From an uncultured Chloroflexia bacterium (GTDB lineage: Bacteria > Chloroflexota > Limnocylindria > QHBO01): 64,000 bases of DNA. This document shows positions 1-64,000 of this stretch, piece after piece. The translations under genes and the position numbers were made by a program. Numbering within the stretch: the stretch's first letter is position 1; every line of letters starts with the position of its first letter. The DNA is taken from positions 774,334 through 838,333 of the forward strand of contig CAVYGE010000006.1 of NCBI GenBank assembly GCA_963767985.1. Direction: 5' to 3'. Under the pieces are notes generated by a model. It searched no databases. It worked only from the letters and a program-made list of their open reading frames with translations, and had not been told where the DNA came from.

Positions 1-24
1 GCGTTCGGCATGGGTGCCTCGGAC

Positions 25-162
25 CTAGTTCCGGAGGCCGCGCACGAAGCGCAGCAGGAGCCAGATGCCGACGACCGCGAGCAGGAGCTGGCCAGGCGTC
101 AGGGCGAGGGTGATGTCGTGATCGTCGATGGCCTGGGGCAGGCTTTCGGGCTGCGGGCTCAT
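25..162 (-). CDS. Possible small single-pass membrane peptide (45 aa, MSPQPESLPQ...LLLAVVGIWLLLRFV). Its ATG overlaps the coxS-like stop codon in an ATGA arrangement.
   Basis: ATG at 162..160 overlaps the TGA stop of the upstream ORF. One hydrophobic helix. No homology recognised. Stop-free frames are common at this GC content. Confidence 0.2.
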   Translation of the reverse strand: MSPQPESLPQAIDDHDITLALTPGQLLLAVVGIWLLLRFVRGLRN

Positions 163-626
163 GCCGTCGTCCCTCGTTCCGCGGCCAGGGCGATCGCCTC
201 GATGATCTTCGTGTAGCCCGTGCACCGGCAGAGGTTTCCGGCGATCGCCTCGCGGATGTTCTCCTCGCTGGGATCGGCTCCCGAAGCCAGAAACGCGTGG
301 CCGGCCATGAGCATGCCGGGCGTGCAGATGCCGCACTGTGCGCCGCCGGTCTCGAGGAACGCGCTCTGGAGCACGTCCAGGCGATCGTCCTGCGCCAGGC
401 TTTCGACGGTGCGGATCGCGGTTCCGGCGGCCTGGCTCACCGGGACGAGACAGGCGTCGACCACGGCCCCGTCCAGCAGCACGCTGCATGCTCCGCACTC
501 GCCCTCGCCGCACCCCTCCTTCGTGCCGGTGAGGCCGAGGTCCTCGCGCAGGACGTCGAGCAGGCGCCGGCTGCCGGTGGCGCGTACATCGACCGGTTCG
601 TCGTTGACGGTGAAGCGGAAGCTCAT
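159..626 (-). CDS. [2Fe-2S]-binding small subunit of a xanthine dehydrogenase / CO dehydrogenase family molybdo-hydroxylase (CoxS-like)
   Basis: Translation MSFRFTVNDEPVDV...CGEGECGACSV...GAQCGICTPGMLM...NLCRCTGY carries the two canonical Cys clusters of CoxS/XdhC-type ferredoxin subunits. Start taken at the MSFRF ATG (626). Confidence 0.85.
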   Translation of the reverse strand: MSFRFTVNDEPVDVRATGSRRLLDVLREDLGLTGTKEGCGEGECGACSVLLDGAVVDACLVPVSQAAGTAIRTVESLAQDDRLDVLQSAFLETGGAQCGICTPGMLMAGHAFLASGADPSEENIREAIAGNLCRCTGYTKIIEAIALAAERGTTA

Positions 627-810
627 CCTTGGGGTCCCCCGGGCTGCGCATGCGTGGTGCGCGTGCATGGGCGCCAACCTGGCCGCTTCATGCGTGGGGC
701 GCATGCGACGGCTGGATTTCGACTGATTGAGGTCCGGACCATGCGCGCCGCGCATGTATCGGCCTTATCAAGGCCGATACACCCACCACGGGCATGACCA
801 CGGGCGGCGG

Positions 811-3203
811 TCATCGCGGCGTATCCGGGTCGGTCGGGGCTCGGAACGGCATCTCGTCGCCGCCCGGCGGCAGATCCTCGATCTCGGGGTCGTCGGGTCG
901 GGCCACCTCAACCGAGACGCCCGGCGCCGGCAGCTCGGAACCGCCCGTGAGTGCCGCGAGGATGCGCTCCGGAGTCGCGGGCAAGTCGTGGATCCAGACG
1001 CCGGTGGCATCGTGGATCGCGGCCACGACCGCGGGTGCTCCGACGTCCATCGGCAGCTCGCCCACGCCCTTCGCGCCGTGGGGCGCGCCGGAGAACGGCT
1101 TCTCGATGAGGATGGATTCGATGCGAGGCGCATCCATGGCCGTGGGAATGATGTAGGTCGCCAACCGGTCATTGAGGTAGCGCCCGTCGACGAGCTTCAT
1201 CTCCTCGACCGTGGCATAGCCGATCGCCTGGAGTGTTCCGCCCTCGACCTGCCCCTCGGCCAGAACCGGGTGGATGACACGCCCGATGTCGTCGGCGGCG
1301 ACGCAGTCACGAACCGCCACTTCGCCGGTGTCGAGGTCGACGTCGACCCGGACGACGCATGACGCCCAGCCGAACGCGGGGTACGCGTCCCCGGTGTACG
1401 CCTTGTCGTCGAACGGCTCGCCGGGATAGGGCGTGAACTTCTCGTCGCAGCGCAGCGGACCGGCCTCTCGATACGACTCGGCAAAGGGCCGACCGGTTGC
1501 CTGCTCGACCTGCGTCCGCAGGCGCTCCGCGGCCTTGATGATCAGACCACCGACCACCATCGCCGTGCGCGAGGCGACGGTCGGTCCGGAGTCGGGCACG
1601 ATCGAGGTGTCCTGGGGAGCTATCTCGACTTCGTCATCGTCGACGCCCAGGGCGCTGGCGACCAGCTGCGGAAAGATCGTCTTCGTGCCCTGGCCCATCT
1701 CGGTCGAGGCGGTGAGGATCCGGATCGTCCCCTCGTCGGTGAGCTCGACCGAAGCCACCGATCCCATGCGCGCCTCGCCGGACCCGGTGAACCCGGCACC
1801 GTGCCACGCGAGCGCCAGCCCGATGCCGGATGCCAGCCTGGCGCCCTCGGTACGGCTCTCGCGCATGGCTCGCGTCTGCGCATGCGACCGGTCGAAGGCC
1901 GATGCATCGGCGGCTGCCTCGAGGACCTCGATCCCGGCGACGCTCTCGCGCAGCACCTGCCCGGTCGGCGTGACGTCGCCCTCGCGATACACCCATCGGC
2001 GTCGGAGGTCGAGGGGAGACGCATCGAGCGCATGCGCGATGCGGTTCACCTGCATCTCGGCGGCGAACTCGGTCTGCGGCGCGCCGAAGCCGCGGAATGC
2101 ACCGTTCGGGGGCGTATTGGTGGCCATGGCGCGGCCGGTGATGCGGACATTGTCGCAGCGGTACGGGCCCACCTGCGTGAAGCACCCCGCGTGACAGCAC
2201 GACCGGCGTGAGCGTGCAGTACGCGCCGCCGTCCATGATGACCTCGATCTCCTGCGCCACGAGATCGCCCGCCTCGGAGACGCCGGACCGGTAGCGGATG
2301 ACAGCGGGATGCCGCTTCGTCGTCGCGCTGATGTCTTCGTGGCGGTCGTAGATCATGCGAACCGGCTTACCGCACTTGAGCGCCAGGAGTGAGGCGTGGA
2401 GCGCCAGCACCGACGGGTACTCCTCCTTGCCCCCGAACCCGCCGCCGGTCTCCGCCTGCACCACGACCGCGAGCTTGTCGCCCATGTCGAGCGCGCGCTT
2501 CATCGCCTTGTGGATGTAGTACGGGCACTGGAGCGAGCCGTGGACGGTGATCCCGCCGTCCTCTCGCGGGACGGCGATCATCGCCTGGTTCTCGATGTAC
2601 AGCTGCTCCTGGTGGCCGACCCGATACGTGCCCTCGATCACGAGGTCGGCGTTCGCCATGGCGGTGGCCGCGTCGCCTCGCTCGACCGTGTAGTGCGCGA
2701 ACTCGCGGTCCGACTTCGAGCGGATCGAAGACCGCGGGCAGACGCTCGGTCCGCAGCCTGATGTGGTGCCGCGCCGCGCGCACGGTTGCCAGATCCGGTG
2801 CGGCGACGAGCGCGCAGGGCTCCGCCTGGTGCTGGATCTCGCCACCGACCGGCACGAGGACCGGCTGGTCGTCGCTGATCAGGCTCACGATGTTCTCGCC
2901 GGGAATGTCGTCCGCCGTCACGACCACGACGCGTTTCCAGTCGAACGCGTCGTCGAGCTCGATGCCCACGAAACGGGCATGCGGTTCGGTCGATCGGATC
3001 GTGATGCCGTACCAGGCGCCAGGAAAGACGAGGTCGTCGGCGTACTTCGCGGCACCCGTGAGCTTGTCCGGGCCCTCGCGTCGGAGCGGGCCGGCGGGCC
3101 GTGCGCGACCCGGGACGCTCACACCGGTCGGGATCACGAGTGGTGTGGTTTCGGTGGTCGTTCCCGGCGTCGAAGTGCGAATGGTGAGGCTCGGGCGCTC
3201 CAT
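811..3203 (-). CDS. Molybdopterin-binding large subunit of a xanthine dehydrogenase family enzyme (CoxL/XdhB-like). Split over three reading frames, with frameshifts near 2170 and 2710.
   Basis: Three overlapping minus-strand ORFs (2367..3203, 1634..2845, 811..2172) together give a continuous ~800-aa aldehyde oxidase/xanthine dehydrogenase Mo-subunit. Recognisable segments: the N-terminal a/b hammerhead, GGGFGGK, and C-terminal GVGE..P. Confidence 0.75.
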
Positions 3204-3295
3204 CGAGCCATGCTAGCGCGTCGGGACGGCGCTGTTGACGGACGGACTACTCTATGCCGTCACTTTCTCGGACTGCGAACAAGCGGAGGGATAGG

Positions 3296-3781
3296 GTGGA
3301 CTGGCTCGGAACGCTGTTTCTGTATCTCCACATCGGCGGCGCCATCGTGGCGTTCGGGCCGACGATCGCCTTTCCGTTCCTCGCCGCACGGGCAGCGAAG
3401 GAGCCGCAGCACGGCAACTTCGTCCTTCGCGCGACCGAGGGGATCACCGAGAAGGTGGTCGAGCCCGTGGGCGCCTTCATGTTCCTGATGGGCGTCGGGC
3501 TCATCATCACGCGCGGCTACAACCCGCTCGAGCAGCTCTGGGTCGGCCTCTCGATCGTCCTGTTCCTCATTACATTCGCCTTCGCGAACCTGGTGCAGCT
3601 GCCGACCGTCCGCAAGATGGTCGCGGTGACCAGCCAGCCGCCTCCTGCGGGTCCAGAAGGAGCCGCCGTCGGCCCGCCGCCGGAGTTCCTCGCCCTGGGA
3701 GCCCGCGCGGAGCGCGGGGGCCAGTTCATGACCCTCATGCTGTTCGTGATCCTGGCGCTCATGGTGGTCAAGCCCTTCTGA
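3296..3781 (+). CDS. DUF2269-family integral membrane protein
   Basis: Multi-TM hydrophobic protein (LGTLFLYLHIGGAIVAFGPTIAFPFL...). GTG at 3296 is preceded by GGAGGG. An alternative ATG lies at 3254. Confidence 0.55.
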   Translation: MDWLGTLFLYLHIGGAIVAFGPTIAFPFLAARAAKEPQHGNFVLRATEGITEKVVEPVGAFMFLMGVGLIITRGYNPLEQLWVGLSIVLFLITFAFANLVQLPTVRKMVAVTSQPPPAGPEGAAVGPPPEFLALGARAERGGQFMTLMLFVILALMVVKPF

Positions 3782-3785
3782 CGGC

Positions 3786-5381
3786 TCAGCCGCGACGGAC
3801 GACCCTGCCGGGGCGCGCACCTGTGTGGGCACCGTCCTCCACCACGATCTCGCCACCGACGACGACCCAGTCGATGCCGTCGGGGTAGCGTCGCGGCTCG
3901 TCGTAGGTCGCGTTCGAGCGGACGCGGTCCGGGTCGAGCACCACGAGGTCGGCCACGAAGCCGTCGCGGATCGACCCGCGCCCCTGCAGGCCGATGCGGG
4001 CGGCGGGCGCCGATGTCATCGAGCGCACGGCCTCCTCAAGGGATAGGAGCGCCTCCTCCCGGACGAATTGGCCAAGCACGCGCGGAAACGATCCGTAGGT
4101 CCGCGGCGACGGCTTCGCGCCGACGAACGTCGAGTCGGTGCCGATCATGCCGACCGGATGCCGGATGAAGTCGCGCAGGGTCTCGGTCCACGGGCCCGGG
4201 GTGACCTGGTTCACCCTCAGGTCCTCGGCGAGCAGCAGGTCGCACAGGACGTCCACCGGGTCGTCACCGCGATCAGCGATGACGTCACCAAGCGTGCTTC
4301 CCTCCCAGGGCAGCAGCTCCGGCAGCGTGAACGCGCCGATGCGGACGTCGTCCCACGCTCGTCGCCCAGCGAACAGGACACCGCGCTCCGCCATCTCCCG
4401 CCGGATGCGATCGCGCACGCCGGCATCGGCCAGGCGCTCCTTCGTACGGGCGGGTCCGCCCGCCTGCACCCACGGCGGAATCATGATCAGCAGGCGGGTC
4501 GATGCCCACTCGTACGGGTACGTGTCGAAGGTGACGTCAAGGCCCTCGCTGCGTGCGTCGTCGACGAGCGCCAGCATCGGTCCCGGCCCGTCGGGAAAGG
4601 TCTGTCGGTGGTAGAAGTGCGTGATGTGGGTTGGCCCCTCCCCCTGCCGACCGATCTCGATCGCCTCGCGGAACGGGTCGAGGTACCGGTCGCCCAGGTC
4701 ATAGCGAACGTGGGTGTGGTAGAAGCCGCCACCCTTCGCCGCCTCGGACGTGAGTCCCGCGAGCTCCGCGGTCGAGGCGTATGCACCCGGCGGGTAGTCG
4801 AGCCCTGACGAGATGCCGATGGCACCCTGCTCCATCGCCTCGCGCAGCATGGCGCGCATGTTCGCGAGGTCGGCATCCGACGCGGCCACCTCGTCCCATC
4901 CCATGGCGCCGATGCGCAGCGCGCTGTTGCCGACCATGAATGCCAGGTTCAGCGACGGGCGGAGGCGGTCGAGCCGCTCGAGATAGGACTCGACGCTCGA
5001 CCAGTCGTAGGCGATGTCAGGGCGGCCGTCGAGCCCGGCATTGATGTGGGCCAGCGCCTCGAGGTCGGCGAGGTCGGGGATCGGCGCGTACGAGAGCCCG
5101 TCGACGCCGATGACCTCGGTCGTCACACCCTGCCGCAGCTTCGGCTCGTGGAGCGGGTCGGCGAAGATCATCAGGCCGGAGTGGCTGTGGAGGTCGATGA
5201 AGCCTGGGGCGACGACGCTTCCGCTCGCGTCGATGCGGCGTTCGGCCGGGATCTCGGCGGTCTCGCCGTAGACGACCTCGATCCGTCCGTCGCGAACGCC
5301 AACCGCCGCAGCAAACCCGCGCTCGCCGCTGCCGTCCACCACGGTTCCGCCCTCGATCAGCAGCGCGTACGGTTCAGGCAT
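3786..5381 (-). CDS. N-acyl-D-amino-acid deacylase (D-aminoacylase), amidohydrolase superfamily
   Basis: 531-aa intact ORF with the pattern GFIDLHSHSG...metal-dependent amidohydrolase. It resembles D-aminoacylases over its full length. Confidence 0.8.
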   Translation of the reverse strand: MPEPYALLIEGGTVVDGSGERGFAAAVGVRDGRIEVVYGETAEIPAERRIDASGSVVAPGFIDLHSHSGLMIFADPLHEPKLRQGVTTEVIGVDGLSYAPIPDLADLEALAHINAGLDGRPDIAYDWSSVESYLERLDRLRPSLNLAFMVGNSALRIGAMGWDEVAASDADLANMRAMLREAMEQGAIGISSGLDYPPGAYASTAELAGLTSEAAKGGGFYHTHVRYDLGDRYLDPFREAIEIGRQGEGPTHITHFYHRQTFPDGPGPMLALVDDARSEGLDVTFDTYPYEWASTRLLIMIPPWVQAGGPARTKERLADAGVRDRIRREMAERGVLFAGRRAWDDVRIGAFTLPELLPWEGSTLGDVIADRGDDPVDVLCDLLLAEDLRVNQVTPGPWTETLRDFIRHPVGMIGTDSTFVGAKPSPRTYGSFPRVLGQFVREEALLSLEEAVRSMTSAPAARIGLQGRGSIRDGFVADLVVLDPDRVRSNATYDEPRRYPDGIDWVVVGGEIVVEDGAHTGARPGRVVRRG

Positions 5382-5431
5382 GCCGCGATGATCGCAGAGT
5401 CCCCGGCGGCGGTGACGTGCAGAATTGGACC

Positions 5432-6473
5432 ATGAGCACGGCTGCCGTCATCCTCGCCGCGGGCGCCGCCCGTCGCTTCGGGTCTCCGAAGCAGCGCGCA
5501 TCTATCGGCGATCGGACGATGCTCGAGGTCGTCTGCGCGGCCGCCACGCGCGCCGGGCTCGATCCCGTCCTGACGGTCACTTCACGCGCGGAAACGCTGC
5601 CCCCGGGTGTCACCCGCGTCGTGAACGATCGGCCAGAGGACGGCCTGAGCGCGTCGCTGCGAGCCGGGATCGGGGCCGTGCCCCCCGATGCCGAAGCGGC
5701 GGTCATCCTCCTGGGCGATCAGCCCACGGTGGCCTCGGCCACAATTCGCGCGCTGCTTCGGACCGATCGCGAGGGCAGGCCGGTCGTCGCGTCCATGGTC
5801 GGCGACGCGATCGGGCCGCCGCTGCTCATCGAGCGACGTGCCTTCGGCCTGGTGGACGGAACCGCCGGCGATGCCGGGCTGCGCGACGTCCTTGTCGAGC
5901 GATCCGAGCTCGTGACGCCGTTCCTCCACGACGACGAGCCCGTCGACATCGACACCCCGGAGGATCTGGCTCGCTCGATCGAGGTCTGCCCGGGATGCGG
6001 CGACGTTCGTCGGGCGCATCCGGATCTCGAGACGCACGCCGTATATCGGCGCATCGCCGACCTGTTGGGCGGCGTACGGGGTCGTCCTGGCCCGCGAGTT
6101 CGGCGACGTGGGGTACGGCGTCGTCCATCGTCACACGGTGGACGCCTACGCGGCGCAGCACCCAGGCGTCGACGGTCCCAGGCAGCGCCAGTCGGTGGCG
6201 GTCCACCTCATCGGCCTGTGCGGCTGGCTCGAACACCGCATGAGCCCCGACGCCCTCCTCCCGATCACGCGGCGGCTCACCGACGGATCGCGGCAGTGGC
6301 CATGGCTCGACCCGCCGGGCGGGTACGACGTCACCGTGCTCGACGTCCTGGGGGCCCGCGACGGAGACGAGCATGGGCAGCTGGTCCGGTCGTGGGCCGA
6401 GGCCGTCTGGCACGCGTGGCGAGCACACCACGACCTCGTGCGGGGCTGGACGGCTGCGGCGATTCGCTCGTGA
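5432..6473 (+). CDS. MocA/MobA-like nucleotidyltransferase (molybdenum cofactor cytidylyltransferase) fused in frame to a C-terminal CPGCG zinc-ribbon/DUF5946-like domain. One frameshift near 6065.
   Basis: N-terminal AVILAAGAARRFGSPK...LLGDQP motif of MobA-like NTP transferases. Then CPGCG..HAVYRRIADLL continues in another frame as YGVVHRHTVDAYAAQHPG...VAVHLIGLCGWLEH. Confidence 0.65.
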
Positions 6474-6540
6474 CCGCGCGCGCTGCAGCCAGCGACACGG
6501 CCGCTAGAATCGGTCACATGTTCGATTCGAGCGCGCGCCG

Positions 6541-7581
6541 ATGACGATCGAGCGGATCACGGGCACGGAGATCGCCGACGAGGAGCTGGCGCTCGAGTCC
6601 ACTGTGAGGCCTCGCCGCCTGGACGAATTCGCCGGCCAGGATCGGGTCAAGGAAAACCTGGCAATCCTGATCGACGCGGCGCAGCATCGGTCTGAGCCGG
6701 TGGACCACGTCCTCCTCTATGGCCCACCAGGTCTCGGCAAGACGACGCTCGCGAACATCGTCGCGGCCGAGATGGGCGCCCAGATCCGGACGACCTCCGG
6801 CCCGGCCATCGAACGGGCGGGGGACCTGGCAGCGGTCCTCACCAGCCTGGGCAAGGGCGATGTGCTGTTCATCGACGAGATCCATCGGCTCAGTCATGCC
6901 GTCGAGGAGATCCTCTATCCGGCCATGGAGGATTTTGCACTCGATGTCGTCCTCGGCAAGGGTCCTGGCGCCCGCTCAGTTCGGCTTCAGATCGAGCACC
7001 TGACGGTGATCGGCGCCACCACGCGCGTCGGAAGCATCACCGGGCCGCTGCGTGATCGATTCGGCGTGACCTACCGGCTCGATTACTACACCAAGACCGA
7101 GCTCGAGCGCATCCTGCGCCGATCCGCCGAGATCTTGGGCGTCGACATGAGCGACGAGGCCGCGAGTCTCGTGGCGCGACGATCGCGAGGGACACCCCGG
7201 ATCGCGAATCGGCTCCTCAAGCGCGTGCGTGACTACGCCCAGGTGCGGGGTGGGGGAGATGGCAGCGTGACCGAGGCGCTCGCCGCGGACGCGCTCGGCC
7301 TGCTCGAGATCGACGATCGTGGGCTGGACGCCATGGACCGTCAGCTCATGCGCGCCATGGCCGAGCATCACGCCGGCGGCCCGGTGGGCCTGGCGACCAT
7401 GGCGGCGACGGTGTCCGAGCCGATCGAGACGATCGAGGACGTCGTCGAGCCGTACCTCATGCAGATCGGCCTCCTCGCGCGTACTCCGCGCGGCCGGCAG
7501 CTGACGCCGTCGGGATGGGAGCACCTCGGGCTGACTGCACCAGCGGGCGCCGCGCCGCAGCCCGGCCTCTTCGACGCCTGA
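6541..7581 (+). CDS. ruvB: Holliday junction branch migration DNA helicase RuvB
   Basis: Intact 346-aa ORF with Walker [12 protein letters not shown] and full-length RuvB similarity. Confidence 0.95.
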
Positions 7582-7718
7582 CAGCCGGGACGCTGCGGCG
7601 CCCACTCCTGTGCAGAAAGTGACGCGGGGCTGGTCCGCCGCGGAGTAGGCTGCCGTCGGCGCCGGTGCCCAACATGGTGTCGGGGACCCGGGTGTCCACG
7701 AGCGGAGGGTGAAACCGA

Positions 7719-9095
7719 GTGACGGCAACCGAGGTACCTGCGAGCGAGAGGCCCACACCGAGTGGCGGCGGTCTCGACTCATTCTTCAAGCTCAGCGAGC
7801 GGGGGACCACGATAGGCACGGAGATCCGTGCCGGCCTGACCACGTTCATGGTCATGGCCTACATCATCTTCGTGAACCCGAGCATCCTGGGCGAGGCGGG
7901 CCTCGACCCGGCAGCCGTCGCAGCCGGGACGGCGCTCATCGCCGGCGTGCTCAGCATCCTGATGGGGCTTGTCGCCAACTTCCCGATCGCCCTGGCGGCC
8001 GGCCTGGGCCTCAACGCGGCCGTCGCGTTCGGCCTGGTCCTCGGCGCTGGGCTCACACCGGCCGCAGCCATGGGCGTGATCCTGATCGAGGGCATCGTCG
8101 TTCTCGTTCTCGTCCTCGTTGGCCTGCGCGAGGCGATCATGAACGCGGTGCCGGTCAGCCTGAAGCGGGCGATCGGGGTCGGCATCGGCCTGTTCATCCT
8201 CTTCATCGGCTTTGTCACCGGCGGCCTGATCGCCCCCGGTGAGGGCACCATCGTCGGGTGGGTGTTCCCAACGACGGCCGGAGCCGGCGTGACGCTTGCC
8301 GGCCTCCTGATCACGATCGTGCTGGTGGTGCGAAAGGTGCCCGGTGCGCTGATCCTCAGCATCATCGCGACGACGGTCATCGCGCTCGTCACCGGGGTGG
8401 CAAGCTTCCCCGAGACCTTCACCGTGACGCCGAGCTTCAGCACGCTCGGCATCGGCTTCCAGGATCTCGGCGGGGTGTTCACGCAGCTCGGCATCCTGGC
8501 GGCGATCCTCACGATCTTCGCGTTCATGCTGACCGACTTCTTCGACACGATGGGGACGGCGACCGGCATCGCCGAGCAGGCCGGGCTGGCCGACCGCGAC
8601 GGCCGGATACCTGGCATCGGGCGGCTTCTGTTCGTGGACTCGCTCGGCGCGGCCGTGGGTGGCGCCGGCGGCGTCAGCTCGAACACGAGCTACATCGAGA
8701 GCGCCGCCGGTGTGGCTGAGGGTGGACGGACGGGGCTGACGGCGGTCACCACCGGCGTGCTCTTCCTCGTCGCCATCCTGATCGCTCCACTCGCTGGGAT
8801 CGTCCCGGCGAATGCGACGGCCCCGGTGCTCATCGTGGTGGGATTCCTCATGGCGGGTCTCATCACCGGCATCGACTTCACCGATGTCGAGGAGGGCATG
8901 CCGGCCCTGCTCGGCCTCATCCTCATGCCGCTGACCTACAGCATTACCGTCGGCATCGGCGCTGCCTTCGTCAGCTACGTCGTCATCAAGGCGGCCGCCG
9001 GCAAGGCGGGCCAGGTCCACTGGCTGCTGTGGCTGGTGGCGATCGCCTTCGTGGTCTACTTCGCACAGGGCCTGCTGCCCGGCGTCGACATCTAG
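7719..9095 (+). CDS. NCS2-family purine permease (AzgA/PbuG-like adenine/guanine/hypoxanthine transporter)
   Basis: 458-aa polytopic membrane protein with the AzgA-type N-terminus (SFFKLSERGTT...EIRAGLTTFMVMAYIIFVNPSIL). Confidence 0.85.
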   Translation: MTATEVPASERPTPSGGGLDSFFKLSERGTTIGTEIRAGLTTFMVMAYIIFVNPSILGEAGLDPAAVAAGTALIAGVLSILMGLVANFPIALAAGLGLNAAVAFGLVLGAGLTPAAAMGVILIEGIVVLVLVLVGLREAIMNAVPVSLKRAIGVGIGLFILFIGFVTGGLIAPGEGTIVGWVFPTTAGAGVTLAGLLITIVLVVRKVPGALILSIIATTVIALVTGVASFPETFTVTPSFSTLGIGFQDLGGVFTQLGILAAILTIFAFMLTDFFDTMGTATGIAEQAGLADRDGRIPGIGRLLFVDSLGAAVGGAGGVSSNTSYIESAAGVAEGGRTGLTAVTTGVLFLVAILIAPLAGIVPANATAPVLIVVGFLMAGLITGIDFTDVEEGMPALLGLILMPLTYSITVGIGAAFVSYVVIKAAAGKAGQVHWLLWLVAIAFVVYFAQGLLPGVDI

Positions 9096-9117
9096 TCCGA
9101 TCCGCAATGTTCGGCGC

Positions 9118-9144
9118 GCCCGGTCGCATCATGCGGCCGGGCGC
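9118..9144 (+). terminator. 27-nt near-perfect palindrome (CGCCCGGTCGCATCATGCGGCCGGGCG) between the permease and queA. Possible terminator/attenuator hairpin.
   Basis: A 7-bp outer stem plus an inner CGCAT/ATGCG stem, with one mismatch. It lies 23 nt after the permease stop and is followed by CGCTTTCGG. No strong U-tract. Confidence 0.35.
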
Positions 9145-9156
9145 TACGCTTTCGGC

Positions 9157-10212
9157 GTGAGCTCACCACGCCTGCGGGTCGACGACTTCGCCTACGAGCT
9201 GCCCGCCGACGCCATCGCCCAGCAGCCGGCCGAGCCGCGCGACGCATCGCGTCTTCTCGTCCTCGGGCGCGTCAAGCGGAGCGATCACACACGCCCGATT
9301 CGCCGAGATCGGTCAGTGGCTCAGGGCCGGCGATCTCCTCGTCGTGAATGACTCGCGGGTCATTCCGGCGCGGTTGCGCGGGAACTCGAGCGAGCGGAGG
9401 TGCCGCGGAGATCCTGGTTCTGCGGCCCGCGCATGACACGGACGAGTGGGAGGCGCTCGTGCGCCCGTCGCGACGGATCCGCGCGGGCGAGGCGATCACC
9501 CTGCGCAGTGGGGCCCGCGATCAGGATCGGCGACCGCACCGGCGACGGCACGCGACGCATCGGCTTCGATGGCGATCCGCACGACGTGATGGACCGCGAC
9601 GGCGAGCTGCCCCTGCCGCCCTACATCCGCGACCGCCCGCCCGATGACGAGCGCTACCAGACGGTCTACGCGCGGCCGCCGGGGTCCGCGGCGGCGCCGA
9701 CCGCCGGACTGCACTTCACCGATCGGCTGCTCGACGAGCTCGCGGACGGCGGCGTGCAGCGGGCGTCCGTGACCCTGCACGTCGGGCTCGACACCTTCCG
9801 GCCGCTGGAGGGGGAGTTCGTCGACGAGCACGAGATCCATCGCGAGTGGTACGAGGTCCCGAGCGAGACGGCCGCCGCGATTCGCGACACGCGCGCCGCC
9901 GGGGGCCGTGTCGTGGCCGTGGGTACGACCGCCGTCCGTGTCCTCGAGACGTCGGCGCGGTCGCAATCACGCTCCGGGTGGACCGACCTGTTCATCAGTC
10001 CGCCCCACTCCTTCGGCGCGGTGGATGCGCTGATCACGAACTTCCACCTGCCGCGCAGCTCGCTGCTGCTCCTGGTCACCGCCTTCGTGCAGGATGGAAT
10101 GGGCGATGCAGGCCCCCACGAAGCGCGGGATGTGCTGCTCGGGTCGTACCGCGCGGCGCTGGCGGAGGGCTACCGGTTCTTCAGCTTCGGGGATGCGACG
10201 CTGGTCGTCTAG
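9157..10212 (+). CDS. queA: S-adenosylmethionine:tRNA ribosyltransferase-isomerase QueA, disrupted by at least 3 frameshifts in this assembly
   Basis: N-terminal RLRVDDFAYELPADAIAQQPAEPRDASRLLVL, middle GDLLVVNDSRVIPARL and C-terminal ...GELPLPPYI...VGTTAVRVLE...ITNFHLPRSSLL lie in three different frames. Confidence 0.75.
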
Positions 10213-10916
10213 CCCTGGTCGTCCGAGCGGGTCGGGACAGCCTCGCGCGACTCGGCATCCAGCTCGACGATCTCCTCGCCGTCGTCGTCGGAGGGTCGGG
10301 CAGTCTCCGTGACCTCTGCGGATGGGGGCGCCTCGGGCGGTGAACCGTTGTGGCTTGCATCCGTCGGCGGATCCTGCAGCCCCGCCGGTTCCGGCTCGTC
10401 ATCGGCGTCGGTCTCCTCGCCGGGAGACGGCGGCAGCGGCCGCGGGCCGCCGGGGATCACGCCGGGAACCTCGCTGGAGACGCGACCGGCCGGCACCCCG
10501 AACGGCTCGGCCATCACGGCGCATACGCGGGCCAGGTCGCACAGCGCCTGGCCGAGGTCCGGGGATTCGGTGGCCGCCTCGAAATGTGGGTGGTGGAGAC
10601 GGAACGACCATCGCGTCCGATGCTCACGTGCCCAGAGGCGGAAGGTATCTGCGCGAAGCTCGACGCCGCGCAGCACCTGCCACGGGTACATGAGCATGGC
10701 CAGCCGATACCGGGCAGACGAGCCGAACGGGGCGTAACGGTGGTCGAGGAGGCCGACCTCGGTCGCCACCATGACCCGTCGTTCGTCGCCCTCGGTGCCG
10801 GCCTCGAGGGCGTAGACCGCCAGGTCCTCGACCCCAAGGGTCTGGAGCTCGATCGCGATCCATTCCTTCACTTCGTCGTTCAGGAACGGCATTCGCGGCC
10901 ACTCGGTCAATCGCAC
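10209..10916 (-). CDS. Hypothetical protein with an acidic, Pro/Asp/Glu-rich C-terminal tail
   Basis: 235-aa ORF divergent from tgt. No family recognised. The N-terminal 150 aa look globular (WIAIELQTLGVEDLAVYALEAG...), which is not the Arg-rich junk typical of a wrong frame. Confidence 0.45.
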   Translation of the reverse strand: MRLTEWPRMPFLNDEVKEWIAIELQTLGVEDLAVYALEAGTEGDERRVMVATEVGLLDHRYAPFGSSARYRLAMLMYPWQVLRGVELRADTFRLWAREHRTRWSFRLHHPHFEAATESPDLGQALCDLARVCAVMAEPFGVPAGRVSSEVPGVIPGGPRPLPPSPGEETDADDEPEPAGLQDPPTDASHNGSPPEAPPSAEVTETARPSDDDGEEIVELDAESREAVPTRSDDQG

Positions 10917-10962
10917 GCCAGGGTCACCTCTCCGATGTGCACGTAGCCTATCCTCTCCGGCG

Positions 10963-12114
10963 GTGTCAACGTCCGCTACCTTCGCTCATTCATTCGTCCC
11001 GACCAGCATCGGGCGTGCCCGCCGCGGCCGGATCGTCACGCCGCACGGCGAGATCGAGACGCCCGAGTTCATGCCGGTCGGTACGCAGGCCACCGTGAAG
11101 TCGCTCACTCCCGGGGATCTGCGTGAGGCCGGCGCGCAGATGATCCTCGGAAATACCTATCACCTCAACCTCCGTCCCACCGCGGAGCGTATTGCGCGCC
11201 TCGGTGGCCTGCATCGGTTCATGGCATGGAACGGGCCGATCCTGACTGACTCCGGAGGGTTCCAGGTCTTCAGCCTGGCCGATCGCCGGCAGGTGGACGA
11301 TGACGGGGTCACCTTCGTGTCGCATCTCGACGGATCCACGCATCGCCTGACGCCCGAGCGCTCGATGGAGATCCAGGCTCTGCTGGGCTCCGACGTGGCC
11401 ATGGCCTTCGATCAGCTCGTCGATCCGGGCCTCCCTCACGCGGACGTCGCCGACGCCATGCGGCGCACGCACCGCTGGGCTGCGCGCTCGCTGGCCGCGC
11501 GGGGCAGTGGCGACCAGGCGGTGTTCGGGATCATCCAGGGCGGGATCGATCCCGCGCTGCGTCGCGAGTCCGTGGAGGCGGTGGCCGGCCTCGCATTCGA
11601 CGGGATTGCCGTTGGCGGTCTGTCGGTGGGGGAGTCCAAGACGGAGATGGCGGGAGCCCTCGACGTGGTGGCCGATGCGCTCGGTGCCGACCCACGCCCG
11701 CGCTACCTGATGGGCGTCGGCTCGCCGCCGGACTTCTTCACGGCGGTCGAGCGGGGGATCGACCTGTTCGACTGCGTTCTGCCGACACGCGTGGCCCGCA
11801 CCGGGCAGGTCTGGACCGACGCCGGTCGAATGAATCTGCGCAACGCCGGCTTCCAGGATGATGCAGCGCCGATCGACGACGAGTGCGCCTGCGAGACGTG
11901 TCGGCATCACTCGCGGGCGTACCTCGCGCATCTGTTCCGCGCGTCCGAGCTGCTGGCGTACCGATTGGCCACCGTCCACAACGTGACGTGGACGCTCCAC
12001 CTGCTGCGGCGCCTGCGCATCGGGCTCGAGGACGGCAGCTATGCGCAGCTGCGTGACCGGATCAGCGCCGCGTTTCGTCGAGAGCCCGGAAGGCGCCCGT
12101 ATGACGACGTATGA
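10963..12114 (+). CDS. tgt: Queuine tRNA-ribosyltransferase
   Basis: GRARRGRIVTPHGEIETPEFMPVGTQATVK...zinc-site CxCxxC...H (CACETCRHH). Intact. Confidence 0.93.
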   Translation: MSTSATFAHSFVPTSIGRARRGRIVTPHGEIETPEFMPVGTQATVKSLTPGDLREAGAQMILGNTYHLNLRPTAERIARLGGLHRFMAWNGPILTDSGGFQVFSLADRRQVDDDGVTFVSHLDGSTHRLTPERSMEIQALLGSDVAMAFDQLVDPGLPHADVADAMRRTHRWAARSLAARGSGDQAVFGIIQGGIDPALRRESVEAVAGLAFDGIAVGGLSVGESKTEMAGALDVVADALGADPRPRYLMGVGSPPDFFTAVERGIDLFDCVLPTRVARTGQVWTDAGRMNLRNAGFQDDAAPIDDECACETCRHHSRAYLAHLFRASELLAYRLATVHNVTWTLHLLRRLRIGLEDGSYAQLRDRISAAFRREPGRRPYDDV

Positions 12115-12120
12115 CGCGGG

Positions 12121-12180
12121 TGTAGAATGTCATCGCGTCGCACGAGCTGTCGCGATGCGAAGCGTAGAATTCGTTCGAGA
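12121..12180 (+). promoter_or_regulatory. Structured promoter/operator-like region upstream of the small basic ORF and recA: two TAGAAT boxes flanking an inverted repeat CATCGCG-N13-CGCGATG
   Basis: TAGAAT at 12123-12128 and 12165-12170, inverted repeat at 12131-12137 and 12151-12157. I could not match a canonical Cheo or actinobacterial LexA box. Confidence 0.3.
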
Positions 12181-12277
12181 CGATGCGGGGGAGCCGCGCG
12201 CTCGATAAGCGCCGGATAACAGGTCGGTAAGGGCCGAGAGAGCACGATCGTGTGGATCGCTCGGTCCGAAGCAGGAG

Positions 12278-12433
12278 GTTCGAGCGATGGCAAAGGGTCG
12301 GGATCGACCACGCAAGGAGCCGAAGCGCAAGGCCAAGGAGAAGGCGCCGAAGCTTCCACCGACCTCCTCGTACGAGCCGCCGGCTTCGGTCGAGGTGATC
12401 AAGCCCAAGCGCAAGGAGCGCGCGCCCCGCGAC
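12278..12433 (+). CDS. Small highly basic Lys/Arg/Pro-rich protein (51 aa, MAKGRDRPRKEPKRKAKEKAPKLPP...), immediately upstream of recA
   Basis: Perfect Shine-Dalgarno AGGAGG 8 nt upstream of the ATG. It is below the 60-aa cut-off of the ORF track. The composition is not the Arg/Ala/Gly junk of wrong-frame GC-rich DNA. Confidence 0.45.
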
Positions 12434-12490
12434 GAGGAGTGAACCCAGCGCCGCCGGGACCAACAAACGACTTTTCAGGAGCGGAACGAC

Positions 12491-13552
12491 ATGGATGCAC
12501 CGGTGGCAACAGCCCAGGTCCCGGTAGAGAAGAATGGGGAGCGCGGCCGCGCGGTTGACGCGGCCATCCTCCAGATCGAGAAGCAGTTCGGTCGCGGGTC
12601 GATCATGCGGCTCGGCGATCGCGGCGCGCAGAACGTCGAGGCCATCTCGACCGGCTCGGTGGCGCTCGACCTCGCGCTCGGCGTCGGTGGCGTGCCGCGC
12701 GGCCGCATCACCGAGATCTACGGCCCCGAATCGAGCGGCAAGACGACGCTGTGCTACCACGTGGCCGGCAATGCCCAGCGCATGGGCGGCATCGTCGCCT
12801 TCATCGACGCGGAGCACGCGCTCGATCCGGGGTATGCCCGCAACGTCGGCGTGGACGTCGACGAGCTCCTGGTGAGCCAGCCCGATACCGGTGAGCAGGC
12901 GCTCGAGATCGCCGAGACGCTGATTCGCTCGAACGGCGTCGACGTCGTGATCGTCGACTCGGTGGCCGCGCTGGTTCCGAGAGCCGAGATCGAGGGCGAC
13001 ATGGGCGACGCGCATGTCGGCCTCCAGGCCCGTCTCATGAGCCAGGCGCTGCGCAAGCTGACGGGCGCCATCAACCGCAGCAATACCGCGCTCGTCTTCA
13101 CGAACCAGCTGCGGGAGAAGATCGGGGTGATGTTCGGCAATCCCGAGACGACGCCCGGTGGCCGCGCGCTGAAGTTCTACGCGAGCGTTCGGATGGACAT
13201 CCGCCGTATCGAGACCCTGAAGTCAGGCACGGATGCCATCGGATCGCGAACCCGCGTGAAGGTGGTGAAGAACAAGGTCGCCAGCCCCTTCCGGGTGGCG
13301 GAGTTCGACATCATGTACAACGAGGGGATCAGCGTCGAGGGCGGGCTCCTCGATGTCGGCATCGCCGCGGGGGTCCTGTCGAAGACGGGAGCCTGGTTCA
13401 ACTACGGCGATGTCCGGCTCGGGCAGGGCCGCGAGAACTCGCGCGAGTTCCTCAAGACGAACCCGGAGATCGCCGAGAAGATCGACGACGAGATTCGCGG
13501 CAAGGTTGCGAGCATCGAGGTCGGAGTCGACGGGATCGCCGAGGCCGAGTAG
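12491..13552 (+). CDS. recA: Recombinase RecA
   Basis: Full-length RecA ([10 protein letters not shown]...). Intact, 353 aa. Confidence 0.97.
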
Positions 13553-13557
13553 GGCGC

Positions 13558-14099
13558 GTGGCAGCCCGACCCACAAGACGGAGCAGAGAGGCCTCTGAGC
13601 CTCCCTCGGCCACCGCGGCGATGGAGATCGCCACCCGGTTCCTGGCTGCCCGTCCCAGGTCCCGGTGGGAGATCGAGCGACGCCTTGCCCGCGCGTCGGT
13701 GGGTGAGAAGGTGATCCGATCCACCGTCGAGCGGCTCGCCGAGCTGGGCTACGCCGATGACGCGGCCTTCGCGCGCTGGTGGGCTGAACAGCGGGACCGT
13801 CACGCTCCGCGCGGCCGTCGCCTGCTCGAGGCCGAGCTGCGGCGTCAAGGGGTCCCGCGTGACGTGATCGACGCGGTCCGCGACGAGATCGATGCACCCG
13901 AGCGGGCGCCGGAGGACGAAGAACTCCCCGGCTCGGAGCTCGAGCGCGCGAGCGATGCGCTGCAGCGACACCTGCGGGGCCGCCCCATGCCCGAGGATCC
14001 GCGGGCACGGCAACGCATCGGCATGTACCTGATGCGTCGCGGATTCGACGCGAGCACGACGCGGATGGTGATCGGCGCCCACATCAGCCGAGGACATGA
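13558..14099 (+). CDS. recX: Recombination regulator RecX. The C-terminal boundary is uncertain: there is no in-frame stop before the next gene.
   Basis: MEIATRFLAARPRSRWEIERRLA...LGYADDAAFARWWAEQR...LMRRGFDASTTRMVIG matches RecX. The frame reads through into the DUF1801 gene. An out-of-frame TGA at 14097 would give a ~180-aa RecX if a 1-nt indel is present. Confidence 0.6.
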
Positions 14100-14166
14100 C
14101 CGAGGAAGCGACTGGACCGACGGACTAGGCTGGGTGGGAGCACCCGAGTTCAGGAGAGGCGCGAGC

Positions 14167-14654
14167 ATGGCCAGCAACGCACGCACACCGGAGGAGTACA
14201 TCTCGTCTCTGCCCGCGGACCGCGCCGCGGCGGTCGAGGAGGTTCGACGCGTGATCCGTGGAGAACCTTCCCGAGGGGTACGAGGAGGGCATGCAGTTCG
14301 GAATGATCGGATGGTACGTGCCGCTCGAGCGATTCCCCGACACCTACAACGGTCAACCGCTCGGGCTCGCGGCCCTCGCCAGTCAGAAGCATCATCTCAG
14401 CCTCTACCTCAACAGCGTCTACGGGGACCCTGCGACCGAACGATGGTTCCACGATCGGTACGCCACGTCGGGAAAGAAGCTCGACATGGGCAAGTCGTGC
14501 CTGCGATTCAAGCAAGTGCGACGACCTCCCGCTCGACGTGATTGGCGAGACCATTGCCCGGGCGGACCTCGATGAGTTCCTCGACCACTACCGCGCGGCT
14601 CGAGGGTCGTCGCGGCGCACGCGAAACGCCGGTCACGGGTCATCGAATCCGTGA
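14167..14654 (+). CDS. DUF1801 (YdhG/YdeI-like) domain protein, with 2 frameshifts
   Basis: [10 protein letters not shown] before ATG 14167. TPEEYISSLPADRAAAVEEVRRVIRG / ENLPEGYEEGMQFGMIGWYVPL...KHHLSLYL...GKSCLRFKQV / DDLPLDVIGETIARADLDEFLDHY are read in three frames. Confidence 0.6.
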
Positions 14655-14656
14655 TC

Positions 14657-14678
14657 GCATCCGTGTTTCCACGGATGC
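14657..14678 (+). terminator. Perfect 9-bp stem / 4-nt loop hairpin (GCATCCGTG-TTTC-CACGGATGC) 3 nt after the DUF1801 stop. Candidate terminator of the recA-recX-DUF1801 unit.
   Basis: The stem-loop is read directly from the sequence. There is no downstream U-tract, as is common in high-GC genomes. Confidence 0.35.
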
Positions 14679-14938
14679 GCCCGTGTCTCTGGGTGCCTAG
14701 CCTGTGGGCGTGAGACTTGCCGACTGGCTCGATGAATACCGAACCCTGCCGACGGAGGGATTCTCGCGACCCCAGACCGCAGCCGGACGACTGGGAGGAG
14801 CAGGACCTGATCGCCCCGCCGGACCGCGAGCCCGATCTGTCACCTCGATGGCTGCGACGCGCCGAACGCGTCGGCTACGGACGCCCGACCCGGCTCTAGC
14901 CGCCGTCGCCGGCACCGCTACGCCCCGGGGTCTAGGCT

Positions 14939-15899
14939 GTGGCCATGCGTTACGCCCTCATGACCGAGCCCCAGCAGGGGCTGACCTACGACGAGCTGTT
15001 GGCCATCGTGCGAACCGCCGAGGAGGCGGGGATCGAGGCGTTCTTCCGATCCGATCACTACGCCAGCTTTCCGGGTGATGCCGGCCTTCCGACGACGGAC
15101 GCGTGGACGACGATCGGTGGACTCGCGCGGGAGACCACCACGATCCGGCTGGGGATTCTCGTGTCACCGGTGACCTTCCGGATCCCCGGCACGCTGGCGA
15201 AGGTCATCCAGACCGCCGACGAGATGAGCGGGGGCCGCATCGAGGCGGGCCTCGGCGCCGGCTGGAACGAGGAGGAGCACGCGCAGCTCGGCATACCGTT
15301 CCCGCCCATCGGCGAGCGCTACGACATGCTGGCCGAGCAGCTGGAGATTCTGCACGGCCTGTGGACCGAACCCGATGGCTGGTCGTACGAGGGCAAGCAT
15401 TGGCAGGTCCGCGACGCCATCCGACACGGCCCGATTGCACGTGACGGGCGACGCCACCCGCACATCATCCTCGGCGGCCGCGGGCTGCCGCGCATGGCCG
15501 ATCTCGCCGCACGCTACGCGGACGAGTTCAACCTGTTGTCCGCGTCGCCCGAAGGCGCTTCGGCGGCGTACCGCCGCGTGCGAGACGCCTGCCAGACGGT
15601 CGGGCGTGATCCCGACGAGCTGGTGTACTCGGCCATGACCGGGGTGCTCGTGGCGGAGACCGAGGACGACCTCATGACACGGGTCAACGATCTCATGGCC
15701 GCGCTCGGGAATCGGCCCGAGGACTCGTCATCCTGGCTCGCCGAGCGGCGCGCCCGCTGGATCATGGGTACGCCCGACGAAGCCGCCGAACGCGTGGCGG
15801 CGCTTGGGTCGCGAAGGGACGGAGCGGATCATGCTGCAGGACTTCCTGCCGCGCGACCTCGACCACGTCCGGCTCATCGGCCGGATCTTCGCCGGCTGA
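14939..15899 (+). CDS. LLM-class (luciferase-like) F420-dependent oxidoreductase, with one frameshift near 15815
   Basis: MRYALMTEPQQGLTYDELLAIVRTAEEAGIEAFFRSDHY...typical TIGR03560-like family. C-terminal ...IMLQDFLPRDLDHVRLIGRIFAG is in a second frame. Confidence 0.7.
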
Positions 15900-16051
15900 G
15901 GCTCGGCTCCCGACCGCGGCCGAAGTTGCGCTACACTCCCACGATCGGGACGCCCCGACGCCAGAGACTCATCTGTCTCTGCCGAGACGCCCGCCGCATG
16001 GCGAGCGCGATACCGCCCATACCGGGCTCCAACGAACGGGGGAGCCGAATC

Positions 16052-17589
16052 ATGATCGACCCTCTCGTCGCCGTTCTCGCGGCGACGATCGCCGGCATCG
16101 CCGGCATCGTCATAGGCCTCTTCGTCCGGCGCGTGCTCAGCTCACGCTCCGTGAAGCACGCCGATCACTACGCCGAGCGCCTCGTCGCCGATGCGCGCGC
16201 CAAGCAGAAGGAGATCGTCCTCGAGGGCAAGGACGAGGCCCTGCAGCTGCGGCGCGCGGCCGAAGAAGAGGCGCGCGAGCAGCGAGTCACCATTCAGCGT
16301 TCCGAGCGCCGACTCCTGGACCGGGAGGAGGCGCTCGATCGCAAGATCGAGGCTCTCGAGCGCCGCGAGGAGGCTCTCGGCCAGCGGCAGGAGGAGCTGG
16401 AGGAGGAGCTGCGTCGCGTGGCCGAGCTCCAGGAGCGCCAGCTGAACGAGCTCCAGCACATCTCCGGCCTGAGTGCCGCCGAGGCCCGCGAGGGCCTCAT
16501 CGGCCAGATCGTCGACGAGGCCCAGGCGGAAGCGCAGCACCGCGTTCGCGAAATCGAACGACATGCCACCGAGGAGGGCGAGGACCGGGCCCGCAGGGTG
16601 CTGACCACGGTCATGCAGCGGATCGCGGCGGATCATACCTCGGAGGCCACGATCACCGTCGTGCCGCTGCCGAATGAGGAGATGAAGGGCCGAATCATCG
16701 GCCGCGAGGGGCGCAACATCCGCGCGCTCGAGCAGGCCACCGGCGTCGACCTGATCATCGACGACACGCCGGAAGCGGTCGTGCTGTCCGGGTTCGACCC
16801 CGTGCGTCGCGAGGTCGCGCGACTCACGCTCCTCAAGCTGATCTCGGACGGCCGCATCCATCCCGGCCGCATCGAGGAGACGGTCGCCAAGTGCCGATCC
16901 GAGATCGAGGTCGTGATGCGCCAGTCCGGCGAGCAGGCCGCCTACGATGCCGGCGGTTCCGGGCTCTGCATCCGGAGCTGATCAAGCTCATCGGCCGCCT
17001 CAAGTACCGCACCAGCTACGGCCAGAACGTGCTGAATCACTGCGTCGAGACCTCCCGTCTCGGCGGGCCTCCTGGCCGCCGAGATCGGGGCCAACGTCGC
17101 CGAGTCCAAGAAGGGCGGCCTGCTGCACGACATCGGCAAGGCCGTCGATCACGAAGTGGAGGGTCCGCACGCCGCCATCGGCGCCGAGATCGCCAGCCGC
17201 TACGGGGTCACACCGACGGTGTGCAACGCGATCGCGGCCCACCACCAGGAGGTGGAGCAGGAGACGACCGAGGCAACCGTGGTCCAGATCGCCGACGCGA
17301 TCAGCGCGTCGCGGCCCGGGGCGCGCGGGGAGAACCTCGACAACTACGTGAAGCGCCTCGACGACCTTCAGCAGATCGCGCTGAGCTTCCCGGCGGCGTC
17401 GAGCGCTGCTTCGCGATCCAGGCCGGGCGCGAGATCCGCATCCTCGTCCGGCCGGATGCGATCGATGATCTGGCCTCGAGCCGCCTCGCTCGCGACGTGG
17501 TGAAGAAGATCGAGGAGCAGCTCCAGTACCCGGGCCAGATCAAGGTGACCGTCATCCGCGAGACCCGCGCCGTCGACTTCGCCCGGTGA
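16052..17589 (+). CDS. rny: Ribonuclease Y (membrane anchor, coiled coil, KH, HD), disrupted by about 4 frameshifts in this assembly
   Basis: N-terminal [27 protein letters not shown] and a coiled coil. KH domain [30 protein letters not shown]-domain pieces [29 protein letters not shown] / [24 protein letters not shown]...AIAAHH / ...[17 protein letters not shown] lie in different frames. GGGGAG SD before ATG 16052. Confidence 0.8.
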
Positions 17590-18432
17590 GCAGCGGCACC
17601 CGCATCTGCGTCATCGGCGACATCATCGGCAAACCCGGCCGCCTGGCGGTCATGCACGTGCTGCCGGACCTTCGTCGCGAGCTGGAGCTCGATCTCGTCA
17701 TCGCCAATGGGGAGAACACGGCGGCCGGCGCCGGCCTGACGCCGAGCCTGGCCGAGGAGCTGCTGGGCGGGGGCGTCGATGTCATCACCAGCGGGAATCA
17801 CATCTGGGACAAGCGCGAGATCTACGACTACCTCGACACCGGCCGCCCGGTCCTGCGCCCGATCAACTATCCCGACGAGGCGCCCGGCCGCGGCTGGCTG
17901 GTTCATCACGCGGAGGACGGAACCGAGGTCGCGGTGATCAACGCCATGGGCCGCGTCTTCATGAACCAGCTGGACTCGCCCTTCACCAAGCTCGACGCGC
18001 TGCTGGACGAGGCCGCAGAGCCGTTGCCGAAGATCCGCATTCTCGACTTCCACTGTGAGATCACGTCGGAGAAGAACGCCATGGGCTGGTACCTGGACGG
18101 CCGCGTCAGCGGCGTGGTGGGAACGCACACCCATGTTCCGACGGCGGACGCCCGAGTCCTGCCCGGCGGGACGGCGTACATCAGCGACATCGGCATGACC
18201 GGACCGCGCGACTCGGTCATCGGCTTCAGCCTCGAGACGGTCCTGCCGCGCTTCACGCGCCATCTTCCGACCCGATTCGCCGTGGCCGATGGGCCGGTTG
18301 CGTTCAACGCGGTGGTCATCACGGTTGATCCGGCGACGGGGTCGGCAAGCACCATCGAGCAGGTGCAGCGCCTGATCGAGGTGTACGGTGGAGTCCCGGC
18401 GAGTATATACGTATATACTCGCGAGGCAATGA
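17586..18432 (+). CDS. ymdB: YmdB-family 2',3'-cyclic-nucleotide 2'-phosphodiesterase (metallophosphoesterase). As sequenced it reads through in frame into miaA.
   Basis: [14 protein letters not shown]...GNHIWDKRE...[10 protein letters not shown] is a TIGR00282-type metallophosphoesterase. The expected stop TGA (18430-18432, overlapping the miaA ATG) is in the +1 frame. Confidence 0.75.
18399..18422 (+). repeat. 24-bp AT-rich perfect palindrome GCGAGTATATACGTATATACTCGC at the ymdB/miaA junction
   Basis: Reverse-complement identity over 24 nt. This is an AT-rich island in ~70% GC DNA, and its core TATATACGTATATA is unusual for this genome. Confidence 0.6.
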
Positions 18433-19361
18433 AGGGTCCGGGGCCCCTCGTCGCGGTCGTCGGGCCCACCGCCTCGGGCAAGACGGACCTGGCTCTGGCG
18501 CTTGCCACAAAGTGGCCGGTCGAGGTCCTCGTCGCCGATTCGCGACAGGTGTACCGCGGCATGGACGTCGGCACGGCGAAGCCGGATCACGACGCGCGCG
18601 CGCGGGTCCGGCATCACCTCATCGACGTCGTCGAACCCGGCGATGCATTCAGCGTGGCCCGGTGGGTCGAGCTGGCCCGGGCAGTCATTCCGGAGGTCGC
18701 CGAGCGGGGTCGGATCCCGATGGTCGTCGGCGGCACAGGTCTCTACATCACGTCACTGCTCGACGGCCACGACTATGCCGGTCAGCCGTGGTCACCCGAG
18801 GTCCGCCGTCGATTGACCGATGAGCTCGCGGCCGACGGGCTTGGCGCGATGGCGGCGCGGCTTGCGGCCGTCAATCCCGAGGTGGCAGCACGGACCGACC
18901 TCAGCAATCCGCGCCGAGTGCTCCGTGCCCTCGAGCGCGTCGACGCCGGAGGTGGGGGAGTGCCCGTCCACAACATGCCGTACGCGGGACGCGTGGCCAT
19001 GATCGCCCTCACCCGGCCGCGCGCCACGCTTGCCCGGCGCATCGACGAGCGTGCCGCGTGGCTGTTCGCGCATGGGCTTCTGGACGAAGTGCGGCGCCTG
19101 ATGAGTGGGGGGACCGCCGCGGACAGTCATCCGATGACAGGTCACGGATATGCCGAGGCGGCTCGCGTCCTGGCGGGGGAATGGTCGCTCGAGGAAGCGG
19201 TTCGGGTCACGGCGGCGCGCACCCGCCAGTACGCGAAGCGCCAGCTCACGTGGTTTCGGCGCGATCCGCGGATCGTGTGGATCGCGGCCGGCGACCGCCC
19301 CGGGGACGACCCGAGCCTCGTGGCCGAGGCCGACCGCGTCCTTCGCGCCGCGCTCAGTTGA
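18429..19361 (+). CDS. miaA: tRNA dimethylallyltransferase MiaA
   Basis: [26 protein letters not shown]...VADSRQVYRGMDVGTAKP...Walker A and the DMAPP-binding loop. The ATG at 18429 is in frame with ymdB. Confidence 0.85.
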   Translation: MKGPGPLVAVVGPTASGKTDLALALATKWPVEVLVADSRQVYRGMDVGTAKPDHDARARVRHHLIDVVEPGDAFSVARWVELARAVIPEVAERGRIPMVVGGTGLYITSLLDGHDYAGQPWSPEVRRRLTDELAADGLGAMAARLAAVNPEVAARTDLSNPRRVLRALERVDAGGGGVPVHNMPYAGRVAMIALTRPRATLARRIDERAAWLFAHGLLDEVRRLMSGGTAADSHPMTGHGYAEAARVLAGEWSLEEAVRVTAARTRQYAKRQLTWFRRDPRIVWIAAGDRPGDDPSLVAEADRVLRAALS

Positions 19362-20956
19362 TGGTGGATAGACCCATCGACTCGCGCCAGGCGGCCACGC
19401 CAGCCGACGTCAGCTCGGGAACACGATGGACCGGCAACGCCTTCCGCTCGAGCGGTCCGGGCCGCCCCAGGTGGTAGCCCTGCCCATGCAGGATGCCAAG
19501 GGCAGTCAGTGGCTCCATCTGCGTCGCGTGCTCGATCCCCTCCGCGATGACCATGGCGCCGGTGCGCGTCGCGAGATCGACCACCGAGCCCAGCACGGCG
19601 CTGTAGCGGCCGTCGGACGCGCTGCGTTGGACGAGCGTCAGGTCGACCTTGAGGATGTCGAACCCGATATCGGCAAGCAGACGGAGTCCCGCGTTGCCGG
19701 CGCCGATGTCATCGGCGGCGAACCGGATCCCGAGGCGACGGCATGCATCGAGCCGAGCGCGCACGCGTTCGATGTCGATGAACTGCTGCTGCTCGGTGAT
19801 CTCGATCACCAGCCGGTCGCGACGGGAAGTCATGGCGTGCCAGGATGGCCTGGATGGCGGAGGCGCTGAACTCCGGCGCCTCGACGGTCGGTGGCGAGAG
19901 GTTGACGCTCAGGAACTGGTCGGCCGGCAGCCCTCCGGCGTTGGCCACGATCGTCTCGATGCAAGCGAGGTCGAGCGCCGAGAGCCGGCCACCGGCCTCG
20001 GCGGCGGCGAACAGCGAACCCGGGTTGTCGAATGGGGCAGGCGGGAGAGGTCGGATCAGGCCCTCGACACCGACCGTTCGGCCGTCGACCAACGACACGA
20101 TGGGCTGGAACACCGCTCCGAGGTGACCATGCGCGATGACCTGTGCCACGGCCGCTGCCGCTGAGGTGGCATCGGCGGGGGAGTCGGATGCCGTCGGGGA
20201 GAAGACGACGATGTCGGTGCGGCCGCCGCGCTTCGCCGCATACAGCGATGCGTCGGCCTGGGAGTAGAGCTGCGCGGCGGACTCCGCGAATGCCGGCAGA
20301 CCCGAGATCCCGCAGGAGAACGAGATCGGCCCGGTGTCCGAGTGGCCGGTCGAGGGCTGCAGCGTCTGGGCGAGGATGCGTCGCATGACGATGCGCGCAC
20401 CTTCGGGATCGGTGTGTGGCAGGAGAACCGCGAACTCGTCACCACCGACCCGATACGGGCGGTCGGCGAGGCGCAGCCCAGCCGGGATCAGCTCACCCAG
20501 CGCCCTGAGGACGCGGTCTCCGGCTGCGTGGCCCTGTCCGTCGTTGATGGCCTTGAACTCATCGAGGTCGATGAGCGCCAGGGCCAATGGCGTCTCGTAG
20601 CGCAGCGAGGCCGCCACCTGCCGCTCGAGCTCTTCGTGGAACGCGCGATGGTTGCCGAGGCCGGTGAGTGGATCGCGGAGTGCGTCGGCAACCGCGGCCT
20701 CGTACCGCAGCTGAAGGTCGGCATGGACGTCCGCAAAGGGAGCCACCATGAGCCGCAGGGCGACGCCGGCGACCGCCATCGACCCGATCGCGGCGACGAT
20801 GACCGCCGCCAGCTCGTCCGGCCCGATGACGAGGAGTGCCAGGCGGTGCGACACGACGAACGCGCCCAGGGCGCAGACGAAGCCCAGGGCGAAACGCCCG
20901 GCCAGCCCGGACGGCAACCCCCCGATTCGCGTGGCGCCGGCACGAGCGTGCTTCAC
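19354..20956 (-). CDS. Membrane-anchored GGDEF-EAL protein (diguanylate cyclase / phosphodiesterase), with a frameshift near 19800
   Basis: TM segments, then a GGDEF domain (RVGGDEF) and an EAL domain (EGLIRP...). The C-terminal EAL part continues in ORF 19354..19833. The start is uncertain (GTG 20956 chosen). Confidence 0.65.
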
Positions 20957-21092
20957 CTGGTCTCCGATCAGGCTCCAAATGCCCCCAGGCACGTGGTTAT
21001 CGCAGAATTGGTGCTTGTGCGCACCCGGACGTTCGTACCCCAGAGGAAGCGTGGGGCGCCACGAATGCATTCCGCTACCATTGGTCGAACAG

Positions 21093-22391
21093 ATGTCCGA
21101 ACGCGCACGCATGATCGACCTCACCACCGCGGTCGAGCGCGCCTTCCTCATCGGCCTCGACGACCCGAACGACGATCGGTGGCCGGTGCAGCGCTCGCTC
21201 GCGGAGCTCGGTGCCCTGGCCGAGACGGCCGGGGCGAGCGTCGTCGGCTCGGCACATCAACGGCGTCCGAGCCCGGACCCGGTGTGGTACTTCGGGAAGG
21301 GCCGGGCTGCCGAGCTGGTGGATGAAAAGGCGGCCACCGACTTCAACCTGCTGATCGTCGACGACGAGCTGGCGCCGAACCAGCAGCGCAGCCTCGAGAA
21401 ACTGCTTGACTGCAAGGTCCTTGACCGGTCCGCGCTGATCATCGACATCTTCGCCCGCCATGCCACGACGAAGGAGGGGCGCCTGCAGGTCGAGCTCGCC
21501 GCGCTGGAGTACCACCTCCCGCGCCTGACGCGCATGTGGACGCACCTTTCGCGCACGGGTGGCGGCATCGGGACCCGGGGTCCGGGCGAGAGTCAGCTCG
21601 AGACGGACCGTCGCCTCATCCGCGAGAAGATCAAGAAGGTCAAGGCCGATCTTGCCGATGTCGAGCGACACCGCAGCACGGCCGCCCGCAATCGCGATCG
21701 CAACGAGGTTGCGACCGTGGCCCTGGTCGGGTACACGAATGCCGGCAAGAGCACCCTGCTGAACGCCCTGGCCGATGCGGATGTCTACGTTGCCGACATG
21801 CTGTTCGCCACGCTCGACCCCACCAGCCGCCAGGTCTCGCTGCCGAACGGGCAGCGCGTCGTGATGACCGATACGGTCGGATTCATCAACAAGCTCCCGC
21901 ACGACCTGGTCGACGCGTTCCGCGCGACGCTCGAGGAGGTCCGGCGCGCCGACCTCCTGCTCGAGGTCGTCGACGCGGCCGATCCGGACTTTGTCGGCCA
22001 GCAGGCCGCCGTGCAGTCCGTGCTGGACGAGCTTGGAGCAGGGGACAAGCCGCGGATCACGGTCTTCAACAAGATCGACCGGCTGGCCATGGACGCCAGC
22101 ACCGCGCCCGCGACCGACCAGGCTGCCTTTGCCAGCGCCATCACCGGGGCAGGTCTTCCCGAACTGCGCGAGCGGATTGCCGATGCGCTGCGTGGCCAGA
22201 TGGTCGCGGTTGACGCCGTCGTGCCGTACGAGCGAGGCGAGCTCGTGGCCCGCGCTCGATCGAGTGGCGAGGTCGAAGAGCGCTACGAAGAGCGCGGGGT
22301 GCGCGTCAGCGGCCACCTTCCGCAGGGCATGGCGGCCGAGCTCACCGCGGCCGGGCGCAACGGTCGGCGTCGCCCCGACGCGTCGGGCTGA
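21093..22391 (+). CDS. hflX: GTPase HflX
   Basis: HflX N-domain followed by a G-domain (GYTNAGKSTLLNAL...DTVGF...NKID). Start chosen at MSERARMIDLT. Confidence 0.9.
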   Translation: MSERARMIDLTTAVERAFLIGLDDPNDDRWPVQRSLAELGALAETAGASVVGSAHQRRPSPDPVWYFGKGRAAELVDEKAATDFNLLIVDDELAPNQQRSLEKLLDCKVLDRSALIIDIFARHATTKEGRLQVELAALEYHLPRLTRMWTHLSRTGGGIGTRGPGESQLETDRRLIREKIKKVKADLADVERHRSTAARNRDRNEVATVALVGYTNAGKSTLLNALADADVYVADMLFATLDPTSRQVSLPNGQRVVMTDTVGFINKLPHDLVDAFRATLEEVRRADLLLEVVDAADPDFVGQQAAVQSVLDELGAGDKPRITVFNKIDRLAMDASTAPATDQAAFASAITGAGLPELRERIADALRGQMVAVDAVVPYERGELVARARSSGEVEERYEERGVRVSGHLPQGMAAELTAAGRNGRRRPDASG

Positions 22392-22399
22392 GCGTCACG

Positions 22400-23782
22400 T
22401 TGTCGATGCTTCCCGAGCTCCGCGAGGAGCTCCTGGCGATGACTGCGCGTGAGCTCGCAGCCGCTGAGGCGTTCTACGCTCGGTGCGCCGCGGATCCGAA
22501 GCTGGACCGGGAGCTCGATCGGCGCCTGGCTGGCGCCGCCACTCCCCTCATTCGCGCGCTCGCAGACTGGGAGGAGCCGCCAGCGGAAGGTTCCGCACTC
22601 CTGGCGGTCAACGAGGCCAACGTTCAACGCTTCTCGGAGCTGATGGCGGAATCGGGCTCCTGGCCAGGCCTGCGCGCTGTTGGTGCCGATGGCGCCGATG
22701 CCGCCTGGATGCTGGCGCAGCATGCGGACCGGGACAATGAGCTGCGACGGGAATGGCTGACGACACTTGCCGATGCGGTCGTCACCGGTGACGCCGACCC
22801 GCGTCACCTCGCGACGCTGGCCGACCGCGTTGCGGCCGTCGCCGGCGAGCCCCAGCCGTACGGCACGATTGCCATGTTGGCCAACGACGGCGAGGTGGAA
22901 TACCCGCTGCCGGTGGCCGATGCGGCCCGGCTCGACGAGCGGCGACGAGCCATCGACCTGCCATCACCGGCTCAGGACGCCCCGTTCCTCTCCGAGGGCG
23001 ACCTCATCCCCTATGGCCAGGACCGCGGATCCGTTCCGGTCAACCTGTGGCCGATGGTCCTCGAGGGCCACGTGTCGATCGAGGCGTGCCTCGAGGCCGG
23101 CGTCCGACGGGTGCGCCGCATCTGGGCTACACGCCCGGGGGACCGGCGCCTGGGACGACTTCGTGCACTCGCGCGAGAACGGGGCGTTCTGATCGAGCAG
23201 GTCGGATCCGAGATCATCGACGATGTGGCATCGGGCCGCAGCCATGGGGGTGTCATCGCGCTGGTTGGCGCGCGGACCGAGATCGGGGTCGGCACGCTGC
23301 TGGCCGAGGTGGGGGAGGGATCGCTGATCGTGATGCTGGATGGCATCGAGGATCCGTTCAACTACGGCCAAGCGGTTCGGGCGCTATACGCCGCGGGCGT
23401 CGGCGGGCTGGTCGTCCGCAGAAGTTGGGAGACGGCATTGGGAACGGTCACGCGCGCGTCGGCCGGCGCCACCGAGCTGATGCCGACGGCTCGTGCGGAC
23501 TCAGCCGAGGCGGCCGCGGAGGTCTGTCGTCGTGCGGGGATGCGCATCGCGGCGGCGGTCGCATCGGACGATGCCCTCGAGGTCACGCAGATCGATCTGT
23601 CGGGCGGACTATTCGTGTTGATCGGTGGCGAACGCCGCGGCGTGACGCGATCCTTCGTGGAACAAGCCGATGTGCGGCTGAGGATCGGCTACGGGCGGGC
23701 TGCGGCGCCGGAGCTCGGCGCGGCGACCTCGGCCGCCATCATCGCCTTCGAGGCGCTCCGCCAGCGGACGCGCGAAGGCTAG
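22400..23782 (+). CDS. Two-domain protein: an uncharacterised N-terminal domain (~220 aa, possibly DUF6624-like) fused to a SpoU/TrmH-family RNA 2'-O-methyltransferase
   Basis: C-terminal GGVIALVGARTE...LIVMLDGIEDPFNYGQAVRALYAAG...LIGGERRGV fits a SPOUT methylase. N-terminal ...DAAWMLAQHADRD... The join is in frame. Confidence 0.65.
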   Translation: MSMLPELREELLAMTARELAAAEAFYARCAADPKLDRELDRRLAGAATPLIRALADWEEPPAEGSALLAVNEANVQRFSELMAESGSWPGLRAVGADGADAAWMLAQHADRDNELRREWLTTLADAVVTGDADPRHLATLADRVAAVAGEPQPYGTIAMLANDGEVEYPLPVADAARLDERRRAIDLPSPAQDAPFLSEGDLIPYGQDRGSVPVNLWPMVLEGHVSIEACLEAGVRRVRRIWATRPGDRRLGRLRALARERGVLIEQVGSEIIDDVASGRSHGGVIALVGARTEIGVGTLLAEVGEGSLIVMLDGIEDPFNYGQAVRALYAAGVGGLVVRRSWETALGTVTRASAGATELMPTARADSAEAAAEVCRRAGMRIAAAVASDDALEVTQIDLSGGLFVLIGGERRGVTRSFVEQADVRLRIGYGRAAAPELGAATSAAIIAFEALRQRTREG

Positions 23783-24024
23783 AAGATCCGGCGACCTGCG
23801 AGGCGATCGGCACTTGGCCGACCGACGTGCGGGCGCGACAACCGGCGCCACACACGCTCTCGAATCGCCAGACCGGTCACCATGTAGAGACCGGCCAGCG
23901 ACACGACCAGGCCGTATCCGACCGCCAGAGGTCCGAGCTCGCCGCCGACGGCGGTGCCGCCGACCATGCCAAGGCTGCCCAGGGCCAGGCCGGTGATCGC
24001 AACTGACCAGAGTGTTGTTCGCAT
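23779..24024 (-). CDS. Small membrane protein (81 aa, two predicted TM helices)
   Basis: MRTTLWSVAITGLALGSLGMVGG...GYGLVVSLAGLYMVTGLAI. It is convergent with the TrmH-like gene (4-nt overlap). No family recognised. Confidence 0.4.
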   Translation of the reverse strand: MRTTLWSVAITGLALGSLGMVGGTAVGGELGPLAVGYGLVVSLAGLYMVTGLAIRERVWRRLSRPHVGRPSADRLAGRRIF

Positions 24025-24161
24025 GACGTGAGCCTACTCCGGGGTCGCGGCATGCTCAGATAGGACCTTCGTTCCGTACGGGCCATGACGTGGCGTCGCC
24101 CAGGACCGCCTGAGACTACTCAGTTCGTGGTCGTCAGCCACTTCCGCAAATGTACGTTATG

Positions 24162-25269
24162 TTATGTAGAGGCAGCAGACGGTGTGAGGCCGACGACGTT
24201 GCTGGCGCTCACAGGGCGGCTCAGGCCCTTGATGGCGAGCTCACCGACCGATTCCACCGCCACCAGGTCCTCGAGCATGCCGACGACCATCTGGCTGACC
24301 AGGATCTGGTCCGCGGCGGCCTGGCTGCTCAAGCGCGACGCCAGGATCGTGACGTTGCCGATGGCGCCGTAGTCATGGCGCCCCTCGAAGCCGATGCGGC
24401 CAAGCGTGGCATAGCCGACGGCGATCCCGACCCCGAAGCCGAGCTCGTAGCCGCGGCGGCGCCAGCCCGCGGAGAGCGGCCCGAACCGCTCACGCATGGT
24501 CACGGCCATGCGGACGGCTCGCTCGACGTGATCGTCCTGTGGGATCGGGTCGTTGAAGAAGATCATCACGCCGTCGCCGGCGAAGTGCTCGAGCGTGCCG
24601 CCGTACTCGGTGATGACCTCGCCCATCATCCGGTGATACTCGCCGAGGACGCCGAGCATCTCCTCGGGGTCGGCGCCTTCGGCGAACGTCGTGAACCCGC
24701 GCAGGTCGCAGAAGCAGACGGTGATCTGGCGGCGATGTCCGGACAGCATCTGCTCGCCCTCGCTGGATGAGATCAGCTGGGCGATCTGCGGAGACAGGAA
24801 TCGGCTGAGCTCCTCCTTCTGTCGCTCGATCGTGCTCGTCATGATCCGCTGCTGTTCGATGTACTCGAGCTCGAGATCGCGCAGCCGCTTGGCCGCCAGG
24901 GACGCGTTCAGCCGGGCCTGGAGGATGCGAGGGTTGATCGGCTTGGTCAGGTAGTCGGTCGCGCCCAGCTCGATACAGCGGACGACGCTGTCCAGCTCCT
25001 CGACGCCCGAGACCATGAGCACCGGGATGTGGCGGATCGCCTCATCGGCCTTCATCGCTGCCAGCGTCTCGTAGCCGTCGAGCTCCGGCATCACGACGTC
25101 GAGCAGCACGATGTCGATGGCATCGCCGTGCGAACGCAGCAGCTCCATGCCCTGGGCGCCATTCTCGGCCTCCAGGACCTCGAGTCCGAGTCCGGTGAGC
25201 TGGCGTGCCAGGACCAGCCGGTTGACGCGGCTGTCGTCGACGACGAGCGCGATGCCGGTCTCGGTCACG
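24162..25269 (-). CDS. Response-regulator receiver domain fused to a class III adenylate/guanylate cyclase
   Basis: REC domain (ALVVDDSRVNRLVLARQL...LDVVMPELDGYETL...VLMVSG) followed by a CYCc domain (ITVCFCDLRGFTTFAE...FAGDGVM...YGAIGNVTILASRL). GTG start overlaps the Hpt stop (GTGA). Confidence 0.85.
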
Positions 25270-25642
25270 CGCTGTCCCCGTCGGCGATCCACGCCCGCAG
25301 CGCCTCGGATGTCGCCTCCCACTCCGAGCGGACTCGCGCTGCGGCTTCCTCCCCCGCTCCTGCCAGTGAACCGGAACGCGCCGCCATCTCGAGCTCGCGT
25401 GACGTGCCGGCCAGACGGGCCGCACCCACGGTGGCGCTGCTCGACTTCAAGGTGTGCGACGGCCGCACCATCCCCTCTGCGTCATCGGCGGCGCGCGCCG
25501 CCTCGATCGCGGCGACGTGCGTGCCGCCATCGGCGAGGTAGGCTTCGATCAGCTCGACGACGAAGCCTCGGTCACCGTCGACGGACGCGCGAAGCTCGTC
25601 GAGCGTTCCGGCGTCCAGCGTCGGGGTCTCTGGGTCGCTCAT
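25266..25642 (-). CDS. Hpt (histidine phosphotransfer) domain protein
   Basis: 125-aa protein with the Hpt signature HTLKSSSATVGAARL. Confidence 0.8.
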
Positions 25643-25655
25643 GGCTTGCTTCCTT

Positions 25656-28600
25656 TCACCCTGCGGGCGTTCTTGGGGCTCGCGCCAGTGCCGCAGCGAG
25701 CTCGGCCGGCCGGATCGGCTTGCTGATGTAGTCGTTCATGCCCGCGGAGATGCACGCTTCGCGGTCGCCGGCCATGGCGTTCGCGGTCATGGCGATGATC
25801 CAGACGTCGCGATCGGCCAGCTCAGCGCGGATGCGACGCGTCGCCTCGAGACCGTCGAGCTCCGGCATCTGCACGTCCATCAGAACCACGTCGTAGGGCC
25901 CGCGCTCGACCGCCGCTACGGCCTGGAGGCCGTCCTCGGCCAGGTCGATCTCGTATGCCAGCTGGCCCAGGAGTCGCTTCGCGAGCTTCTGGTTCACGGG
26001 ATTGTCCTCGGCGAGGAGGATCCGAAGCGGATGACGCTCACCGAGCGGTGAGCCGTCGGTCTCGACCGGGATGGGCGGCGAGATCTCGACCGACGCCCCG
26101 AGCAGGATGGTGGCGATCGTGTCGTGCAGGGCTGATGGCTTCACGGGCTTGGCCAGCCAGGCGGAGATGGCGTCGCTTTCGCGGTCGCGAAGGCCGATGG
26201 ATGACAGGATCACGACCGGCATCGGCGCGGCCTCGCCGGTCAACCGCTTCACCTCGTCGGCCAGCTCGAGCCCGTCGCGCTCCGGCATGAGCAGGTCGAA
26301 GAGTGCGATCTCGAAGTGCTCACCGGCGCGGAGCCATGCGATGGCCTCGCTCGGCTGTCCGGTCTCGCGCGGGATCATCCCCCACCGAGCTGTCTGGGCG
26401 ACCAGGATCCGGCGGTTCGTGGCGTTGTCGTCGACGATCAGGACGCGACGCCCGCTCAGGTCGGCGTCGAGCCGCGCCGGACGGCTCGTTGCCACCGCAT
26501 CGTCGGACGCGACGGGCATGCGAGCCACGAGACGGAAGGTACTCCCCTCCCCCGCCACGCCGCTGCTCTCGGCGTTGAGCGACCCGTCCATGAGCTCCGC
26601 CAGGCGACGGCTGATGGCGAGCCCCAGTCCCGTGCCGCCATATCGGCGTGCGATCGAAGCATCCACCTGGCTGAAAGACTGGAAGAGCTTGCCCATCTTG
26701 TCGGGCGGGATGCCGATGCCGGTGTCCCGGACGTCGACGCGAAGCTCGCAGCGCGCGGCTCGCTTCCGTCCGTCGCCGGGCTCGGTGGTGCCGCCCACGG
26801 TCACCACGACCTCGCCCTGTTCCGTGAACTTCAGCGCATTCGACAGCAGGTTGAGGATCACCTGGCGCAGGCGGCCGGCATCGCCGACGAGGTTCGCCGG
26901 CAGGTCGTCGTCGACCGCATAGACGAGCTCGAGGCCCCTCGAGGCGGCCGCCGGAGCCAGGATGTCGAGCGAGGCTTCGATCGCGTCGCGGAGGACGAAG
27001 GGCTCGCTCTCGAGATCCACGCGACCGGCCTCGATCTTCGAGAAGTCGAGGACGTCGTTGATGATCGTGAGGAGCGCGTCGCCCGAGGTCCGGATCGTCT
27101 CGGCGAAGTCGCGCTGCTCGTCGTCGAGGCGCGTATCGAGCAGCAGGCCGCTCATGCCGATGATCGCGTTCAGCGGGGTTCGGATCTCGTGGCTCATCGC
27201 CGCGAGGAAGCTGCTCTTCGCCTCGTTCGCCTGCTCGGCCACCGCCTTGGACTCGGTCGCATCGCTGAACAGGCGTGCGTTCTGCAGCGCGATCGCTGCC
27301 TGCTGGGAGAGGCCCGTCAGGAAGCTGAGGTCGGCGGTCGTGAACGGCCGGTGCTCGGTATCGCGCCACACGGCGAGCACACCGGCCACCTCGCCCTGGA
27401 CGATGAGCGGGGCCGCCATGAGCCGGCCGTTGTCGTCGCCGGTCCCGGCGATGTGCTCGGTCCGCTCGTCATCGGCGGTGCTGTTCACGACCTCCGCCTT
27501 GCCGGTCACCGCAACCGTCCCCACGATCCCCTTCCCGCGCGTCACGGGATCGGCCTTGACCTCCTCGGCCACGGTGCCGACCGCGATGACGCCCTCAAGG
27601 GTGTCCGCATCGCCCTGTGGCAGGTAGAGCGCGCTGGTGTCGGCGTCGAGCAGCGTCTGCGCCCGGTTGGCGATGAGCTCGAGGACGACCGACAACTCGA
27701 GGGTCGCCGACATCTCTCGCCCGACGTCGGCCAGTGCCGCCATCTCCTCCGCCCGCCGGCGCGTCTCGTCATACAGCCGGGCGTTCTGCACGGCCACCCC
27801 GACGTTTGCCGCAATGGTTGCCAGCAGGCGTGCATCGGACTCGTTGAAGCGTCCCTCGTGCTTCGTGCTCTGCACGCTGATGACGCCGATGACCCGGTCG
27901 CCGGTGAAGACCGGCACGCCGAGCCATGACTTGGCGCGGGTTCCCGTCCCGCGCTGGCCCAGGGCCGTCCAGTCAGCCTCTCGATTCAGGAGCAATGGCT
28001 GGCGGCGCTCGATCACCCGCGATGTGAGGCCCTCGCCGAGCGCCAGAGGCTCCTGTTCCTGCGTCGCCCCCTCCTCGGCGTAGTACGGGAAGTCGATCTT
28101 GCCGCCTTCCTGGTCGACCAGGGCGACGTAGGCGATATCGGCGTCGAATGCCTCACGTGCGCGCTCCCCCACCACCGCGAGCAGGGGCTCGACCTCGAGC
28201 TGCGCGGTGATCGCCTCGCCGACGTCGTTGATCGTTCCCAGCTCGGAGACGCGGCGACGCGTCTCGTCGAGAAGCCGCCCGGTCCTCAGGGCGACGCTGA
28301 GGCTCGCCGCGATGGTCGTCGAGCAGGGAGACGTCGCGCTCATCGAAGGCGTACTCGCGGTCCAGGTTCTGGAGCGACAGGGTGCCGAGTACTTCGTCGC
28401 CCAGGCCGATGGGGACGAACACCGCCGACCGCGCGGCTTCGCCCACCAGCTGAGCGGGCTGACCCAGCTCGGCGGCACGCGCCTCGAGGTCGTGCGTGAC
28501 CACGATCGGCTCGCGCGTCGCGCGAACATGCCGGCGAAAGCCGATGACGGGACTCGGGTGATCCGCGAATGCGCTTGCCCCGTTCCAGCACGAACGGGAA

Positions 28601-31535
28601 GTGCATGCGGTCCTCGTCGGGGTCGAAGATCGCAATATCGACGACGTTCGCGTCGAAGACGTCGCTGGCCCGCTCGCCGACCAGCTCGTACATCGACTGG
28701 ATATCGAGCTCCGAGGAGAGACCGCGCTGGATGCTGTTCACGATGGCGAGCTCGGCAGCGCGCCGCTTCGTCTCGTCGAACAGCCGCGCGTTCTCGAGCG
28801 CGACGCTCAGGCTCGCGGCGAGCGTCGTGATGCAGCCGGATGTCGCCATCTCCGAAGGCATCCGCACGATCGAGGTTCTGGAGCGAGATTCGGCCTCGTA
28901 CCTCGCCGCCCGAGACGAGCGGCGCGATGAGGATCGCCTTCGGCGCCTCGCCCTGGACTGAGGGTGAAATTCCGAGCGACTCCTGCCACGCGGGCACGTC
29001 GATCACGTGGAGCGGCTGTCGGGTGCGCATCACCTCCGTGGTCACAGGCGAGCTCTCGATGGGCGTCGGCTCGTCGGGGAACCGCACCCCACGCTCGATC
29101 GTGTACGGGTAGCGCACGAGACCCGCCTCGCGGTCGATGATGCCGATGTCGACGACCTGGGCATCGAAGATCTCCCGGATCTTGTCTCCGACCAGGTCGT
29201 ACATGGCCTGCATCTCGAGGTTCTGAGCGAGCCCCTCCTGCACGCTGTTGATGATCGCCAGCTCGGCGGCACGCTCGTCGGTCTCGACGAGGAGCCGCTT
29301 CGTCTCGTCGAACAGCCGCGCGTTCTCGAGGGCCACGCTCAGGCTCGCGGCGAGGGTCGTGAGGAGCCGGAGATCACTCTCCGAGAAGGCGTTCGTACGG
29401 TCCAGGTTCTGGAGCGAGATCCGCCCGCGGACCTCCCCACTGGCGACGAGCGGGGCCATGAGCACCGACTTGGAGGCCTCTCCCTGGACGACCTCGACGC
29501 TGCCGTGATCCGCCTCCCACGCCGGTACGTCGTTCAGGAGGAGCGGCCCGCTCTCCAGCATGAGGTTGAAGAACCGGGACCCGTCCAGGGAGGTGGGCTC
29601 ATCGGGGTAGCGGACGCCGCGCTCGATCGAATACGGATAGCGCAGGACGCCCGCCGGTCGATCGATGATGCCGATGTCGACGACCTGGGCATCGAAGATC
29701 TCCCGGATCTTGTCTCCGACCAGGTCGTACATGGCCTGCATCTCGAGGTTCTGCGCGAGCCCCTCCTGCACGCTGTTGATGATCGCCAGCTCGGCGGCGC
29801 GTTCGTCGGTCTCGGTCAGGAGGCGCTTGGTCTCGTCGAAGAGCCGTGCGTTCTCGAGCGCCACGCTCAGGCTCGAGGCCAACGTCGTGAGAAGCCGGAG
29901 GTCGCGCTCGGTGTAGGCGTGCGTCCGATCAAGGTTCTGGAGCGAGATGCGGCCACGAACCTTGCCGCCGCCCATGAGAGGCGCAAAGAGGCCTGACTGC
30001 GGGTGCTCGCCCTGGACGATTGTGTGACCGGCATGCTCGCGCTCCCAGACGGTGAAGTCCGGGATCGACAGTGGCTGACGAGTCTCGATGAGGTGGGTCA
30101 GGATGGCGGAGTCGCCGAGCTCGTTCGGCTGATCCGGGAAACGCTCGCCGCGCTCGATGGTGTAGGGGTAATGGATGCGCCCGTCACCGTCGTCGATGAC
30201 GCCGATGTCGAGCACCTGAGCGTCGAAGATCTCGCGCATCTTGTCACCGACGAGGTCGTACATGGCCTGCATCTCGAGGTTCTGGGCGAGCCCTTGCTGG
30301 ACGCTGTTGATGATCGCCAGCTCGGCGGCCCGCTCGTTGGTCTCCACCAGCAGCCGCTTCGTCTCCTCGAACAGGCGCGCGTTCTCGAGCGCGACGCCCA
30401 TGCTGGACGCAAGCGTGGCGAGCAGGCGTTCGTCACCATCGCTGAACGCGTGGGCCTCCTCGCGTTCGATGCTCACCACGCCGAGGACGCGATCGCCGGC
30501 CGGGATCGGGACGCCGAGCCATGAATCGCTCTGCGCTTCGTCCCCCTCGAACCGCCCCTTGACGACGGGCTGGTGCTGAGCCATCTCGTCGCTTGAGGCG
30601 ATGCGCAGTGGCGCTTTCGAGCGGATGACCTCCGATGTCAGTCCGGGTCCGAGCTCGAACGGCTCGAACGGGATCGGCGTGCCGCGGTCGAAGGCGTACG
30701 GGATCGTGATCTGGCGCGTCGACTCGTCGTACAGGGCGATGGCGACCGAATCCGACTCGAAGACCGCACTGATCCGGTCGCCGACCAGGCTGATGATGAC
30801 GTCGAAGTCGAGCTGCTTCGCGAGCCCGGTGCCGATCTCGTTGATGAGCGCCAGCTCCGCATTGCGCTGCCGGGTCTCCTCGATCGCGCGGGCGCGCGTC
30901 AGCGCCGTCGCGATGTGCTGCGCCACAAACGTCAGGAGTTCGAGGTCGCGACGGCCGTGGACGCGGTCCTCACGGTAGCTCTGGATGACGACGGCGCCGA
31001 TCGTCCGCTCATCGGCCCGCAACGGCGCACCCATCCAGTCGACGCCGAGCACTCCGATCATCTCCGCGTCTCCGCGCGAGACGATCTGCCGGTATTCGTC
31101 CTGCGTCCAGAGCTCGGGCTTTCCGTGTCGAAGGAGATAGGCCGTCAGGCCGGCGCCTTCTCCCGAGCCGATCGGCTCCCACAGGTTGGGATCGGGCACG
31201 TCGAGATCGACCTCGTCGCGGTAGAACGGAAAGTTGATGAGCTGACGCCGGTCGTCGTACAGCGCGATGAAGAAGTTATCGGCGTACATCAGCTCGCCCA
31301 CGATCTCGTGGATCGCCGCGTAGAAGGCGGGCATGTCCGCCGCGGCACTGGCCGTCTCCGCGATGCGGTAGAGGGCCGCCTGGACGCGCTCGGAGGACTC
31401 CGTGGCTCGCAGCCGCTCTTCCAGCTCCCTGATGCGCTCGCGGGCCGTGTCGAGCGCGATGCCATCCGAACCGGTATGTGACGGGTTCTCGGTGGCGGCT
31501 ATGGGATCGGTCCTCCTGCCAGCCGTGCGGCCCAT
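25656..31535 (-). CDS. Giant hybrid sensor histidine kinase: about 8 tandem GAF modules, HisKA, HATPase_c and two C-terminal receiver domains. There are internal frameshifts around 28150-28900.
   Basis: A 1959-codon ORF. Repeated modules ...[34 protein letters not shown]...GAF...RISLQNLDR... C-terminal HisKA ([13 protein letters not shown]), HATPase (GTGLGLAI) and two REC domains ([11 protein letters not shown]...; [11 protein letters not shown]...[14 protein letters not shown]). Between roughly 28150 and 28900 the long frame yields Arg-rich junk while the other two frames carry GAF sequence. Confidence 0.8.
28600..30440 (-). repeat. Tandem near-identical ~530-bp repeats (coiled linker + GAF module) inside the histidine-kinase gene
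   Basis: Example: 29161-29370 and 29691-29900 are >95% identical at the DNA level, and further copies lie near 28630 and 30220. Confidence 0.8.
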
Positions 31536-31630
31536 GGGTCATGGGTGGGCCCTGCGGCGCGGCTATTGTGCGCGAACGACACCTCGGCGTCGAGGTGATC
31601 GTGACACCGCCAGCCGGGCGATGGAGCTGG

Positions 31631-33559
31631 CTATCGGGCGCTCTTGGCCGCCGCCGCCGCGACCTCGTCACTCACGACGCCAACTCCTCCGAGCACCATG
31701 AGTGCCCCGGGCTTGATCCGCCGCAGCTGGCTCGCCGTCGGAGCCGGCAGAGTCGTCGCCTTGACGAGGAGCAACGGGACGTTGCGTCGTGCCGCGGCCG
31801 GACCCCCGGCGAGCGCATCAGGGAAGGCTGTGCCGGTGGCGAGGAACGTTGATCCCAGGGATCCCGGAAACAGGCCTGCGACGGCCGCCGCCGTCGCGTA
31901 GCGGTCGGCGCCGGAGATCCGCGTCACGCTGCCGGCCGTGAAGGCGCCGAGGCGCTCGACCACGGCGTTCGACACCACGCCGATGCCCCCGAGGACCACG
32001 ATGCGTCCCGGCCGGATGCGGTCGAGCTCGCGCGCCGTGGCGGATGGCAGGTCGCCGGGCCGGGTGAGGAGCAGTGGGCTGGCAGTCCTCCCGGCCAACG
32101 GTATGGCGGCGAGCGCGTCGGGATAGTTCGCTCCCGTGGCGACGTAGGCGACCGAGATGCCCCGGGGCGTGCCCGCGACCGAGATCGCAGCGGCCGTTGC
32201 ATAGCGGTCAGGTCCGAACAGGCGGGTGACGCCGCCATTCGTGTGACCCTCGAGGCGCACCCTGACGGCTTCGCTGATCACCGAGGGTCCGCCAAGGACG
32301 ACGATCCGGCCGGGCCTGAGGCGCGCCAGCTCCGCCGACGTGGTCGAAGGCAGGCTGGTCGGCTGGGTGAGAAGCACTGGCGCCCCGTCACGAGCAGCAG
32401 CGGCGCCACCGGCCAACGCATCGGGATAGTTCGTACCGGTCGCGATGTACGCGACCCCGACACCCGGCTCGAACGAGGCGCGCGAGATGGCCGCGGCGGT
32501 GGCGTACCGATCCGAACCAGCAAGGCGAGTCACCCACCCCGGCGGGCAATGGACCGAGCCCTTGCCGATCGCGGTCCACGGACAGCCGGCGCTGTCCAGG
32601 GCGTGCATCACTGCGGGCATCGCACGCGCCGTCTCCGTGGGGATCATCTCGTCCGGCGGGTAGCGCCGGTCCGCGAGCTCCACCGTATAGCTGAAAATGC
32701 GATGCGCTCCGTACATCCAGTCGATCTGGTCACCATCGGTCGGATACAGCGCATGGGACTGCAGGCCCCGATATCCGGCTAGGCGCGCCATCTCATTGCC
32801 GATGGCTGCGAGCGTTGCGCGATCATCGGCGTCGGGGACGCCAGCCGCTGAGTGAGCCCACGGCCAGACCACCACGCGACCGTAGGAGTGGAACGAGAGA
32901 TGGATGCGGATCTGCTGCCGCCCGCCAATCACGCGCCCATCGACGAACTTCCTGAGCGCCGCGACCTCGGGTGCCGACCACGGCCGCCGACCGCGGTAGT
33001 TCTCGCTTGACGCTGAGCCGCTGGACCCTCCGCAGCAGCCCCACTTCCAGCCGTAGTTGCGGTTGAGGTCCGTGCCGACGGCTGTCGTTCCTGCGTTTGG
33101 CTGCCGGTTCTTGCGCCAGTCCCGATACGTCGGTCCCCCGCCATCGAATGTCGTGCCGTCGGGGTTCAGGTTGAACAGGATCCACGTCTCGCTGCCGTCG
33201 ACGCGCCGCCGCGTCGCTTCGCTGGAAGCGTACGTGGAGGTCAGGTGCTTGAGGACGGCCAGGGCCATCTCGACGCTCAGATGCTCGCGGCCGTGATGGC
33301 CGCCGTCGAGCAGGATCTCGGGCTCCGCCTCGTCGAGCGCGACGTTGTCGCTGACCTTTGCGATCCACAGGTCGCGGCCCTCGTGGCTGCGGCCGATCGT
33401 TGTGATCCGAACGAGTGACGGATGCGCGCGTTCGATGGCGCGTATGGCCGTCGTCAGCTCCTCGTAGGTGTGGTACCCGCTATCCGCGGGGGGAAATGCG
33501 TGGGCGACCTGCGTCGCCGGCCCAGCCAACGTCAGGCTCGAGATGATGACCAGTGACAT
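31631..33559 (-). CDS. Secreted M14 zinc carboxypeptidase with three C-terminal CWB2 cell-wall-binding repeats
   Basis: Signal peptide MSLVIISSLTLAGPATQVAHA. M14 motifs (HGREH, NPDG, ...SFHSYG). Three repeats of the GxDRYATAAAIS...VATGxNYPDAL type. Start set at the ATG before the signal peptide (33559). Confidence 0.8.
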   Translation of the reverse strand: MSLVIISSLTLAGPATQVAHAFPPADSGYHTYEELTTAIRAIERAHPSLVRITTIGRSHEGRDLWIAKVSDNVALDEAEPEILLDGGHHGREHLSVEMALAVLKHLTSTYASSEATRRRVDGSETWILFNLNPDGTTFDGGGPTYRDWRKNRQPNAGTTAVGTDLNRNYGWKWGCCGGSSGSASSENYRGRRPWSAPEVAALRKFVDGRVIGGRQQIRIHLSFHSYGRVVVWPWAHSAAGVPDADDRATLAAIGNEMARLAGYRGLQSHALYPTDGDQIDWMYGAHRIFSYTVELADRRYPPDEMIPTETARAMPAVMHALDSAGCPWTAIGKGSVHCPPGWVTRLAGSDRYATAAAISRASFEPGVGVAYIATGTNYPDALAGGAAAARDGAPVLLTQPTSLPSTTSAELARLRPGRIVVLGGPSVISEAVRVRLEGHTNGGVTRLFGPDRYATAAAISVAGTPRGISVAYVATGANYPDALAAIPLAGRTASPLLLTRPGDLPSATARELDRIRPGRIVVLGGIGVVSNAVVERLGAFTAGSVTRISGADRYATAAAVAGLFPGSLGSTFLATGTAFPDALAGGPAAARRNVPLLLVKATTLPAPTASQLRRIKPGALMVLGGVGVVSDEVAAAAAKSAR

Positions 33560-33776
33560 GGCCAGACGGCGTCGGCTGAACAGAACCCGCTCCCTCACGT
33601 GGCACGCAGTGGCGTCTACCGTACCCGCGCTGCGGCCAGGCGGAATAGCCATTTCGCGCGGCGAAGGCCGCGACGATCGCCCCGTCGGTACCAGTCCCGT
33701 GGGGTGACCTTGCGGCCATGCCTCGCCACCGATCGGGCCGTTGTCAATTGTCGGGAACGGTCGGCACGATGGGCGC

Positions 33777-35660
33777 ATGCCTTTTGCCCACCGTCGCCGC
33801 ACCCGGTTCATCCTTGCCGTCGTCATGGTCTGCTCCGCTGCCCTGCCCGTGGGCTTCGGCTCGCCCACCACTGCGGAGGCCGCCACCACGGTCCAACGCC
33901 TCAGCGGATCGGATCGCTTTGCGACCGCCGCAGAATTGAGTCGGGCGAACTTCGCCGCCGGCGTGCGCGTTGCCTACGTCACCACCGGATACAACTTCCC
34001 CGACGCGCTGGCCGCAGCGCCGTTGGCAACCAAGACCGGCGGGCCCATCCTGCTCGTGGCCGGCGGGTCGATCCCGGCAGCAACTCGCACCGAGCTGAGT
34101 CGGCTGCGGCCGCAGCGGATCGTGATCGTCGGCGGGCCCTCGACCGTCTCGGCGGCGGTCGCCTCGGCCCTGAAGGCCTACACCGCGGGAACCGTGAGCC
34201 GAATTCACGGAGCGGACCGCTTCGCAACAGCGGCCGCCGTGAGCCGGTCCTGGGGCAAGGGCGTCAGCGCCGTGTACATCGCCACCGGTCGGGCATTCCC
34301 TGATGCGCTGGCGGCGTCTGCCGCTGCTGCGCGGGGCCGGTTCCCGGTGCTCCTCGTCGAGCGCGACTCGATCCCGGCGGCGGTCAGGACCGAGCTGGCG
34401 CGACTCAACCCGCAGCGGATCTACATCGCCGGCGGCGCCGGCGTCGTGAGCGACGGCGTGCGTCGAGCCCTGGACGCCTACACCGCCGGACCGGTCGAAC
34501 GCATTGCCGGGGCGGATCGCTACGCCACGGCGGCCCAGATCAGCCGTCGGCACTTCGGGTCCGCTCCCGTGGCCTATCTCGCCACAGGCCTGAATTATCC
34601 GGACGCTCTGGCGAGCGCAGCCGTCGCCGGTATCAGGGGAGGTCCGGTCCTTCTCAGCGCCCCGACCTCGCTGCCGCGCAGCGTGTCCGACGAGCTGAAG
34701 CGGCTGAAGCCCGGTCGGGTGACCATCGTCGGCGGCCGCGCAGCCATCGGCGACGCGGTTCTCAACTCCGTCAAGCGGCTGTTCGGGCCGGTGGCGGTGG
34801 TTTCGCCAACGCCGGCGCCGACACCGAAGCCTGCCCCCACCGCGCCCCCGGCGCCACCACCCACGCCCGTCCCCACGGCTCCGGGTGGAGGTGGGTCCTC
34901 TGGCAGCCGGTGTCCCGTGGCGATGCCAGCTTCCGCACCGGCCGGCTGGACTCGCGCAACCACGAGCACATTCAGCGAGACGACGCCGCTCGGCAGCTGG
35001 CCCGGCCCCGTCGCCGCCACCCAGTGGAAGAACCGACAGGCCGGCGCCAAGGACTCGAGCGGACGCGGCACCTATGACTCGTCCCGCACCGTGAGCGAGG
35101 GCAATGGCCTGCTCGACATCTGGATCCATTCCGAGACGAGCAGCAAGCGCGGCGTCCACGATCCTGCGGGTCAACGCTACGTCGCGGCCCTCGTGTCGAA
35201 GCTCGGGGCGACGAAGGGAGCACGGATCTCGATCTGCATGCGCGCCGACACGATCCTCGGCTACAAGCTCGCCTACCTGCTATGGCCGAGCTCGGGCTCC
35301 GGGAACCAACTCGGAGAGATCGACTATCCCGAGGGCAAGCTGACAGGCCTGCCGGCCACCGCTCACGCCTTCATGCACTACGCGCCGAAGCCGTCGAGCG
35401 GCAAGCACCAGGACTGGTACGACAGCCTGGTGGCTCTCCAGGGCTGGCACGCCTACACCATCGAGTGGAATCCGAAGGCATCGACCCCGTACGCGAAGTT
35501 CTTCATCGACGGACGCCTGATCGGCCATTCGACGCGCTATGTGCCCACGGTGACGATGACGTACATCATGCAGAACGAGACGTACGTCGGAGGGCAGGCT
35601 CTTCCTGCACCGGCGCAGGGACACATCCAGGTCGACTGGCTGACCATCGACCTTCCGTAG
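33777..35660 (+). CDS. Secreted protein: signal peptide, three CWB2 repeats, a Pro-rich linker, and a C-terminal GH16 / concanavalin-like glucanase-type domain
   Basis: CWB2 repeats (GSDRFATAAELSRANF...TTGYNFPDAL x3), then PTPAPTPKPAPTAPPAPPPTP, then a beta-sandwich-like C-terminus (WNPKASTPYAKFFIDGRLIG...IQVDWLTI). It is divergently transcribed from the carboxypeptidase gene. Confidence 0.7.
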   Translation: MPFAHRRRTRFILAVVMVCSAALPVGFGSPTTAEAATTVQRLSGSDRFATAAELSRANFAAGVRVAYVTTGYNFPDALAAAPLATKTGGPILLVAGGSIPAATRTELSRLRPQRIVIVGGPSTVSAAVASALKAYTAGTVSRIHGADRFATAAAVSRSWGKGVSAVYIATGRAFPDALAASAAAARGRFPVLLVERDSIPAAVRTELARLNPQRIYIAGGAGVVSDGVRRALDAYTAGPVERIAGADRYATAAQISRRHFGSAPVAYLATGLNYPDALASAAVAGIRGGPVLLSAPTSLPRSVSDELKRLKPGRVTIVGGRAAIGDAVLNSVKRLFGPVAVVSPTPAPTPKPAPTAPPAPPPTPVPTAPGGGGSSGSRCPVAMPASAPAGWTRATTSTFSETTPLGSWPGPVAATQWKNRQAGAKDSSGRGTYDSSRTVSEGNGLLDIWIHSETSSKRGVHDPAGQRYVAALVSKLGATKGARISICMRADTILGYKLAYLLWPSSGSGNQLGEIDYPEGKLTGLPATAHAFMHYAPKPSSGKHQDWYDSLVALQGWHAYTIEWNPKASTPYAKFFIDGRLIGHSTRYVPTVTMTYIMQNETYVGGQALPAPAQGHIQVDWLTIDLP

Positions 35661-35679
35661 GCAACGCCTCCCGAACGTG

Positions 35680-36683
35680 TCAGGCCGGCGGCGATCCGTC
35701 GGCCTGCACGATGTCCGTCGGCGCGCCATGGACGGCAGGGATGCTTCCCAGGCGTCCCGCCTGGTAGTCCTCGAATGCCTGCATGACCTCTGCGCGCGTG
35801 TTCATCACGAACGGGCCCGCCCAGGCGACCGGTTCGCGGATCGGCCGTCCGCCGAGTACGAGGACGTCGAGGTTCGGCGTCCGGCTGTCGGGGCTGCCGT
35901 TGCGCCGACGCGCAGCGTGTTCCCGGCGCCGAAGCACCGCCAGCTGGCCGGTCTCGATCTCGATCGAGTCAGGTCCTGCGCGTCCGCGTCCGCCGAGGAC
36001 GTACACCAGCGCGTTGTAGTCGGCTCGCCATGGCAGGTCCACGGTCGCTTCGGGGCTGAGCGTCGCGTGCACGAGGGTCATCGGCGTGGACGTCGAACCC
36101 GGACCGGTGTATCCGGCGAGCTCGCCGGCGATCACCCGGACCAGCGCGCCACCGTCGGCTGATGCGAGCAGACCGACCTCGCCGGCGCGGATGTCCTGGT
36201 AGCGCGGCGGCAGACCACTTCTGGTGCCGCCGGCAGGTTGACCCACAGCTGGACGCCGTGGAACAGTCCGCCGCTCACGACGAGTGCTTCCGGGGGCTTC
36301 TCGATATGGAGGATCCCGGCGCCTGCAGTCATCCACTGCGTGTCCCCGTTCGTGATCACTCCCCCGCCTCCGTTCGAGTCGCTGTGCTCGAACGTGCCAT
36401 CCATCATGTAGGTCACGGTCTCGAAGCCGCGATGCGGGTGCCAGGGCGTGCCCTTCGGCTCCCCCGGCGCGTACTCGACCTCGCCCATCTGGTCCATGTG
36501 GATGAACGGGTCGAGGCTGGCGAGGTCCACGCCGTGAAACGCACGGCGAACCGGGAATCCCTCTCCCTCGAACCCGCGCGGCGCGCTGGTGCGGCTGATG
36601 ACCCCACGTGCCCGCGCAGTCGCCGGGTCCGGCAGTGGGATGCGGGGAAGGACGGTGATGTCGTCGACGGTGATGGCAGGCAT
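35680..36683 (-). CDS. Pirin-family protein (bicupin), with a frameshift near 36200
   Basis: N-terminal [54 protein letters not shown]. The C-terminal cupin continues in a second frame. Confidence 0.7.
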
Positions 36684-36715
36684 GCAAGGAGTCTAGCAGG
36701 TAGTTGCGGGCGCAA

Positions 36716-37381
36716 CTAGCGGTGGCCGCTACCGTGGTAGAAGAAGGGCTCCGCGGCTCGGACCGATACCGACCACGCGAGCGTCCGCAGGCGAGCCTCG
36801 AGCTCATCGGGGCGCCACAGCACCTTCACCGCCTGGTGCCGGGTCCCGTCGAGCAGGGTCCGCCACACGAGGTCCCGATGCTCGTCGGCCCACTCCTCGC
36901 GTCGGTCGAGGCTGTCAGCCTCATCGACGAAGAAGACGCGTCCGTCGGGCGCCAGCAGGCCGGCGACGCCGCTCCAGAAGTCGTCGAAGCGACTCCTCGG
37001 GACGTGGGACAGGAAGAAGCCGAAGAAGACGACGTCCCACGCGTGCGTCGCCTCGAGCGCGAACGCATCGGCCATGCGATAGCGTGACTCGTGGATCGTC
37101 GCACCTTCGCTGCGTTGATCTCGAGCATCTCGGGCGAGGTGTCGGTGGCGGTGAGCGCATCGGCGTACTCGGCCAGCAGGCCGGTCCATTGGCCGGTGCC
37201 GGCGGCCAGCTCCAGGACTCGACCGCGTGGCTCGAACTCGCGCAGGGCCCGACGGACCGCGTCGAATAGCGGATCGAGTGGATCGTCCGTCCGGCGTCGA
37301 GGTGAGGTCGTACTCCGCGGCCCGCGCGCGGTAGTACGCCACCTGCGCCTCGAGGACGCGACGGTCGTCCGGATCGCCCAT
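36716..37381 (-). CDS. Class I SAM-dependent methyltransferase, with about 2 frameshifts
   Basis: [26 protein letters not shown]... and ...[23 protein letters not shown]...[12 protein letters not shown] are in one frame. The SAM-binding middle part is in another. Confidence 0.55.
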
Positions 37382-37761
37382 CAGCGACGCTCGGCGGGTA
37401 CCCCGAGCGTGACCGCCGCCGCGACCGTGGCGGTGGCAAGGGCCATCGCCTGCCCCGTGGTCAGCGCCGCGTCCCCGGCGAAGAGAGCGGTCGCGGCGCT
37501 CGGAATCGCGCCCAGCACCACCGGGACCAGGGTCCAGCCCAGCACGAGCACGGTCGGGGCGGTCGCACCGGGGAGCCGCAACGTGCGGGTCGCGACCGCC
37601 GTCAGCACGCCGAGAAACGCGGCGAGGAGGAGGATCAGGATCAGCGCCGGCTGATCGCGTGCGCCCGATGCCTCGACCAGGCCCACGACCCCCTGGTAGG
37701 CGATCGCGACCGCAATGGCCAGGATGGCGCCCAGGACGGCGGAGCGGGCGCCGATCACGAC
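37381..37761 (-). CDS. Possible small polytopic membrane protein (Ala/Leu/Val-rich, 3-4 TM) read in frame with the C-terminus of the Mur ligase
   Basis: VVIGARSAVLGAILAIAVAIAYQGVVGLV...ALILILLLAAFLGVLTAVA...LVLGWTLVPVVLGAI. The composition is not junk-like. No stop separates it from the Mur ligase, so it is either a fusion or a lost stop. Confidence 0.3.
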   Translation of the reverse strand, partial: VVIGARSAVLGAILAIAVAIAYQGVVGLVEASGARDQPALILILLLAAFLGVLTAVATRTLRLPGATAPTVLVLGWTLVPVVLGAIPSAATALFAGDAALTTGQAMALATATVAAAVTLGVPAERR

Positions 37762-39169
37762 GGGCCCTCCCGCCAGGCGCTCGGCCAGGCCGCGCGCGAT
37801 CCGGTACGACTTGCCGGCCCCCATGACGAGGACCGCATCGTGGGCGCCCAGGTGCTCGGCCAGGTAGGTCGTCGTCGCTTCGACGTCGCCGGTGGCGATG
37901 GCCGGGACCGCAGAGATGCGCTCGACCGCATCGGCCAGTGCCTCGGCGCTGGTCGCTGCCATGGCTTCGGGGGTGTCCCGGCTGGCGAAGATGTCGGCGA
38001 TGACCACCTCGTCCGCATCGGCGAAGGCGGTGGAGAACTCGTCCATCAGCAGGGAGGTCCGCGAGTACATGTGCGGCTCGAAGACGGCCCACAGTCGTCG
38101 ATCCGCACCGACCTTCTGACGGGCCGCGGCCAGCGCGGCACGGACCTCGGTCGGGTGATGCCCGTAGTCGTCGAAGATCGTCACGCCGCCAGTATCGGCG
38201 ATGAGCTCCATGCGGCGCCCGGCGCCGGCGAACGTGGCGAGGGCTCCGGAGAGCGCATCGAGATCGGCGCCGAGCGCTCGCGCCAGCACGATGGCGCGCG
38301 GTCGCGTTCATGACGTTGTGGTCTGCCCGCCAGGGCCATCCTGAACCGATGCTCGAACAGGGTGAATGCCGTTACCGTCGGATGTGGCCTCGATCTCCGA
38401 GGCCGCGATGTCGCCGCCCGGCCCGTACCGGATGATGCGCCCGTCCCAACCCGCCAGGCGTCGCACGAGGTCGATCGCCCCCGGGTCGTCCGCCGCGATG
38501 ACCAGGCGTCGTCCGTTGAGCGCCGGATGCGAACCCATGCCCCGCACGAAGCGCTCGAACGAATCGAGCACGGCGTCACGATCGGCGAAGTGATCCGGAT
38601 GGTCCATCTCGACATTCGTCACGATGGCGCCCGCTGGATGGTAGTTGAGGAAGTTATCGCCGAATTCGTCGGCCTCCACGACGAACGGAGCGCCGGAGCC
38701 AGCTCGCACGGAAGCGCCCCATGCGCCGATGAACGCTCCGACCTCGACGGTCGGATCCAGGCCCGCGCCGATCAGCAGATGGCCGAGGAGCGCCGTGGTG
38801 GTCGACTTGCCATGCGTCCCGGTGACGCCGAGGCCAATCCGTCCGGCTGCCGACTGGAGCTCGCCGAGCAGAACCTGCCAGGGAATGACCGGGATGCCGA
38901 GGTTGGCCGCGCGCCGCCAGCTCGGGATGGTCGGGCACGGCACGCAGCGCGGGCGAGATGGCGACGCGCGTCACCCCGGCGAGGTGCTCGGGGTCGTGGC
39001 CGATGGCGTAGCGAATCCCGGCCGCGTCGAGCGGAGGCGTGTACGGGGTCGGGGCGTCGAGGTCGCACCCATCGACGGACACTCCCGCCTGGTGCAGCAG
39101 GAGGGCCGTGCCCGCCGCGCCGGAGCCGGCGATTCCGATGATGTGGATGCGCTCACCAGATTCCACCAT
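37762..39169 (-). CDS. Mur ligase family protein (MurC/Mpl-like UDP-N-acetylmuramate ligase), with about 2 frameshifts
   Basis: N-terminal RIHIIGIAGSGAAG, middle VTGTHGKSTTTALL, C-terminal domain ...IFDDYGHHPTEV...VLVMGAGKS. It is read from three frames (ORFs 38654..39724, 38308..38943, 37381..38289). It lies outside any dcw cluster. Confidence 0.7.
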
Positions 39170-39174
39170 GTGGC

Positions 39175-39691
39175 TCACACGCCCCCTGCCAGGCGCGCCG
39201 CGACTTCGAGGCAGGCGAGGGCCGAGGCTCGCTTGTTGCCGTCGCGGTCGTGCGGCCAGACATGACGCTCGATCACCGTCGGACCATCGCGGATGCCGGC
39301 CGCCACGTAGGTGAGGCCCGACCGGCTTCTCGGACGAGCCACCGTCGGGGCCGGCGATGCCGGTGACCGCCACGGCAAGATGCGCCGCCGGGAAACGATC
39401 GAGCGCCCCGCCGGCCATCGCCTCGGCCACTTCGGACGAGACGGCTCCATCCCTCCCGATCAGGTCGGGCGCGACGCCCAGCAGATCCTCCTTCACCGCG
39501 TTCGAATAGCTCACCACGCCGCCGAGGTAGTGGTCGCTCGACCGCGGAACCTGGGTGATCGAATGCCCGACGAGTCCGCCGGTGCAGGACTCGGCGCTCG
39601 CCATCTGCCAGCCGTGTCGGGCGAGAATCCGGCCGAGACGGGCGGCCGCCGTTCGGAGGTCGTCGTCCGTCGGAGGGCGCGTGCTGGGCAT
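39175..39691 (-). CDS. CinA C-terminal-domain protein (PncC-like NMN deamidase), with a frameshift near 39360
   Basis: LGRILARHGWQMASAESCTGGLVGHSITQVP...GGVVSYSNAVKEDLLGV...AVAVTGIAGPDGG then ...GLTYVAAGIRDGPTVIERHVWPHDRDGNKRASAL in a second frame. Confidence 0.7.
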
Positions 39692-39695
39692 CGGC

Positions 39696-40187
39696 TCAGC
39701 GGTAGTTCGTGAACTGGAGGGCAACCGGATAGTCGAGCGCCTTCAGGTCGGCGATGACCGCCTGGAGCTCGTCGCGAGACTTGGCCGATACGCGAACCGC
39801 GTCGCCCTGGATGGCCGGCTTGGTCTTCGGGAACGCCTCCCTCACGTGCTTGCTCAGCTCCTTGGCCTGCTCGCTCGTGAGGCCGCGCTTGAGCTTGACC
39901 TCCTGTCGCACCGTGCCGCCGCCGGCCGGCTCGATCTTGCCCCACTCGAAGATCTTCAGGCTGAGGTTGCGTCGCACGGCCTTGGATTCGAGCAGGTCCT
40001 TGGCTGTTCCGGCACGGTACTCGTCGTCGGCGACGAGCACGATGGCGTCCTTCCCCAGCTCGAACGCGACCTTGCTGCCCTTGAAGTCGTAGCGCGTGGC
40101 GATCTCGCGCCGCGCCTGGTCGAGCGCATTCACCAGCTCCTGCTGGTCGAAGTCGCTCACGATGTCGAACGATGAATCTGAAGCCAT
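39696..40187 (-). CDS. yajQ: YajQ-family (UPF0234) cyclic-di-GMP-binding protein
   Basis: MASDSSFDIVSDFDQQELVNALDQARREIATRYDFKGSKV... is a full-length YajQ match. Confidence 0.9.
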   Translation of the reverse strand: MASDSSFDIVSDFDQQELVNALDQARREIATRYDFKGSKVAFELGKDAIVLVADDEYRAGTAKDLLESKAVRRNLSLKIFEWGKIEPAGGGTVRQEVKLKRGLTSEQAKELSKHVREAFPKTKPAIQGDAVRVSAKSRDELQAVIADLKALDYPVALQFTNYR

Positions 40188-40208
40188 GACTCCCCTATCT
40201 TGCGCCCT

Positions 40209-41502
40209 TCAGCTCCCGCTGCGGGCAATCTGCCACTCGACGACGTCGCCCGCGCCCCCCATGGCGCCGAGGACGGCGCCGTTGATCGTGAGGCGCACCA
40301 CGCCGGCGTTCCCCACCCGGACGCGCAACGACCGCTCCGCACGCAGCGCAATGGATTCTCCGTCTCCGGCGATACCGCCCGAGACGTCCGCGAGCGGCGC
40401 GCCGTCCTGGTCGATCTCGACGTACGTTTCGCCGCCGTCCACCCCGAGCGTGCCCTGGAGGCCCGGCGCTGGGGCAACCGTGACGCGACGCGTCACCGGC
40501 GCAGACGATCCTGCGACGACCGCCAGGTCCCATGACCCCGGGCTGAGCGTCAGGGATGCGCTGAACGCCCCGGCGTCATCCGCCGTCACGGCGACCGGCG
40601 CCGGAGCGGCCGGACCCGACGGCGTGACCGGTACCGGCTGGCCGTTGAGATCGGTGATCGTGAAGCTCGGAGGCGCGGCGCTCACCAGCGTGGCGCTGGC
40701 CGTGAGGCCCTCTCCCGGAGCCGCCGTCCCGGTGACTCCGACGGGTCCGGTGACGGTGGCATCGACCGCGGGGGTCGTCAGGGTGACCGTCGATGTCGCC
40801 GGCGACGGGCTGGCAGGGTCGGCGCTCACGACGTTCACGCGCCGCACGAACTCCTCGGACGTCCGGTTCGTGATCGGATCGCGGGCCGTGATGATGGATC
40901 TCGTTCGAGCCGGGGAGCAGACCCACGGTGATCTCGAAGTTGCCCTCGGCATCGGCCGTGGCGCTCGGGTTCTCGGGCAGGCCGCTGATGTTGATCGTGG
41001 CGTTGGAGCTCGTCGTGCCGCGCAGCGTGATGGTTGCCCCGGTGTGCGCGGCCACGTCGCCCGGAGGATCGAGAATGATGAGCTCGGGCGTTCGCGCGAA
41101 GTTCACGAACTGGTATCCGAGCCACGCGACAAAGGCGCCGACCAGGACGGTGAGGATGGCGGCCGCAATCGCCCCGGGGGTCACGATGAGCGTTCTCCGG
41201 CGCCGGACCGACATCGGGCGCGGCGGACCGGGGAGGGTGGGCCGCTCGATGCTGCCGGCACGCGTCTCGAGCCGATAGAGGTCGATCAGGTATTCGGCAT
41301 CCAGGTCGAGGTAGGCCGCGTAGTTGCGCAGAAATCCGCGGGTGTAGACCGATCCGGGCAGCTCCCGATACTCACCCCGTTCGAGGGCGGAGAGGTAGCG
41401 CTCGCGGATCTTCGTCTCGCGCTCGACCCGGGCGAGATCTGCGCCCTTCGCCTCGCGCGCCGCTCGCAGGACCTCGCCGAGCTTGTGGCCGTCCTCGGTC
41501 AC
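40209..41502 (-). CDS. RodZ-like protein: XRE helix-turn-helix, TM segment, DUF4115-like C-terminal domain. Frameshift near 40870.
   Basis: HTH LGEVLRAAREAKGADLARVERETKIRERYLSALERGEYRELPG. TM IAAAILTVLVGAFVAWLGY. The C-terminal domain continues in ORF 40209..40952. Its ATG overlaps the ftsK stop (ATGA). Confidence 0.65.
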
Positions 41503-43886
41503 AGCTCCCCATCCTCGTCCGGCTCGACGTCGCCGCCCCAGCCGTCGGAGGTGATGAGCACCTCGCGGAAGCGGCTGCCGTCGGCGGCACCCACGATTCC
41601 GCGGTCCTCCATCTGGTCGAGGATGCGCGCCGCTCGGGCGTAGCCGATCCGCAACCTGCGTTGGAGCAGAGAGGCTGATGCCTTGTCGGAGCGCCGCACG
41701 ATGTCCACCGCCTGCGACAGCAGGGCATCGGCGTCGTCATCCCCGTCGTCCTCGCCGGGCTTGCCGCCCGGCTTGCCGTCGCGTCGCACAGCGGTGATCT
41801 CAGGCCGATACTGCGGTCCGCCCTGCGCGCGCCAGTGGCGGGCAACGGATTCGATCTCGGGGTCGGTGACAAGAACTCCCTGGAGGCGAACGGCACGGGG
41901 CGCGTCGATCGGCTGGTAGAGCATGTCGCCCCGCCCGAGCAGGTCCTCCGCACCCGTCGTATCGAGGATCGTGCGGCTGTCGATCCCGGACGTCATGGCG
42001 AAGGCGATGCGGCTCGGAATGTTCGCCTTGATGAGCCCGGTGATGACCTGCACCGAGGGCCGCTGGGTCGCCACGATGAGGTGAATGCCGGTCGCTCGGG
42101 CCAGCTGCGCGATGCGGGTGATCGTGGCCTCGACCTCGTAGGCGCTGACCATCATCAGGTCGGCAAGCTCGTCGATCACGATCACGATATAGGGCATCCG
42201 CGGCTCTCCGGCACGCAGCGCCTCGTTGTAACCCGCGATGTTGCGCACGCCGCGGGCGGCGAACTCACCGTAGCGGCTCTCCATGGTGCCGACGGTCCAC
42301 TTCAGGGCGTTGACGGCCTTATCCGGCTCGACGATCACCTCGCACAGCAGGTGCGGGATGCCCTTGTACTGCGCCAGCTCGACGCGCTTGGGGTCGATGA
42401 GGATGAGCTTGACCTCGGCGGGGGTCGCGCTCATGAGGAAGCTGTCGATGATCGCGTTGACGCACACGCTCTTGCCGGAACCGGTCGCGCCGGCGATGAG
42501 GAGGTGCGGCATCTTCGCCAGGTCGGCGCTGAAGGGCTGCCCGGCGACGTCCTGCCCCAGGGCGAACGCGAGCTTGGACTTCTTCGACGCCTCGGCGTGG
42601 TTCCGGCTGGCAAGGACCTCCTTCAGCGTGACGAGATCGAAGGCCGAGTTCGGGATCTCGACGCCGACGAAGGGCTCGCCGGGGATCGGCGCCTCGATCC
42701 GGATGCTGCGCGCGGCAAGCGCGAGCGCGAGGTTGTCCGACAGGCCCTCGATCCGGCTGAGCTTGATGCCGGGATCCACATCGAGGGCGTACTGCGTGAC
42801 GACCGGCCCCTCCTGGATTCGCGCGACCTTCACCCCGATGCCGAAATGAGCGAGCGTCTCGCGGATGCGCTGACCCTTGGCGGTGAGATCCATCTGCGCT
42901 GCGCTGGACTCGGGAGCGTCGGCGAGCAGCTCGAGGCGCGGGAGGTCCCACGTGCGCTCCACCGGCTCGAGCGCGGCATCCAGGCCGTCCGGCGCGGTCA
43001 CCTCGGCAAGGTGTGCCTCCTCGGTGTGCTCCAGCTCCTCCGTCACCGGGTGCGGGACGGCCGGCGCGTCGGGCGAAGCGACTGCCATCGGCACCGGCAC
43101 CGGCACCGGCGGCTGCGGTCGGCCGGTACCGTTGGATGGCGCCGGACGCTCCCGGCGCACGATGACCGGCGGCTCGTCGTCGGCGTCGTTGCCTCCGGCC
43201 AGCCGGTCTCGCATCCGATCGATCAGTCCGGGCGTGGGATCGCCGCTGCCGGCCGGCTCCTCGCGCGAACGCTGGTCGCTGCGCCCGCGTCGAGTGCCGG
43301 CCCTGCGGCTCTCTTCCGCGGCGATCTCGCGCCGCTCGTCGCGTCCGGCGAGGTAGGCCGCGATGAGGTCGCCGATCGTCATGTTGAAGTAGAGGAGCAG
43401 CCCGACCCCGGCGAGCAGCACGAGCACGATCCACGCTCCGGCGTTCCCGACTGCTCCGAGGAGCAGCACGCTCACGCCGAAGCCGATGGCTCCCCCGCCC
43501 TGGCCGGTGTCGATGGCCTCGGCGCCGGCGCCCACGCTGAGATGGAACATTCCGAGCAATGCCAGGGCGAACACGGTCGCGCCGGTTGCCGCCATCCAGC
43601 GTTCGGCCGGCATCGTCTTCATCCACAGCATCACGGCGAAGCCGGCCAGCAGCGGGGCCGCGAATGCGATCCCCCACCCCAGGGACGTCGTCAGCAGGTC
43701 GTGCCAGGGCTTGACGATCGCACCGGCGTCCGGGGCGAACAGCGCGATCACGCTGATGATGGCGAGCAGGAGCATGACGAGGGCCATCGCCTCGCGCACG
43801 AATCGAGCGCTGATGACCATCGGGCTCTTCTGCCGGCGCCGTCGCGTCGGCCGTCGTCGGGTTGTCGTCCTGCGTCGAGTCGCCAC
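41499..43886 (-). CDS. ftsK: DNA translocase FtsK/SpoIIIE
   Basis: N-terminal TM segments, a Pro-rich linker, a motor domain (GATGSGKS), and a C-terminal gamma winged-helix domain. Confidence 0.93.
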   Translation of the reverse strand: MATRRRTTTRRRPTRRRRQKSPMVISARFVREAMALVMLLLAIISVIALFAPDAGAIVKPWHDLLTTSLGWGIAFAAPLLAGFAVMLWMKTMPAERWMAATGATVFALALLGMFHLSVGAGAEAIDTGQGGGAIGFGVSVLLLGAVGNAGAWIVLVLLAGVGLLLYFNMTIGDLIAAYLAGRDERREIAAEESRRAGTRRGRSDQRSREEPAGSGDPTPGLIDRMRDRLAGGNDADDEPPVIVRRERPAPSNGTGRPQPPVPVPVPMAVASPDAPAVPHPVTEELEHTEEAHLAEVTAPDGLDAALEPVERTWDLPRLELLADAPESSAAQMDLTAKGQRIRETLAHFGIGVKVARIQEGPVVTQYALDVDPGIKLSRIEGLSDNLALALAARSIRIEAPIPGEPFVGVEIPNSAFDLVTLKEVLASRNHAEASKKSKLAFALGQDVAGQPFSADLAKMPHLLIAGATGSGKSVCVNAIIDSFLMSATPAEVKLILIDPKRVELAQYKGIPHLLCEVIVEPDKAVNALKWTVGTMESRYGEFAARGVRNIAGYNEALRAGEPRMPYIVIVIDELADLMMVSAYEVEATITRIAQLARATGIHLIVATQRPSVQVITGLIKANIPSRIAFAMTSGIDSRTILDTTGAEDLLGRGDMLYQPIDAPRAVRLQGVLVTDPEIESVARHWRAQGGPQYRPEITAVRRDGKPGGKPGEDDGDDDADALLSQAVDIVRRSDKASASLLQRRLRIGYARAARILDQMEDRGIVGAADGSRFREVLITSDGWGGDVEPDEDGEL

Positions 43887-43894
43887 GTGCCGGG

Positions 43895-45559
43895 TCAGAC
43901 CTCCATCACGATCGGGAGGATCATCGGGCGACGCTTCGTCTTCTGGTGGAAGTAGCGGCTCAGCGTGTCCCGAATCTTCGTCTTCACGTAGCCGGCCTCG
44001 GCGTTGTGCTCGTCCTCGTGCCGCTGGCGCAGCGCGTCCATGAGGTGATCACGCGCGGCGCCCATGATCGGATCCTCGGGATCGGACAGGAAGCCACGGC
44101 TGACGAGATCCGGCAGACCGACCGGCTGGCCGGTCTTGGCATCGATGGTCAGCGCCACCATCACGACGCCGTCGGATGCCAGCATGCGCCGATCGCGCAG
44201 GACGACGCCGTCGATCCCGTCGATCGCGGCAATGCCGTCGACGAGAACAGCGCCGGCGGTGACGCTCCCCGCCATGCGCCCCGTTTCGCCGTCGAAATCG
44301 ACCACCTGGCCGTTCTCGAGCACGAAGATCTTGTCCACGTCGACCCCGGCACCCTCGGCCAGGAGCGCGTGCTGGACGAGCATCCGGTACTCGCCGTGGA
44401 TCGGGATGAAGTGCCGGGGCTTCACCAGCCCCAGCATGAGCTTGAGCTCCTCGCGCGAGCCGTGCCCGGAGACGTGGCAATGGACGATCGGCTCGTAGTG
44501 CACCATCGCCCCCTCCTTGAACAGGTTGTCGATCGTCTTGGCGACCGCCTCCTCGTTCCCGGGAATCGGGCTGGCCGAGACGATGACGGTGTCACCGGGC
44601 TCGATCGTGATGTTGCGGTGGTCGCGGTTGCTCATGCGCGTCAGGCCGCTCATCGGCTCGCCCTGCGACCCGGTGGTCATGACCACGAGCTGTTCCTTGG
44701 GGAGCCGTTGCAGCTGGTCTTTCCTGACCAGGGTGCCGTCGCGGGCGTCGAGGTAGCCTCGCTCCAGCGCAATGGCGGTGTTCTGCTCCATGCTCCGGCC
44801 GAGGGCCACCATCTTCCGACCGTGCCCCCACGCCGCATCAATCACCTGCTGGACGCGACCGATGTTGCTGGCGAATGTCGCCACGATCACCCGCCCGGGC
44901 GCCTCGCCGACCAAACGATGCAGGGACTCGCCGACGGTCGTCTCCGAGAGCGTGTAGCCCTCCTTCTCGGCGCGGGTGGAGTCGGAGAGGAGGAACTCCA
45001 CCCCCCGATTGCCGATCTCGGCGATGAGACCCAGGTCCGCGCGCCGTCCATCCGGCGGCGTGTGGTCGAACTTGAAGTCGCCGGTGTGCACGATCGTGCC
45101 GAGGCGCGTCGTGATCGCGTACCCGACACCGTCCGGGATCGAGTGGTTCACCCGGAACGGCGTGATGCGGAACGAGCCGACCGAGAACTCCCGCCCAGGC
45201 TCGATGACGTGGAGCGGCGTCGAGTCGAGCAGCTTGTGCTCACGCAGCTTGCCCTGCACGAGGCCCTCGGTGAGGCGCGTCGCGTAGATCGGCGTGCCCG
45301 GAATCTTGGGCAGGACGTACGGCAGTGCTCCGGTGTGGTCCTCGTGGCCGTGGGTCAGGACGATGCCGCGCACCCGGTCCCGGTTCTCGGCCAGGTAGGT
45401 GGCGTCGGGGATGACGAGATCGATGCCCAGCATCTCCGGCTCGGGAAACGCAAGGCCGCAGTCGACCACGAGGATCTCGTCGTCGACCTCGATGACGGTG
45501 ATGTTCTTGCCGACCTCGCCCACCCCGCCGAGCGGGATGATGCGCAGGGAATCAGGCAT
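43895..45559 (-). CDS. rnj: Ribonuclease J
   Basis: Metallo-beta-lactamase / beta-CASP architecture. LRIIPLGGVGEVGKN...HGHEDHTG. 554 aa, intact. Confidence 0.93.
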   Translation of the reverse strand: MPDSLRIIPLGGVGEVGKNITVIEVDDEILVVDCGLAFPEPEMLGIDLVIPDATYLAENRDRVRGIVLTHGHEDHTGALPYVLPKIPGTPIYATRLTEGLVQGKLREHKLLDSTPLHVIEPGREFSVGSFRITPFRVNHSIPDGVGYAITTRLGTIVHTGDFKFDHTPPDGRRADLGLIAEIGNRGVEFLLSDSTRAEKEGYTLSETTVGESLHRLVGEAPGRVIVATFASNIGRVQQVIDAAWGHGRKMVALGRSMEQNTAIALERGYLDARDGTLVRKDQLQRLPKEQLVVMTTGSQGEPMSGLTRMSNRDHRNITIEPGDTVIVSASPIPGNEEAVAKTIDNLFKEGAMVHYEPIVHCHVSGHGSREELKLMLGLVKPRHFIPIHGEYRMLVQHALLAEGAGVDVDKIFVLENGQVVDFDGETGRMAGSVTAGAVLVDGIAAIDGIDGVVLRDRRMLASDGVVMVALTIDAKTGQPVGLPDLVSRGFLSDPEDPIMGAARDHLMDALRQRHEDEHNAEAGYVKTKIRDTLSRYFHQKTKRRPMILPIVMEV

Positions 45560-46261
45560 TCAGTGCTCCTGGAAGAGGGTCATCTGTTCGGCCTCGTCGG
45601 CCGTCGCGTCGAGAGCTTCTTCTCGATCGACCGCCTCCTGGACCTGGACCGATGCCGGTCGCTCTTCCTCGAGCGCCCGACGGGCGTCCAGCAGTGCCGC
45701 CGGCAGGCCTCGGATGTCACGGAACAGCGTTTCGCGCAGCGAGGCCTGGTGCAGCGCCGCAGCAGGATGGTACATCGGGAAGACGTGCTGCCCGGTGAAC
45801 GACCGACGAAGATGGCCGTGGGAGCCGCCGATTCGAGCGCCCGGCAGGTAGCGCTGCAGCGAGTGACGGCCGAGCGTCACCACCACGGCGGGCTGCAGAG
45901 CGCGCTCCTGCGCATCGAGGTACGGAGCGCAGGCGGCCTTTTCCTGGGGCTCCGGATCGCGGTTGGCCGGCGGGCGGCACTTCACCACGTTCGTGATGAA
46001 GACGTCCGCCCTCGTCCAGCCGATGGCCCCCAGCAGCTCCGTCAGCAGCTCGCCCGCGGGTCCGACGAACGGCCGGCCCGTGCGATCCTCCCGCGCGCCG
46101 GGCCCCTCCCCCACCAGCAGGACGTCGCTCAGGAGGTTGCCCTCGCCGGGAACGGCGAGCGTCCGACCCGCCGCGAGTGGGCACCGGACACAGCCGCGGA
46201 CCTCATCCGCGATCTGCGCCAGCGCCTGCGCGCTCTCTGCCGGCTCGCTCGCGTCGTCCAT
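45560..46261 (-). CDS. Uracil-DNA glycosylase, family 4
   Basis: CVRCPL...GEGPGAREDRTGRPFVGPAG...Family-4 UDG motifs. There is zero-nt spacing to the rnj start. Confidence 0.85.
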   Translation of the reverse strand: MDDASEPAESAQALAQIADEVRGCVRCPLAAGRTLAVPGEGNLLSDVLLVGEGPGAREDRTGRPFVGPAGELLTELLGAIGWTRADVFITNVVKCRPPANRDPEPQEKAACAPYLDAQERALQPAVVVTLGRHSLQRYLPGARIGGSHGHLRRSFTGQHVFPMYHPAAALHQASLRETLFRDIRGLPAALLDARRALEEERPASVQVQEAVDREEALDATADEAEQMTLFQEH

Positions 46262-46280
46262 CGCGTGCGGCCGGCGCGGC

Positions 46281-48891
<2,611 letters not shown>

Positions 48892-49043
48892 TGATTCCTC
48901 CAGTGATGTTCTGATGGCGGCCCACGCTCGGTTCCCGTGGCGCGCTTTTTGAGCGCGGCGTCAGGCGGGGGTGGGTGCCAGGTGAGTTCGTGCGATGTGC
49001 GAAACCCAGGGCCGATCCGGTCCTGGGTTGACGCGAAATGGTG

Positions 49044-49343
49044 CTAGCGGCGAAGCCCCAGGCTGCCGATGACGGTGCGGTACCGGTCCACGTCATTGCG
49101 GACGAGGTACGCCAGCAGCCGCCGGCGCTGCCCGACGAGCTTCAGAAGCCCGCGGCGCGAGTGATTGTCCTTGGGGTAGCTGCGCAGGTGATCAGTCAGC
49201 GACTTGATCCGCTCGGTGAGAAGCGCAATCTGCACCTCGGGCGACCCGGTGTCGCCCTCGTGCGTGGCGTACTCGTCGACGATTGCGCTCTTCGCGTCCT
49301 TGGCGAGCGGCACGTATTCCTCCACATTCGTTTCCGTAACCAT
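49044..49343 (-). CDS. rpsO: 30S ribosomal protein S15
   Basis: ...[24 protein letters not shown]...[20 protein letters not shown]. Confidence 0.93.
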
Positions 49344-49383
49344 CGGAGTCTAGCAGAGGGTCGACCGCCTCGCCACGCTGGTG

Positions 49384-50310
49384 TCAGCCGATTCTTGCTC
49401 GGGCGTCGGCCTCGTCGATCCGCATCTGGGCCACCAGCGCGTCGGCACTGTCGAAGCGCCGCTCGGACCGCAGTCGCTCCTCGATCTCGACGTCGAGCAC
49501 GGCATCGTAGAGATCCCCGTCCCAGTCGAGGAGGTACACCTCCACCAGGACGCGCCCGTCGTCATGGAACGTGGGACGGACGCCGACGCTGACGAGGGCC
49601 GGATGCCCCGGCCCGACGTCGCGCTCCGGGACGTGCACGCGTCCGAGGTAGATGCCGAGCGCCGGCAGCGCGGCGCGATATCCGAACTCGAGATTGGCCG
49701 TCGGGAATCCCAGCTCTCGGCCGCGCTCGTCGCCGTGGACGACGGTGCCACGAAGGAGCGGTGCGGCACCGAGCAGGTTCCTTGCCTCCCCCACTGCTCC
49801 CGAGGCGAGGGCCGCTCGGACCCGCGTGGACGACACGGGCGCGCCGTCGAGCACGAGTGGCTCGACGGCGATGCACTCCCACCCGTTGACGGCGCCGATC
49901 TCGGAGACGCGGTCGAGCGTTCCGGCGCGCGCTCGACCGAAGGCGCTGTCGGGGGTCATGGTGATGCCGCGCAGCTCGATGGCCGGGCCGAGCGCCGCTA
50001 GAAATGCCTCGGGATCGAGTGCGCGCAACGCCTCGTCGAATCGGAGCTCGACCACGTGGTCCGCGGCGGACGCGAGTCGCTCGAGTGTGACCTCCGGGGG
50101 AAGCAGCCGCTCGACGACGACGCCCGGCCGGATCACTTCGTCGGGGTGCGGGGCGAAGACGACCGCCACGCTGGCTGCACCGCGATCCCGCGCGGCGGTC
50201 GCGGTGGCATGCAGCACATGGCGGTGGCCGAGGTGGACGCCATCGAAGACCCCGAGCGTGATGACCGCAGGACCGATGGCCGGCAGGTTCGCCAGCTCGA
50301 CCGCGCTCAT
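49384..50310 (-). CDS. ribF: Bifunctional riboflavin kinase / FAD synthetase
   Basis: ITLGVFDGVHLGHRHVL (FAD synthetase) and C-terminal GFPTANL...riboflavin kinase. Start at MSAVELANL. Confidence 0.9.
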   Translation of the reverse strand: MSAVELANLPAIGPAVITLGVFDGVHLGHRHVLHATATAARDRGAASVAVVFAPHPDEVIRPGVVVERLLPPEVTLERLASAADHVVELRFDEALRALDPEAFLAALGPAIELRGITMTPDSAFGRARAGTLDRVSEIGAVNGWECIAVEPLVLDGAPVSSTRVRAALASGAVGEARNLLGAAPLLRGTVVHGDERGRELGFPTANLEFGYRAALPALGIYLGRVHVPERDVGPGHPALVSVGVRPTFHDDGRVLVEVYLLDWDGDLYDAVLDVEIEERLRSERRFDSADALVAQMRIDEADARARIG

Positions 50311-51191
50311 GGGGTGGTGGCCATCGGCAGGACCTTTTCGGGCTGCAGGACGCCGTTGGTGATCGACCCCACGCCGATCACCTCGTCGTCCTGGAAGACG
50401 GCGACACGTCCCTCCGCGCCGGCCACCGGTCGTGCCGAGCCGTGCCGGAAGGCATCGGCCGCCTCGTCGGGGAGGACGATGCGCGGAAGCGGCAGAAGGT
50501 CGCCCACGGCCAGCACGGCCTCCGACAGGCGGCCCTCCGACGCGAGGGCCTCGAGCACCTCCGGCGTCACGGCATGCTCCACGCTGAGGCCGGCGGCCTC
50601 GGTGCGGCGCAGGGCCCGGAGATAGCCCCCGCAACCCAGGCGATCGCCAAGGTCACGGGCGATGGACCGCACGTAGGTGCCGGCCGCGCACCGCAGGTCG
50701 ATCCGCACGTCGACGAACTCCCCTCCGCGCTCGATCTCGATCAGGTCGATGGCGTGGATCGTCACGGATCGGGCCGGGACGAGAATCGGGTCACCCGATC
50801 GAGCGGCGCGATGGGCCGTGCGGCCGCCGACCTTCCGCGCGGAGAAGCTGGGCGGCTGCTGGTCGAACGTCCCGACGAATTCGCTCACGGCCGACCTCAC
50901 GTCGTCGTCCGCCGGTAGCGGACCGCTTCCCGACTCGATGGGGCCTTCGGCGTCGTCCGTCGCGCTCCGCGCGCCGAGACGGATCACGGCGTCGTAGCGC
51001 TTGCGCCCACCGGTCAATTCCTCGCTGAACCGCGTCGCGGCACCAACGAGAATCGGGAGGACGCCGGATGCGAGCGGGTCGAGGGTGCCGGCGTGTCCGA
51101 TGCGGCGTGTCCCGCTCAGCCGTCGCAGCATTCCCACCATGTCGTGGCTGGTCGGCCCGACCGGCTTGTCGAGATTAACGACCCCGAGCAT
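50307..51191 (-). CDS. truB: tRNA pseudouridine(55) synthase TruB
   Basis: GVVNLDKPVGPTSHDMV...GHAGTLDPLASGVL. 4-nt overlap with ribF. Confidence 0.93.
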   Translation of the reverse strand: MLGVVNLDKPVGPTSHDMVGMLRRLSGTRRIGHAGTLDPLASGVLPILVGAATRFSEELTGGRKRYDAVIRLGARSATDDAEGPIESGSGPLPADDDVRSAVSEFVGTFDQQPPSFSARKVGGRTAHRAARSGDPILVPARSVTIHAIDLIEIERGGEFVDVRIDLRCAAGTYVRSIARDLGDRLGCGGYLRALRRTEAAGLSVEHAVTPEVLEALASEGRLSEAVLAVGDLLPLPRIVLPDEAADAFRHGSARPVAGAEGRVAVFQDDEVIGVGSITNGVLQPEKVLPMATTP

Positions 51192-52158
51192 CGGCTCGAT
51201 CGAGCTCGCGCTCGCATTCGGCCAGCAGCAGCGTCGTGGCCTCGTTCAACGCCTCGTCGATCGAGCACCCGGCAGCACGAGCGTGACCGCCGCCTCCGAA
51301 GGCCGAGGTGATCGCCACCGCGTCCGCGCGTGCGGAGGTCCGGACGCTGGCGCGGGTGTGCGTGGCGTCGACCTCCTTGAGGAGAACCGTGATGTCGGCG
51401 ACCTTGGTGGTGGCCAGGAGGTCGATGAAGCCCTCGGATGCCACCGGCTCGGTGCCGGTCTCCGAGAGCATGGCGTTCGTCATCGCGGCATGCACCAGGC
51501 GGCCATCGCGCCGCTGATCCATGCCCGCCATGATGCGGCCCCAGAGGGCGAGCGTGCCGAACGGCTTGTCCGCGTAGATCGAGCGATGGATGGCCGCCAG
51601 CGGCGCGCCCGCCGCCACGAGGTCCGCCCCGACGCGCAGCGTCCTCGGGGTGGCGTTCGGATGCGAGAAGGTGTGCGTGTCCTGCACGATGCCTGCGGTC
51701 AGGACGGTGGCGATCGGAACGTCCAGCTCGACACCGAGGTCCGGAATGAGGAGCGCCATCATCTCGCAGGTCGCCGCGGCCTCGGCGTCGATCCAGGAAG
51801 CGATCGCGCCTGCTCCGTCGTTGGAGACGTGATGGTCGACGTTCACGATGCGCGCGCGCGCCAGCCACTCGGCGGATTCGACGACCACCGCGCCGGTCCG
51901 GGACAGCGGGCCATCGAGCACGACGGCAAGGTCCGGCTCGAGCTGGGGACGCGTCCTGACGGCCGCGGCTCCGGGAAGCTCGATCAGGCTGGGAGGCACC
52001 GGATCGGCGGCGACCACCTCGCCCTGCTTTCCGAGCTTCTCGACGGCCATGCGCAGCGCCAGCGCCGAGCCGAGCGTGTCCGCGTCCGGATTCTCGTGAC
52101 AGATCGCCGTGATGCGATCGGCGCCGAGGATGGCCTCGGCGACGTCGGCGCGGCTCAA
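51175..52158 (-). CDS. nrnA: DHH/DHHA1 phosphoesterase (NrnA-like bifunctional oligoribonuclease / pAp phosphatase)
   Basis: ITAICHENPDADTLGSALAL...DHH...[10 protein letters not shown] (DHHA1). TTG start overlaps the rbfA stop (TTGA). The start is uncertain. Confidence 0.75.
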   Translation of the reverse strand: MSRADVAEAILGADRITAICHENPDADTLGSALALRMAVEKLGKQGEVVAADPVPPSLIELPGAAAVRTRPQLEPDLAVVLDGPLSRTGAVVVESAEWLARARIVNVDHHVSNDGAGAIASWIDAEAAATCEMMALLIPDLGVELDVPIATVLTAGIVQDTHTFSHPNATPRTLRVGADLVAAGAPLAAIHRSIYADKPFGTLALWGRIMAGMDQRRDGRLVHAAMTNAMLSETGTEPVASEGFIDLLATTKVADITVLLKEVDATHTRASVRTSARADAVAITSAFGGGGHARAAGCSIDEALNEATTLLLAECERELDRADARGR

Positions 52159-52502
52159 CCCTGATCCTCCTCGATCTCGCGAAGCAGGCGCAGCACCCGA
52201 TCCCCCGCCTCGATCGAGTCGTCGTGCTTGATGACCAGCTGTGGGACATGGCGCAGCGTCAGGCGACTCCCGAGCTGACGGCGCAGCCACGGCGCGGCGT
52301 CGCCCAGGGCCTTCATCGTCTGCTCCCGCTCGTCATCGGTTCCCATGATGCTGACCCAGACCTTGGCCGTGCCGAGATCTCGCGCCGTCTCGACGCGCGT
52401 GATGGTCGCGAACCCGATGCGCGGGTCCTTCATCTCGCGCTGCATCAGCTCGGCGAGCTCGGCCCGGATCTGGCTGTCGAGCCGATCCGTTCGCTGGCTC
52501 AT
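52155..52502 (-). CDS. rbfA: Ribosome-binding factor A
   Basis: Full-length 115-aa RbfA match. Confidence 0.9.
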   Translation of the reverse strand: MSQRTDRLDSQIRAELAELMQREMKDPRIGFATITRVETARDLGTAKVWVSIMGTDDEREQTMKALGDAAPWLRRQLGSRLTLRHVPQLVIKHDDSIEAGDRVLRLLREIEEDQG

Positions 52503-52505
52503 CGG

Positions 52506-54413
52506 CTATGCCTGCTCGGTCACCATCTGGTAGCACTCGATGACGTCGCCCTCGGCGATGTCATCCGCGTCCAGGCCGATGCCGCACTCGAAGCCGGTGG
52601 CGACCTCGCGAACGTCGTCCTTGAAGCGCTTCAGCGAGGTGATGCGCGCGTCGGCGATGAGCTCGCCGCCCCGCATCAGCCGTGCCTGGCCGCCGCGCAC
52701 GATCCGTCCGTCGGTCACGTAGGACCCGGCGACGTTTCCGGCGCGTCCGGCCTTGATCACCATGCGGACCTCGGCGTGGCCCTCGATCTGCTCTACCACC
52801 TTCGGCGCCAGCAGGCCCTTGAGCGCCTGCCCGACGTCGTCGGTGAGCTTGTAGATGACGTCGTACAGCCGCACGTCCACGCCGGTCACCTCCACCGAGC
52901 GCTGGGCGCCGGCGTCGAGCTTGGCGTTGAACCCGATGACCACCGCGTCCGACGCGGAGGCGAGGTTGATGTCGCTCTCGTTGATGTCACCGGCACCTTC
53001 GCGCAGGATGTTGATCCGGACCTCTTCGGTGTTGAGGCGTTCGACGGAGTGACGAATCGCTCCGAGCGAGCCCTGGACGTCGGTCTTGAGCACGACCTTG
53101 AGCTCGGCGACCTCGGCGTCCTTGATCTGGGCGCTGATCTCCTCGAGGCTGCTGACCTTCTGGCCGTCGGCGCCGGCGGCAACGCGGTCCGCGGCCTCCG
53201 CGGCATCGCGAGCGGTCTTCTCGTCGGCCACGACGCGCAGGATGTCGCCGGCCTCCGGCAGACCCTGCAGCCCGATGATCTCGACGGCAGAAGCGGGCTC
53301 CGCCTGCTTCACGCGCTTCCCGGCCGCATTGTTCAGGGCGCGGACGCGTCCCCAGGTGCGTCCCACGCTCACGATCTGGCCCATCTTCAGCGTGCCGGTC
53401 TGGACGAGGACGGTGGCCACGTTGCCACGGCCCTTGTCGACCTTCGACTCGACGATGGTGCCGATGGCATCGCGGTCCGGGTTGGCCTTGAGGTCCTGGA
53501 GGTCGGCGACGAGCAGGACCATCTCCATCAGGTCGTCGATTCCGGTGCGCTGCTTGGCGCTCACGGGCACCGCGATCACGTCGCCGCCGTACTCCTCGAT
53601 CAGGACCTTGTTGTCGGCCAGCTCCTGCTTGACCCGGTCGGGCTGGGCATCGGGCTTGTCGACCTTGTTGATCGCAACGATCATCGGCACCCGTGCGGCC
53701 CGCACGTGGTCGATGGCCTCCTTGGTCTGCGGCATCACGCCGTCGTCGGCGGCGACCACGATGATCGCGATGTCCGTGACCTGGGCGCCACGAGCGCGCA
53801 TGGCGGTGAACGCCTCGTGCCCGGGCGTGTCGAGGAACACGATGCGCTTGTCGTTGTGCATCACCTCGCTGGCGCCGATGTGCTGCGTGATGCCACCACT
53901 TTCGCCGGAGGCGACCTTCGTCTCGCGGATCGCGTCGAGCAGGCTCGTCTTGCCGTGATCGACGTGCCCCATCACGGTCACGATCGGCGCCCGCGTCGTG
54001 AGCTTGGCGGGATCATCCTCGGTCCACAGGACGGGCTTGCCGTCGCCCTCCTCGGCACTGCCCGGCTTGACGAGGTCCTGCTCGGTTGCGGCAGCCGCGG
54101 CGGCCCGATCGGCGGCACCACCCTCGGTCGTCTCGAAGCCGAGCTCGGCGGCCACCAGCGACGCGGTATCGAAGTCGATCGTCTGGTTCACCGTCGCGAA
54201 GATCCCGTTGCGGATCAGGACGCTGATGACTTCGGCGTGGCTGACGCTCAGCGCCTCGGCGAAGTCCTTGACCGCGATGGAGCTCGGCAGCTCGATCGGG
54301 CCCGACGGCCGGACCGGCGCCTGGGCCTCGGTCGCGACTCCGCCGCCGGGTCCACCGGGCCGCTTGCGCTGCGGGCGAGGCCCGCGACGTGGTCGATATC
54401 TACGTGGTGGCAT
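52506..54413 (-). CDS. infB: Translation initiation factor IF-2, a short form without the long N-terminal domains
   Basis: G-domain (VTVMGHVDHGKTSLLD...DTPGHEAF...NKVD) and C-terminal beta-barrels. 635 aa. Confidence 0.93.
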   Translation of the reverse strand: MPPRRYRPRRGPRPQRKRPGGPGGGVATEAQAPVRPSGPIELPSSIAVKDFAEALSVSHAEVISVLIRNGIFATVNQTIDFDTASLVAAELGFETTEGGAADRAAAAAATEQDLVKPGSAEEGDGKPVLWTEDDPAKLTTRAPIVTVMGHVDHGKTSLLDAIRETKVASGESGGITQHIGASEVMHNDKRIVFLDTPGHEAFTAMRARGAQVTDIAIIVVAADDGVMPQTKEAIDHVRAARVPMIVAINKVDKPDAQPDRVKQELADNKVLIEEYGGDVIAVPVSAKQRTGIDDLMEMVLLVADLQDLKANPDRDAIGTIVESKVDKGRGNVATVLVQTGTLKMGQIVSVGRTWGRVRALNNAAGKRVKQAEPASAVEIIGLQGLPEAGDILRVVADEKTARDAAEAADRVAAGADGQKVSSLEEISAQIKDAEVAELKVVLKTDVQGSLGAIRHSVERLNTEEVRINILREGAGDINESDINLASASDAVVIGFNAKLDAGAQRSVEVTGVDVRLYDVIYKLTDDVGQALKGLLAPKVVEQIEGHAEVRMVIKAGRAGNVAGSYVTDGRIVRGGQARLMRGGELIADARITSLKRFKDDVREVATGFECGIGLDADDIAEGDVIECYQMVTEQA

Positions 54414-54675
54414 GTGGTGCTCCCTTGATCTCGAGCGTTTCGGGTGCTGGCTCGGTCCCGAGCGCTCGCTTCACGGCGGCCGCGCTGCGCTCGACGTCGC
54501 GGCAGGCCGGGTCCTGGCAGATGTAGGTTCCGCGACCGGGCACGCGGCCCGTTTCGTCGCGATGGATGGAGCCGTCGGGGGCGCGGACGATGCGCGTCAT
54601 GTCGCGCTTCGGATGCGACTGGCGGCAGACGGCGCACGTCCTCGTCGGGACGTGATCAGGTCGCCGCTTCGGCAT
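54400..54675 (-). CDS. ylxR: YlxR/DUF448-family RNA-binding protein
   Basis: RTCAVCRQSHPKRDMTRIVRAPDGSIHRDETGRVPGRGTYIC. Start set at MPKRRPD. Confidence 0.75.
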   Translation of the reverse strand: MPKRRPDHVPTRTCAVCRQSHPKRDMTRIVRAPDGSIHRDETGRVPGRGTYICQDPACRDVERSAAAVKRALGTEPAPETLEIKGAPHATT

Positions 54676-55801
54676 CGACGGCTGCCTCCTCGTGGGCTTC
54701 GGCCTGGTGCTCGGGGTCGCCTTCGGGATGCTCGCCGCCGGCCGCCGCAGTCGCGACGCCGGCATCCGAGCGAATGTCGATTCGCCAGCCGGTCAGCTTG
54801 GCGGCCAGCCGGGCGTTCTGGCCCTCCTTGCCGATGGCAAGGCTGAGCTGACGCTCCGGGACGATCACGTTCGCGATCTTGTGCTCTTCGTCGACACGCA
54901 CGCTCAGCACCTCGGCCGGGCTGAGGGCCTCGGCCACGAAGCGCCCCGGATCCTCGTCCCACAGGACGATGTCCACCTTCTCGCCATTGAGCTCGGCCAC
55001 GATCGACTGGATCCGTGCCCCACGCTGGCCGACGGCCGCGCCCTTGGCGTCGACCCCCTGCTGGCGGCTCTCGACCGCGACCTTGGAGCGGCTGCCTGCC
55101 TCTCGGGCGATTCCACGGATCACGACGGTGCCGTTGTAGATCTCCGGGATCTCCATCTCCATGAGACGGCGCAGGAAGCCGCGGTGCGTGCGGCTGGCGA
55201 CGATGACGGGGCCACGGGTCGTGCGACGCACCTCCATGACGTAGACCTTGAGGTGCTGGCCGATGCGGTACGTCTCGTTCGGAAGCTGCTCGGTGATGGC
55301 CAGGACCGCCTCGACGTCCTTGCCCATGTCGAGCACGACGGCCGACTCGGTGGTGCGCTGCACGGTGCCGGTCATGATCTCGCCCTCACGAGACGCGTAC
55401 TGCTGGAAGACAACGTCGCGCTGCGCCTCCCGCAACCGCTGCCGGTACACCTGACCGGCCGTCTGGGCCGCGATGCGGCCGAGCTGAGCCTGGGTCACGT
55501 TCTCCGGGATGCGAACCTTGGCGCCGACACCGGTCGCCGGGTCGATCTTCTGCGCGTCGGCGACGAACATCTGTGCCTCGGGGTCCTCGACCTCCTCGAC
55601 GGTGGCCATGACCTCGTACTCGCGCGCGACACTGATCTCACCCGTCTCCGGGTTCACGGTCACGACGACGTTCTCCGGCGCATCGGCATTGCGGCGGTAT
55701 GCCGATTCGATCGCCTGCTCCAGGGTCCGGATCAGGATCTCCTGCGGCACACCCTTCTCGGCGTTCAGCTGGAGCAGTGCTCCGATGAAGTCTCGATTCA
55801 T
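54656..55801 (-). CDS. nusA: Transcription termination/antitermination factor NusA
   Basis: N-terminal domain, S1 and two KH domains (VRIAVESRQQGVDAKGAAVGQRGARIQSIV...). Start at MNRDFIGALLQ. Confidence 0.9.
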   Translation of the reverse strand: MNRDFIGALLQLNAEKGVPQEILIRTLEQAIESAYRRNADAPENVVVTVNPETGEISVAREYEVMATVEEVEDPEAQMFVADAQKIDPATGVGAKVRIPENVTQAQLGRIAAQTAGQVYRQRLREAQRDVVFQQYASREGEIMTGTVQRTTESAVVLDMGKDVEAVLAITEQLPNETYRIGQHLKVYVMEVRRTTRGPVIVASRTHRGFLRRLMEMEIPEIYNGTVVIRGIAREAGSRSKVAVESRQQGVDAKGAAVGQRGARIQSIVAELNGEKVDIVLWDEDPGRFVAEALSPAEVLSVRVDEEHKIANVIVPERQLSLAIGKEGQNARLAAKLTGWRIDIRSDAGVATAAAGGEHPEGDPEHQAEAHEEAAVDAEAAT

Positions 55802-55981
55802 GGCCGCTCCTCGTTCCGCGATCGCCGGACCCATCTCGGCCGGGGACAAACAAAGACGTGGGATGGCGAACCGACCCACGTCCTCGTTACTCAGTTCAAT
55901 ATGTGTGGTTCGTCGATTGGTCGGTCGAACCGTCCCGGAGTATACCCGATGGCCCACTCCCCCGCATGAGCGGGGCCAGGC

Positions 55982-57109
55982 TCAGCCTCCGGTCACCAGG
56001 CGCTGAATGTCCTGGATGCTGATCAGGATCACGAGGGCCAGGAGCACGGCAAAGCCGGTCAGGTAGATCAGCGCCTCGCGCTCCGCCGGAAGGCGCCGCC
56101 GCCGCACGGACTCGAGCAGGACAACCATGATCCGGCCGCCGTCGAGAGGCGGGAACGGCAGCACGTTGAGGACCGCAAGGTTGATCGACAGAACGCCCAT
56201 GAACAGCAGCTGGCTGACCAGCGGGGCCTCGAGCACGCGCCCGGTCTCCTGGGCGATCCCGATCGGGCCCATGGCATCGCCGGCGTTCGGGTTCAGGCCG
56301 AGCAGCCCGCCGACGGCCTCGGCCAGACCGCCGGGGATCTGGACGGCGAGCGTTGCCGCCGCGCTGGTGCCACGACCGACAGCATCGAGCGGCCCATTGA
56401 CCGTCGAGGGCTCCTCGACAAGCCGATCGGGCTCGTACGAGAAGCCGACGGGGCCGATGCCCCGCTGGCGCTCCTCGCGGGTCACCGATCGTGGGATCAG
56501 CGACACGGTGACCTCGTCGCCGTCGCGCAGGACGGCCAGATCGACGAGGAATCCGGCGCGTCCGGCCACGTACTCGGTCAGGTCCGCCGAGCGCTCGAAC
56601 GTCCGCCCATCGGCCCCGAGGATCACGTCGCCCTCCGCGAGCCGCCCATCGGCGGGGCTGCTGTCCTGGACGCTGATGACGGTCAGGGGCCCGTGGCCGA
56701 TCGGGATCGGCAGGCTCAGCGCGACGGCGAACAGGGCGGCGGCCAGGACGAAGTTCATCACCACGCCGGCCAGCAGGACCCCGAGCCGAATCCACAGCGG
56801 CTTGCGATTGAAGGCTCCGGCCATGGCGGTGTCGATCTCGGTCGACGTGAGGCCCTGCTCGCGGAGGCGTCGGAGCTCGACATCGCCGTCCTCGCCGAGC
56901 ATGCGGACGAATCCGCCGAGGGGGATCCAGTTCAGGCTGTAGCGCGTGCCGCGCCACATCACCGAGCCGACCCGTGGCGGGAAGCCGATCCCGAACTCCT
57001 GCACCGTGATCCCGGCGCGCTTGGCGACGAGGAAGTGGCCGAGCTCGTGCACCAGGACGAGAACGACGAGGACCGCCAGGAAGGCGGCGACGGTGCCGAT
57101 GACGTCCAT
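55982..57109 (-). CDS. rseP: RIP metalloprotease RseP (site-2 protease)
   Basis: HELGHFLVAKRAGI (HExxH), PDZ domain, and LDGG motif (NVLPFPPLDGGRI). Confidence 0.92.
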   Translation of the reverse strand: MDVIGTVAAFLAVLVVLVLVHELGHFLVAKRAGITVQEFGIGFPPRVGSVMWRGTRYSLNWIPLGGFVRMLGEDGDVELRRLREQGLTSTEIDTAMAGAFNRKPLWIRLGVLLAGVVMNFVLAAALFAVALSLPIPIGHGPLTVISVQDSSPADGRLAEGDVILGADGRTFERSADLTEYVAGRAGFLVDLAVLRDGDEVTVSLIPRSVTREERQRGIGPVGFSYEPDRLVEEPSTVNGPLDAVGRGTSAAATLAVQIPGGLAEAVGGLLGLNPNAGDAMGPIGIAQETGRVLEAPLVSQLLFMGVLSINLAVLNVLPFPPLDGGRIMVVLLESVRRRRLPAEREALIYLTGFAVLLALVILISIQDIQRLVTGG

Positions 57110-58254
57110 CAGGCCGATGCCGGACCGATGTCGGCGCGAATCTGGTCGCGCACCTCGCGGTCGAGCTCGGCGATGGCCACGAGGTCAGGCTCCGCGTCGG
57201 CTCCCCAGCGCGCAACGGCGTCGTCGATCGTCGTCGCGATGGCGCCGAACGTGATGCGACCGTCAAGGAACGCTGCGACCGCGATCTCGTCCGCCGCGTT
57301 GAGCACGATCCCGCGGTTTCCACCCGCCTCCGCGGCAGCTCGGACGACGCGATAGGCCGGGTAGGCCGTGGCGTCGAGTGGCGCGAAGTCGAGGGACATC
57401 CAGTCGCTCGGATGCGATCGCCGCGTCGGCGACGGCAGCCGATCGGGGTAGGTGAGAGCGTACTGGATGGGCAGGCGCATGTCGGGGAGCCCGAGCTGTG
57501 CCTTGAACGAGCCGTCGACGAACTCCACGATGGAGTGCACCACGCTCTGCGGGTGGATCACGGCATCGATCTTAGGGTACGGGAGCCGATACAGCCATTT
57601 GGCCTCGATGACCTCGAATGCCTTGTTCACCAGGGTGGCCGAGTCGACGGTGATCTTGGGCCCCATCCGCCACGTGGGGTGCGCCAGTGCCTCTTCCGGC
57701 GTGACGGCGTGGAGGGACTCCGGCGCTCGGCCGCGAAACGGTCCTCCGCTGGCGGTCAGCACCAGACGTTCGACGTCCTCGAGGCGTTCCCCCACCAGGC
57801 ACTGCCAGATCGCCGAGTGCTCGCTGTCGATCGGGCGCAGAAGGTCAAGGGCGTCTCCGCCGGCCTCATCCACGACCCGCATCACGAGATGACCACCCGT
57901 GATCAGCGTCTCCTTGTTGGCGAGCGCCACGCGTCGGCCCGCGCGCAGCGCCGCCAGGACGGCGGACAACGCCGCCATGCCGGTGGTGGCGACGACCACC
58001 AGATCCACGTCGTCGGCGGTCGCGAGGTCCTCGAGACCTCCGTCTGCCCAGCGCTTCGGACCGCGCTCCCCCGCTCGTTCGTCTGCGCACCACCAGCGCG
58101 CGTCCGGCCAGGCGGCGAGTTGGTCGCGGATCTGCTGCCCGTCGTGCCCGCTGGCCAGGCCGACGACCCGGAATCGCTCGGGGTGCGCGGCGGCAACCTC
58201 GAGCGTCTGCGTGCCAATCGAGCCGGTGGAGCCCAGGACCGCGATTCCCGTCAT
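57109..58254 (-). CDS. dxr: 1-deoxy-D-xylulose 5-phosphate reductoisomerase
   Basis: GIAVLGSTGSIGTQTLEV...LANKE...DSEHSAIWQCL. Confidence 0.93.
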   Translation of the reverse strand: MTGIAVLGSTGSIGTQTLEVAAAHPERFRVVGLASGHDGQQIRDQLAAWPDARWWCADERAGERGPKRWADGGLEDLATADDVDLVVVATTGMAALSAVLAALRAGRRVALANKETLITGGHLVMRVVDEAGGDALDLLRPIDSEHSAIWQCLVGERLEDVERLVLTASGGPFRGRAPESLHAVTPEEALAHPTWRMGPKITVDSATLVNKAFEVIEAKWLYRLPYPKIDAVIHPQSVVHSIVEFVDGSFKAQLGLPDMRLPIQYALTYPDRLPSPTRRSHPSDWMSLDFAPLDATAYPAYRVVRAAAEAGGNRGIVLNAADEIAVAAFLDGRITFGAIATTIDDAVARWGADAEPDLVAIAELDREVRDQIRADIGPASA

Positions 58255-59150
58255 GCCACCCGACCGGCGACGAGGAGCGCGTAGCCGGCGAGGACCGGCG
58301 CGGCGAAGAGAAGCGAGTCCATGCGGTCCAGGATGCCGCCGTGGCCGGGCATCAGGAAGCCTGACTCCTTGCGCCCTGCCGCACGCTTGATCATCGACTC
58401 GGCCAGGTCCCCGGCCTGGGCCGCGAGTCCGACGAGCGGTCCGATGACGAGGGGATGCCACGCGTCGAGCCCCAGGATGAGTGCCCCGATGCCGGCACCA
58501 GCCGTCGCGACCACCAGCCCGCCCGTCAGCCCCTCGATCGTCTTCGACGGGCTGATGTGGTCGAGCATGTGGCGTCGCCCGAGCCAGCGCCCGGTCAGGA
58601 ACGCGCCGGTGTCGTACCCCCACACGATGAGCAGCAGCATCAGGCCCCACGCCGGGCCCGAGGCGATGCCGAACGGGCCGACCGGCGAGGTCGACGACGC
58701 ACCGGGCGGCGAGAGGTGGGCGACGAGGGCGATGGTCGGCAGGAGCAGGCCGAGATACAGGAGACCGAACGAGGTGGTCGCCCAGGTCATGAAGCCGGTC
58801 CGGGGGTCGGCGCGCGTGAACGCCGCAACGCTCACGAGGAGCACCGCTGCGACGGCCGTGGCAGCCACGAGGCCCGGTGGATCCAGGGCGCCGAGCAGGG
58901 TCGCGACGCCACCGCCCATGCTTGCCTCGTTGATCGAGATGAGCCCGGCGGCAATCAGGCTCATTCCCGCCAGGATCGTCAGCACCTGCGGCGGGTGGTA
59001 GTCCGCGGCGTCGAGCAGGCCGACGAGCTCGACCAGGGCGAGGAATCCGGCGACCCCGAGCAGAAGCGAGAGCCACGGCTCGCCCAGCAGCACGATCGCC
59101 AGGATCACCGGTGCGAGGACGGCCGCGGTCAGCAGCCGCGTTCTCAGCAT
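58251..59150 (-). CDS. cdsA: Phosphatidate cytidylyltransferase
   Basis: Polytopic membrane protein with a CdsA C-terminal signature (...DRMDSLLFAAP). Confidence 0.88.
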   Translation of the reverse strand: MLRTRLLTAAVLAPVILAIVLLGEPWLSLLLGVAGFLALVELVGLLDAADYHPPQVLTILAGMSLIAAGLISINEASMGGGVATLLGALDPPGLVAATAVAAVLLVSVAAFTRADPRTGFMTWATTSFGLLYLGLLLPTIALVAHLSPPGASSTSPVGPFGIASGPAWGLMLLLIVWGYDTGAFLTGRWLGRRHMLDHISPSKTIEGLTGGLVVATAGAGIGALILGLDAWHPLVIGPLVGLAAQAGDLAESMIKRAAGRKESGFLMPGHGGILDRMDSLLFAAPVLAGYALLVAGRVA

Positions 59151-59158
59151 TCGGTCAC

Positions 59159-59851
59159 CTACCCGCCGAAACGCCGGTCGCGGCGCACGTACTCGGCCAG
59201 CGCCGCGTCGAAGTCGTCATCGGTGAAGTCCGGCCAGTACTTCGGGCAGAAGATCAGCTCGGCATATGCGGCCTGCCAGAGCAGGAAGTTGCTGGTTCGC
59301 TGGTCCCCGCCGGTTCGGATGACGAGGTCGACCTCCGGCTGCCCCGACGTGTAGAGGTGCTCGGCGAAGTGCTCCTCGTCGATCGCGGAGGGGTCAACCT
59401 GCGCGGCCATCATCGCGCGTGCCGCGTCGACGATCTCTGCGCGCCCGGAGTAGTTGAAGCAGATGTTCAGCGTCAGACGGGATCCCCCCGCGGTCCGCTC
59501 CTCCGCCGCGCGGATCGAACGCTGGACGTCCGAGGGAGCCTCGTGCAGGCGGCCGATGACCCGGACGCGGACGTCCTCGGCGATGAGCTCATCGGTGTAC
59601 TGGCGGACGGCGCCGTCGATGAGGCCGAAGAGGCCGGTCACCTCGTCCTGCGGGCGACTCCAGTTCTCCGTGCTGAAGGTGTAGACCGAGAGGGTCTCCA
59701 CGCCGGCATCGCGCGCCCGGCGCACCACGGGCCGTATGGCCTCGACGCCCTGGATGTGCCCGGCGAGCACGGGAAGGCCACGCTCGCGGGCCCAGCGCCG
59801 ATTGCCGTCGGCGATGATGGCGACGTGCCGGGGTCGGACCTCGTCCGGCAC
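59159..59851 (-). CDS. uppS: Isoprenyl transferase (undecaprenyl-diphosphate synthase)
   Basis: HVAIIADGNRRWA...FSTENWSRP... Confidence 0.93.
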   Translation of the reverse strand: MPDEVRPRHVAIIADGNRRWARERGLPVLAGHIQGVEAIRPVVRRARDAGVETLSVYTFSTENWSRPQDEVTGLFGLIDGAVRQYTDELIAEDVRVRVIGRLHEAPSDVQRSIRAAEERTAGGSRLTLNICFNYSGRAEIVDAARAMMAAQVDPSAIDEEHFAEHLYTSGQPEVDLVIRTGGDQRTSNFLLWQAAYAELIFCPKYWPDFTDDDFDAALAEYVRRDRRFGG

Positions 59852-59854
59852 CGG

Positions 59855-60412
59855 TCAGACCTCCAGGATCTCGGCTTCCTTGCGCTCCGAGCGCGCGTCG
59901 ATGACCTCGACGTGGCGATCCGTGAGCTTCTGGAGCGCGTCGATCTCGCGATGCTCCTCGTCCTCGGACAGGTCGCCGTCGCGGAGCGCCTTCTTCAACG
60001 CATCGGCGGCCTCGCGCCGATGGTTGCGGACCTCGACGCGGGCCTCTTCCGCGCGCCGGCGTACCTGCTTCACCATCTCCTTGCGACGGTCCTCGGTCAG
60101 CGGCGGCACGTTGAGGCGCACCACCGTGCCGTCGACGTTCGGCATGAGGCCGATGTCGCTCTTGGTGATGGCCTTCTCGATCGCCGACAGGACCGAGCGG
60201 TCCCAGGGCTGGATGACGATGAGGTGCGCGTCGGGCGTGCTGATGCCGGCCACCTGGTTCAGCGGCGTCTGGGCACCGTAGTAGTCCACGGTGATGCGCT
60301 CGACCAGCGCCGTCGAGGCACGGCCCGTGCGAATCCCGGCGAAGTCCCGTTCCATCGCTTCGATCGCCCGCTGCATCTTGGGTTCGATCTCGATCAGCGC
60401 TTCGTGCGTCAT
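59855..60412 (-). CDS. frr: Ribosome recycling factor
   Basis: Full-length 185-aa Frr match. Confidence 0.95.
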   Translation of the reverse strand: MTHEALIEIEPKMQRAIEAMERDFAGIRTGRASTALVERITVDYYGAQTPLNQVAGISTPDAHLIVIQPWDRSVLSAIEKAITKSDIGLMPNVDGTVVRLNVPPLTEDRRKEMVKQVRRRAEEARVEVRNHRREAADALKKALRDGDLSEDEEHREIDALQKLTDRHVEVIDARSERKEAEILEV

Positions 60413-60416
60413 CGGT

Positions 60417-61158
60417 TCACTCTCCTGAGATCAGCGTGCCGATTCTCTCGCCGGCGATCGCGCGGGTGATGTTGCCCGGGACCGTCATGTCGAAGACGAC
60501 GATCGGCATCTGGTTGTCCATCGCCAGGCTGACGGCGGTCGCATCGAGTGCCTGGAGCCGATTGCTCAGCAGGTCGGTGTAGCCGATCTGGCTGTAGCGC
60601 TGGGCATCGGGATGCGTCTCGGGGTCGGCATCGTACACCCCGTCGACGCGCGTCGCCTTGAGGATGACCTGGGCATGAACCTCGACGGCGCGCAGCGTCG
60701 CGGCGGTATCGGTCGTGAAGTACGGGTTGCCGGTCCCTGCCACCATGACGACCACGCGACCCTTCTCGAGATGGCGTTCCGCGCGGCGGCGAATGTAGGG
60801 CTCGCAGATCTCGTTCATGGCGATCGCGCTCATCACCCGGGTAGGGCACTGCGCCTGTTCCAGGGCGTCCTGGATGGCCAGGCCGTTCATGACGGTGGCC
60901 AGCATCCCCATGTAGTCGCCGGTGGAGCGATCCATGCCGCGCGCGCTGGCCGCCAGACCTCGAAAGATGTTTCCCCCGCCGACCACCACCGCGATCTCGG
61001 TGCCATCGGACTTGGCGGCCGCGATCTGCCCCGCGATGCCGCGCACGACCTCGGGATCGATCCCGTACTCGTGCTCGCCCATCAGTGCCTCGCCGGACAG
61101 CTTCAGAAGCACCCGACGGGGCGACGGTCCCTTCGCGGCCTGCCCGGCGTCGGTCACC
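60417..61158 (-). CDS. pyrH: UMP kinase
   Basis: [11 protein letters not shown]...[14 protein letters not shown] start 3 nt after the tsf stop. Confidence 0.9.
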
Positions 61159-61159
61159 G

Positions 61160-61792
61160 TCAGGCGGCCTCCTCGGTCTCGGGACCGGTCATCTCGCCGA
61201 CGCCCATGCGGGCGAAGCGAGCGACCCGGATGTTCTCGCCCAGCAGCGCGACCTTCTCGGTGATCAGGTCGGAGATGCGCCGGTCGGTGTCGCGGTAGGG
61301 CTGCTCGAGCAGGCAGACCGACTCGAGCCACTTGTTCAGCTTGCCCTCCACGATCATCGGGATGCGATCGGCCGGCCGGCCGTCGCGCTCGGCATCCACG
61401 GCGAAGAGCCGCTTCTGCTCCTCGAGGATCTCAGACGGGACGTCGTCGCGACTCACGTACTGCGGGGCCATTCCGGCGACCTGCATCGCGATCTCGCGGG
61501 CCAGCTGCTGGAAGTCCTCGGTGCGGGCCACGAAGTCAGTCTCGCAGTTCAGCTCCAGGAGCACGCCGAGACGCGAGCCATGGTGGATGTAGCTCGTGAC
61601 GATCCCCTCGCGCGCATCTCGTCCGGCCTTCTTGGCCGCGGTGGAGAGACCCTTCTCGCGAAGGGCCAGCACGGCCTTCTCGTAGTCCCCGTCCGACTCG
61701 GTGAGGGCGCGCTTGCAGTCCATGATGCCGGCGCCGGTCTGCTCGCGCAGCCGCTTCACATCCTCGGGCTTGATCATCAGCGTGTTCGTCAT
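61160..61792 (-). CDS. tsf: Elongation factor Ts (short form)
   Basis: [35 protein letters not shown]... Confidence 0.93.
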
Positions 61793-61809
61793 GTCCCTTC
61801 CCCCGCCGG

Positions 61810-62766
61810 CTACGGGCGGGGCTCCTCTTTCTTGGTCAGCTCGTCGATCTGGCGCTCGTGCTCCCGATCCGGGTTGTGCTCGGGCTCGCCCTCTTCGAGA
61901 TGAGCGGCTCGTCGGGCGCGTGCCTTGCGCTCCTCTTCCTCGTCGTCCTCGGGCTCAGGCTCGAAGACCAGGGCCTCACCGGTGGCGAGGGCTGCGGTGT
62001 AATCGGCCTCCGAGCCGAGCGCGGTGTCGTCGACCGGGGGCATGGCCTCGGCCTGCTCGAACTCCTCGTCGAGCTTCGCCTGGCGCTCCTGCTGGGCGAC
62101 GCTCGCCGCATCGGAGACCAACGCGCAGATCAGCCGCACGGAGCGAATCGCGTCGTCATTGGCCGGGATGACCCAGTCGATCAGATCCGGGTCGCAATTC
62201 GTGTCGGTCATCGCCACGATCGGGATCTCGAGGCGCCGCGCCTCGGCGACCGCGATCTCCTCGCGATGGGGGTCGACGATGAAGACGGCCCCGGGCAATC
62301 GGCGCATCTTGCGGATTCCACCCAGCACCGCGTTGAGCTTGTTGATCTCTTCGGTGAGCTTCGAGGCTTCCTTCTTGGTCAGACGCTCGAACTCGCCGGC
62401 GTCGCGACGCGCCTCGAGTGCCTCGAGACGCTGGATGCGGCGCTTGATCGTGGTGAAGTTCGTGAGCATCCCGCCGAGCCAACGGGTGTTGACGTAGTGC
62501 TGACCGGAGCGGGTGGCGGCCTCCGCCAGCGCGTCCTGCGCCTGCTTCTTCGTCCCGACGAAGAGCACGCTGTCCCCGCGCCGCACGGTCTCGCGCACGA
62601 ACTCGAGCGCGGCTTCGAGACGTGAGACGGTCTGGGCGAGGTCGATGATGTGGATCCCGTTCCGCTCCGCGAAGATGTACTCGCGCATCTTCGGGTTCCA
62701 GCGGCGGGTCTGATGCCCGAAGTGGACGCCCGCTTCGAGCAGCTGCTTCATGCTGGTGGCAGCCAA
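61810..62766 (-). CDS. rpsB: 30S ribosomal protein S2 with an ~80-aa acidic C-terminal extension
   Basis: [22 protein letters not shown]...full S2 core, then an [13 protein letters not shown]... tail. Confidence 0.93.
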
Positions 62767-63095
62767 GTGATACCTCCGGTTCGTTCCTCCGCCCGACCTC
62801 GGCTCCCGAGGTCAACCTCTCTCCGGAGCGCGGGCTCCGTCCGAGGCACCGACGACCAGTCAGGATCAGCCGGGCGTGTGAGATGGGTTCCCGTGCGACT
62901 GCACGAGGGATCGAGTATAGCAGAGGCGGCCCGCGGTCCCCGAAGGCCCCCCGCAGGGCCGGGGTGCCCCAATCCGCACCACACGGTACCGAAGTACTCC
63001 CCCGCCACCCGCAGGTACCTTGACCCTCCCGAGATCGGTCCTAGCATCCGCCCGCATCGTGAGACGAGGAGTCGAGCAGGTCGCTCCGCGTCGCA

Positions 63096-64000
63096 GTGAA
63101 CCGCAGGTGGAGGATCGACACATTGCACCGAGCCCGGCTCATCTCGCTCCTGGCGCTTCTTGGCCTCACCCTCGTCACCGGTCCGATTCTCGGCAGCGCG
63201 GCCCTGGCCGCGGACCCGATCGTGACCGTCCAGTCCGGTGACACACTGACGAGCATCGCGAGGCGCCATGACGTCGAGATCAGCACGCTGGTCGAGCTGA
63301 ACGCGCTCGCCGACCCGAATCGCATCTACGCCGGCCAGCGGCTCCGCACGACTGCGGCCCCACCCACGACCAGCGCTCCATCGCCGGTGCCCGCAGTCGC
63401 CGCGCGGGTGCACACGGTGCAGTCGGGCGAGCATCTCACCGGGATCGCGCGCCGCTATGGCACCACGATCGCGCGGATCAGCCAGGCGAACGGCATCACC
63501 AACCCGAGCCGCATCTACGCCGGTCAGCGCCTGACGATTCCGGGCACGGCGCCCGCGGCCCCGGCCGCCCCGCCTGCGGCAGCTCCGCCCGCCCCGGCAC
63601 CGCCCGCAGTCGCGGCGCGGGTGCACACGGTGCAGTCGGGCGAGCATCTCACCGGGATCGCGCGCCGCTATGGCACCACGATCGCGCGGATCAGCCAGGC
63701 GAACGGCATCACCAACCCGAGCCGCATCTATGCCGGTCAGCGCCTGACGATTCCGGGCACGGCGCCCGCGGCCCCGGCCGCCCCGGCTGCGACGACGCCC
63801 TCCATGCCCGGCTCGATGGCTGCGCTCGTGGCGAAGCGTGCCGGCGTCCGCGCCGTCATTCTCGAGGAGGCCGCCCGGTTCGGTGTCCCGGGACCATTCG
63901 CGCTCGCCGTGGCATGGCAAGAGTCCGGCTGGCAGCAGGGCGTGGTCAGCCACGCCGGTGCGGTGGGCGTCATGCAGCTCATGCCCGCAACGGCGGAGTG
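63096..64000 (+). CDS. Secreted LysM x3 - lytic transglycosylase (SLT domain) protein, partial: it runs off the window end
   Basis: Signal peptide [27 protein letters not shown]. Three LysM modules ([14 protein letters not shown]..., 2x [29 protein letters not shown]...). SLT motif ...ESGWQQ...[16 protein letters not shown] 63096 or TTG 63123 start. The frame is absent from the ORF track because no stop occurs within the window. Confidence 0.75.
63393..63785 (+). repeat. Tandem 213-bp duplication (~99% identical copies) encoding LysM module 2 and 3 of the LysM-SLT protein
   Basis: 63393-63572 equals 63606-63785 with 2 mismatches. Confidence 0.85.

What the first reader, a model, noticed from the sequence alone, without database searches (positions are those of the whole stretch)
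1..64000. Pervasive frameshifts in conserved, including essential, genes point to homopolymer indel errors rather than real pseudogenes
At least 16 conserved genes need 1 to 4 frame changes to be read: coxL, mocA fusion, queA, DUF1801, LLM oxidoreductase, rny, GGDEF-EAL, pirin, methyltransferase, Mur ligase, cinA-C, rodZ-like, pnp, the giant kinase, and probably ymdB and recX (missing stops). Many of their neighbours are intact (recA, ruvB, ftsK, rnj, infB, nusA, and others). The queA example resolves to a C-run length difference (cacacacgCCCgatt). The affected genes include ones expected to be indispensable (rny, pnp, murC-like). Random-looking indels in a draft or long-read assembly are the most economical explanation. 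Every ORF boundary in this window should therefore be treated as provisional.
Basis: inference. Interest (0 to 1): 0.55.

Follow-up and report, generated by a model that had tools for sequence, protein, structure and literature searches.

The report
Insertion-type assembly errors break genes
Sixteen conserved genes in this soil-bacterium contig are broken by about 32 tiny indels, almost all single extra bases outside homopolymer runs; these look like consensus errors of a long-read metagenome assembly, not real gene decay.

Summary
Frameshift-aware alignment to orthologues from five related Limnocylindria (Chloroflexota) loci confirms 32-33 frame-breaking indels in 16 genes.

An artefact is by far the best explanation. 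Flanks are conserved right up to each lesion, with no nonsense codons. murC, pnp and rny are hit. Short-read MAGs of relatives are intact. Another long-read-style contig (L084) and two Microflora Danica Nanopore MAG loci carry the same kind of lesion at different sites. The aberrant proteins are already public, all from one 931,794-bp contig.

"Homopolymer" is wrong. There are 29 insertions against 3 deletions. No insertion lies in a run of 4 or more, although the window has 399 such runs, and run length at the sites equals that at random positions. Events are clustered, and none falls in the last 15.6 kb.

The platform and the exact error mechanism could not be determined without reads. Biologically this is not a real feature. 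Its value is as a quality warning.

The parts
835..3203 (-). coxL-like xanthine-dehydrogenase-family Mo-binding subunit, read in three frames. +1 insertions at 2167-2170 and 2714-2717.
   Evidence: 91% identical to L083 CoxL (794 aa) once corrected. The 453-aa C-terminal fragment is in the public collection (P0445).
5432..6473 (+). MocA-like NTP_transf_3 + DUF5946 fusion gene. +1 insertion at 6038 (cac[G]ccg).
9116..10212 (+). queA. -1 at about 9152-9159; +1 at 9271, 9380 and 9516-9522.
   Evidence: Orthologue L083:2923-4020 passes the queA equivalog models.
13558..14127 (+). recX. Probable +1 between 14085 and 14123, so the TAG at 14125-14127 is out of frame and the ORF runs on to 14541.
   Evidence: The C-terminal tail is poorly conserved, so the position is approximate.
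14158..14639 (+). DUF1801-domain gene. +1 at 14260 and +1 at 14519.
14936..15896 (+). F420-dependent LLM-class oxidoreductase. +1 at 15815. The broken frame runs without a stop into rny, giving a 680-aa ORF at 14939-16981.
16025..17589 (+). rny (RNase Y). +1 at 16955, +1 at 16965, +1 at 17062, +2 at 17393.
   Evidence: 93% identical to L001 RNase Y after correction. The orthologue passes the TIGR03319 equivalog.
17586..18386 (+). ymdB. A 1-nt deletion at 18383-18387 destroys the TGA stop (gtc TGA cgg becomes gtg tac gg), fusing ymdB to miaA as a 591-aa ORF at 17586-19361.
   Evidence: The fused 591-aa product is in the public collection (P0428).
19357..21004 (-). GGDEF-EAL gene. +1 at 19816-19819.
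25656..31535 (-). Multi-GAF hybrid histidine kinase (1959-aa ORF). Three +1 insertions at 28829-28832, 28564-28567 and 28317-28320. About 170 codons are read out of frame, but the ORF stays open.
   Evidence: The shifted frames restore a normal GAF repeat and 83% identity to P0317. The junk-containing 1959-aa product is public (P0427).
35725..36683 (-). pirin. +1 at 36221-36224, +1 at 36208-36211, +1 at 35931-35934, -1 at 35890-35894.
   Evidence: 93% identical to L082 pirin after correction. The 183-aa fragment is public (P0443).
36920..37381 (-). Small SAM-methyltransferase gene (present in L084, absent from L082). +1 at 37282-37285 and +2 at 37076-37080.
   Evidence: Only 62% identical to the reference, so this is the least certain entry.
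37765..39169 (-). murC. +1 at 38908-38911, 38370-38373, 38321-38324 and 38293-38296.
   Evidence: The orthologue passes the TIGR01082 murC equivalog cut-off (364.6 bits against 335.1).
39175..39691 (-). cinA C-terminal (PncC-like) domain gene. +1 at 39316-39319. The stop codon is intact. A further +1 at 39173 lies in the 5-nt spacer before murC.
40215..41502 (-). rodZ-like HTH_25 gene. +1 at 40890-40893 (cat[C]atc).
46284..48891 (-). pnp (869-aa PNPase with an inserted RNase_T domain). +1 at 48396-48399 (acc[G]aac).
   Evidence: 98% identical to P0001 on both sides of the lesion.

Best explanation
The frameshifts are errors of the consensus sequence of a long-read metagenome assembly, not mutations in the organism. 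The window is part of a 931,794-bp contig of a Limnocylindria-like Chloroflexota genome.

The error mode is unusual. It consists of single (rarely double) extra bases placed without regard to sequence context. They occur in local clusters, with essentially no substitution errors and very few deletions. This is not the classic homopolymer under-calling.

Shown:
- the lesions, their polarity and their context
- their absence from short-read relatives
- the presence of the same lesion type at different sites in other long-read-style assemblies

Inferred:
- that the assembly is long-read (from contig length and sources only)
- that the cause lies in consensus or polishing. Possible causes are low local coverage, or co-assembled strains whose alternative alleles both end up in the consensus. 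I could not test these.
For: 1. Polarity and context do not look like natural mutation. There are 29 insertions and 3 deletions (P = 2.6e-6). There is no homopolymer enrichment, and no shared motif was evident by eye (no formal motif test was run). The codon phase of the extra base cannot be told from uniform (weighted counts 10.7, 5.8 and 11.5; my chi-square on these gives p of about 0.4).

2. There is no other sign of decay. No in-frame stops appear in any corrected alignment covering about 9,000 codons, and no large deletions. Residues are identical to orthologues right up to each lesion. Examples are pnp (98% identical on both sides), rny (93%), pirin (93%) and murC (89%, despite four hits).

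3. Genes expected to be needed are hit: murC (equivalog-level assignment), pnp and rny.

4. The pattern follows the type of assembly, not the lineage. Relatives assembled under short-read-style names (L001, L081, L082, L083; 80-88% DNA identity) have every one of these genes intact. L084 (ENA ERZ25039498 contig_40721, 243 kb) is broken in different genes by the same kind of lesion: five +1 insertions (rodZ, murC, pirin, kinase, ymdB), a less certain sixth in the kinase, and one -1. Two unrelated Microflora Danica Nanopore MAG loci (L032 rny, L052) carry verified context-free +1 insertions.

5. Candidate density is 2.97 per 10 kb in the window, against 0.35 per 10 kb in 41 other high-GC loci.

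6. The lesions are in the deposited record and were not introduced later. The aberrant products P0427, P0428, P0443 and P0445 exist in NCBI and ENA, from one 931,794-bp contig.

7. Literature context. [quoted passage not shown] More frameshift errors were seen for ONT than for HiFi in soil data sets (PMC13087279).
Against: - No reads are available, so no lesion could be checked directly.
- The source record and sequencing platform were not identified. The look-up of encoding contigs returned nothing for the window's own proteins.
- The events are clustered. They spare the 15.6-kb block of translation and envelope genes (rpsO to rpsB) and most other core genes such as recA, ruvB, ftsK, rnj and infB. 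Selection on real mutations would also produce this pattern, whereas a uniform random error process would not.
- Several clusters add up to a multiple of three (kinase +3, methyltransferase +3, the 38296-38373 triplet in murC, the first three bases in rny). This could be read as compensation, although queA, pirin, murC overall, rny overall and ten single events do not restore the frame.
- An insertion-dominated, context-free profile is not the textbook profile of any platform that I can document from the papers read.
Confidence: 0.88

Rival explanations
1. One reading: classic homopolymer-length miscalls (454, Ion Torrent or older Nanopore type), in which runs of one base are called too short or too long.
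For: A few sites can be read as a run growing from 2 to 3 bases: 2170 (ggg/ccc), 9380, 39319 and 17062. The deletion at 35890-35894 abuts a run of four. This is the error type described for Nanopore (PMC9262707, PMC11649196). It is seen in L021, a Nanopore-only Streptomyces assembly whose lesions are -1 deletions in G/C runs.
Against: No insertion lies in a run of 4 or more, although 399 such runs are available. Run length at the events equals that at random positions (2.09 against 2.16). The polarity is the opposite of homopolymer under-calling (29 insertions, 3 deletions). About half the extra bases differ from both neighbours.
Confidence: 0.03
2. Real, recent gene decay. On this view the organism (or the dominant strain) carries about 16 young pseudogenes in 64 kb, produced by an insertion-biased mutational process, while selection keeps the essential genes intact.
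For: Lesions are concentrated by gene (up to 4 per gene). They spare recA, ruvB, ftsK, rnj, infB, nusA, frr, pyrH, tsf, rpsB and the whole of 48400-64000. Most genes hit are individually dispensable in some bacteria (coxL, mocA, queA, recX, pirin, GGDEF, cinA, pnp). The lesions are present in the deposited record.
Against: - From my own knowledge of the field, natural bacterial indel spectra are deletion-biased and run-associated, and substitutions outnumber indels several-fold. Here there are 29 insertions and 3 deletions, no run association, no nonsense codons and no excess divergence in genes carrying 3-4 indels.
- murC is broken four times.
- The same lesion type occurs at different sites in unrelated long-read MAGs, but not in short-read relatives.
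- About a quarter of the genes being pseudogenes is unexpected for a free-living soil bacterium with otherwise perfect synteny and operon structure.
Confidence: 0.07
3. Programmed recoding. On this view the extra bases are real and are bypassed by +1 ribosomal frameshifting, quadruplet decoding or transcript editing.
For: Nearly all events have the same polarity (+1), and the downstream frames are fully conserved.
Against: - The sites share no slippery or quadruplet motif. The 'fourth bases' follow Leu, Gly, His, Arg, Val, Ser, Ala, Pro and Thr codons.
- No 0-frame stop lies at the shift sites; the next stop is 72-3176 nt away. This is unlike prfB or Euplotes.
- No site is conserved in any relative, and all orthologues are uninterrupted.
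- Two or three events within 10-80 nt of each other (16955/16965, 36211/36224, 38296-38373) make no sense as recoding signals.
Confidence: 0.01

Closest known systems
Indel errors in long-read (meta)genome assemblies that truncate predicted proteins (the problem measured by IDEEL-type length-ratio tests; PMC13087279; Watson & Warr 2019, cited from my own knowledge)
   Same: Conserved genes are split into fragments or fused, while orthologues in accurate assemblies are full length. The density is about 0.5 per kb. It is worse in soil and low-coverage MAGs. The aberrant proteins propagate into public databases.
   Different: The usual description is of homopolymer-associated, deletion-biased errors. 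Here the errors are context-free insertions, clustered, with hardly any substitutions.
Classic Nanopore homopolymer deletions, as in locus L021 (Streptomyces sp. AC2023, 'barcode24 contig_1')
   Same: A similar density of frameshift candidates (9 in 21 kb) in a high-GC genome.
   Different: In L021, 7 of 9 events are -1, and several of them sit in or next to G/C runs (gggg-g, g-cccc). In the window, 29 of 32 are insertions and none is in a run of 4 or more.
Pseudogene-rich decaying genomes (for example Mycobacterium leprae and recently host-restricted symbionts; from my own knowledge)
   Same: Many conserved genes are interrupted while neighbours stay intact, and there are several lesions per gene.
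   Different: Decaying genomes show nonsense mutations, larger deletions, elevated non-synonymous change, IS expansion and a deletion bias. None of these is seen here.
Programmed +1 frameshifting (prfB; Euplotes-type genome-wide +1 shifts; from my own knowledge)
   Same: A +1 polarity with a conserved downstream frame.
   Different: There is no stop or hungry codon at the site, no shared motif and no conservation of the site among relatives.

Membership tests
Assembly or consensus indel artefact | The lesion is absent from accurate reads or assemblies of the same genome. | not testable with these tools
   No reads and no same-species assembly are available. The best pnp relative is 98% identical in protein but only 88% in DNA.
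Assembly or consensus indel artefact | Orthologues in independently assembled relatives are uninterrupted at every affected site. | tested here: met
   The short-read-style loci L001, L081, L082 and L083, and L084 where it is not itself broken, have continuous ORFs at the affected sites each of them covers (the window kinase and methyltransferase sites are covered only by L084).
Assembly or consensus indel artefact | The sequence on both sides of a lesion is as conserved as in intact genes, with no accompanying nonsense or missense load. | tested here: met
   No stops appear in the corrected alignments. Flanking residues are identical to orthologues up to the lesion.
Assembly or consensus indel artefact | The same lesion type recurs at unrelated positions in other assemblies made the same way, and not in assemblies made differently. 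| tested here: met
   L084, L032 and L052 carry +1 context-free insertions at other sites. The background in 41 other high-GC loci is 0.35 per 10 kb, against 2.97 in the window. Caveat: the window's own pipeline is inferred, not known.
Homopolymer-length sequencing error | Indels lie within runs of one base, more often in longer runs. | tested here: not met
   None of the 29 insertions lies in a run of 4 or more, although 399 such runs are present. The mean run at the events is 2.09, against 2.16 at random positions.
Homopolymer-length sequencing error | The inserted or deleted base is identical to its neighbours. | tested here: not met
   At about half the sites the extra base differs from both neighbours, for example acc[G]aac, cat[C]atc, ggc[T]ctg and tct[G]ccg.
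Genuine pseudogenes or genome decay | A mixed lesion spectrum (nonsense, deletions, insertions) with a deletion bias. | tested here: not met
   There are 29 insertions and 3 deletions, no in-frame stops and no deletions longer than 1 nt inside the affected genes.
Genuine pseudogenes or genome decay | The lesions are confirmed in the organism's DNA by accurate reads. | not testable with these tools
   No read data are available.
Programmed ribosomal frameshifting | A conserved slippery or stall motif at the shift site. | tested here: not met
   The contexts are heterogeneous. The next 0-frame stop is 72-3176 nt away.
Programmed ribosomal frameshifting | The frameshift is conserved in orthologues. 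| tested here: not met
   All orthologues examined are in a single frame at these positions.

The most novel reading that the evidence does not exclude
The extra bases are real. On this reading a Limnocylindria population carries dozens of context-free +1 insertions in conserved genes, including murC, pnp and rny. Either it tolerates them through an unknown recoding or editing mechanism, or it is in the first stage of an insertion-biased genome decay, with the same process acting in related lineages such as L084.
Probability: 0.04. Interest if true: 0.75.

Novelty: not a real feature. Interest (0 to 1): 0.12.

Why it matters
Biologically there is nothing new here: the genes are ordinary and almost certainly intact in the cell. 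The practical points matter more.

1. About a quarter of the genes in this 64-kb stretch are mis-predicted. The wrong products are already in NCBI and ENA protein collections: a 591-aa YmdB-MiaA 'fusion', a 1959-aa kinase with about 170 residues of junk, and CoxL and pirin fragments.

2. The error mode is not the homopolymer type that polishing tools and curators expect. A homopolymer-only fix, or an ORF-length check, would miss the kinase, where three insertions cancel out and leave the ORF open.

3. The same +1, context-free signature appears in other long-read MAG loci from unrelated phyla. This suggests a systematic consensus or polishing artefact that is worth characterising on the read data.

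Tried and rejected
- Looked for the window's own record with the look-up of encoding contigs, using rnj and infB. Nothing was on record. Only listing of cluster members showed that the proteins exist, from a 931,794-bp contig. The platform therefore remains inferred.

- Looked for a same-species reference. The best relatives are 88% (L081), 87% (L082), about 81-83% (L083), about 78-82% (L001) and about 77% (L084) identical in DNA, so no read-level or strain-level check was possible.

- Tested whether the extra bases prefer a codon position. A preference would support the idea that both alleles of a synonymous strain SNP are kept in tandem. The weighted phases were 10.7, 5.8 and 11.5, not distinguishable from uniform, and most sites are ambiguous because of four-fold degenerate codons. 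The idea is neither supported nor excluded.

- Tested whether events fall in locally more divergent DNA. There is a weak trend in all four references, significant only against L082 (0.81 against 0.87, P = 0.004), and partly circular because the gaps themselves lower identity.

- Considered that frame-restoring triplets of insertions reflect selection. Rejected as a general pattern: queA, pirin, murC and rny have net shifts of +2, +2, +4 and +5, and ten events are uncompensated singles.

- The apparent frame change at 25321 is the boundary of the Hpt gene and the response-regulator cyclase gene. HMM switches at 34785-35009 and 49344 are noise.

- tRNA and Rfam scans found nothing in the window, so RNA genes could not serve as an independent error check.
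Full report
**What the window is.** The window has 69% G+C. It encodes a syntenic run of housekeeping genes:
- coxSL, queA, tgt, ruvB and recA-recX
- rny-ymdB-miaA and hflX
- a multi-GAF hybrid kinase
- murC-cinA-yajQ-rodZ-ftsK-rnj and pnp-rpsO
- ribF-truB-rbfA-infB-nusA, rseP-dxr-cdsA-uppS-frr-pyrH-tsf-rpsB

The closest public relatives are Chloroflexota / Candidatus Limnocylindria MAGs.

I fetched five syntenic reference loci:
- L001 (JAILWI010000003.1; about 80% DNA identity; window 2826-23561)
- L083 and L081 (GCA_041743915.1; 81-88%; window 1-13100 and 46246-54542)
- L082 (GCA_039917415.1; 87%; window 35724-49359)
- L084 (ENA ERZ25039498 contig_40721; about 77%; window 15600-41500)

Exact-sequence look-ups show that the window's own proteins are in NCBI and ENA, from a single contig of 931,794 bp.

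**Checking the observation.** I wrote a protein-to-DNA alignment that allows 1- and 2-base frameshifts and ran every reference protein against the window.
- a -1 in queA at about 9154
- double events at 16955/16965 and at 36211/36224
- the triplet 38296/38324/38373 in murC
- a +1/-1 pair at 35934/35894 in pirin
- two events in a small methyltransferase (37285, 37080)
- three +1 events inside the giant kinase (28832, 28567, 28320)

The kinase ORF stays open across about 170 out-of-frame codons. Only the shifted frames restore a normal GAF repeat and 83% identity to the orthologue P0317.

The 'missing stops' are explained as follows. The ymdB TGA is destroyed by a 1-nt deletion at 18385. The recX TAG is put out of frame by a probable +1 at 14085-14123.

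A codon-usage HMM that uses no homologues finds the same switches. Its candidate density is 2.97 per 10 kb, against 0.35 per 10 kb in 41 other high-GC loci (P = 5e-12).

**What the lesions look like.** Codon-level views show residues identical to the orthologue right up to each lesion. One example is pnp, GGEFVTNPT[+G][10 protein letters not shown], which is 98% identical on both sides.
- Of 32 scored events, 29 are insertions (27 of one base, 2 of two bases) and 3 are single-base deletions (P = 2.6e-6 against 1:1).
- None of the insertions lies in a homopolymer of 4 or more, although the window holds 314 runs of 4, 77 of 5 and 8 of 6.
- The longest run touching an event averages 2.09 nt, against 2.16 nt for random positions.
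- About half of the extra bases differ from both neighbours.
- No motif is shared, and the codon phase of the extra base cannot be told from uniform.

Both references put the extra base at 9271 (cgc[G]tca), and only that placement reproduces the conserved RS-GAITHARF peptide.

The events are clustered (CV of spacing 1.54, P = 0.003). None occurs in 48400-64000 (P = 1e-4), 19820-28316 or 40894-48395.

**Artefact or biology?** Five lines of evidence point to an artefact.

1. The spectrum (insertion-only, context-free) is unlike natural bacterial indels. From my own knowledge, those are deletion-biased and run-associated.

2. There is no other decay. No in-frame stop appears in any corrected alignment, there are no larger deletions, and genes carrying 3-4 indels show no excess divergence.

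3. murC (TIGR01082 equivalog), pnp and rny are among the broken genes.

4. The pattern follows the kind of assembly, not the lineage.
   - Four relatives with short-read-style contig names are intact at every site.
   - L084, a 243-kb 'contig_' assembly from ENA, is broken in other places by the same kind of lesion: five clear +1 insertions in rodZ, murC, pirin, kinase and ymdB, and one -1.
   - Two unrelated Microflora Danica Nanopore MAG loci carry verified +1 context-free insertions: L032 in rny (gcc[G]ctc) and L052 (gac[G]cgc).
   - By contrast L021, a Nanopore-only Streptomyces assembly, shows the classic profile of -1 deletions in G/C runs.

5. The lesions are in the deposited record. 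The 1959-aa kinase with junk, the 591-aa YmdB-MiaA fusion, and the pirin and CoxL fragments all exist verbatim in the public protein collection.

[quoted passage not shown] **What remains open.** I could not identify the record or its platform, and I have no reads. The clustering and the sparing of the translation-gene block do not fit a uniform random error process.

They would fit either local coverage or strain-heterogeneity effects on the consensus, or selection acting on real mutations. A weak tendency for events to lie in locally more divergent DNA is compatible with the heterogeneity idea but does not prove it.

I put the artefact explanation at about 0.88, real young pseudogenes at about 0.07, classic homopolymer error at about 0.03 and programmed recoding at about 0.01.

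**Comparison with what is known, and verdict.** This is the well-known problem of indel errors in long-read assemblies truncating proteins, here in an insertion-dominated, non-homopolymer form. As a biological feature it is not real, so interest is low. Its value is as a quality flag for this contig and for similar MAGs. ORF-length checks alone will not catch every case, as the kinase shows.

Noticed in passing
window 46284-48891 (-); the RNase_T part lies at about 47666-48128. Also P0001, P0002 and more than 100 homologues.: The PNPase of this clade is about 869 aa long. It carries a DEDD-type RNase_T (PF00929) domain at aa 255-408, inserted between the first RNase PH core and the remnant of the all-alpha PNPase domain. 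JGI often annotates it as 'DNA polymerase III epsilon subunit family exonuclease'. One literature search found no paper describing such a PNPase.
   Followed up: partly
window 18400-18421: A perfect 22-nt AT-rich palindrome, CGAGTATATACGTATATACTCG, lies in the ymdB-miaA spacer of a 69% GC genome. It is absent from the L001 orthologous spacer. It could be an operator or a terminator stem. Its function was not examined.
   Followed up: no
L084:1-23870 (ENA ERZ25039498 contig_40721): This related 243-kb contig has its own set of broken genes: rodZ, murC, pirin, M14 peptidase (split 92+561 aa), GAF kinase (split 557+1289 aa) and ymdB (split 178+97 aa). The lesions are mostly +1 insertions outside homopolymers.
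   Followed up: yes
L032:12915 and L052:2880 (Microflora Danica Nanopore MAG loci); L021:1085-6374: Unrelated long-read MAG loci show verified +1 context-free insertions: rny in L032 and another gene in L052. A Nanopore-only Streptomyces assembly (L021) instead shows -1 deletions in G/C runs. Two different error signatures therefore exist among long-read assemblies.
   Followed up: partly
window 36744-37287: The window and L084 carry a small SAM-methyltransferase gene between pirin and the 125-aa gene. L082 lacks it: there is a gap of about 540 nt in the window/L082 alignment.
   Followed up: partly
window 25656-31535 (-): The hybrid histidine kinase holds seven or more GAF domains. Neighbouring repeats are nearly identical to each other (for example the [48 protein letters not shown] module occurs twice). 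Orthologues have fewer repeats (1289 aa in P0317), so repeat number varies between relatives. Such repeats are also a risk for long-read consensus.
   Followed up: no
window 31631-35660: Two divergently oriented secreted-enzyme genes both carry triple CWB2 cell-wall-binding domains: an M14 carboxypeptidase (31631-33889, -) and a GH16 glycoside hydrolase (33708-35660, +). The GH16 gene is absent from L084.
   Followed up: no

Follow-up and report, generated by a model that had tools for sequence, protein, structure and literature searches.

In Dictyostelium, a hybrid kinase, the Hpt protein RdeA and the receiver-phosphodiesterase RegA form a His-Asp-His-Asp relay, a eukaryotic system whose genes are unlinked. 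Like the locus described here, this relay has a separate Hpt, and its last component joins a receiver to a cyclic-nucleotide enzyme, but the output of RegA is a cAMP phosphodiesterase and the output considered here is a cyclase. In cyanobacterial CyaC, the intrinsic kinase phosphorylates the cyclase-proximal receiver and the cyclase is activated (as summarised in PMC3009899). CyaC of Spirulina and Anabaena (REC-GAF-GAF-HK-REC-class IIIb cyclase) resembles the present system in its GAF sensors, its histidine kinase and a receiver directly before a IIIb-type cyclase, whereas it is a single polypeptide with one-step His-Asp transfer, no Hpt, two GAFs rather than eight and a canonical Lys/Thr/Asn/Arg site. 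The three separate genes and intervening Hpt of the present locus rule out a CyaC-type kinase-cyclase fusion. Dictyostelium adenylate cyclase R (ACR) also combines kinase-like, receiver and cyclase domains, but in one membrane protein whose DHp domain lacks the His and whose activity is independent of phosphorelay (PMC3009899).

The individual modules have other relatives. The kinase core and receivers match the NCBIfam models for BarA (E=2.5e-124), TorS (E=1e-119), LuxQ (E=2e-97) and also ArcB, and the Hpt protein is closest to LuxU and the Hpt domain of TorS, with all of these matches below the curated cut-offs. LuxQ/LuxU likewise places its Hpt in a separate gene, but BarA, TorS, LuxQ and ArcB are membrane-bound sensors, carry a single receiver and signal to DNA-binding regulators, while the pathway described here starts from a soluble kinase with two receivers and eight GAFs and leads to a cyclase. 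On the output side, the PDB structures most similar over the full length are 3bre, 6zxb and 2wb4 (PleD/WspR/DgcR), which share the order of receiver, helical linker and nucleotide-cyclase-fold domain, and the receiver of the cyclase protein is closest to that of PleD; these proteins, however, signal through a GGDEF diguanylate cyclase rather than a class III enzyme. The closest solved catalytic domains are those of Pseudomonas aeruginosa CyaB (3r5g) and Synechocystis Cya2 (2w01), at 38% and 36% identity (TM 0.83), whose regulatory domains differ from the present receiver (MASE2 in CyaB).

These known modules occur in an uncharacterised combination in a soil Chloroflexota bacterium of Candidatus Limnocylindria. 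Within the 64-kb stretch of DNA that was analysed (the window), three co-oriented genes on the minus strand encode a hybrid histidine kinase, a stand-alone Hpt and a response regulator with a class III cyclase output (Table 1). A first-pass annotation had proposed this tightly packed trio from the sequence alone, and Pfam supports all three assignments, with the expected domains found in each gene and both the Hpt fold and the catalytic cyclase domain scoring far above their cut-offs.

Table 1. Features of the phosphorelay locus and its surroundings, with positions in the window.
Feature	Position	Strand	Details	Source
GGDEF-EAL gene	about 19357..21100	-		
Receiver-cyclase gene	24162..25268	-	response regulator with class III cyclase output, 368 aa	
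Class III (IIIb-like) catalytic domain	24186..24734	-	aa 179-361	sequence matches, Foldseek
Ile308	24345..24347	-	at transition-state Asn position	
Gly301	24366..24368	-	second specifying position (Asp/Thr in adenylyl, Cys/Ser/Gly in guanylyl cyclases)	
His228	24585..24587	-	first purine-specifying position (Lys for adenine, Glu for guanine)	
Long helical linker	24735..24893	-	helix 113-157, then short helices with FLSPQIAQL	AF2 model
Cyclase receiver	24894..25250	-	aa 7-125; phospho-Asp D57 at 25098..25100	
GTGA overlap	25265..25268	-	cyclase GTG 25268..25266 on Hpt TGA 25267..25265	direct reading
Stand-alone Hpt gene	25265..25642	-	125 aa, ATG start	Pfam, translation
Hpt phospho-His H63	25454..25456	-	in HTLKSS	
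Kinase-Hpt spacer	25643..25655	-	13 nt, RBS-like AAGGAAG inside	junction read directly
Hybrid histidine kinase gene	25656..31535	-	literal ORF 1959 aa; 1958 aa minus three inserted bases	Pfam, translation
Kinase receiver 2	25686..26021	-	ED, D1887 (25875..25877), T, K	
Kinase receiver 1	26100..26450 (approximate boundaries)	-	DD 1702-1703, D1747 (26295..26297), S, K	
HATPase_c catalytic domain	26523..26885	-	N box present, G1 DTGIGI, G2 GGTGLGL	Pfam, translation
HisKA/DHp domain	27024..27221	-	H-box SHEIRTPLN; phospho-His H1449 at 27189..27191	Pfam
GAF array	27267..31397	-	8 tandem units, helical linkers ending NARLF(D/E)ET-like	
Frameshift 3	28320	-	inserted 'g', ctgctc[g]acgacc, original frame regained	
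GAF unit 6	about 28321..28832	-	spread over three reading frames	ORFs, tblastn
Frameshift 2	28570	-	inserted 'a', gcgc[a]ttcgc	
Frameshift 1	28831	-	inserted 'a', ctgc[a]tcacg	
YajQ/DUF520 gene	39696..40208	-		

The HisKA, HATPase and two receiver domains that had been assigned to a kinase of about 1960 aa are borne out by Pfam matches to HisKA (aa 1439-1504, E=5.5e-23), HATPase_c (aa 1551-1671, E=7e-26) and two copies of Response_reg (E=3e-41), alongside seven stretches matching GAF or GAF_2 (E=1e-79 to 9e-97). The features expected of a hybrid kinase, namely the H-box His, the N, G1 and G2 boxes, fused receivers and a cognate Hpt, are all present, and alignment to CheY places equivalents of D/E12-D13, D57, T/S87 and K109 in each of the two kinase receivers and the cyclase receiver (3/3). 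The two receivers on the kinase leave the phosphoryl route ambiguous. A Kyte-Doolittle scan agrees with the earlier description of a soluble protein, with no convincing transmembrane segment in the kinase and a top 19-residue mean of 1.66 that falls within a GAF beta-strand. The second gene product scores 50.8 bits against the Hpt profile (PF01627, cut-off 24.6), contains HTLKSSSATVGA and carries its His in an HxxK[G/S] motif, which confirms it as a stand-alone Hpt; HTLK[S/G] is found in 23 of 24 related Hpt genes, the exception being L057 with HGLKG. The proposed multi-step architecture holds up at the level of phosphorylation sites, with H1449, D1747 and D1887 of the kinase, H63 of the Hpt and D57 of the cyclase protein all intact.

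The junctions between the genes are equally compact. The GTGA start/stop overlap reported by the first-pass annotation is real, although the cyclase start it gave as 25269 lies at 25268 when the junction is read directly. The ORF that contains the cyclase gene extends over 24162..25322(-), and taking the GTG at 25268 as the start is supported by ortholog lengths of 362-370 aa. No promoter or terminator delimiting the operon was detected.

Taken as a whole, we regard it as probable that the three genes encode a co-translated phosphorelay. In the proposed mechanism, a soluble dimeric kinase would sense one or more cytoplasmic cues through its eight-GAF helical spine, which would run straight into the DHp helix. 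Autophosphorylation at H1449 would be followed by transfer to one of the kinase's own receivers, most likely at the C-terminal D1887, and from there the phosphoryl group would reach H63 of the Hpt and finally D57 of the cyclase response regulator; the second kinase receiver is thus, we infer, the likely donor to the Hpt. Phosphorylated D57 would be expected to alter dimer geometry through the helix of about 45 residues and the transducer element, switching a IIIb-like cyclase dimer.

Comparative data bear directly on this wiring. The order of kinase, Hpt and REC-cyclase also occurs in 15 other Limnocylindria-type loci (L001-L010 and L012-L016) and in several Actinomycetota, and the [A/G]TGA overlap of Hpt and cyclase genes is found in 14 of 16 Limnocylindria-type loci as well as in L031, L034, L045 and L065, recurring in Actinomycetota and in a Caldimonas locus. 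The REC-cyclase orthologs, more than 100 metagenome proteins at 79-91% identity, point to strong purifying selection. When co-variation of Hpt and receivers was scored over 73 related loci, an Hpt was present in 24/24 loci in which three receivers separate the kinase core from the cyclase and absent from 41/41 loci with one or two; in eight further loci with 3-4 receivers no Hpt was detected. Across these 73 loci, Hpt occurs only alongside kinases that bear their own receivers. This co-variation, combined with the conserved gene coupling, supports a His-Asp-His-Asp relay.

The wiring could nonetheless differ, with the DHp domain phosphorylating the cyclase receiver directly while the kinase receivers and Hpt act as a phosphate sink or feed other regulators, or with the Hpt receiving its input from other hybrid kinases. 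Direct transfer is the common mode of the family, as most relatives (41 loci) lack an Hpt and have a plain kinase immediately before a REC- or REC-REC-cyclase, and two kinase receivers exceed the needs of a minimal relay. Against this stand the strict co-occurrence of Hpt with the hybrid form of the kinase and the overlap of the Hpt stop with the cyclase start in distant phyla, which is hard to explain unless the Hpt and the cyclase regulator cooperate, and we consider such alternative wiring improbable.

The input end of the relay is the GAF array, which the first-pass annotation had put at about eight domains. Eight units are indeed encoded, with units 3-5 sharing 67-76% mutual identity, but that annotation missed that unit 6 is out of frame in the literal ORF, which is why Pfam finds only seven GAF stretches. 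In the 1959-aa translation, about 170 Arg-rich, out-of-frame residues stand in for unit 6, while its true sequence sits in the ORFs 28340..28867(-) and 28153..28635(-). With the kinase of the orthologous locus L002 as tblastn query, frames -1, -2 and -3 matched at 80%, 73% and 79% identity, so that the shifted frames (73-80%) are as similar to L002 as the remaining kinase (79%).

These three frameshifts are most likely assembly or sequencing errors, as neighbouring housekeeping genes are also frame-broken: at least 8 further breaks fall within 27 kb, in CinA, a Mur ligase, pirin, RNase Y, a luciferase-like gene, EAL and M14-CWB2. Other loci from long-read MAGs (L001, L005 and L009) have breaks too, but elsewhere, and the L002 ortholog, from a short-read assembly (k141 contig), is intact. 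The opposing reading, in which the allele is truly damaged and either carries the Arg-rich stretch of about 170 residues in place of GAF unit 6 or yields no functional kinase, takes the three insertions as they stand in the given sequence. Each is +1, and jointly they return the ORF to its frame with no stop, an outcome of only about 7% of comparable placements of three same-sign insertions, although this case had been picked for its long ORF; it could hint at selection keeping the kinase core in frame. The equally broken housekeeping neighbours, the intact short-read ortholog and the lack of excess divergence in the shifted segment speak against genuine damage, and compensating one +1 insertion with two more would be an unparsimonious evolutionary route, so we think this quite doubtful. 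In the organism itself the kinase is probably intact, with all eight GAF domains.

The array lacks the hallmarks of two familiar types of ligand-binding GAF. None of the eight units contains a Cys, which leaves no residue for covalent bilin attachment as in phytochromes and cyanobacteriochromes, and the NKFDE motif of cNMP-binding GAFs of the PDE2/5 and CyaB1/2 type (N[KR]...F...[DE][DE]) occurs in 0/8 units. In comparisons with the PDB, the GAFs of CyaB2 and PDE5 gave weak matches (E about 1e-7) that did not surpass those to the haem GAFs of DevS and DosT.

At the output end, Pfam, PDB sequence matches and the fold agree with the earlier assignment of a receiver fused to a class III cyclase (Response_reg, E=1.6e-25; Guanylate_cyc PF00211, 65.2 bits, cut-off 21.9). 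The AF2 model lays out a receiver, a long helix and the cyclase domain in that order. The linker with its FLSPQIAQL motif aligns to that of the phytochrome-cyclase 6fht and resembles, on motif comparison, the transducer element known from class IIIa/b cyclases. The catalytic domain matches P. aeruginosa CyaB 3r5g (E=1.4e-36), Cya2 2w01 (E=3e-30) and CyaC 1wc0 (E=6e-19), and Foldseek superposes it on 3r5g with a TM of 0.83 and an rmsd of 2.7 A.

What the first-pass annotation had named as the product, cAMP or cGMP, is not borne out by the active site, whose signature reads D188-H228-D232-G301-I308-R312. The metal-binding Asp pair, D188 (FCDLRGFT) and D232 (FAGDG), aligns to that of CyaB and Cya2 and is invariant in relatives. 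Neither Lys/Asp nor Glu/Cys, however, is present at the substrate-specifying positions. The adenylyl cyclase code (Lys with Asp/Thr) fails at both His228 and Gly301, and the guanylyl cyclase code (Glu with Cys/Ser/Gly) fails at His228, with Gly301 fitting only the second residue of Cya2. CyaB has Lys/Thr and Cya2 Glu/Gly, both with the transition-state Asn, whereas here His/Gly is combined with Ile; of the Asn-Arg pair, R312 is kept and Ile308 replaces Asn (IGNVTILASR versus IGREVNLASR). All 19 Limnocylindria-type sequences have Ile here, and the Asn is kept by the 64 relatives that fall outside this clade. With such a specificity pair and Ile for Asn, the product is not predictable; judged from these residues, Ile308 together with His228/Gly301 could mean low or no cyclase activity, and the predicted cyclase may be slow or relaxed in its specificity.

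It is conceivable, though unlikely, that the Limnocylindria domain is a pseudo-enzyme, a receiver-controlled dimer that binds a nucleotide or partner protein and makes no cyclic nucleotide. The clade-wide Ile and the missing purine-specifying pair would suit such a role, as would the failure to find a cNMP receptor or phosphodiesterase gene in the window, although receptors need no linkage to a cyclase gene. With overall identity at about 80%, no variation is seen in the metal Asp pair, the Arg or the glycine-rich motifs around them, as expected of a functional active site. Loss of the Asn need not abolish activity either: Mycobacterium avium Ma1120 is an active class III adenylyl cyclase with Ala164 at the equivalent position, and restoring the Asn (A164N) lowers its activity (PMC4215837). 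Ma1120 is a distant relative (E=5e-5) with canonical Lys/Asp and no receiver.

Membership of the cyclase in a Pycsar-type anti-phage system making a cyclic pyrimidine is extremely improbable. PADLOC PycC models do match the domain (best E=8e-19), but no better than the generic Pfam match, and solved PycC 7r65 reaches only E=2e-4 against 1e-36 for CyaB. The absence of an adjacent effector gene with a cNMP-binding domain, the weak 7r65 match and the housekeeping context effectively refute it, the neighbourhood being conserved and the locus itself vertically conserved across a bacterial class. A bolder reading, which we hold to be rather unlikely, would make the Limnocylindria receiver-cyclases (Asp-His-Asp-Gly-Ile-Arg) a functionally distinct class III branch, either with a phosphorelay-gated product that is neither cAMP nor cGMP, such as a cyclic pyrimidine or other nucleotide product, or as nucleotide-sensing non-enzymes, under the control of a core-genome kinase with a GAF array that would grow and shrink from species to species (5 to 12 units).

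The GGDEF-EAL and YajQ genes that had been remarked on as neighbours are present, but a partnership with the relay does not follow: both lie several genes away amid housekeeping genes, they are not conserved partners, and GGDEF-EAL is absent from the L002 locus. The neighbours of the cyclase gene are the Hpt and kinase genes together with SpoU and HflX.

The triad of hybrid histidine kinase, stand-alone Hpt protein and REC-cyclase regulator is a conserved phosphorelay of well-known modules, and its real interest lies in three points: a class III cyclase served by its own separate Hpt, a His/Gly/Ile active site shared across the clade, and a GAF array of variable copy number. The three genes had been described correctly in the first-pass annotation, with Pfam GAF, HisKA, HATPase_c, Response_reg, Hpt and Guanylate_cyc domains all found, and, as it had also claimed, no transmembrane segment is evident in the kinase.

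Positions in the window of the triad genes, the frame breaks and neighboring features
Feature	Position	Strand	Remarks
Hybrid histidine kinase gene	25656..31535	minus	1959 codons; Pfam GAF/GAF_2/GAF_3 in seven stretches, HisKA, HATPase_c, 2x Response_reg
Hpt gene	25265..25642	minus	125 codons; Pfam Hpt 50.8 bits vs cut-off 24.6
REC-cyclase gene	24162..25268	minus	368 codons; Pfam Response_reg + Guanylate_cyc, 65.2 bits vs cut-off 21.9
Single-base insertion in kinase gene	28831		ctgc[a]tcacg; DNA reading
Single-base insertion in kinase gene	28570		gcgc[a]ttcgc; DNA reading
Single-base insertion in kinase gene	28320		ctgctc[g]acgacc; DNA reading
ORFs in the other two frames	28340..28867; 28153..28635		true eighth-GAF sequence
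Frame breaks in 14900..39700	near 15750, 17393, 19800, 31960, 32200, 36215, 38308, 38900, 39300		frame correction needed for any protein drawn from the window
81-aa hydrophobic protein	23782..24024	minus	conserved
YmdB; MiaA	17601..18383; 18444..19358	plus	one open frame, 17469..19361
GGDEF-EAL gene	19357..21100	minus	GGDEF motif intact; EAL motif an EGL variant
CWB2 (cell-wall-binding repeat) genes	31631..33889; 33741..35660	minus; plus	divergent
PNPase-like ORF	46281..48551	minus	RNase_T exonuclease domain at aa 142-295

Reading of the sequence at the first junction shows the kinase stop followed by 13 nt with AAGGAAG and then the Hpt ATG. At the second, a GTG in the cyclase frame overlaps the Hpt TGA (gcGTGAcc), which sets the cyclase start at 25268; the GTGA overlap noted earlier is present, and the start is one base off the 25269 given there for the cyclase. 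This start agrees with ortholog lengths of 362-370 aa and with gene calls in related contigs, and a longer cyclase ORF from a GTG at 25322 (386 aa) was dropped on account of those lengths and the conserved overlap. A promoter/terminator scan of 23500..32200 returned zero sites, which is uninformative on operon limits in an organism of this GC content (69% in the window). The 81-aa protein, encoded on the cyclase strand about 140 nt further downstream, has two membrane helices predicted by eye, 67% identity to the equivalent ORF of L002 (the relative whose intact kinase serves as reference), and no family assignment; it might belong to the operon and possibly to the conserved unit.

The literal translation of the kinase gene is Arg-rich nonsense at about residues 975-1140, where the true eighth-GAF sequence sits in the other two frames. 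Once the three inserted bases are removed, the gene reads through as 1958 aa, with all eight GAF units regular, and in tblastn the intact L002 ortholog matches the three frames in turn at 80%, 73%, and 79% identity, with decay absent from the shifted segment. The earlier description of a kinase with about eight GAF domains was accurate but overlooked three frameshifts in the region of the eighth. The comparison with L002 reveals at least eight further frame breaks in 27 kb, in genes for CinA, Mur ligase, pirin, RNase Y, a luciferase-like protein, EAL and the M14-CWB2 carboxypeptidase, the last carrying two; most are +1 events by arithmetic on HSP coordinates, and the Mur ligase gene has an in-frame TGA at 38308..38310 within a locally shifted stretch. 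Contigs of long-read MAGs (L001, L005, and L009) are broken elsewhere, the short-read contig of L002 is clean, and the pattern in the window fits an indel-rich long-read assembly. On these grounds, namely the lack of decay, the density of nearby breaks and the state of the long-read and short-read relatives, the three kinase insertions are very probably assembly errors. One figure argues the other way, in that only about 7% of comparable insertion placements leave the ORF open, although this figure is biased by the choice of the locus as a long ORF. The 1959-aa protein from the assembly should be treated as carrying sequencing artefacts and should not be propagated without correction.

Each of the eight GAF units spans 166-178 residues; the helices that join them end in NARLF(D/E)ET-like motifs, and the last helix continues directly into the DHp H-box. 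Units 3-5 are mutually 67-76% identical and are, judging from this similarity, recent duplicates. Across Limnocylindria genomes the orthologous kinases contain from 5 to 12 units, with 5 in L015 and L016, 6 in L014, 7 in L002, 8 in the window, L001, L003, and L008, 9 in L010, 10 in L006 and L012, and 12 in L013, so that the array grows and shrinks while the kinase core is conserved; the Hpt and the cyclase likewise stay conserved. The 12-GAF locus, whose organization and motifs are nearly identical to those of the locus on the Limnocylindrales contig L012, comes from a contig (DASPUH010000084.1) labelled Candidatus Sulfotelmatobacter (Acidobacteriota), a name that probably reflects misbinning or mislabelling. 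None of the eight units of the window contains a Cys, which excludes covalent bilin binding, and all eight lack the NKFDE motif found in cNMP-binding GAF domains. PDB similarity searches for a GAF ligand gave weak, non-discriminating matches only (DevS/DosT, Nlh1, CyaB2, PDE5; E>=1e-8).

The kinase H-box (H1449), its N, G1 and G2 boxes and the Hpt His (H63, in HTLKSS) are intact, and the CheY quintet positions, as far as they can be aligned, are kept in all three receivers. The kinase core is similar to the relay kinases BarA, TorS, LuxQ, and ArcB, as is the Hpt to LuxU and the Hpt domain of TorS, in both cases with scores below the curated cut-offs, which makes this resemblance and not membership. 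From the wider family, named 'FCDLRGFT' for the motif around the metal-binding D188, 80 REC-cyclase loci were taken from genomes and their six-frame ORFs were scanned with kinase-core, Hpt, receiver, and cyclase profiles. A co-oriented kinase core lies directly upstream in 73/83 loci, the remainder being mostly truncated contigs. Hpt was found in 24 loci, and in each of these exactly three receivers lie between kinase core and cyclase, a pair on the kinase and a single one on the cyclase. The 41 loci that have only one or two receivers all lack Hpt, and in eight others, where the receivers number three or four, the profile scan detected no Hpt. The [A/G]TGA overlap of Hpt stop and cyclase start recurs in 14 of the 16 Limnocylindria-type loci and also in Solirubrobacteraceae, Ilumatobacteraceae, Actinomycetota, and Caldimonas loci. 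Of the computational evidence available, this co-variation of Hpt with receivers, together with the translational coupling, lends the most support to a putative His-Asp-His-Asp flow, in which the favored Hpt donor would be the C-terminal kinase receiver (pattern ED...MDVQMP...T...K). The relay logic of the first-pass annotation is upheld, but its cAMP/cGMP output is not, nor is a link to the GGDEF-EAL and YajQ genes that it mentioned in the neighborhood. In most relatives outside Limnocylindria (L018-L082) the kinase is plain and a REC-REC-cyclase protein follows it, with 33 loci having two receivers. Tandem receivers recur in the REC-cyclase family, carried by the kinase in some cases and by the regulator in others.

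By sequence and predicted fold, the catalytic domain is nearest to class IIIb enzymes, including Pseudomonas aeruginosa CyaB (3r5g; E=1.4e-36, TM 0.83), Synechocystis Cya2 (2w01), and Spirulina CyaC (1wc0). The AlphaFold model of the regulator (mean pLDDT 79.5) runs from the receiver through a helix (113-157) and short helices with FLSPQIAQL to the cyclase domain, a layout that matches the coiled-coil/transducer linkers of the phytochrome-cyclase 6fht and of REC-GGDEF regulators. Alignment to CyaB and Cya2 identified six functional positions: D188, H228, D232, G301, I308, and R312. The metal-binding Asp pair (D188, D232) and the transition-state Arg (R312) are kept; the first specificity residue, canonically Lys in adenylyl or Glu in guanylyl cyclases, is His228, the second, canonically Asp/Thr (adenylyl) or Cys/Ser/Gly (guanylyl), is Gly301, and the place of the transition-state Asn is taken by Ile308. 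This Ile occurs in 19/19 Limnocylindria-type sequences and is fixed among the 120 nearest proteins from metagenomes (YGAIGNV[VT]ILASR), and the Asn is kept in all 64 other family members; in the AlphaFold model Asn305, of the IGN in this motif, caps the N-terminus of helix alpha4. Family-wide (L017-L082), nearly all members have Arg, His or Gln at the first specificity position, and only three genome loci have Lys.

With His, Gly, and Ile at canonical positions, the substrate is not readable from the canonical code. The specificity pair is neither Lys/Asp nor Glu/Cys, the 'cAMP or cGMP' output proposed earlier is not established, and that label should not be propagated from the assembly without correction. 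With the canonical Lys almost never at the specificity position, the products of the FCDLRGFT family become a testable question. The Limnocylindria domain could instead have a non-catalytic role, which we consider unlikely. Mycobacterium avium Ma1120 has Ala at the transition-state position and is an active adenylyl cyclase, impaired by A164N (PMC4215837); loss of the Asn is not proof of inactivity. The rest of the active site is invariant at about 80% identity, which argues for a working enzyme. A Pycsar reading was rejected: PADLOC matches to PycC were generic, solved PycC (7r65) matched only at E=2e-4, and an effector gene is absent.

More than 100 regulator orthologs (79-91% identity) were found in soil metagenomes, the named ones being labelled Candidatus Limnocylindria or Chloroflexota; the best REC-cyclase match in the collection is 91% identical, and an exact-sequence look-up of the Hpt protein gave no match. 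The wider REC-cyclase family extends to Actinomycetota, Xanthobacteraceae, Methylomirabilota, Binatia, and others. The kinase-Hpt-REC-cyclase order is the same in L001, L002, and the GTDB genomes L003-L016, in the same housekeeping neighborhood, with recA, recX, rny, ymdB, miaA, hflX, and spoU on one flank and pirin, Mur ligase, cinA, yajQ, and ftsK on the other. The immediate upstream gene varies (pirin in L002, the M14-CWB2 carboxypeptidase in L001 and the window) and GGDEF-EAL is absent from L002, so the conserved unit is the triad. Given this variable presence and the housekeeping context, a functional link to GGDEF-EAL and YajQ, mentioned in the first reading as encoded nearby, is unsupported, and both appear to be bystanders. 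Class-wide conservation and the site between the recA-rny-miaA-hflX and murE-ftsK groups make the locus a likely core regulatory circuit.

REC-cyclase regulators are known as a domain combination from genome censuses. The literature searched yielded only CyaC, ACR, and general reviews, and no description of a bacterial relay from a separate Hpt to a REC-class III cyclase; the triad would extend His-Asp-His-Asp relays to cyclic-nucleotide synthesis. To our knowledge, signalling in Limnocylindria, which are abundant, uncultured soil and freshwater Chloroflexota, is essentially without experimental study. The Dictyostelium RdeA-RegA relay likewise has a separate Hpt and a cyclic-nucleotide enzyme fused to a receiver, but the enzyme there is a phosphodiesterase. 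LuxQ/LuxU has the same split of kinase and Hpt, and PleD/WspR/DgcR share the REC-helix-cyclase-fold layout of the regulator. Functionally nearest is cyanobacterial CyaC, which has GAF sensors, a kinase, and a receiver whose phosphorylation switches on a IIIb cyclase (PMC3009899). CyaC differs in that all of this lies in one protein, the transfer takes a single step, and the active site is canonical.

YmdB and MiaA, separate genes in L002, share one frame with no stop between them, which could reflect a stop lost by sequence error or a real fusion. The CWB2 pair, inserted between kinase and pirin, comprises an M14 carboxypeptidase and a protein with a GH16-like domain; neither is in L002 and only the carboxypeptidase is in L001. 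In L001, a 298-aa called ORF (14242..15138) opposite the GGDEF-domain strand is an antisense artefact typical of high-GC DNA. The PNPase-like ORF has its RNase_T domain where the first RNase PH domain is expected, and may be a frame-error fusion with an upstream gene or an unusual architecture.
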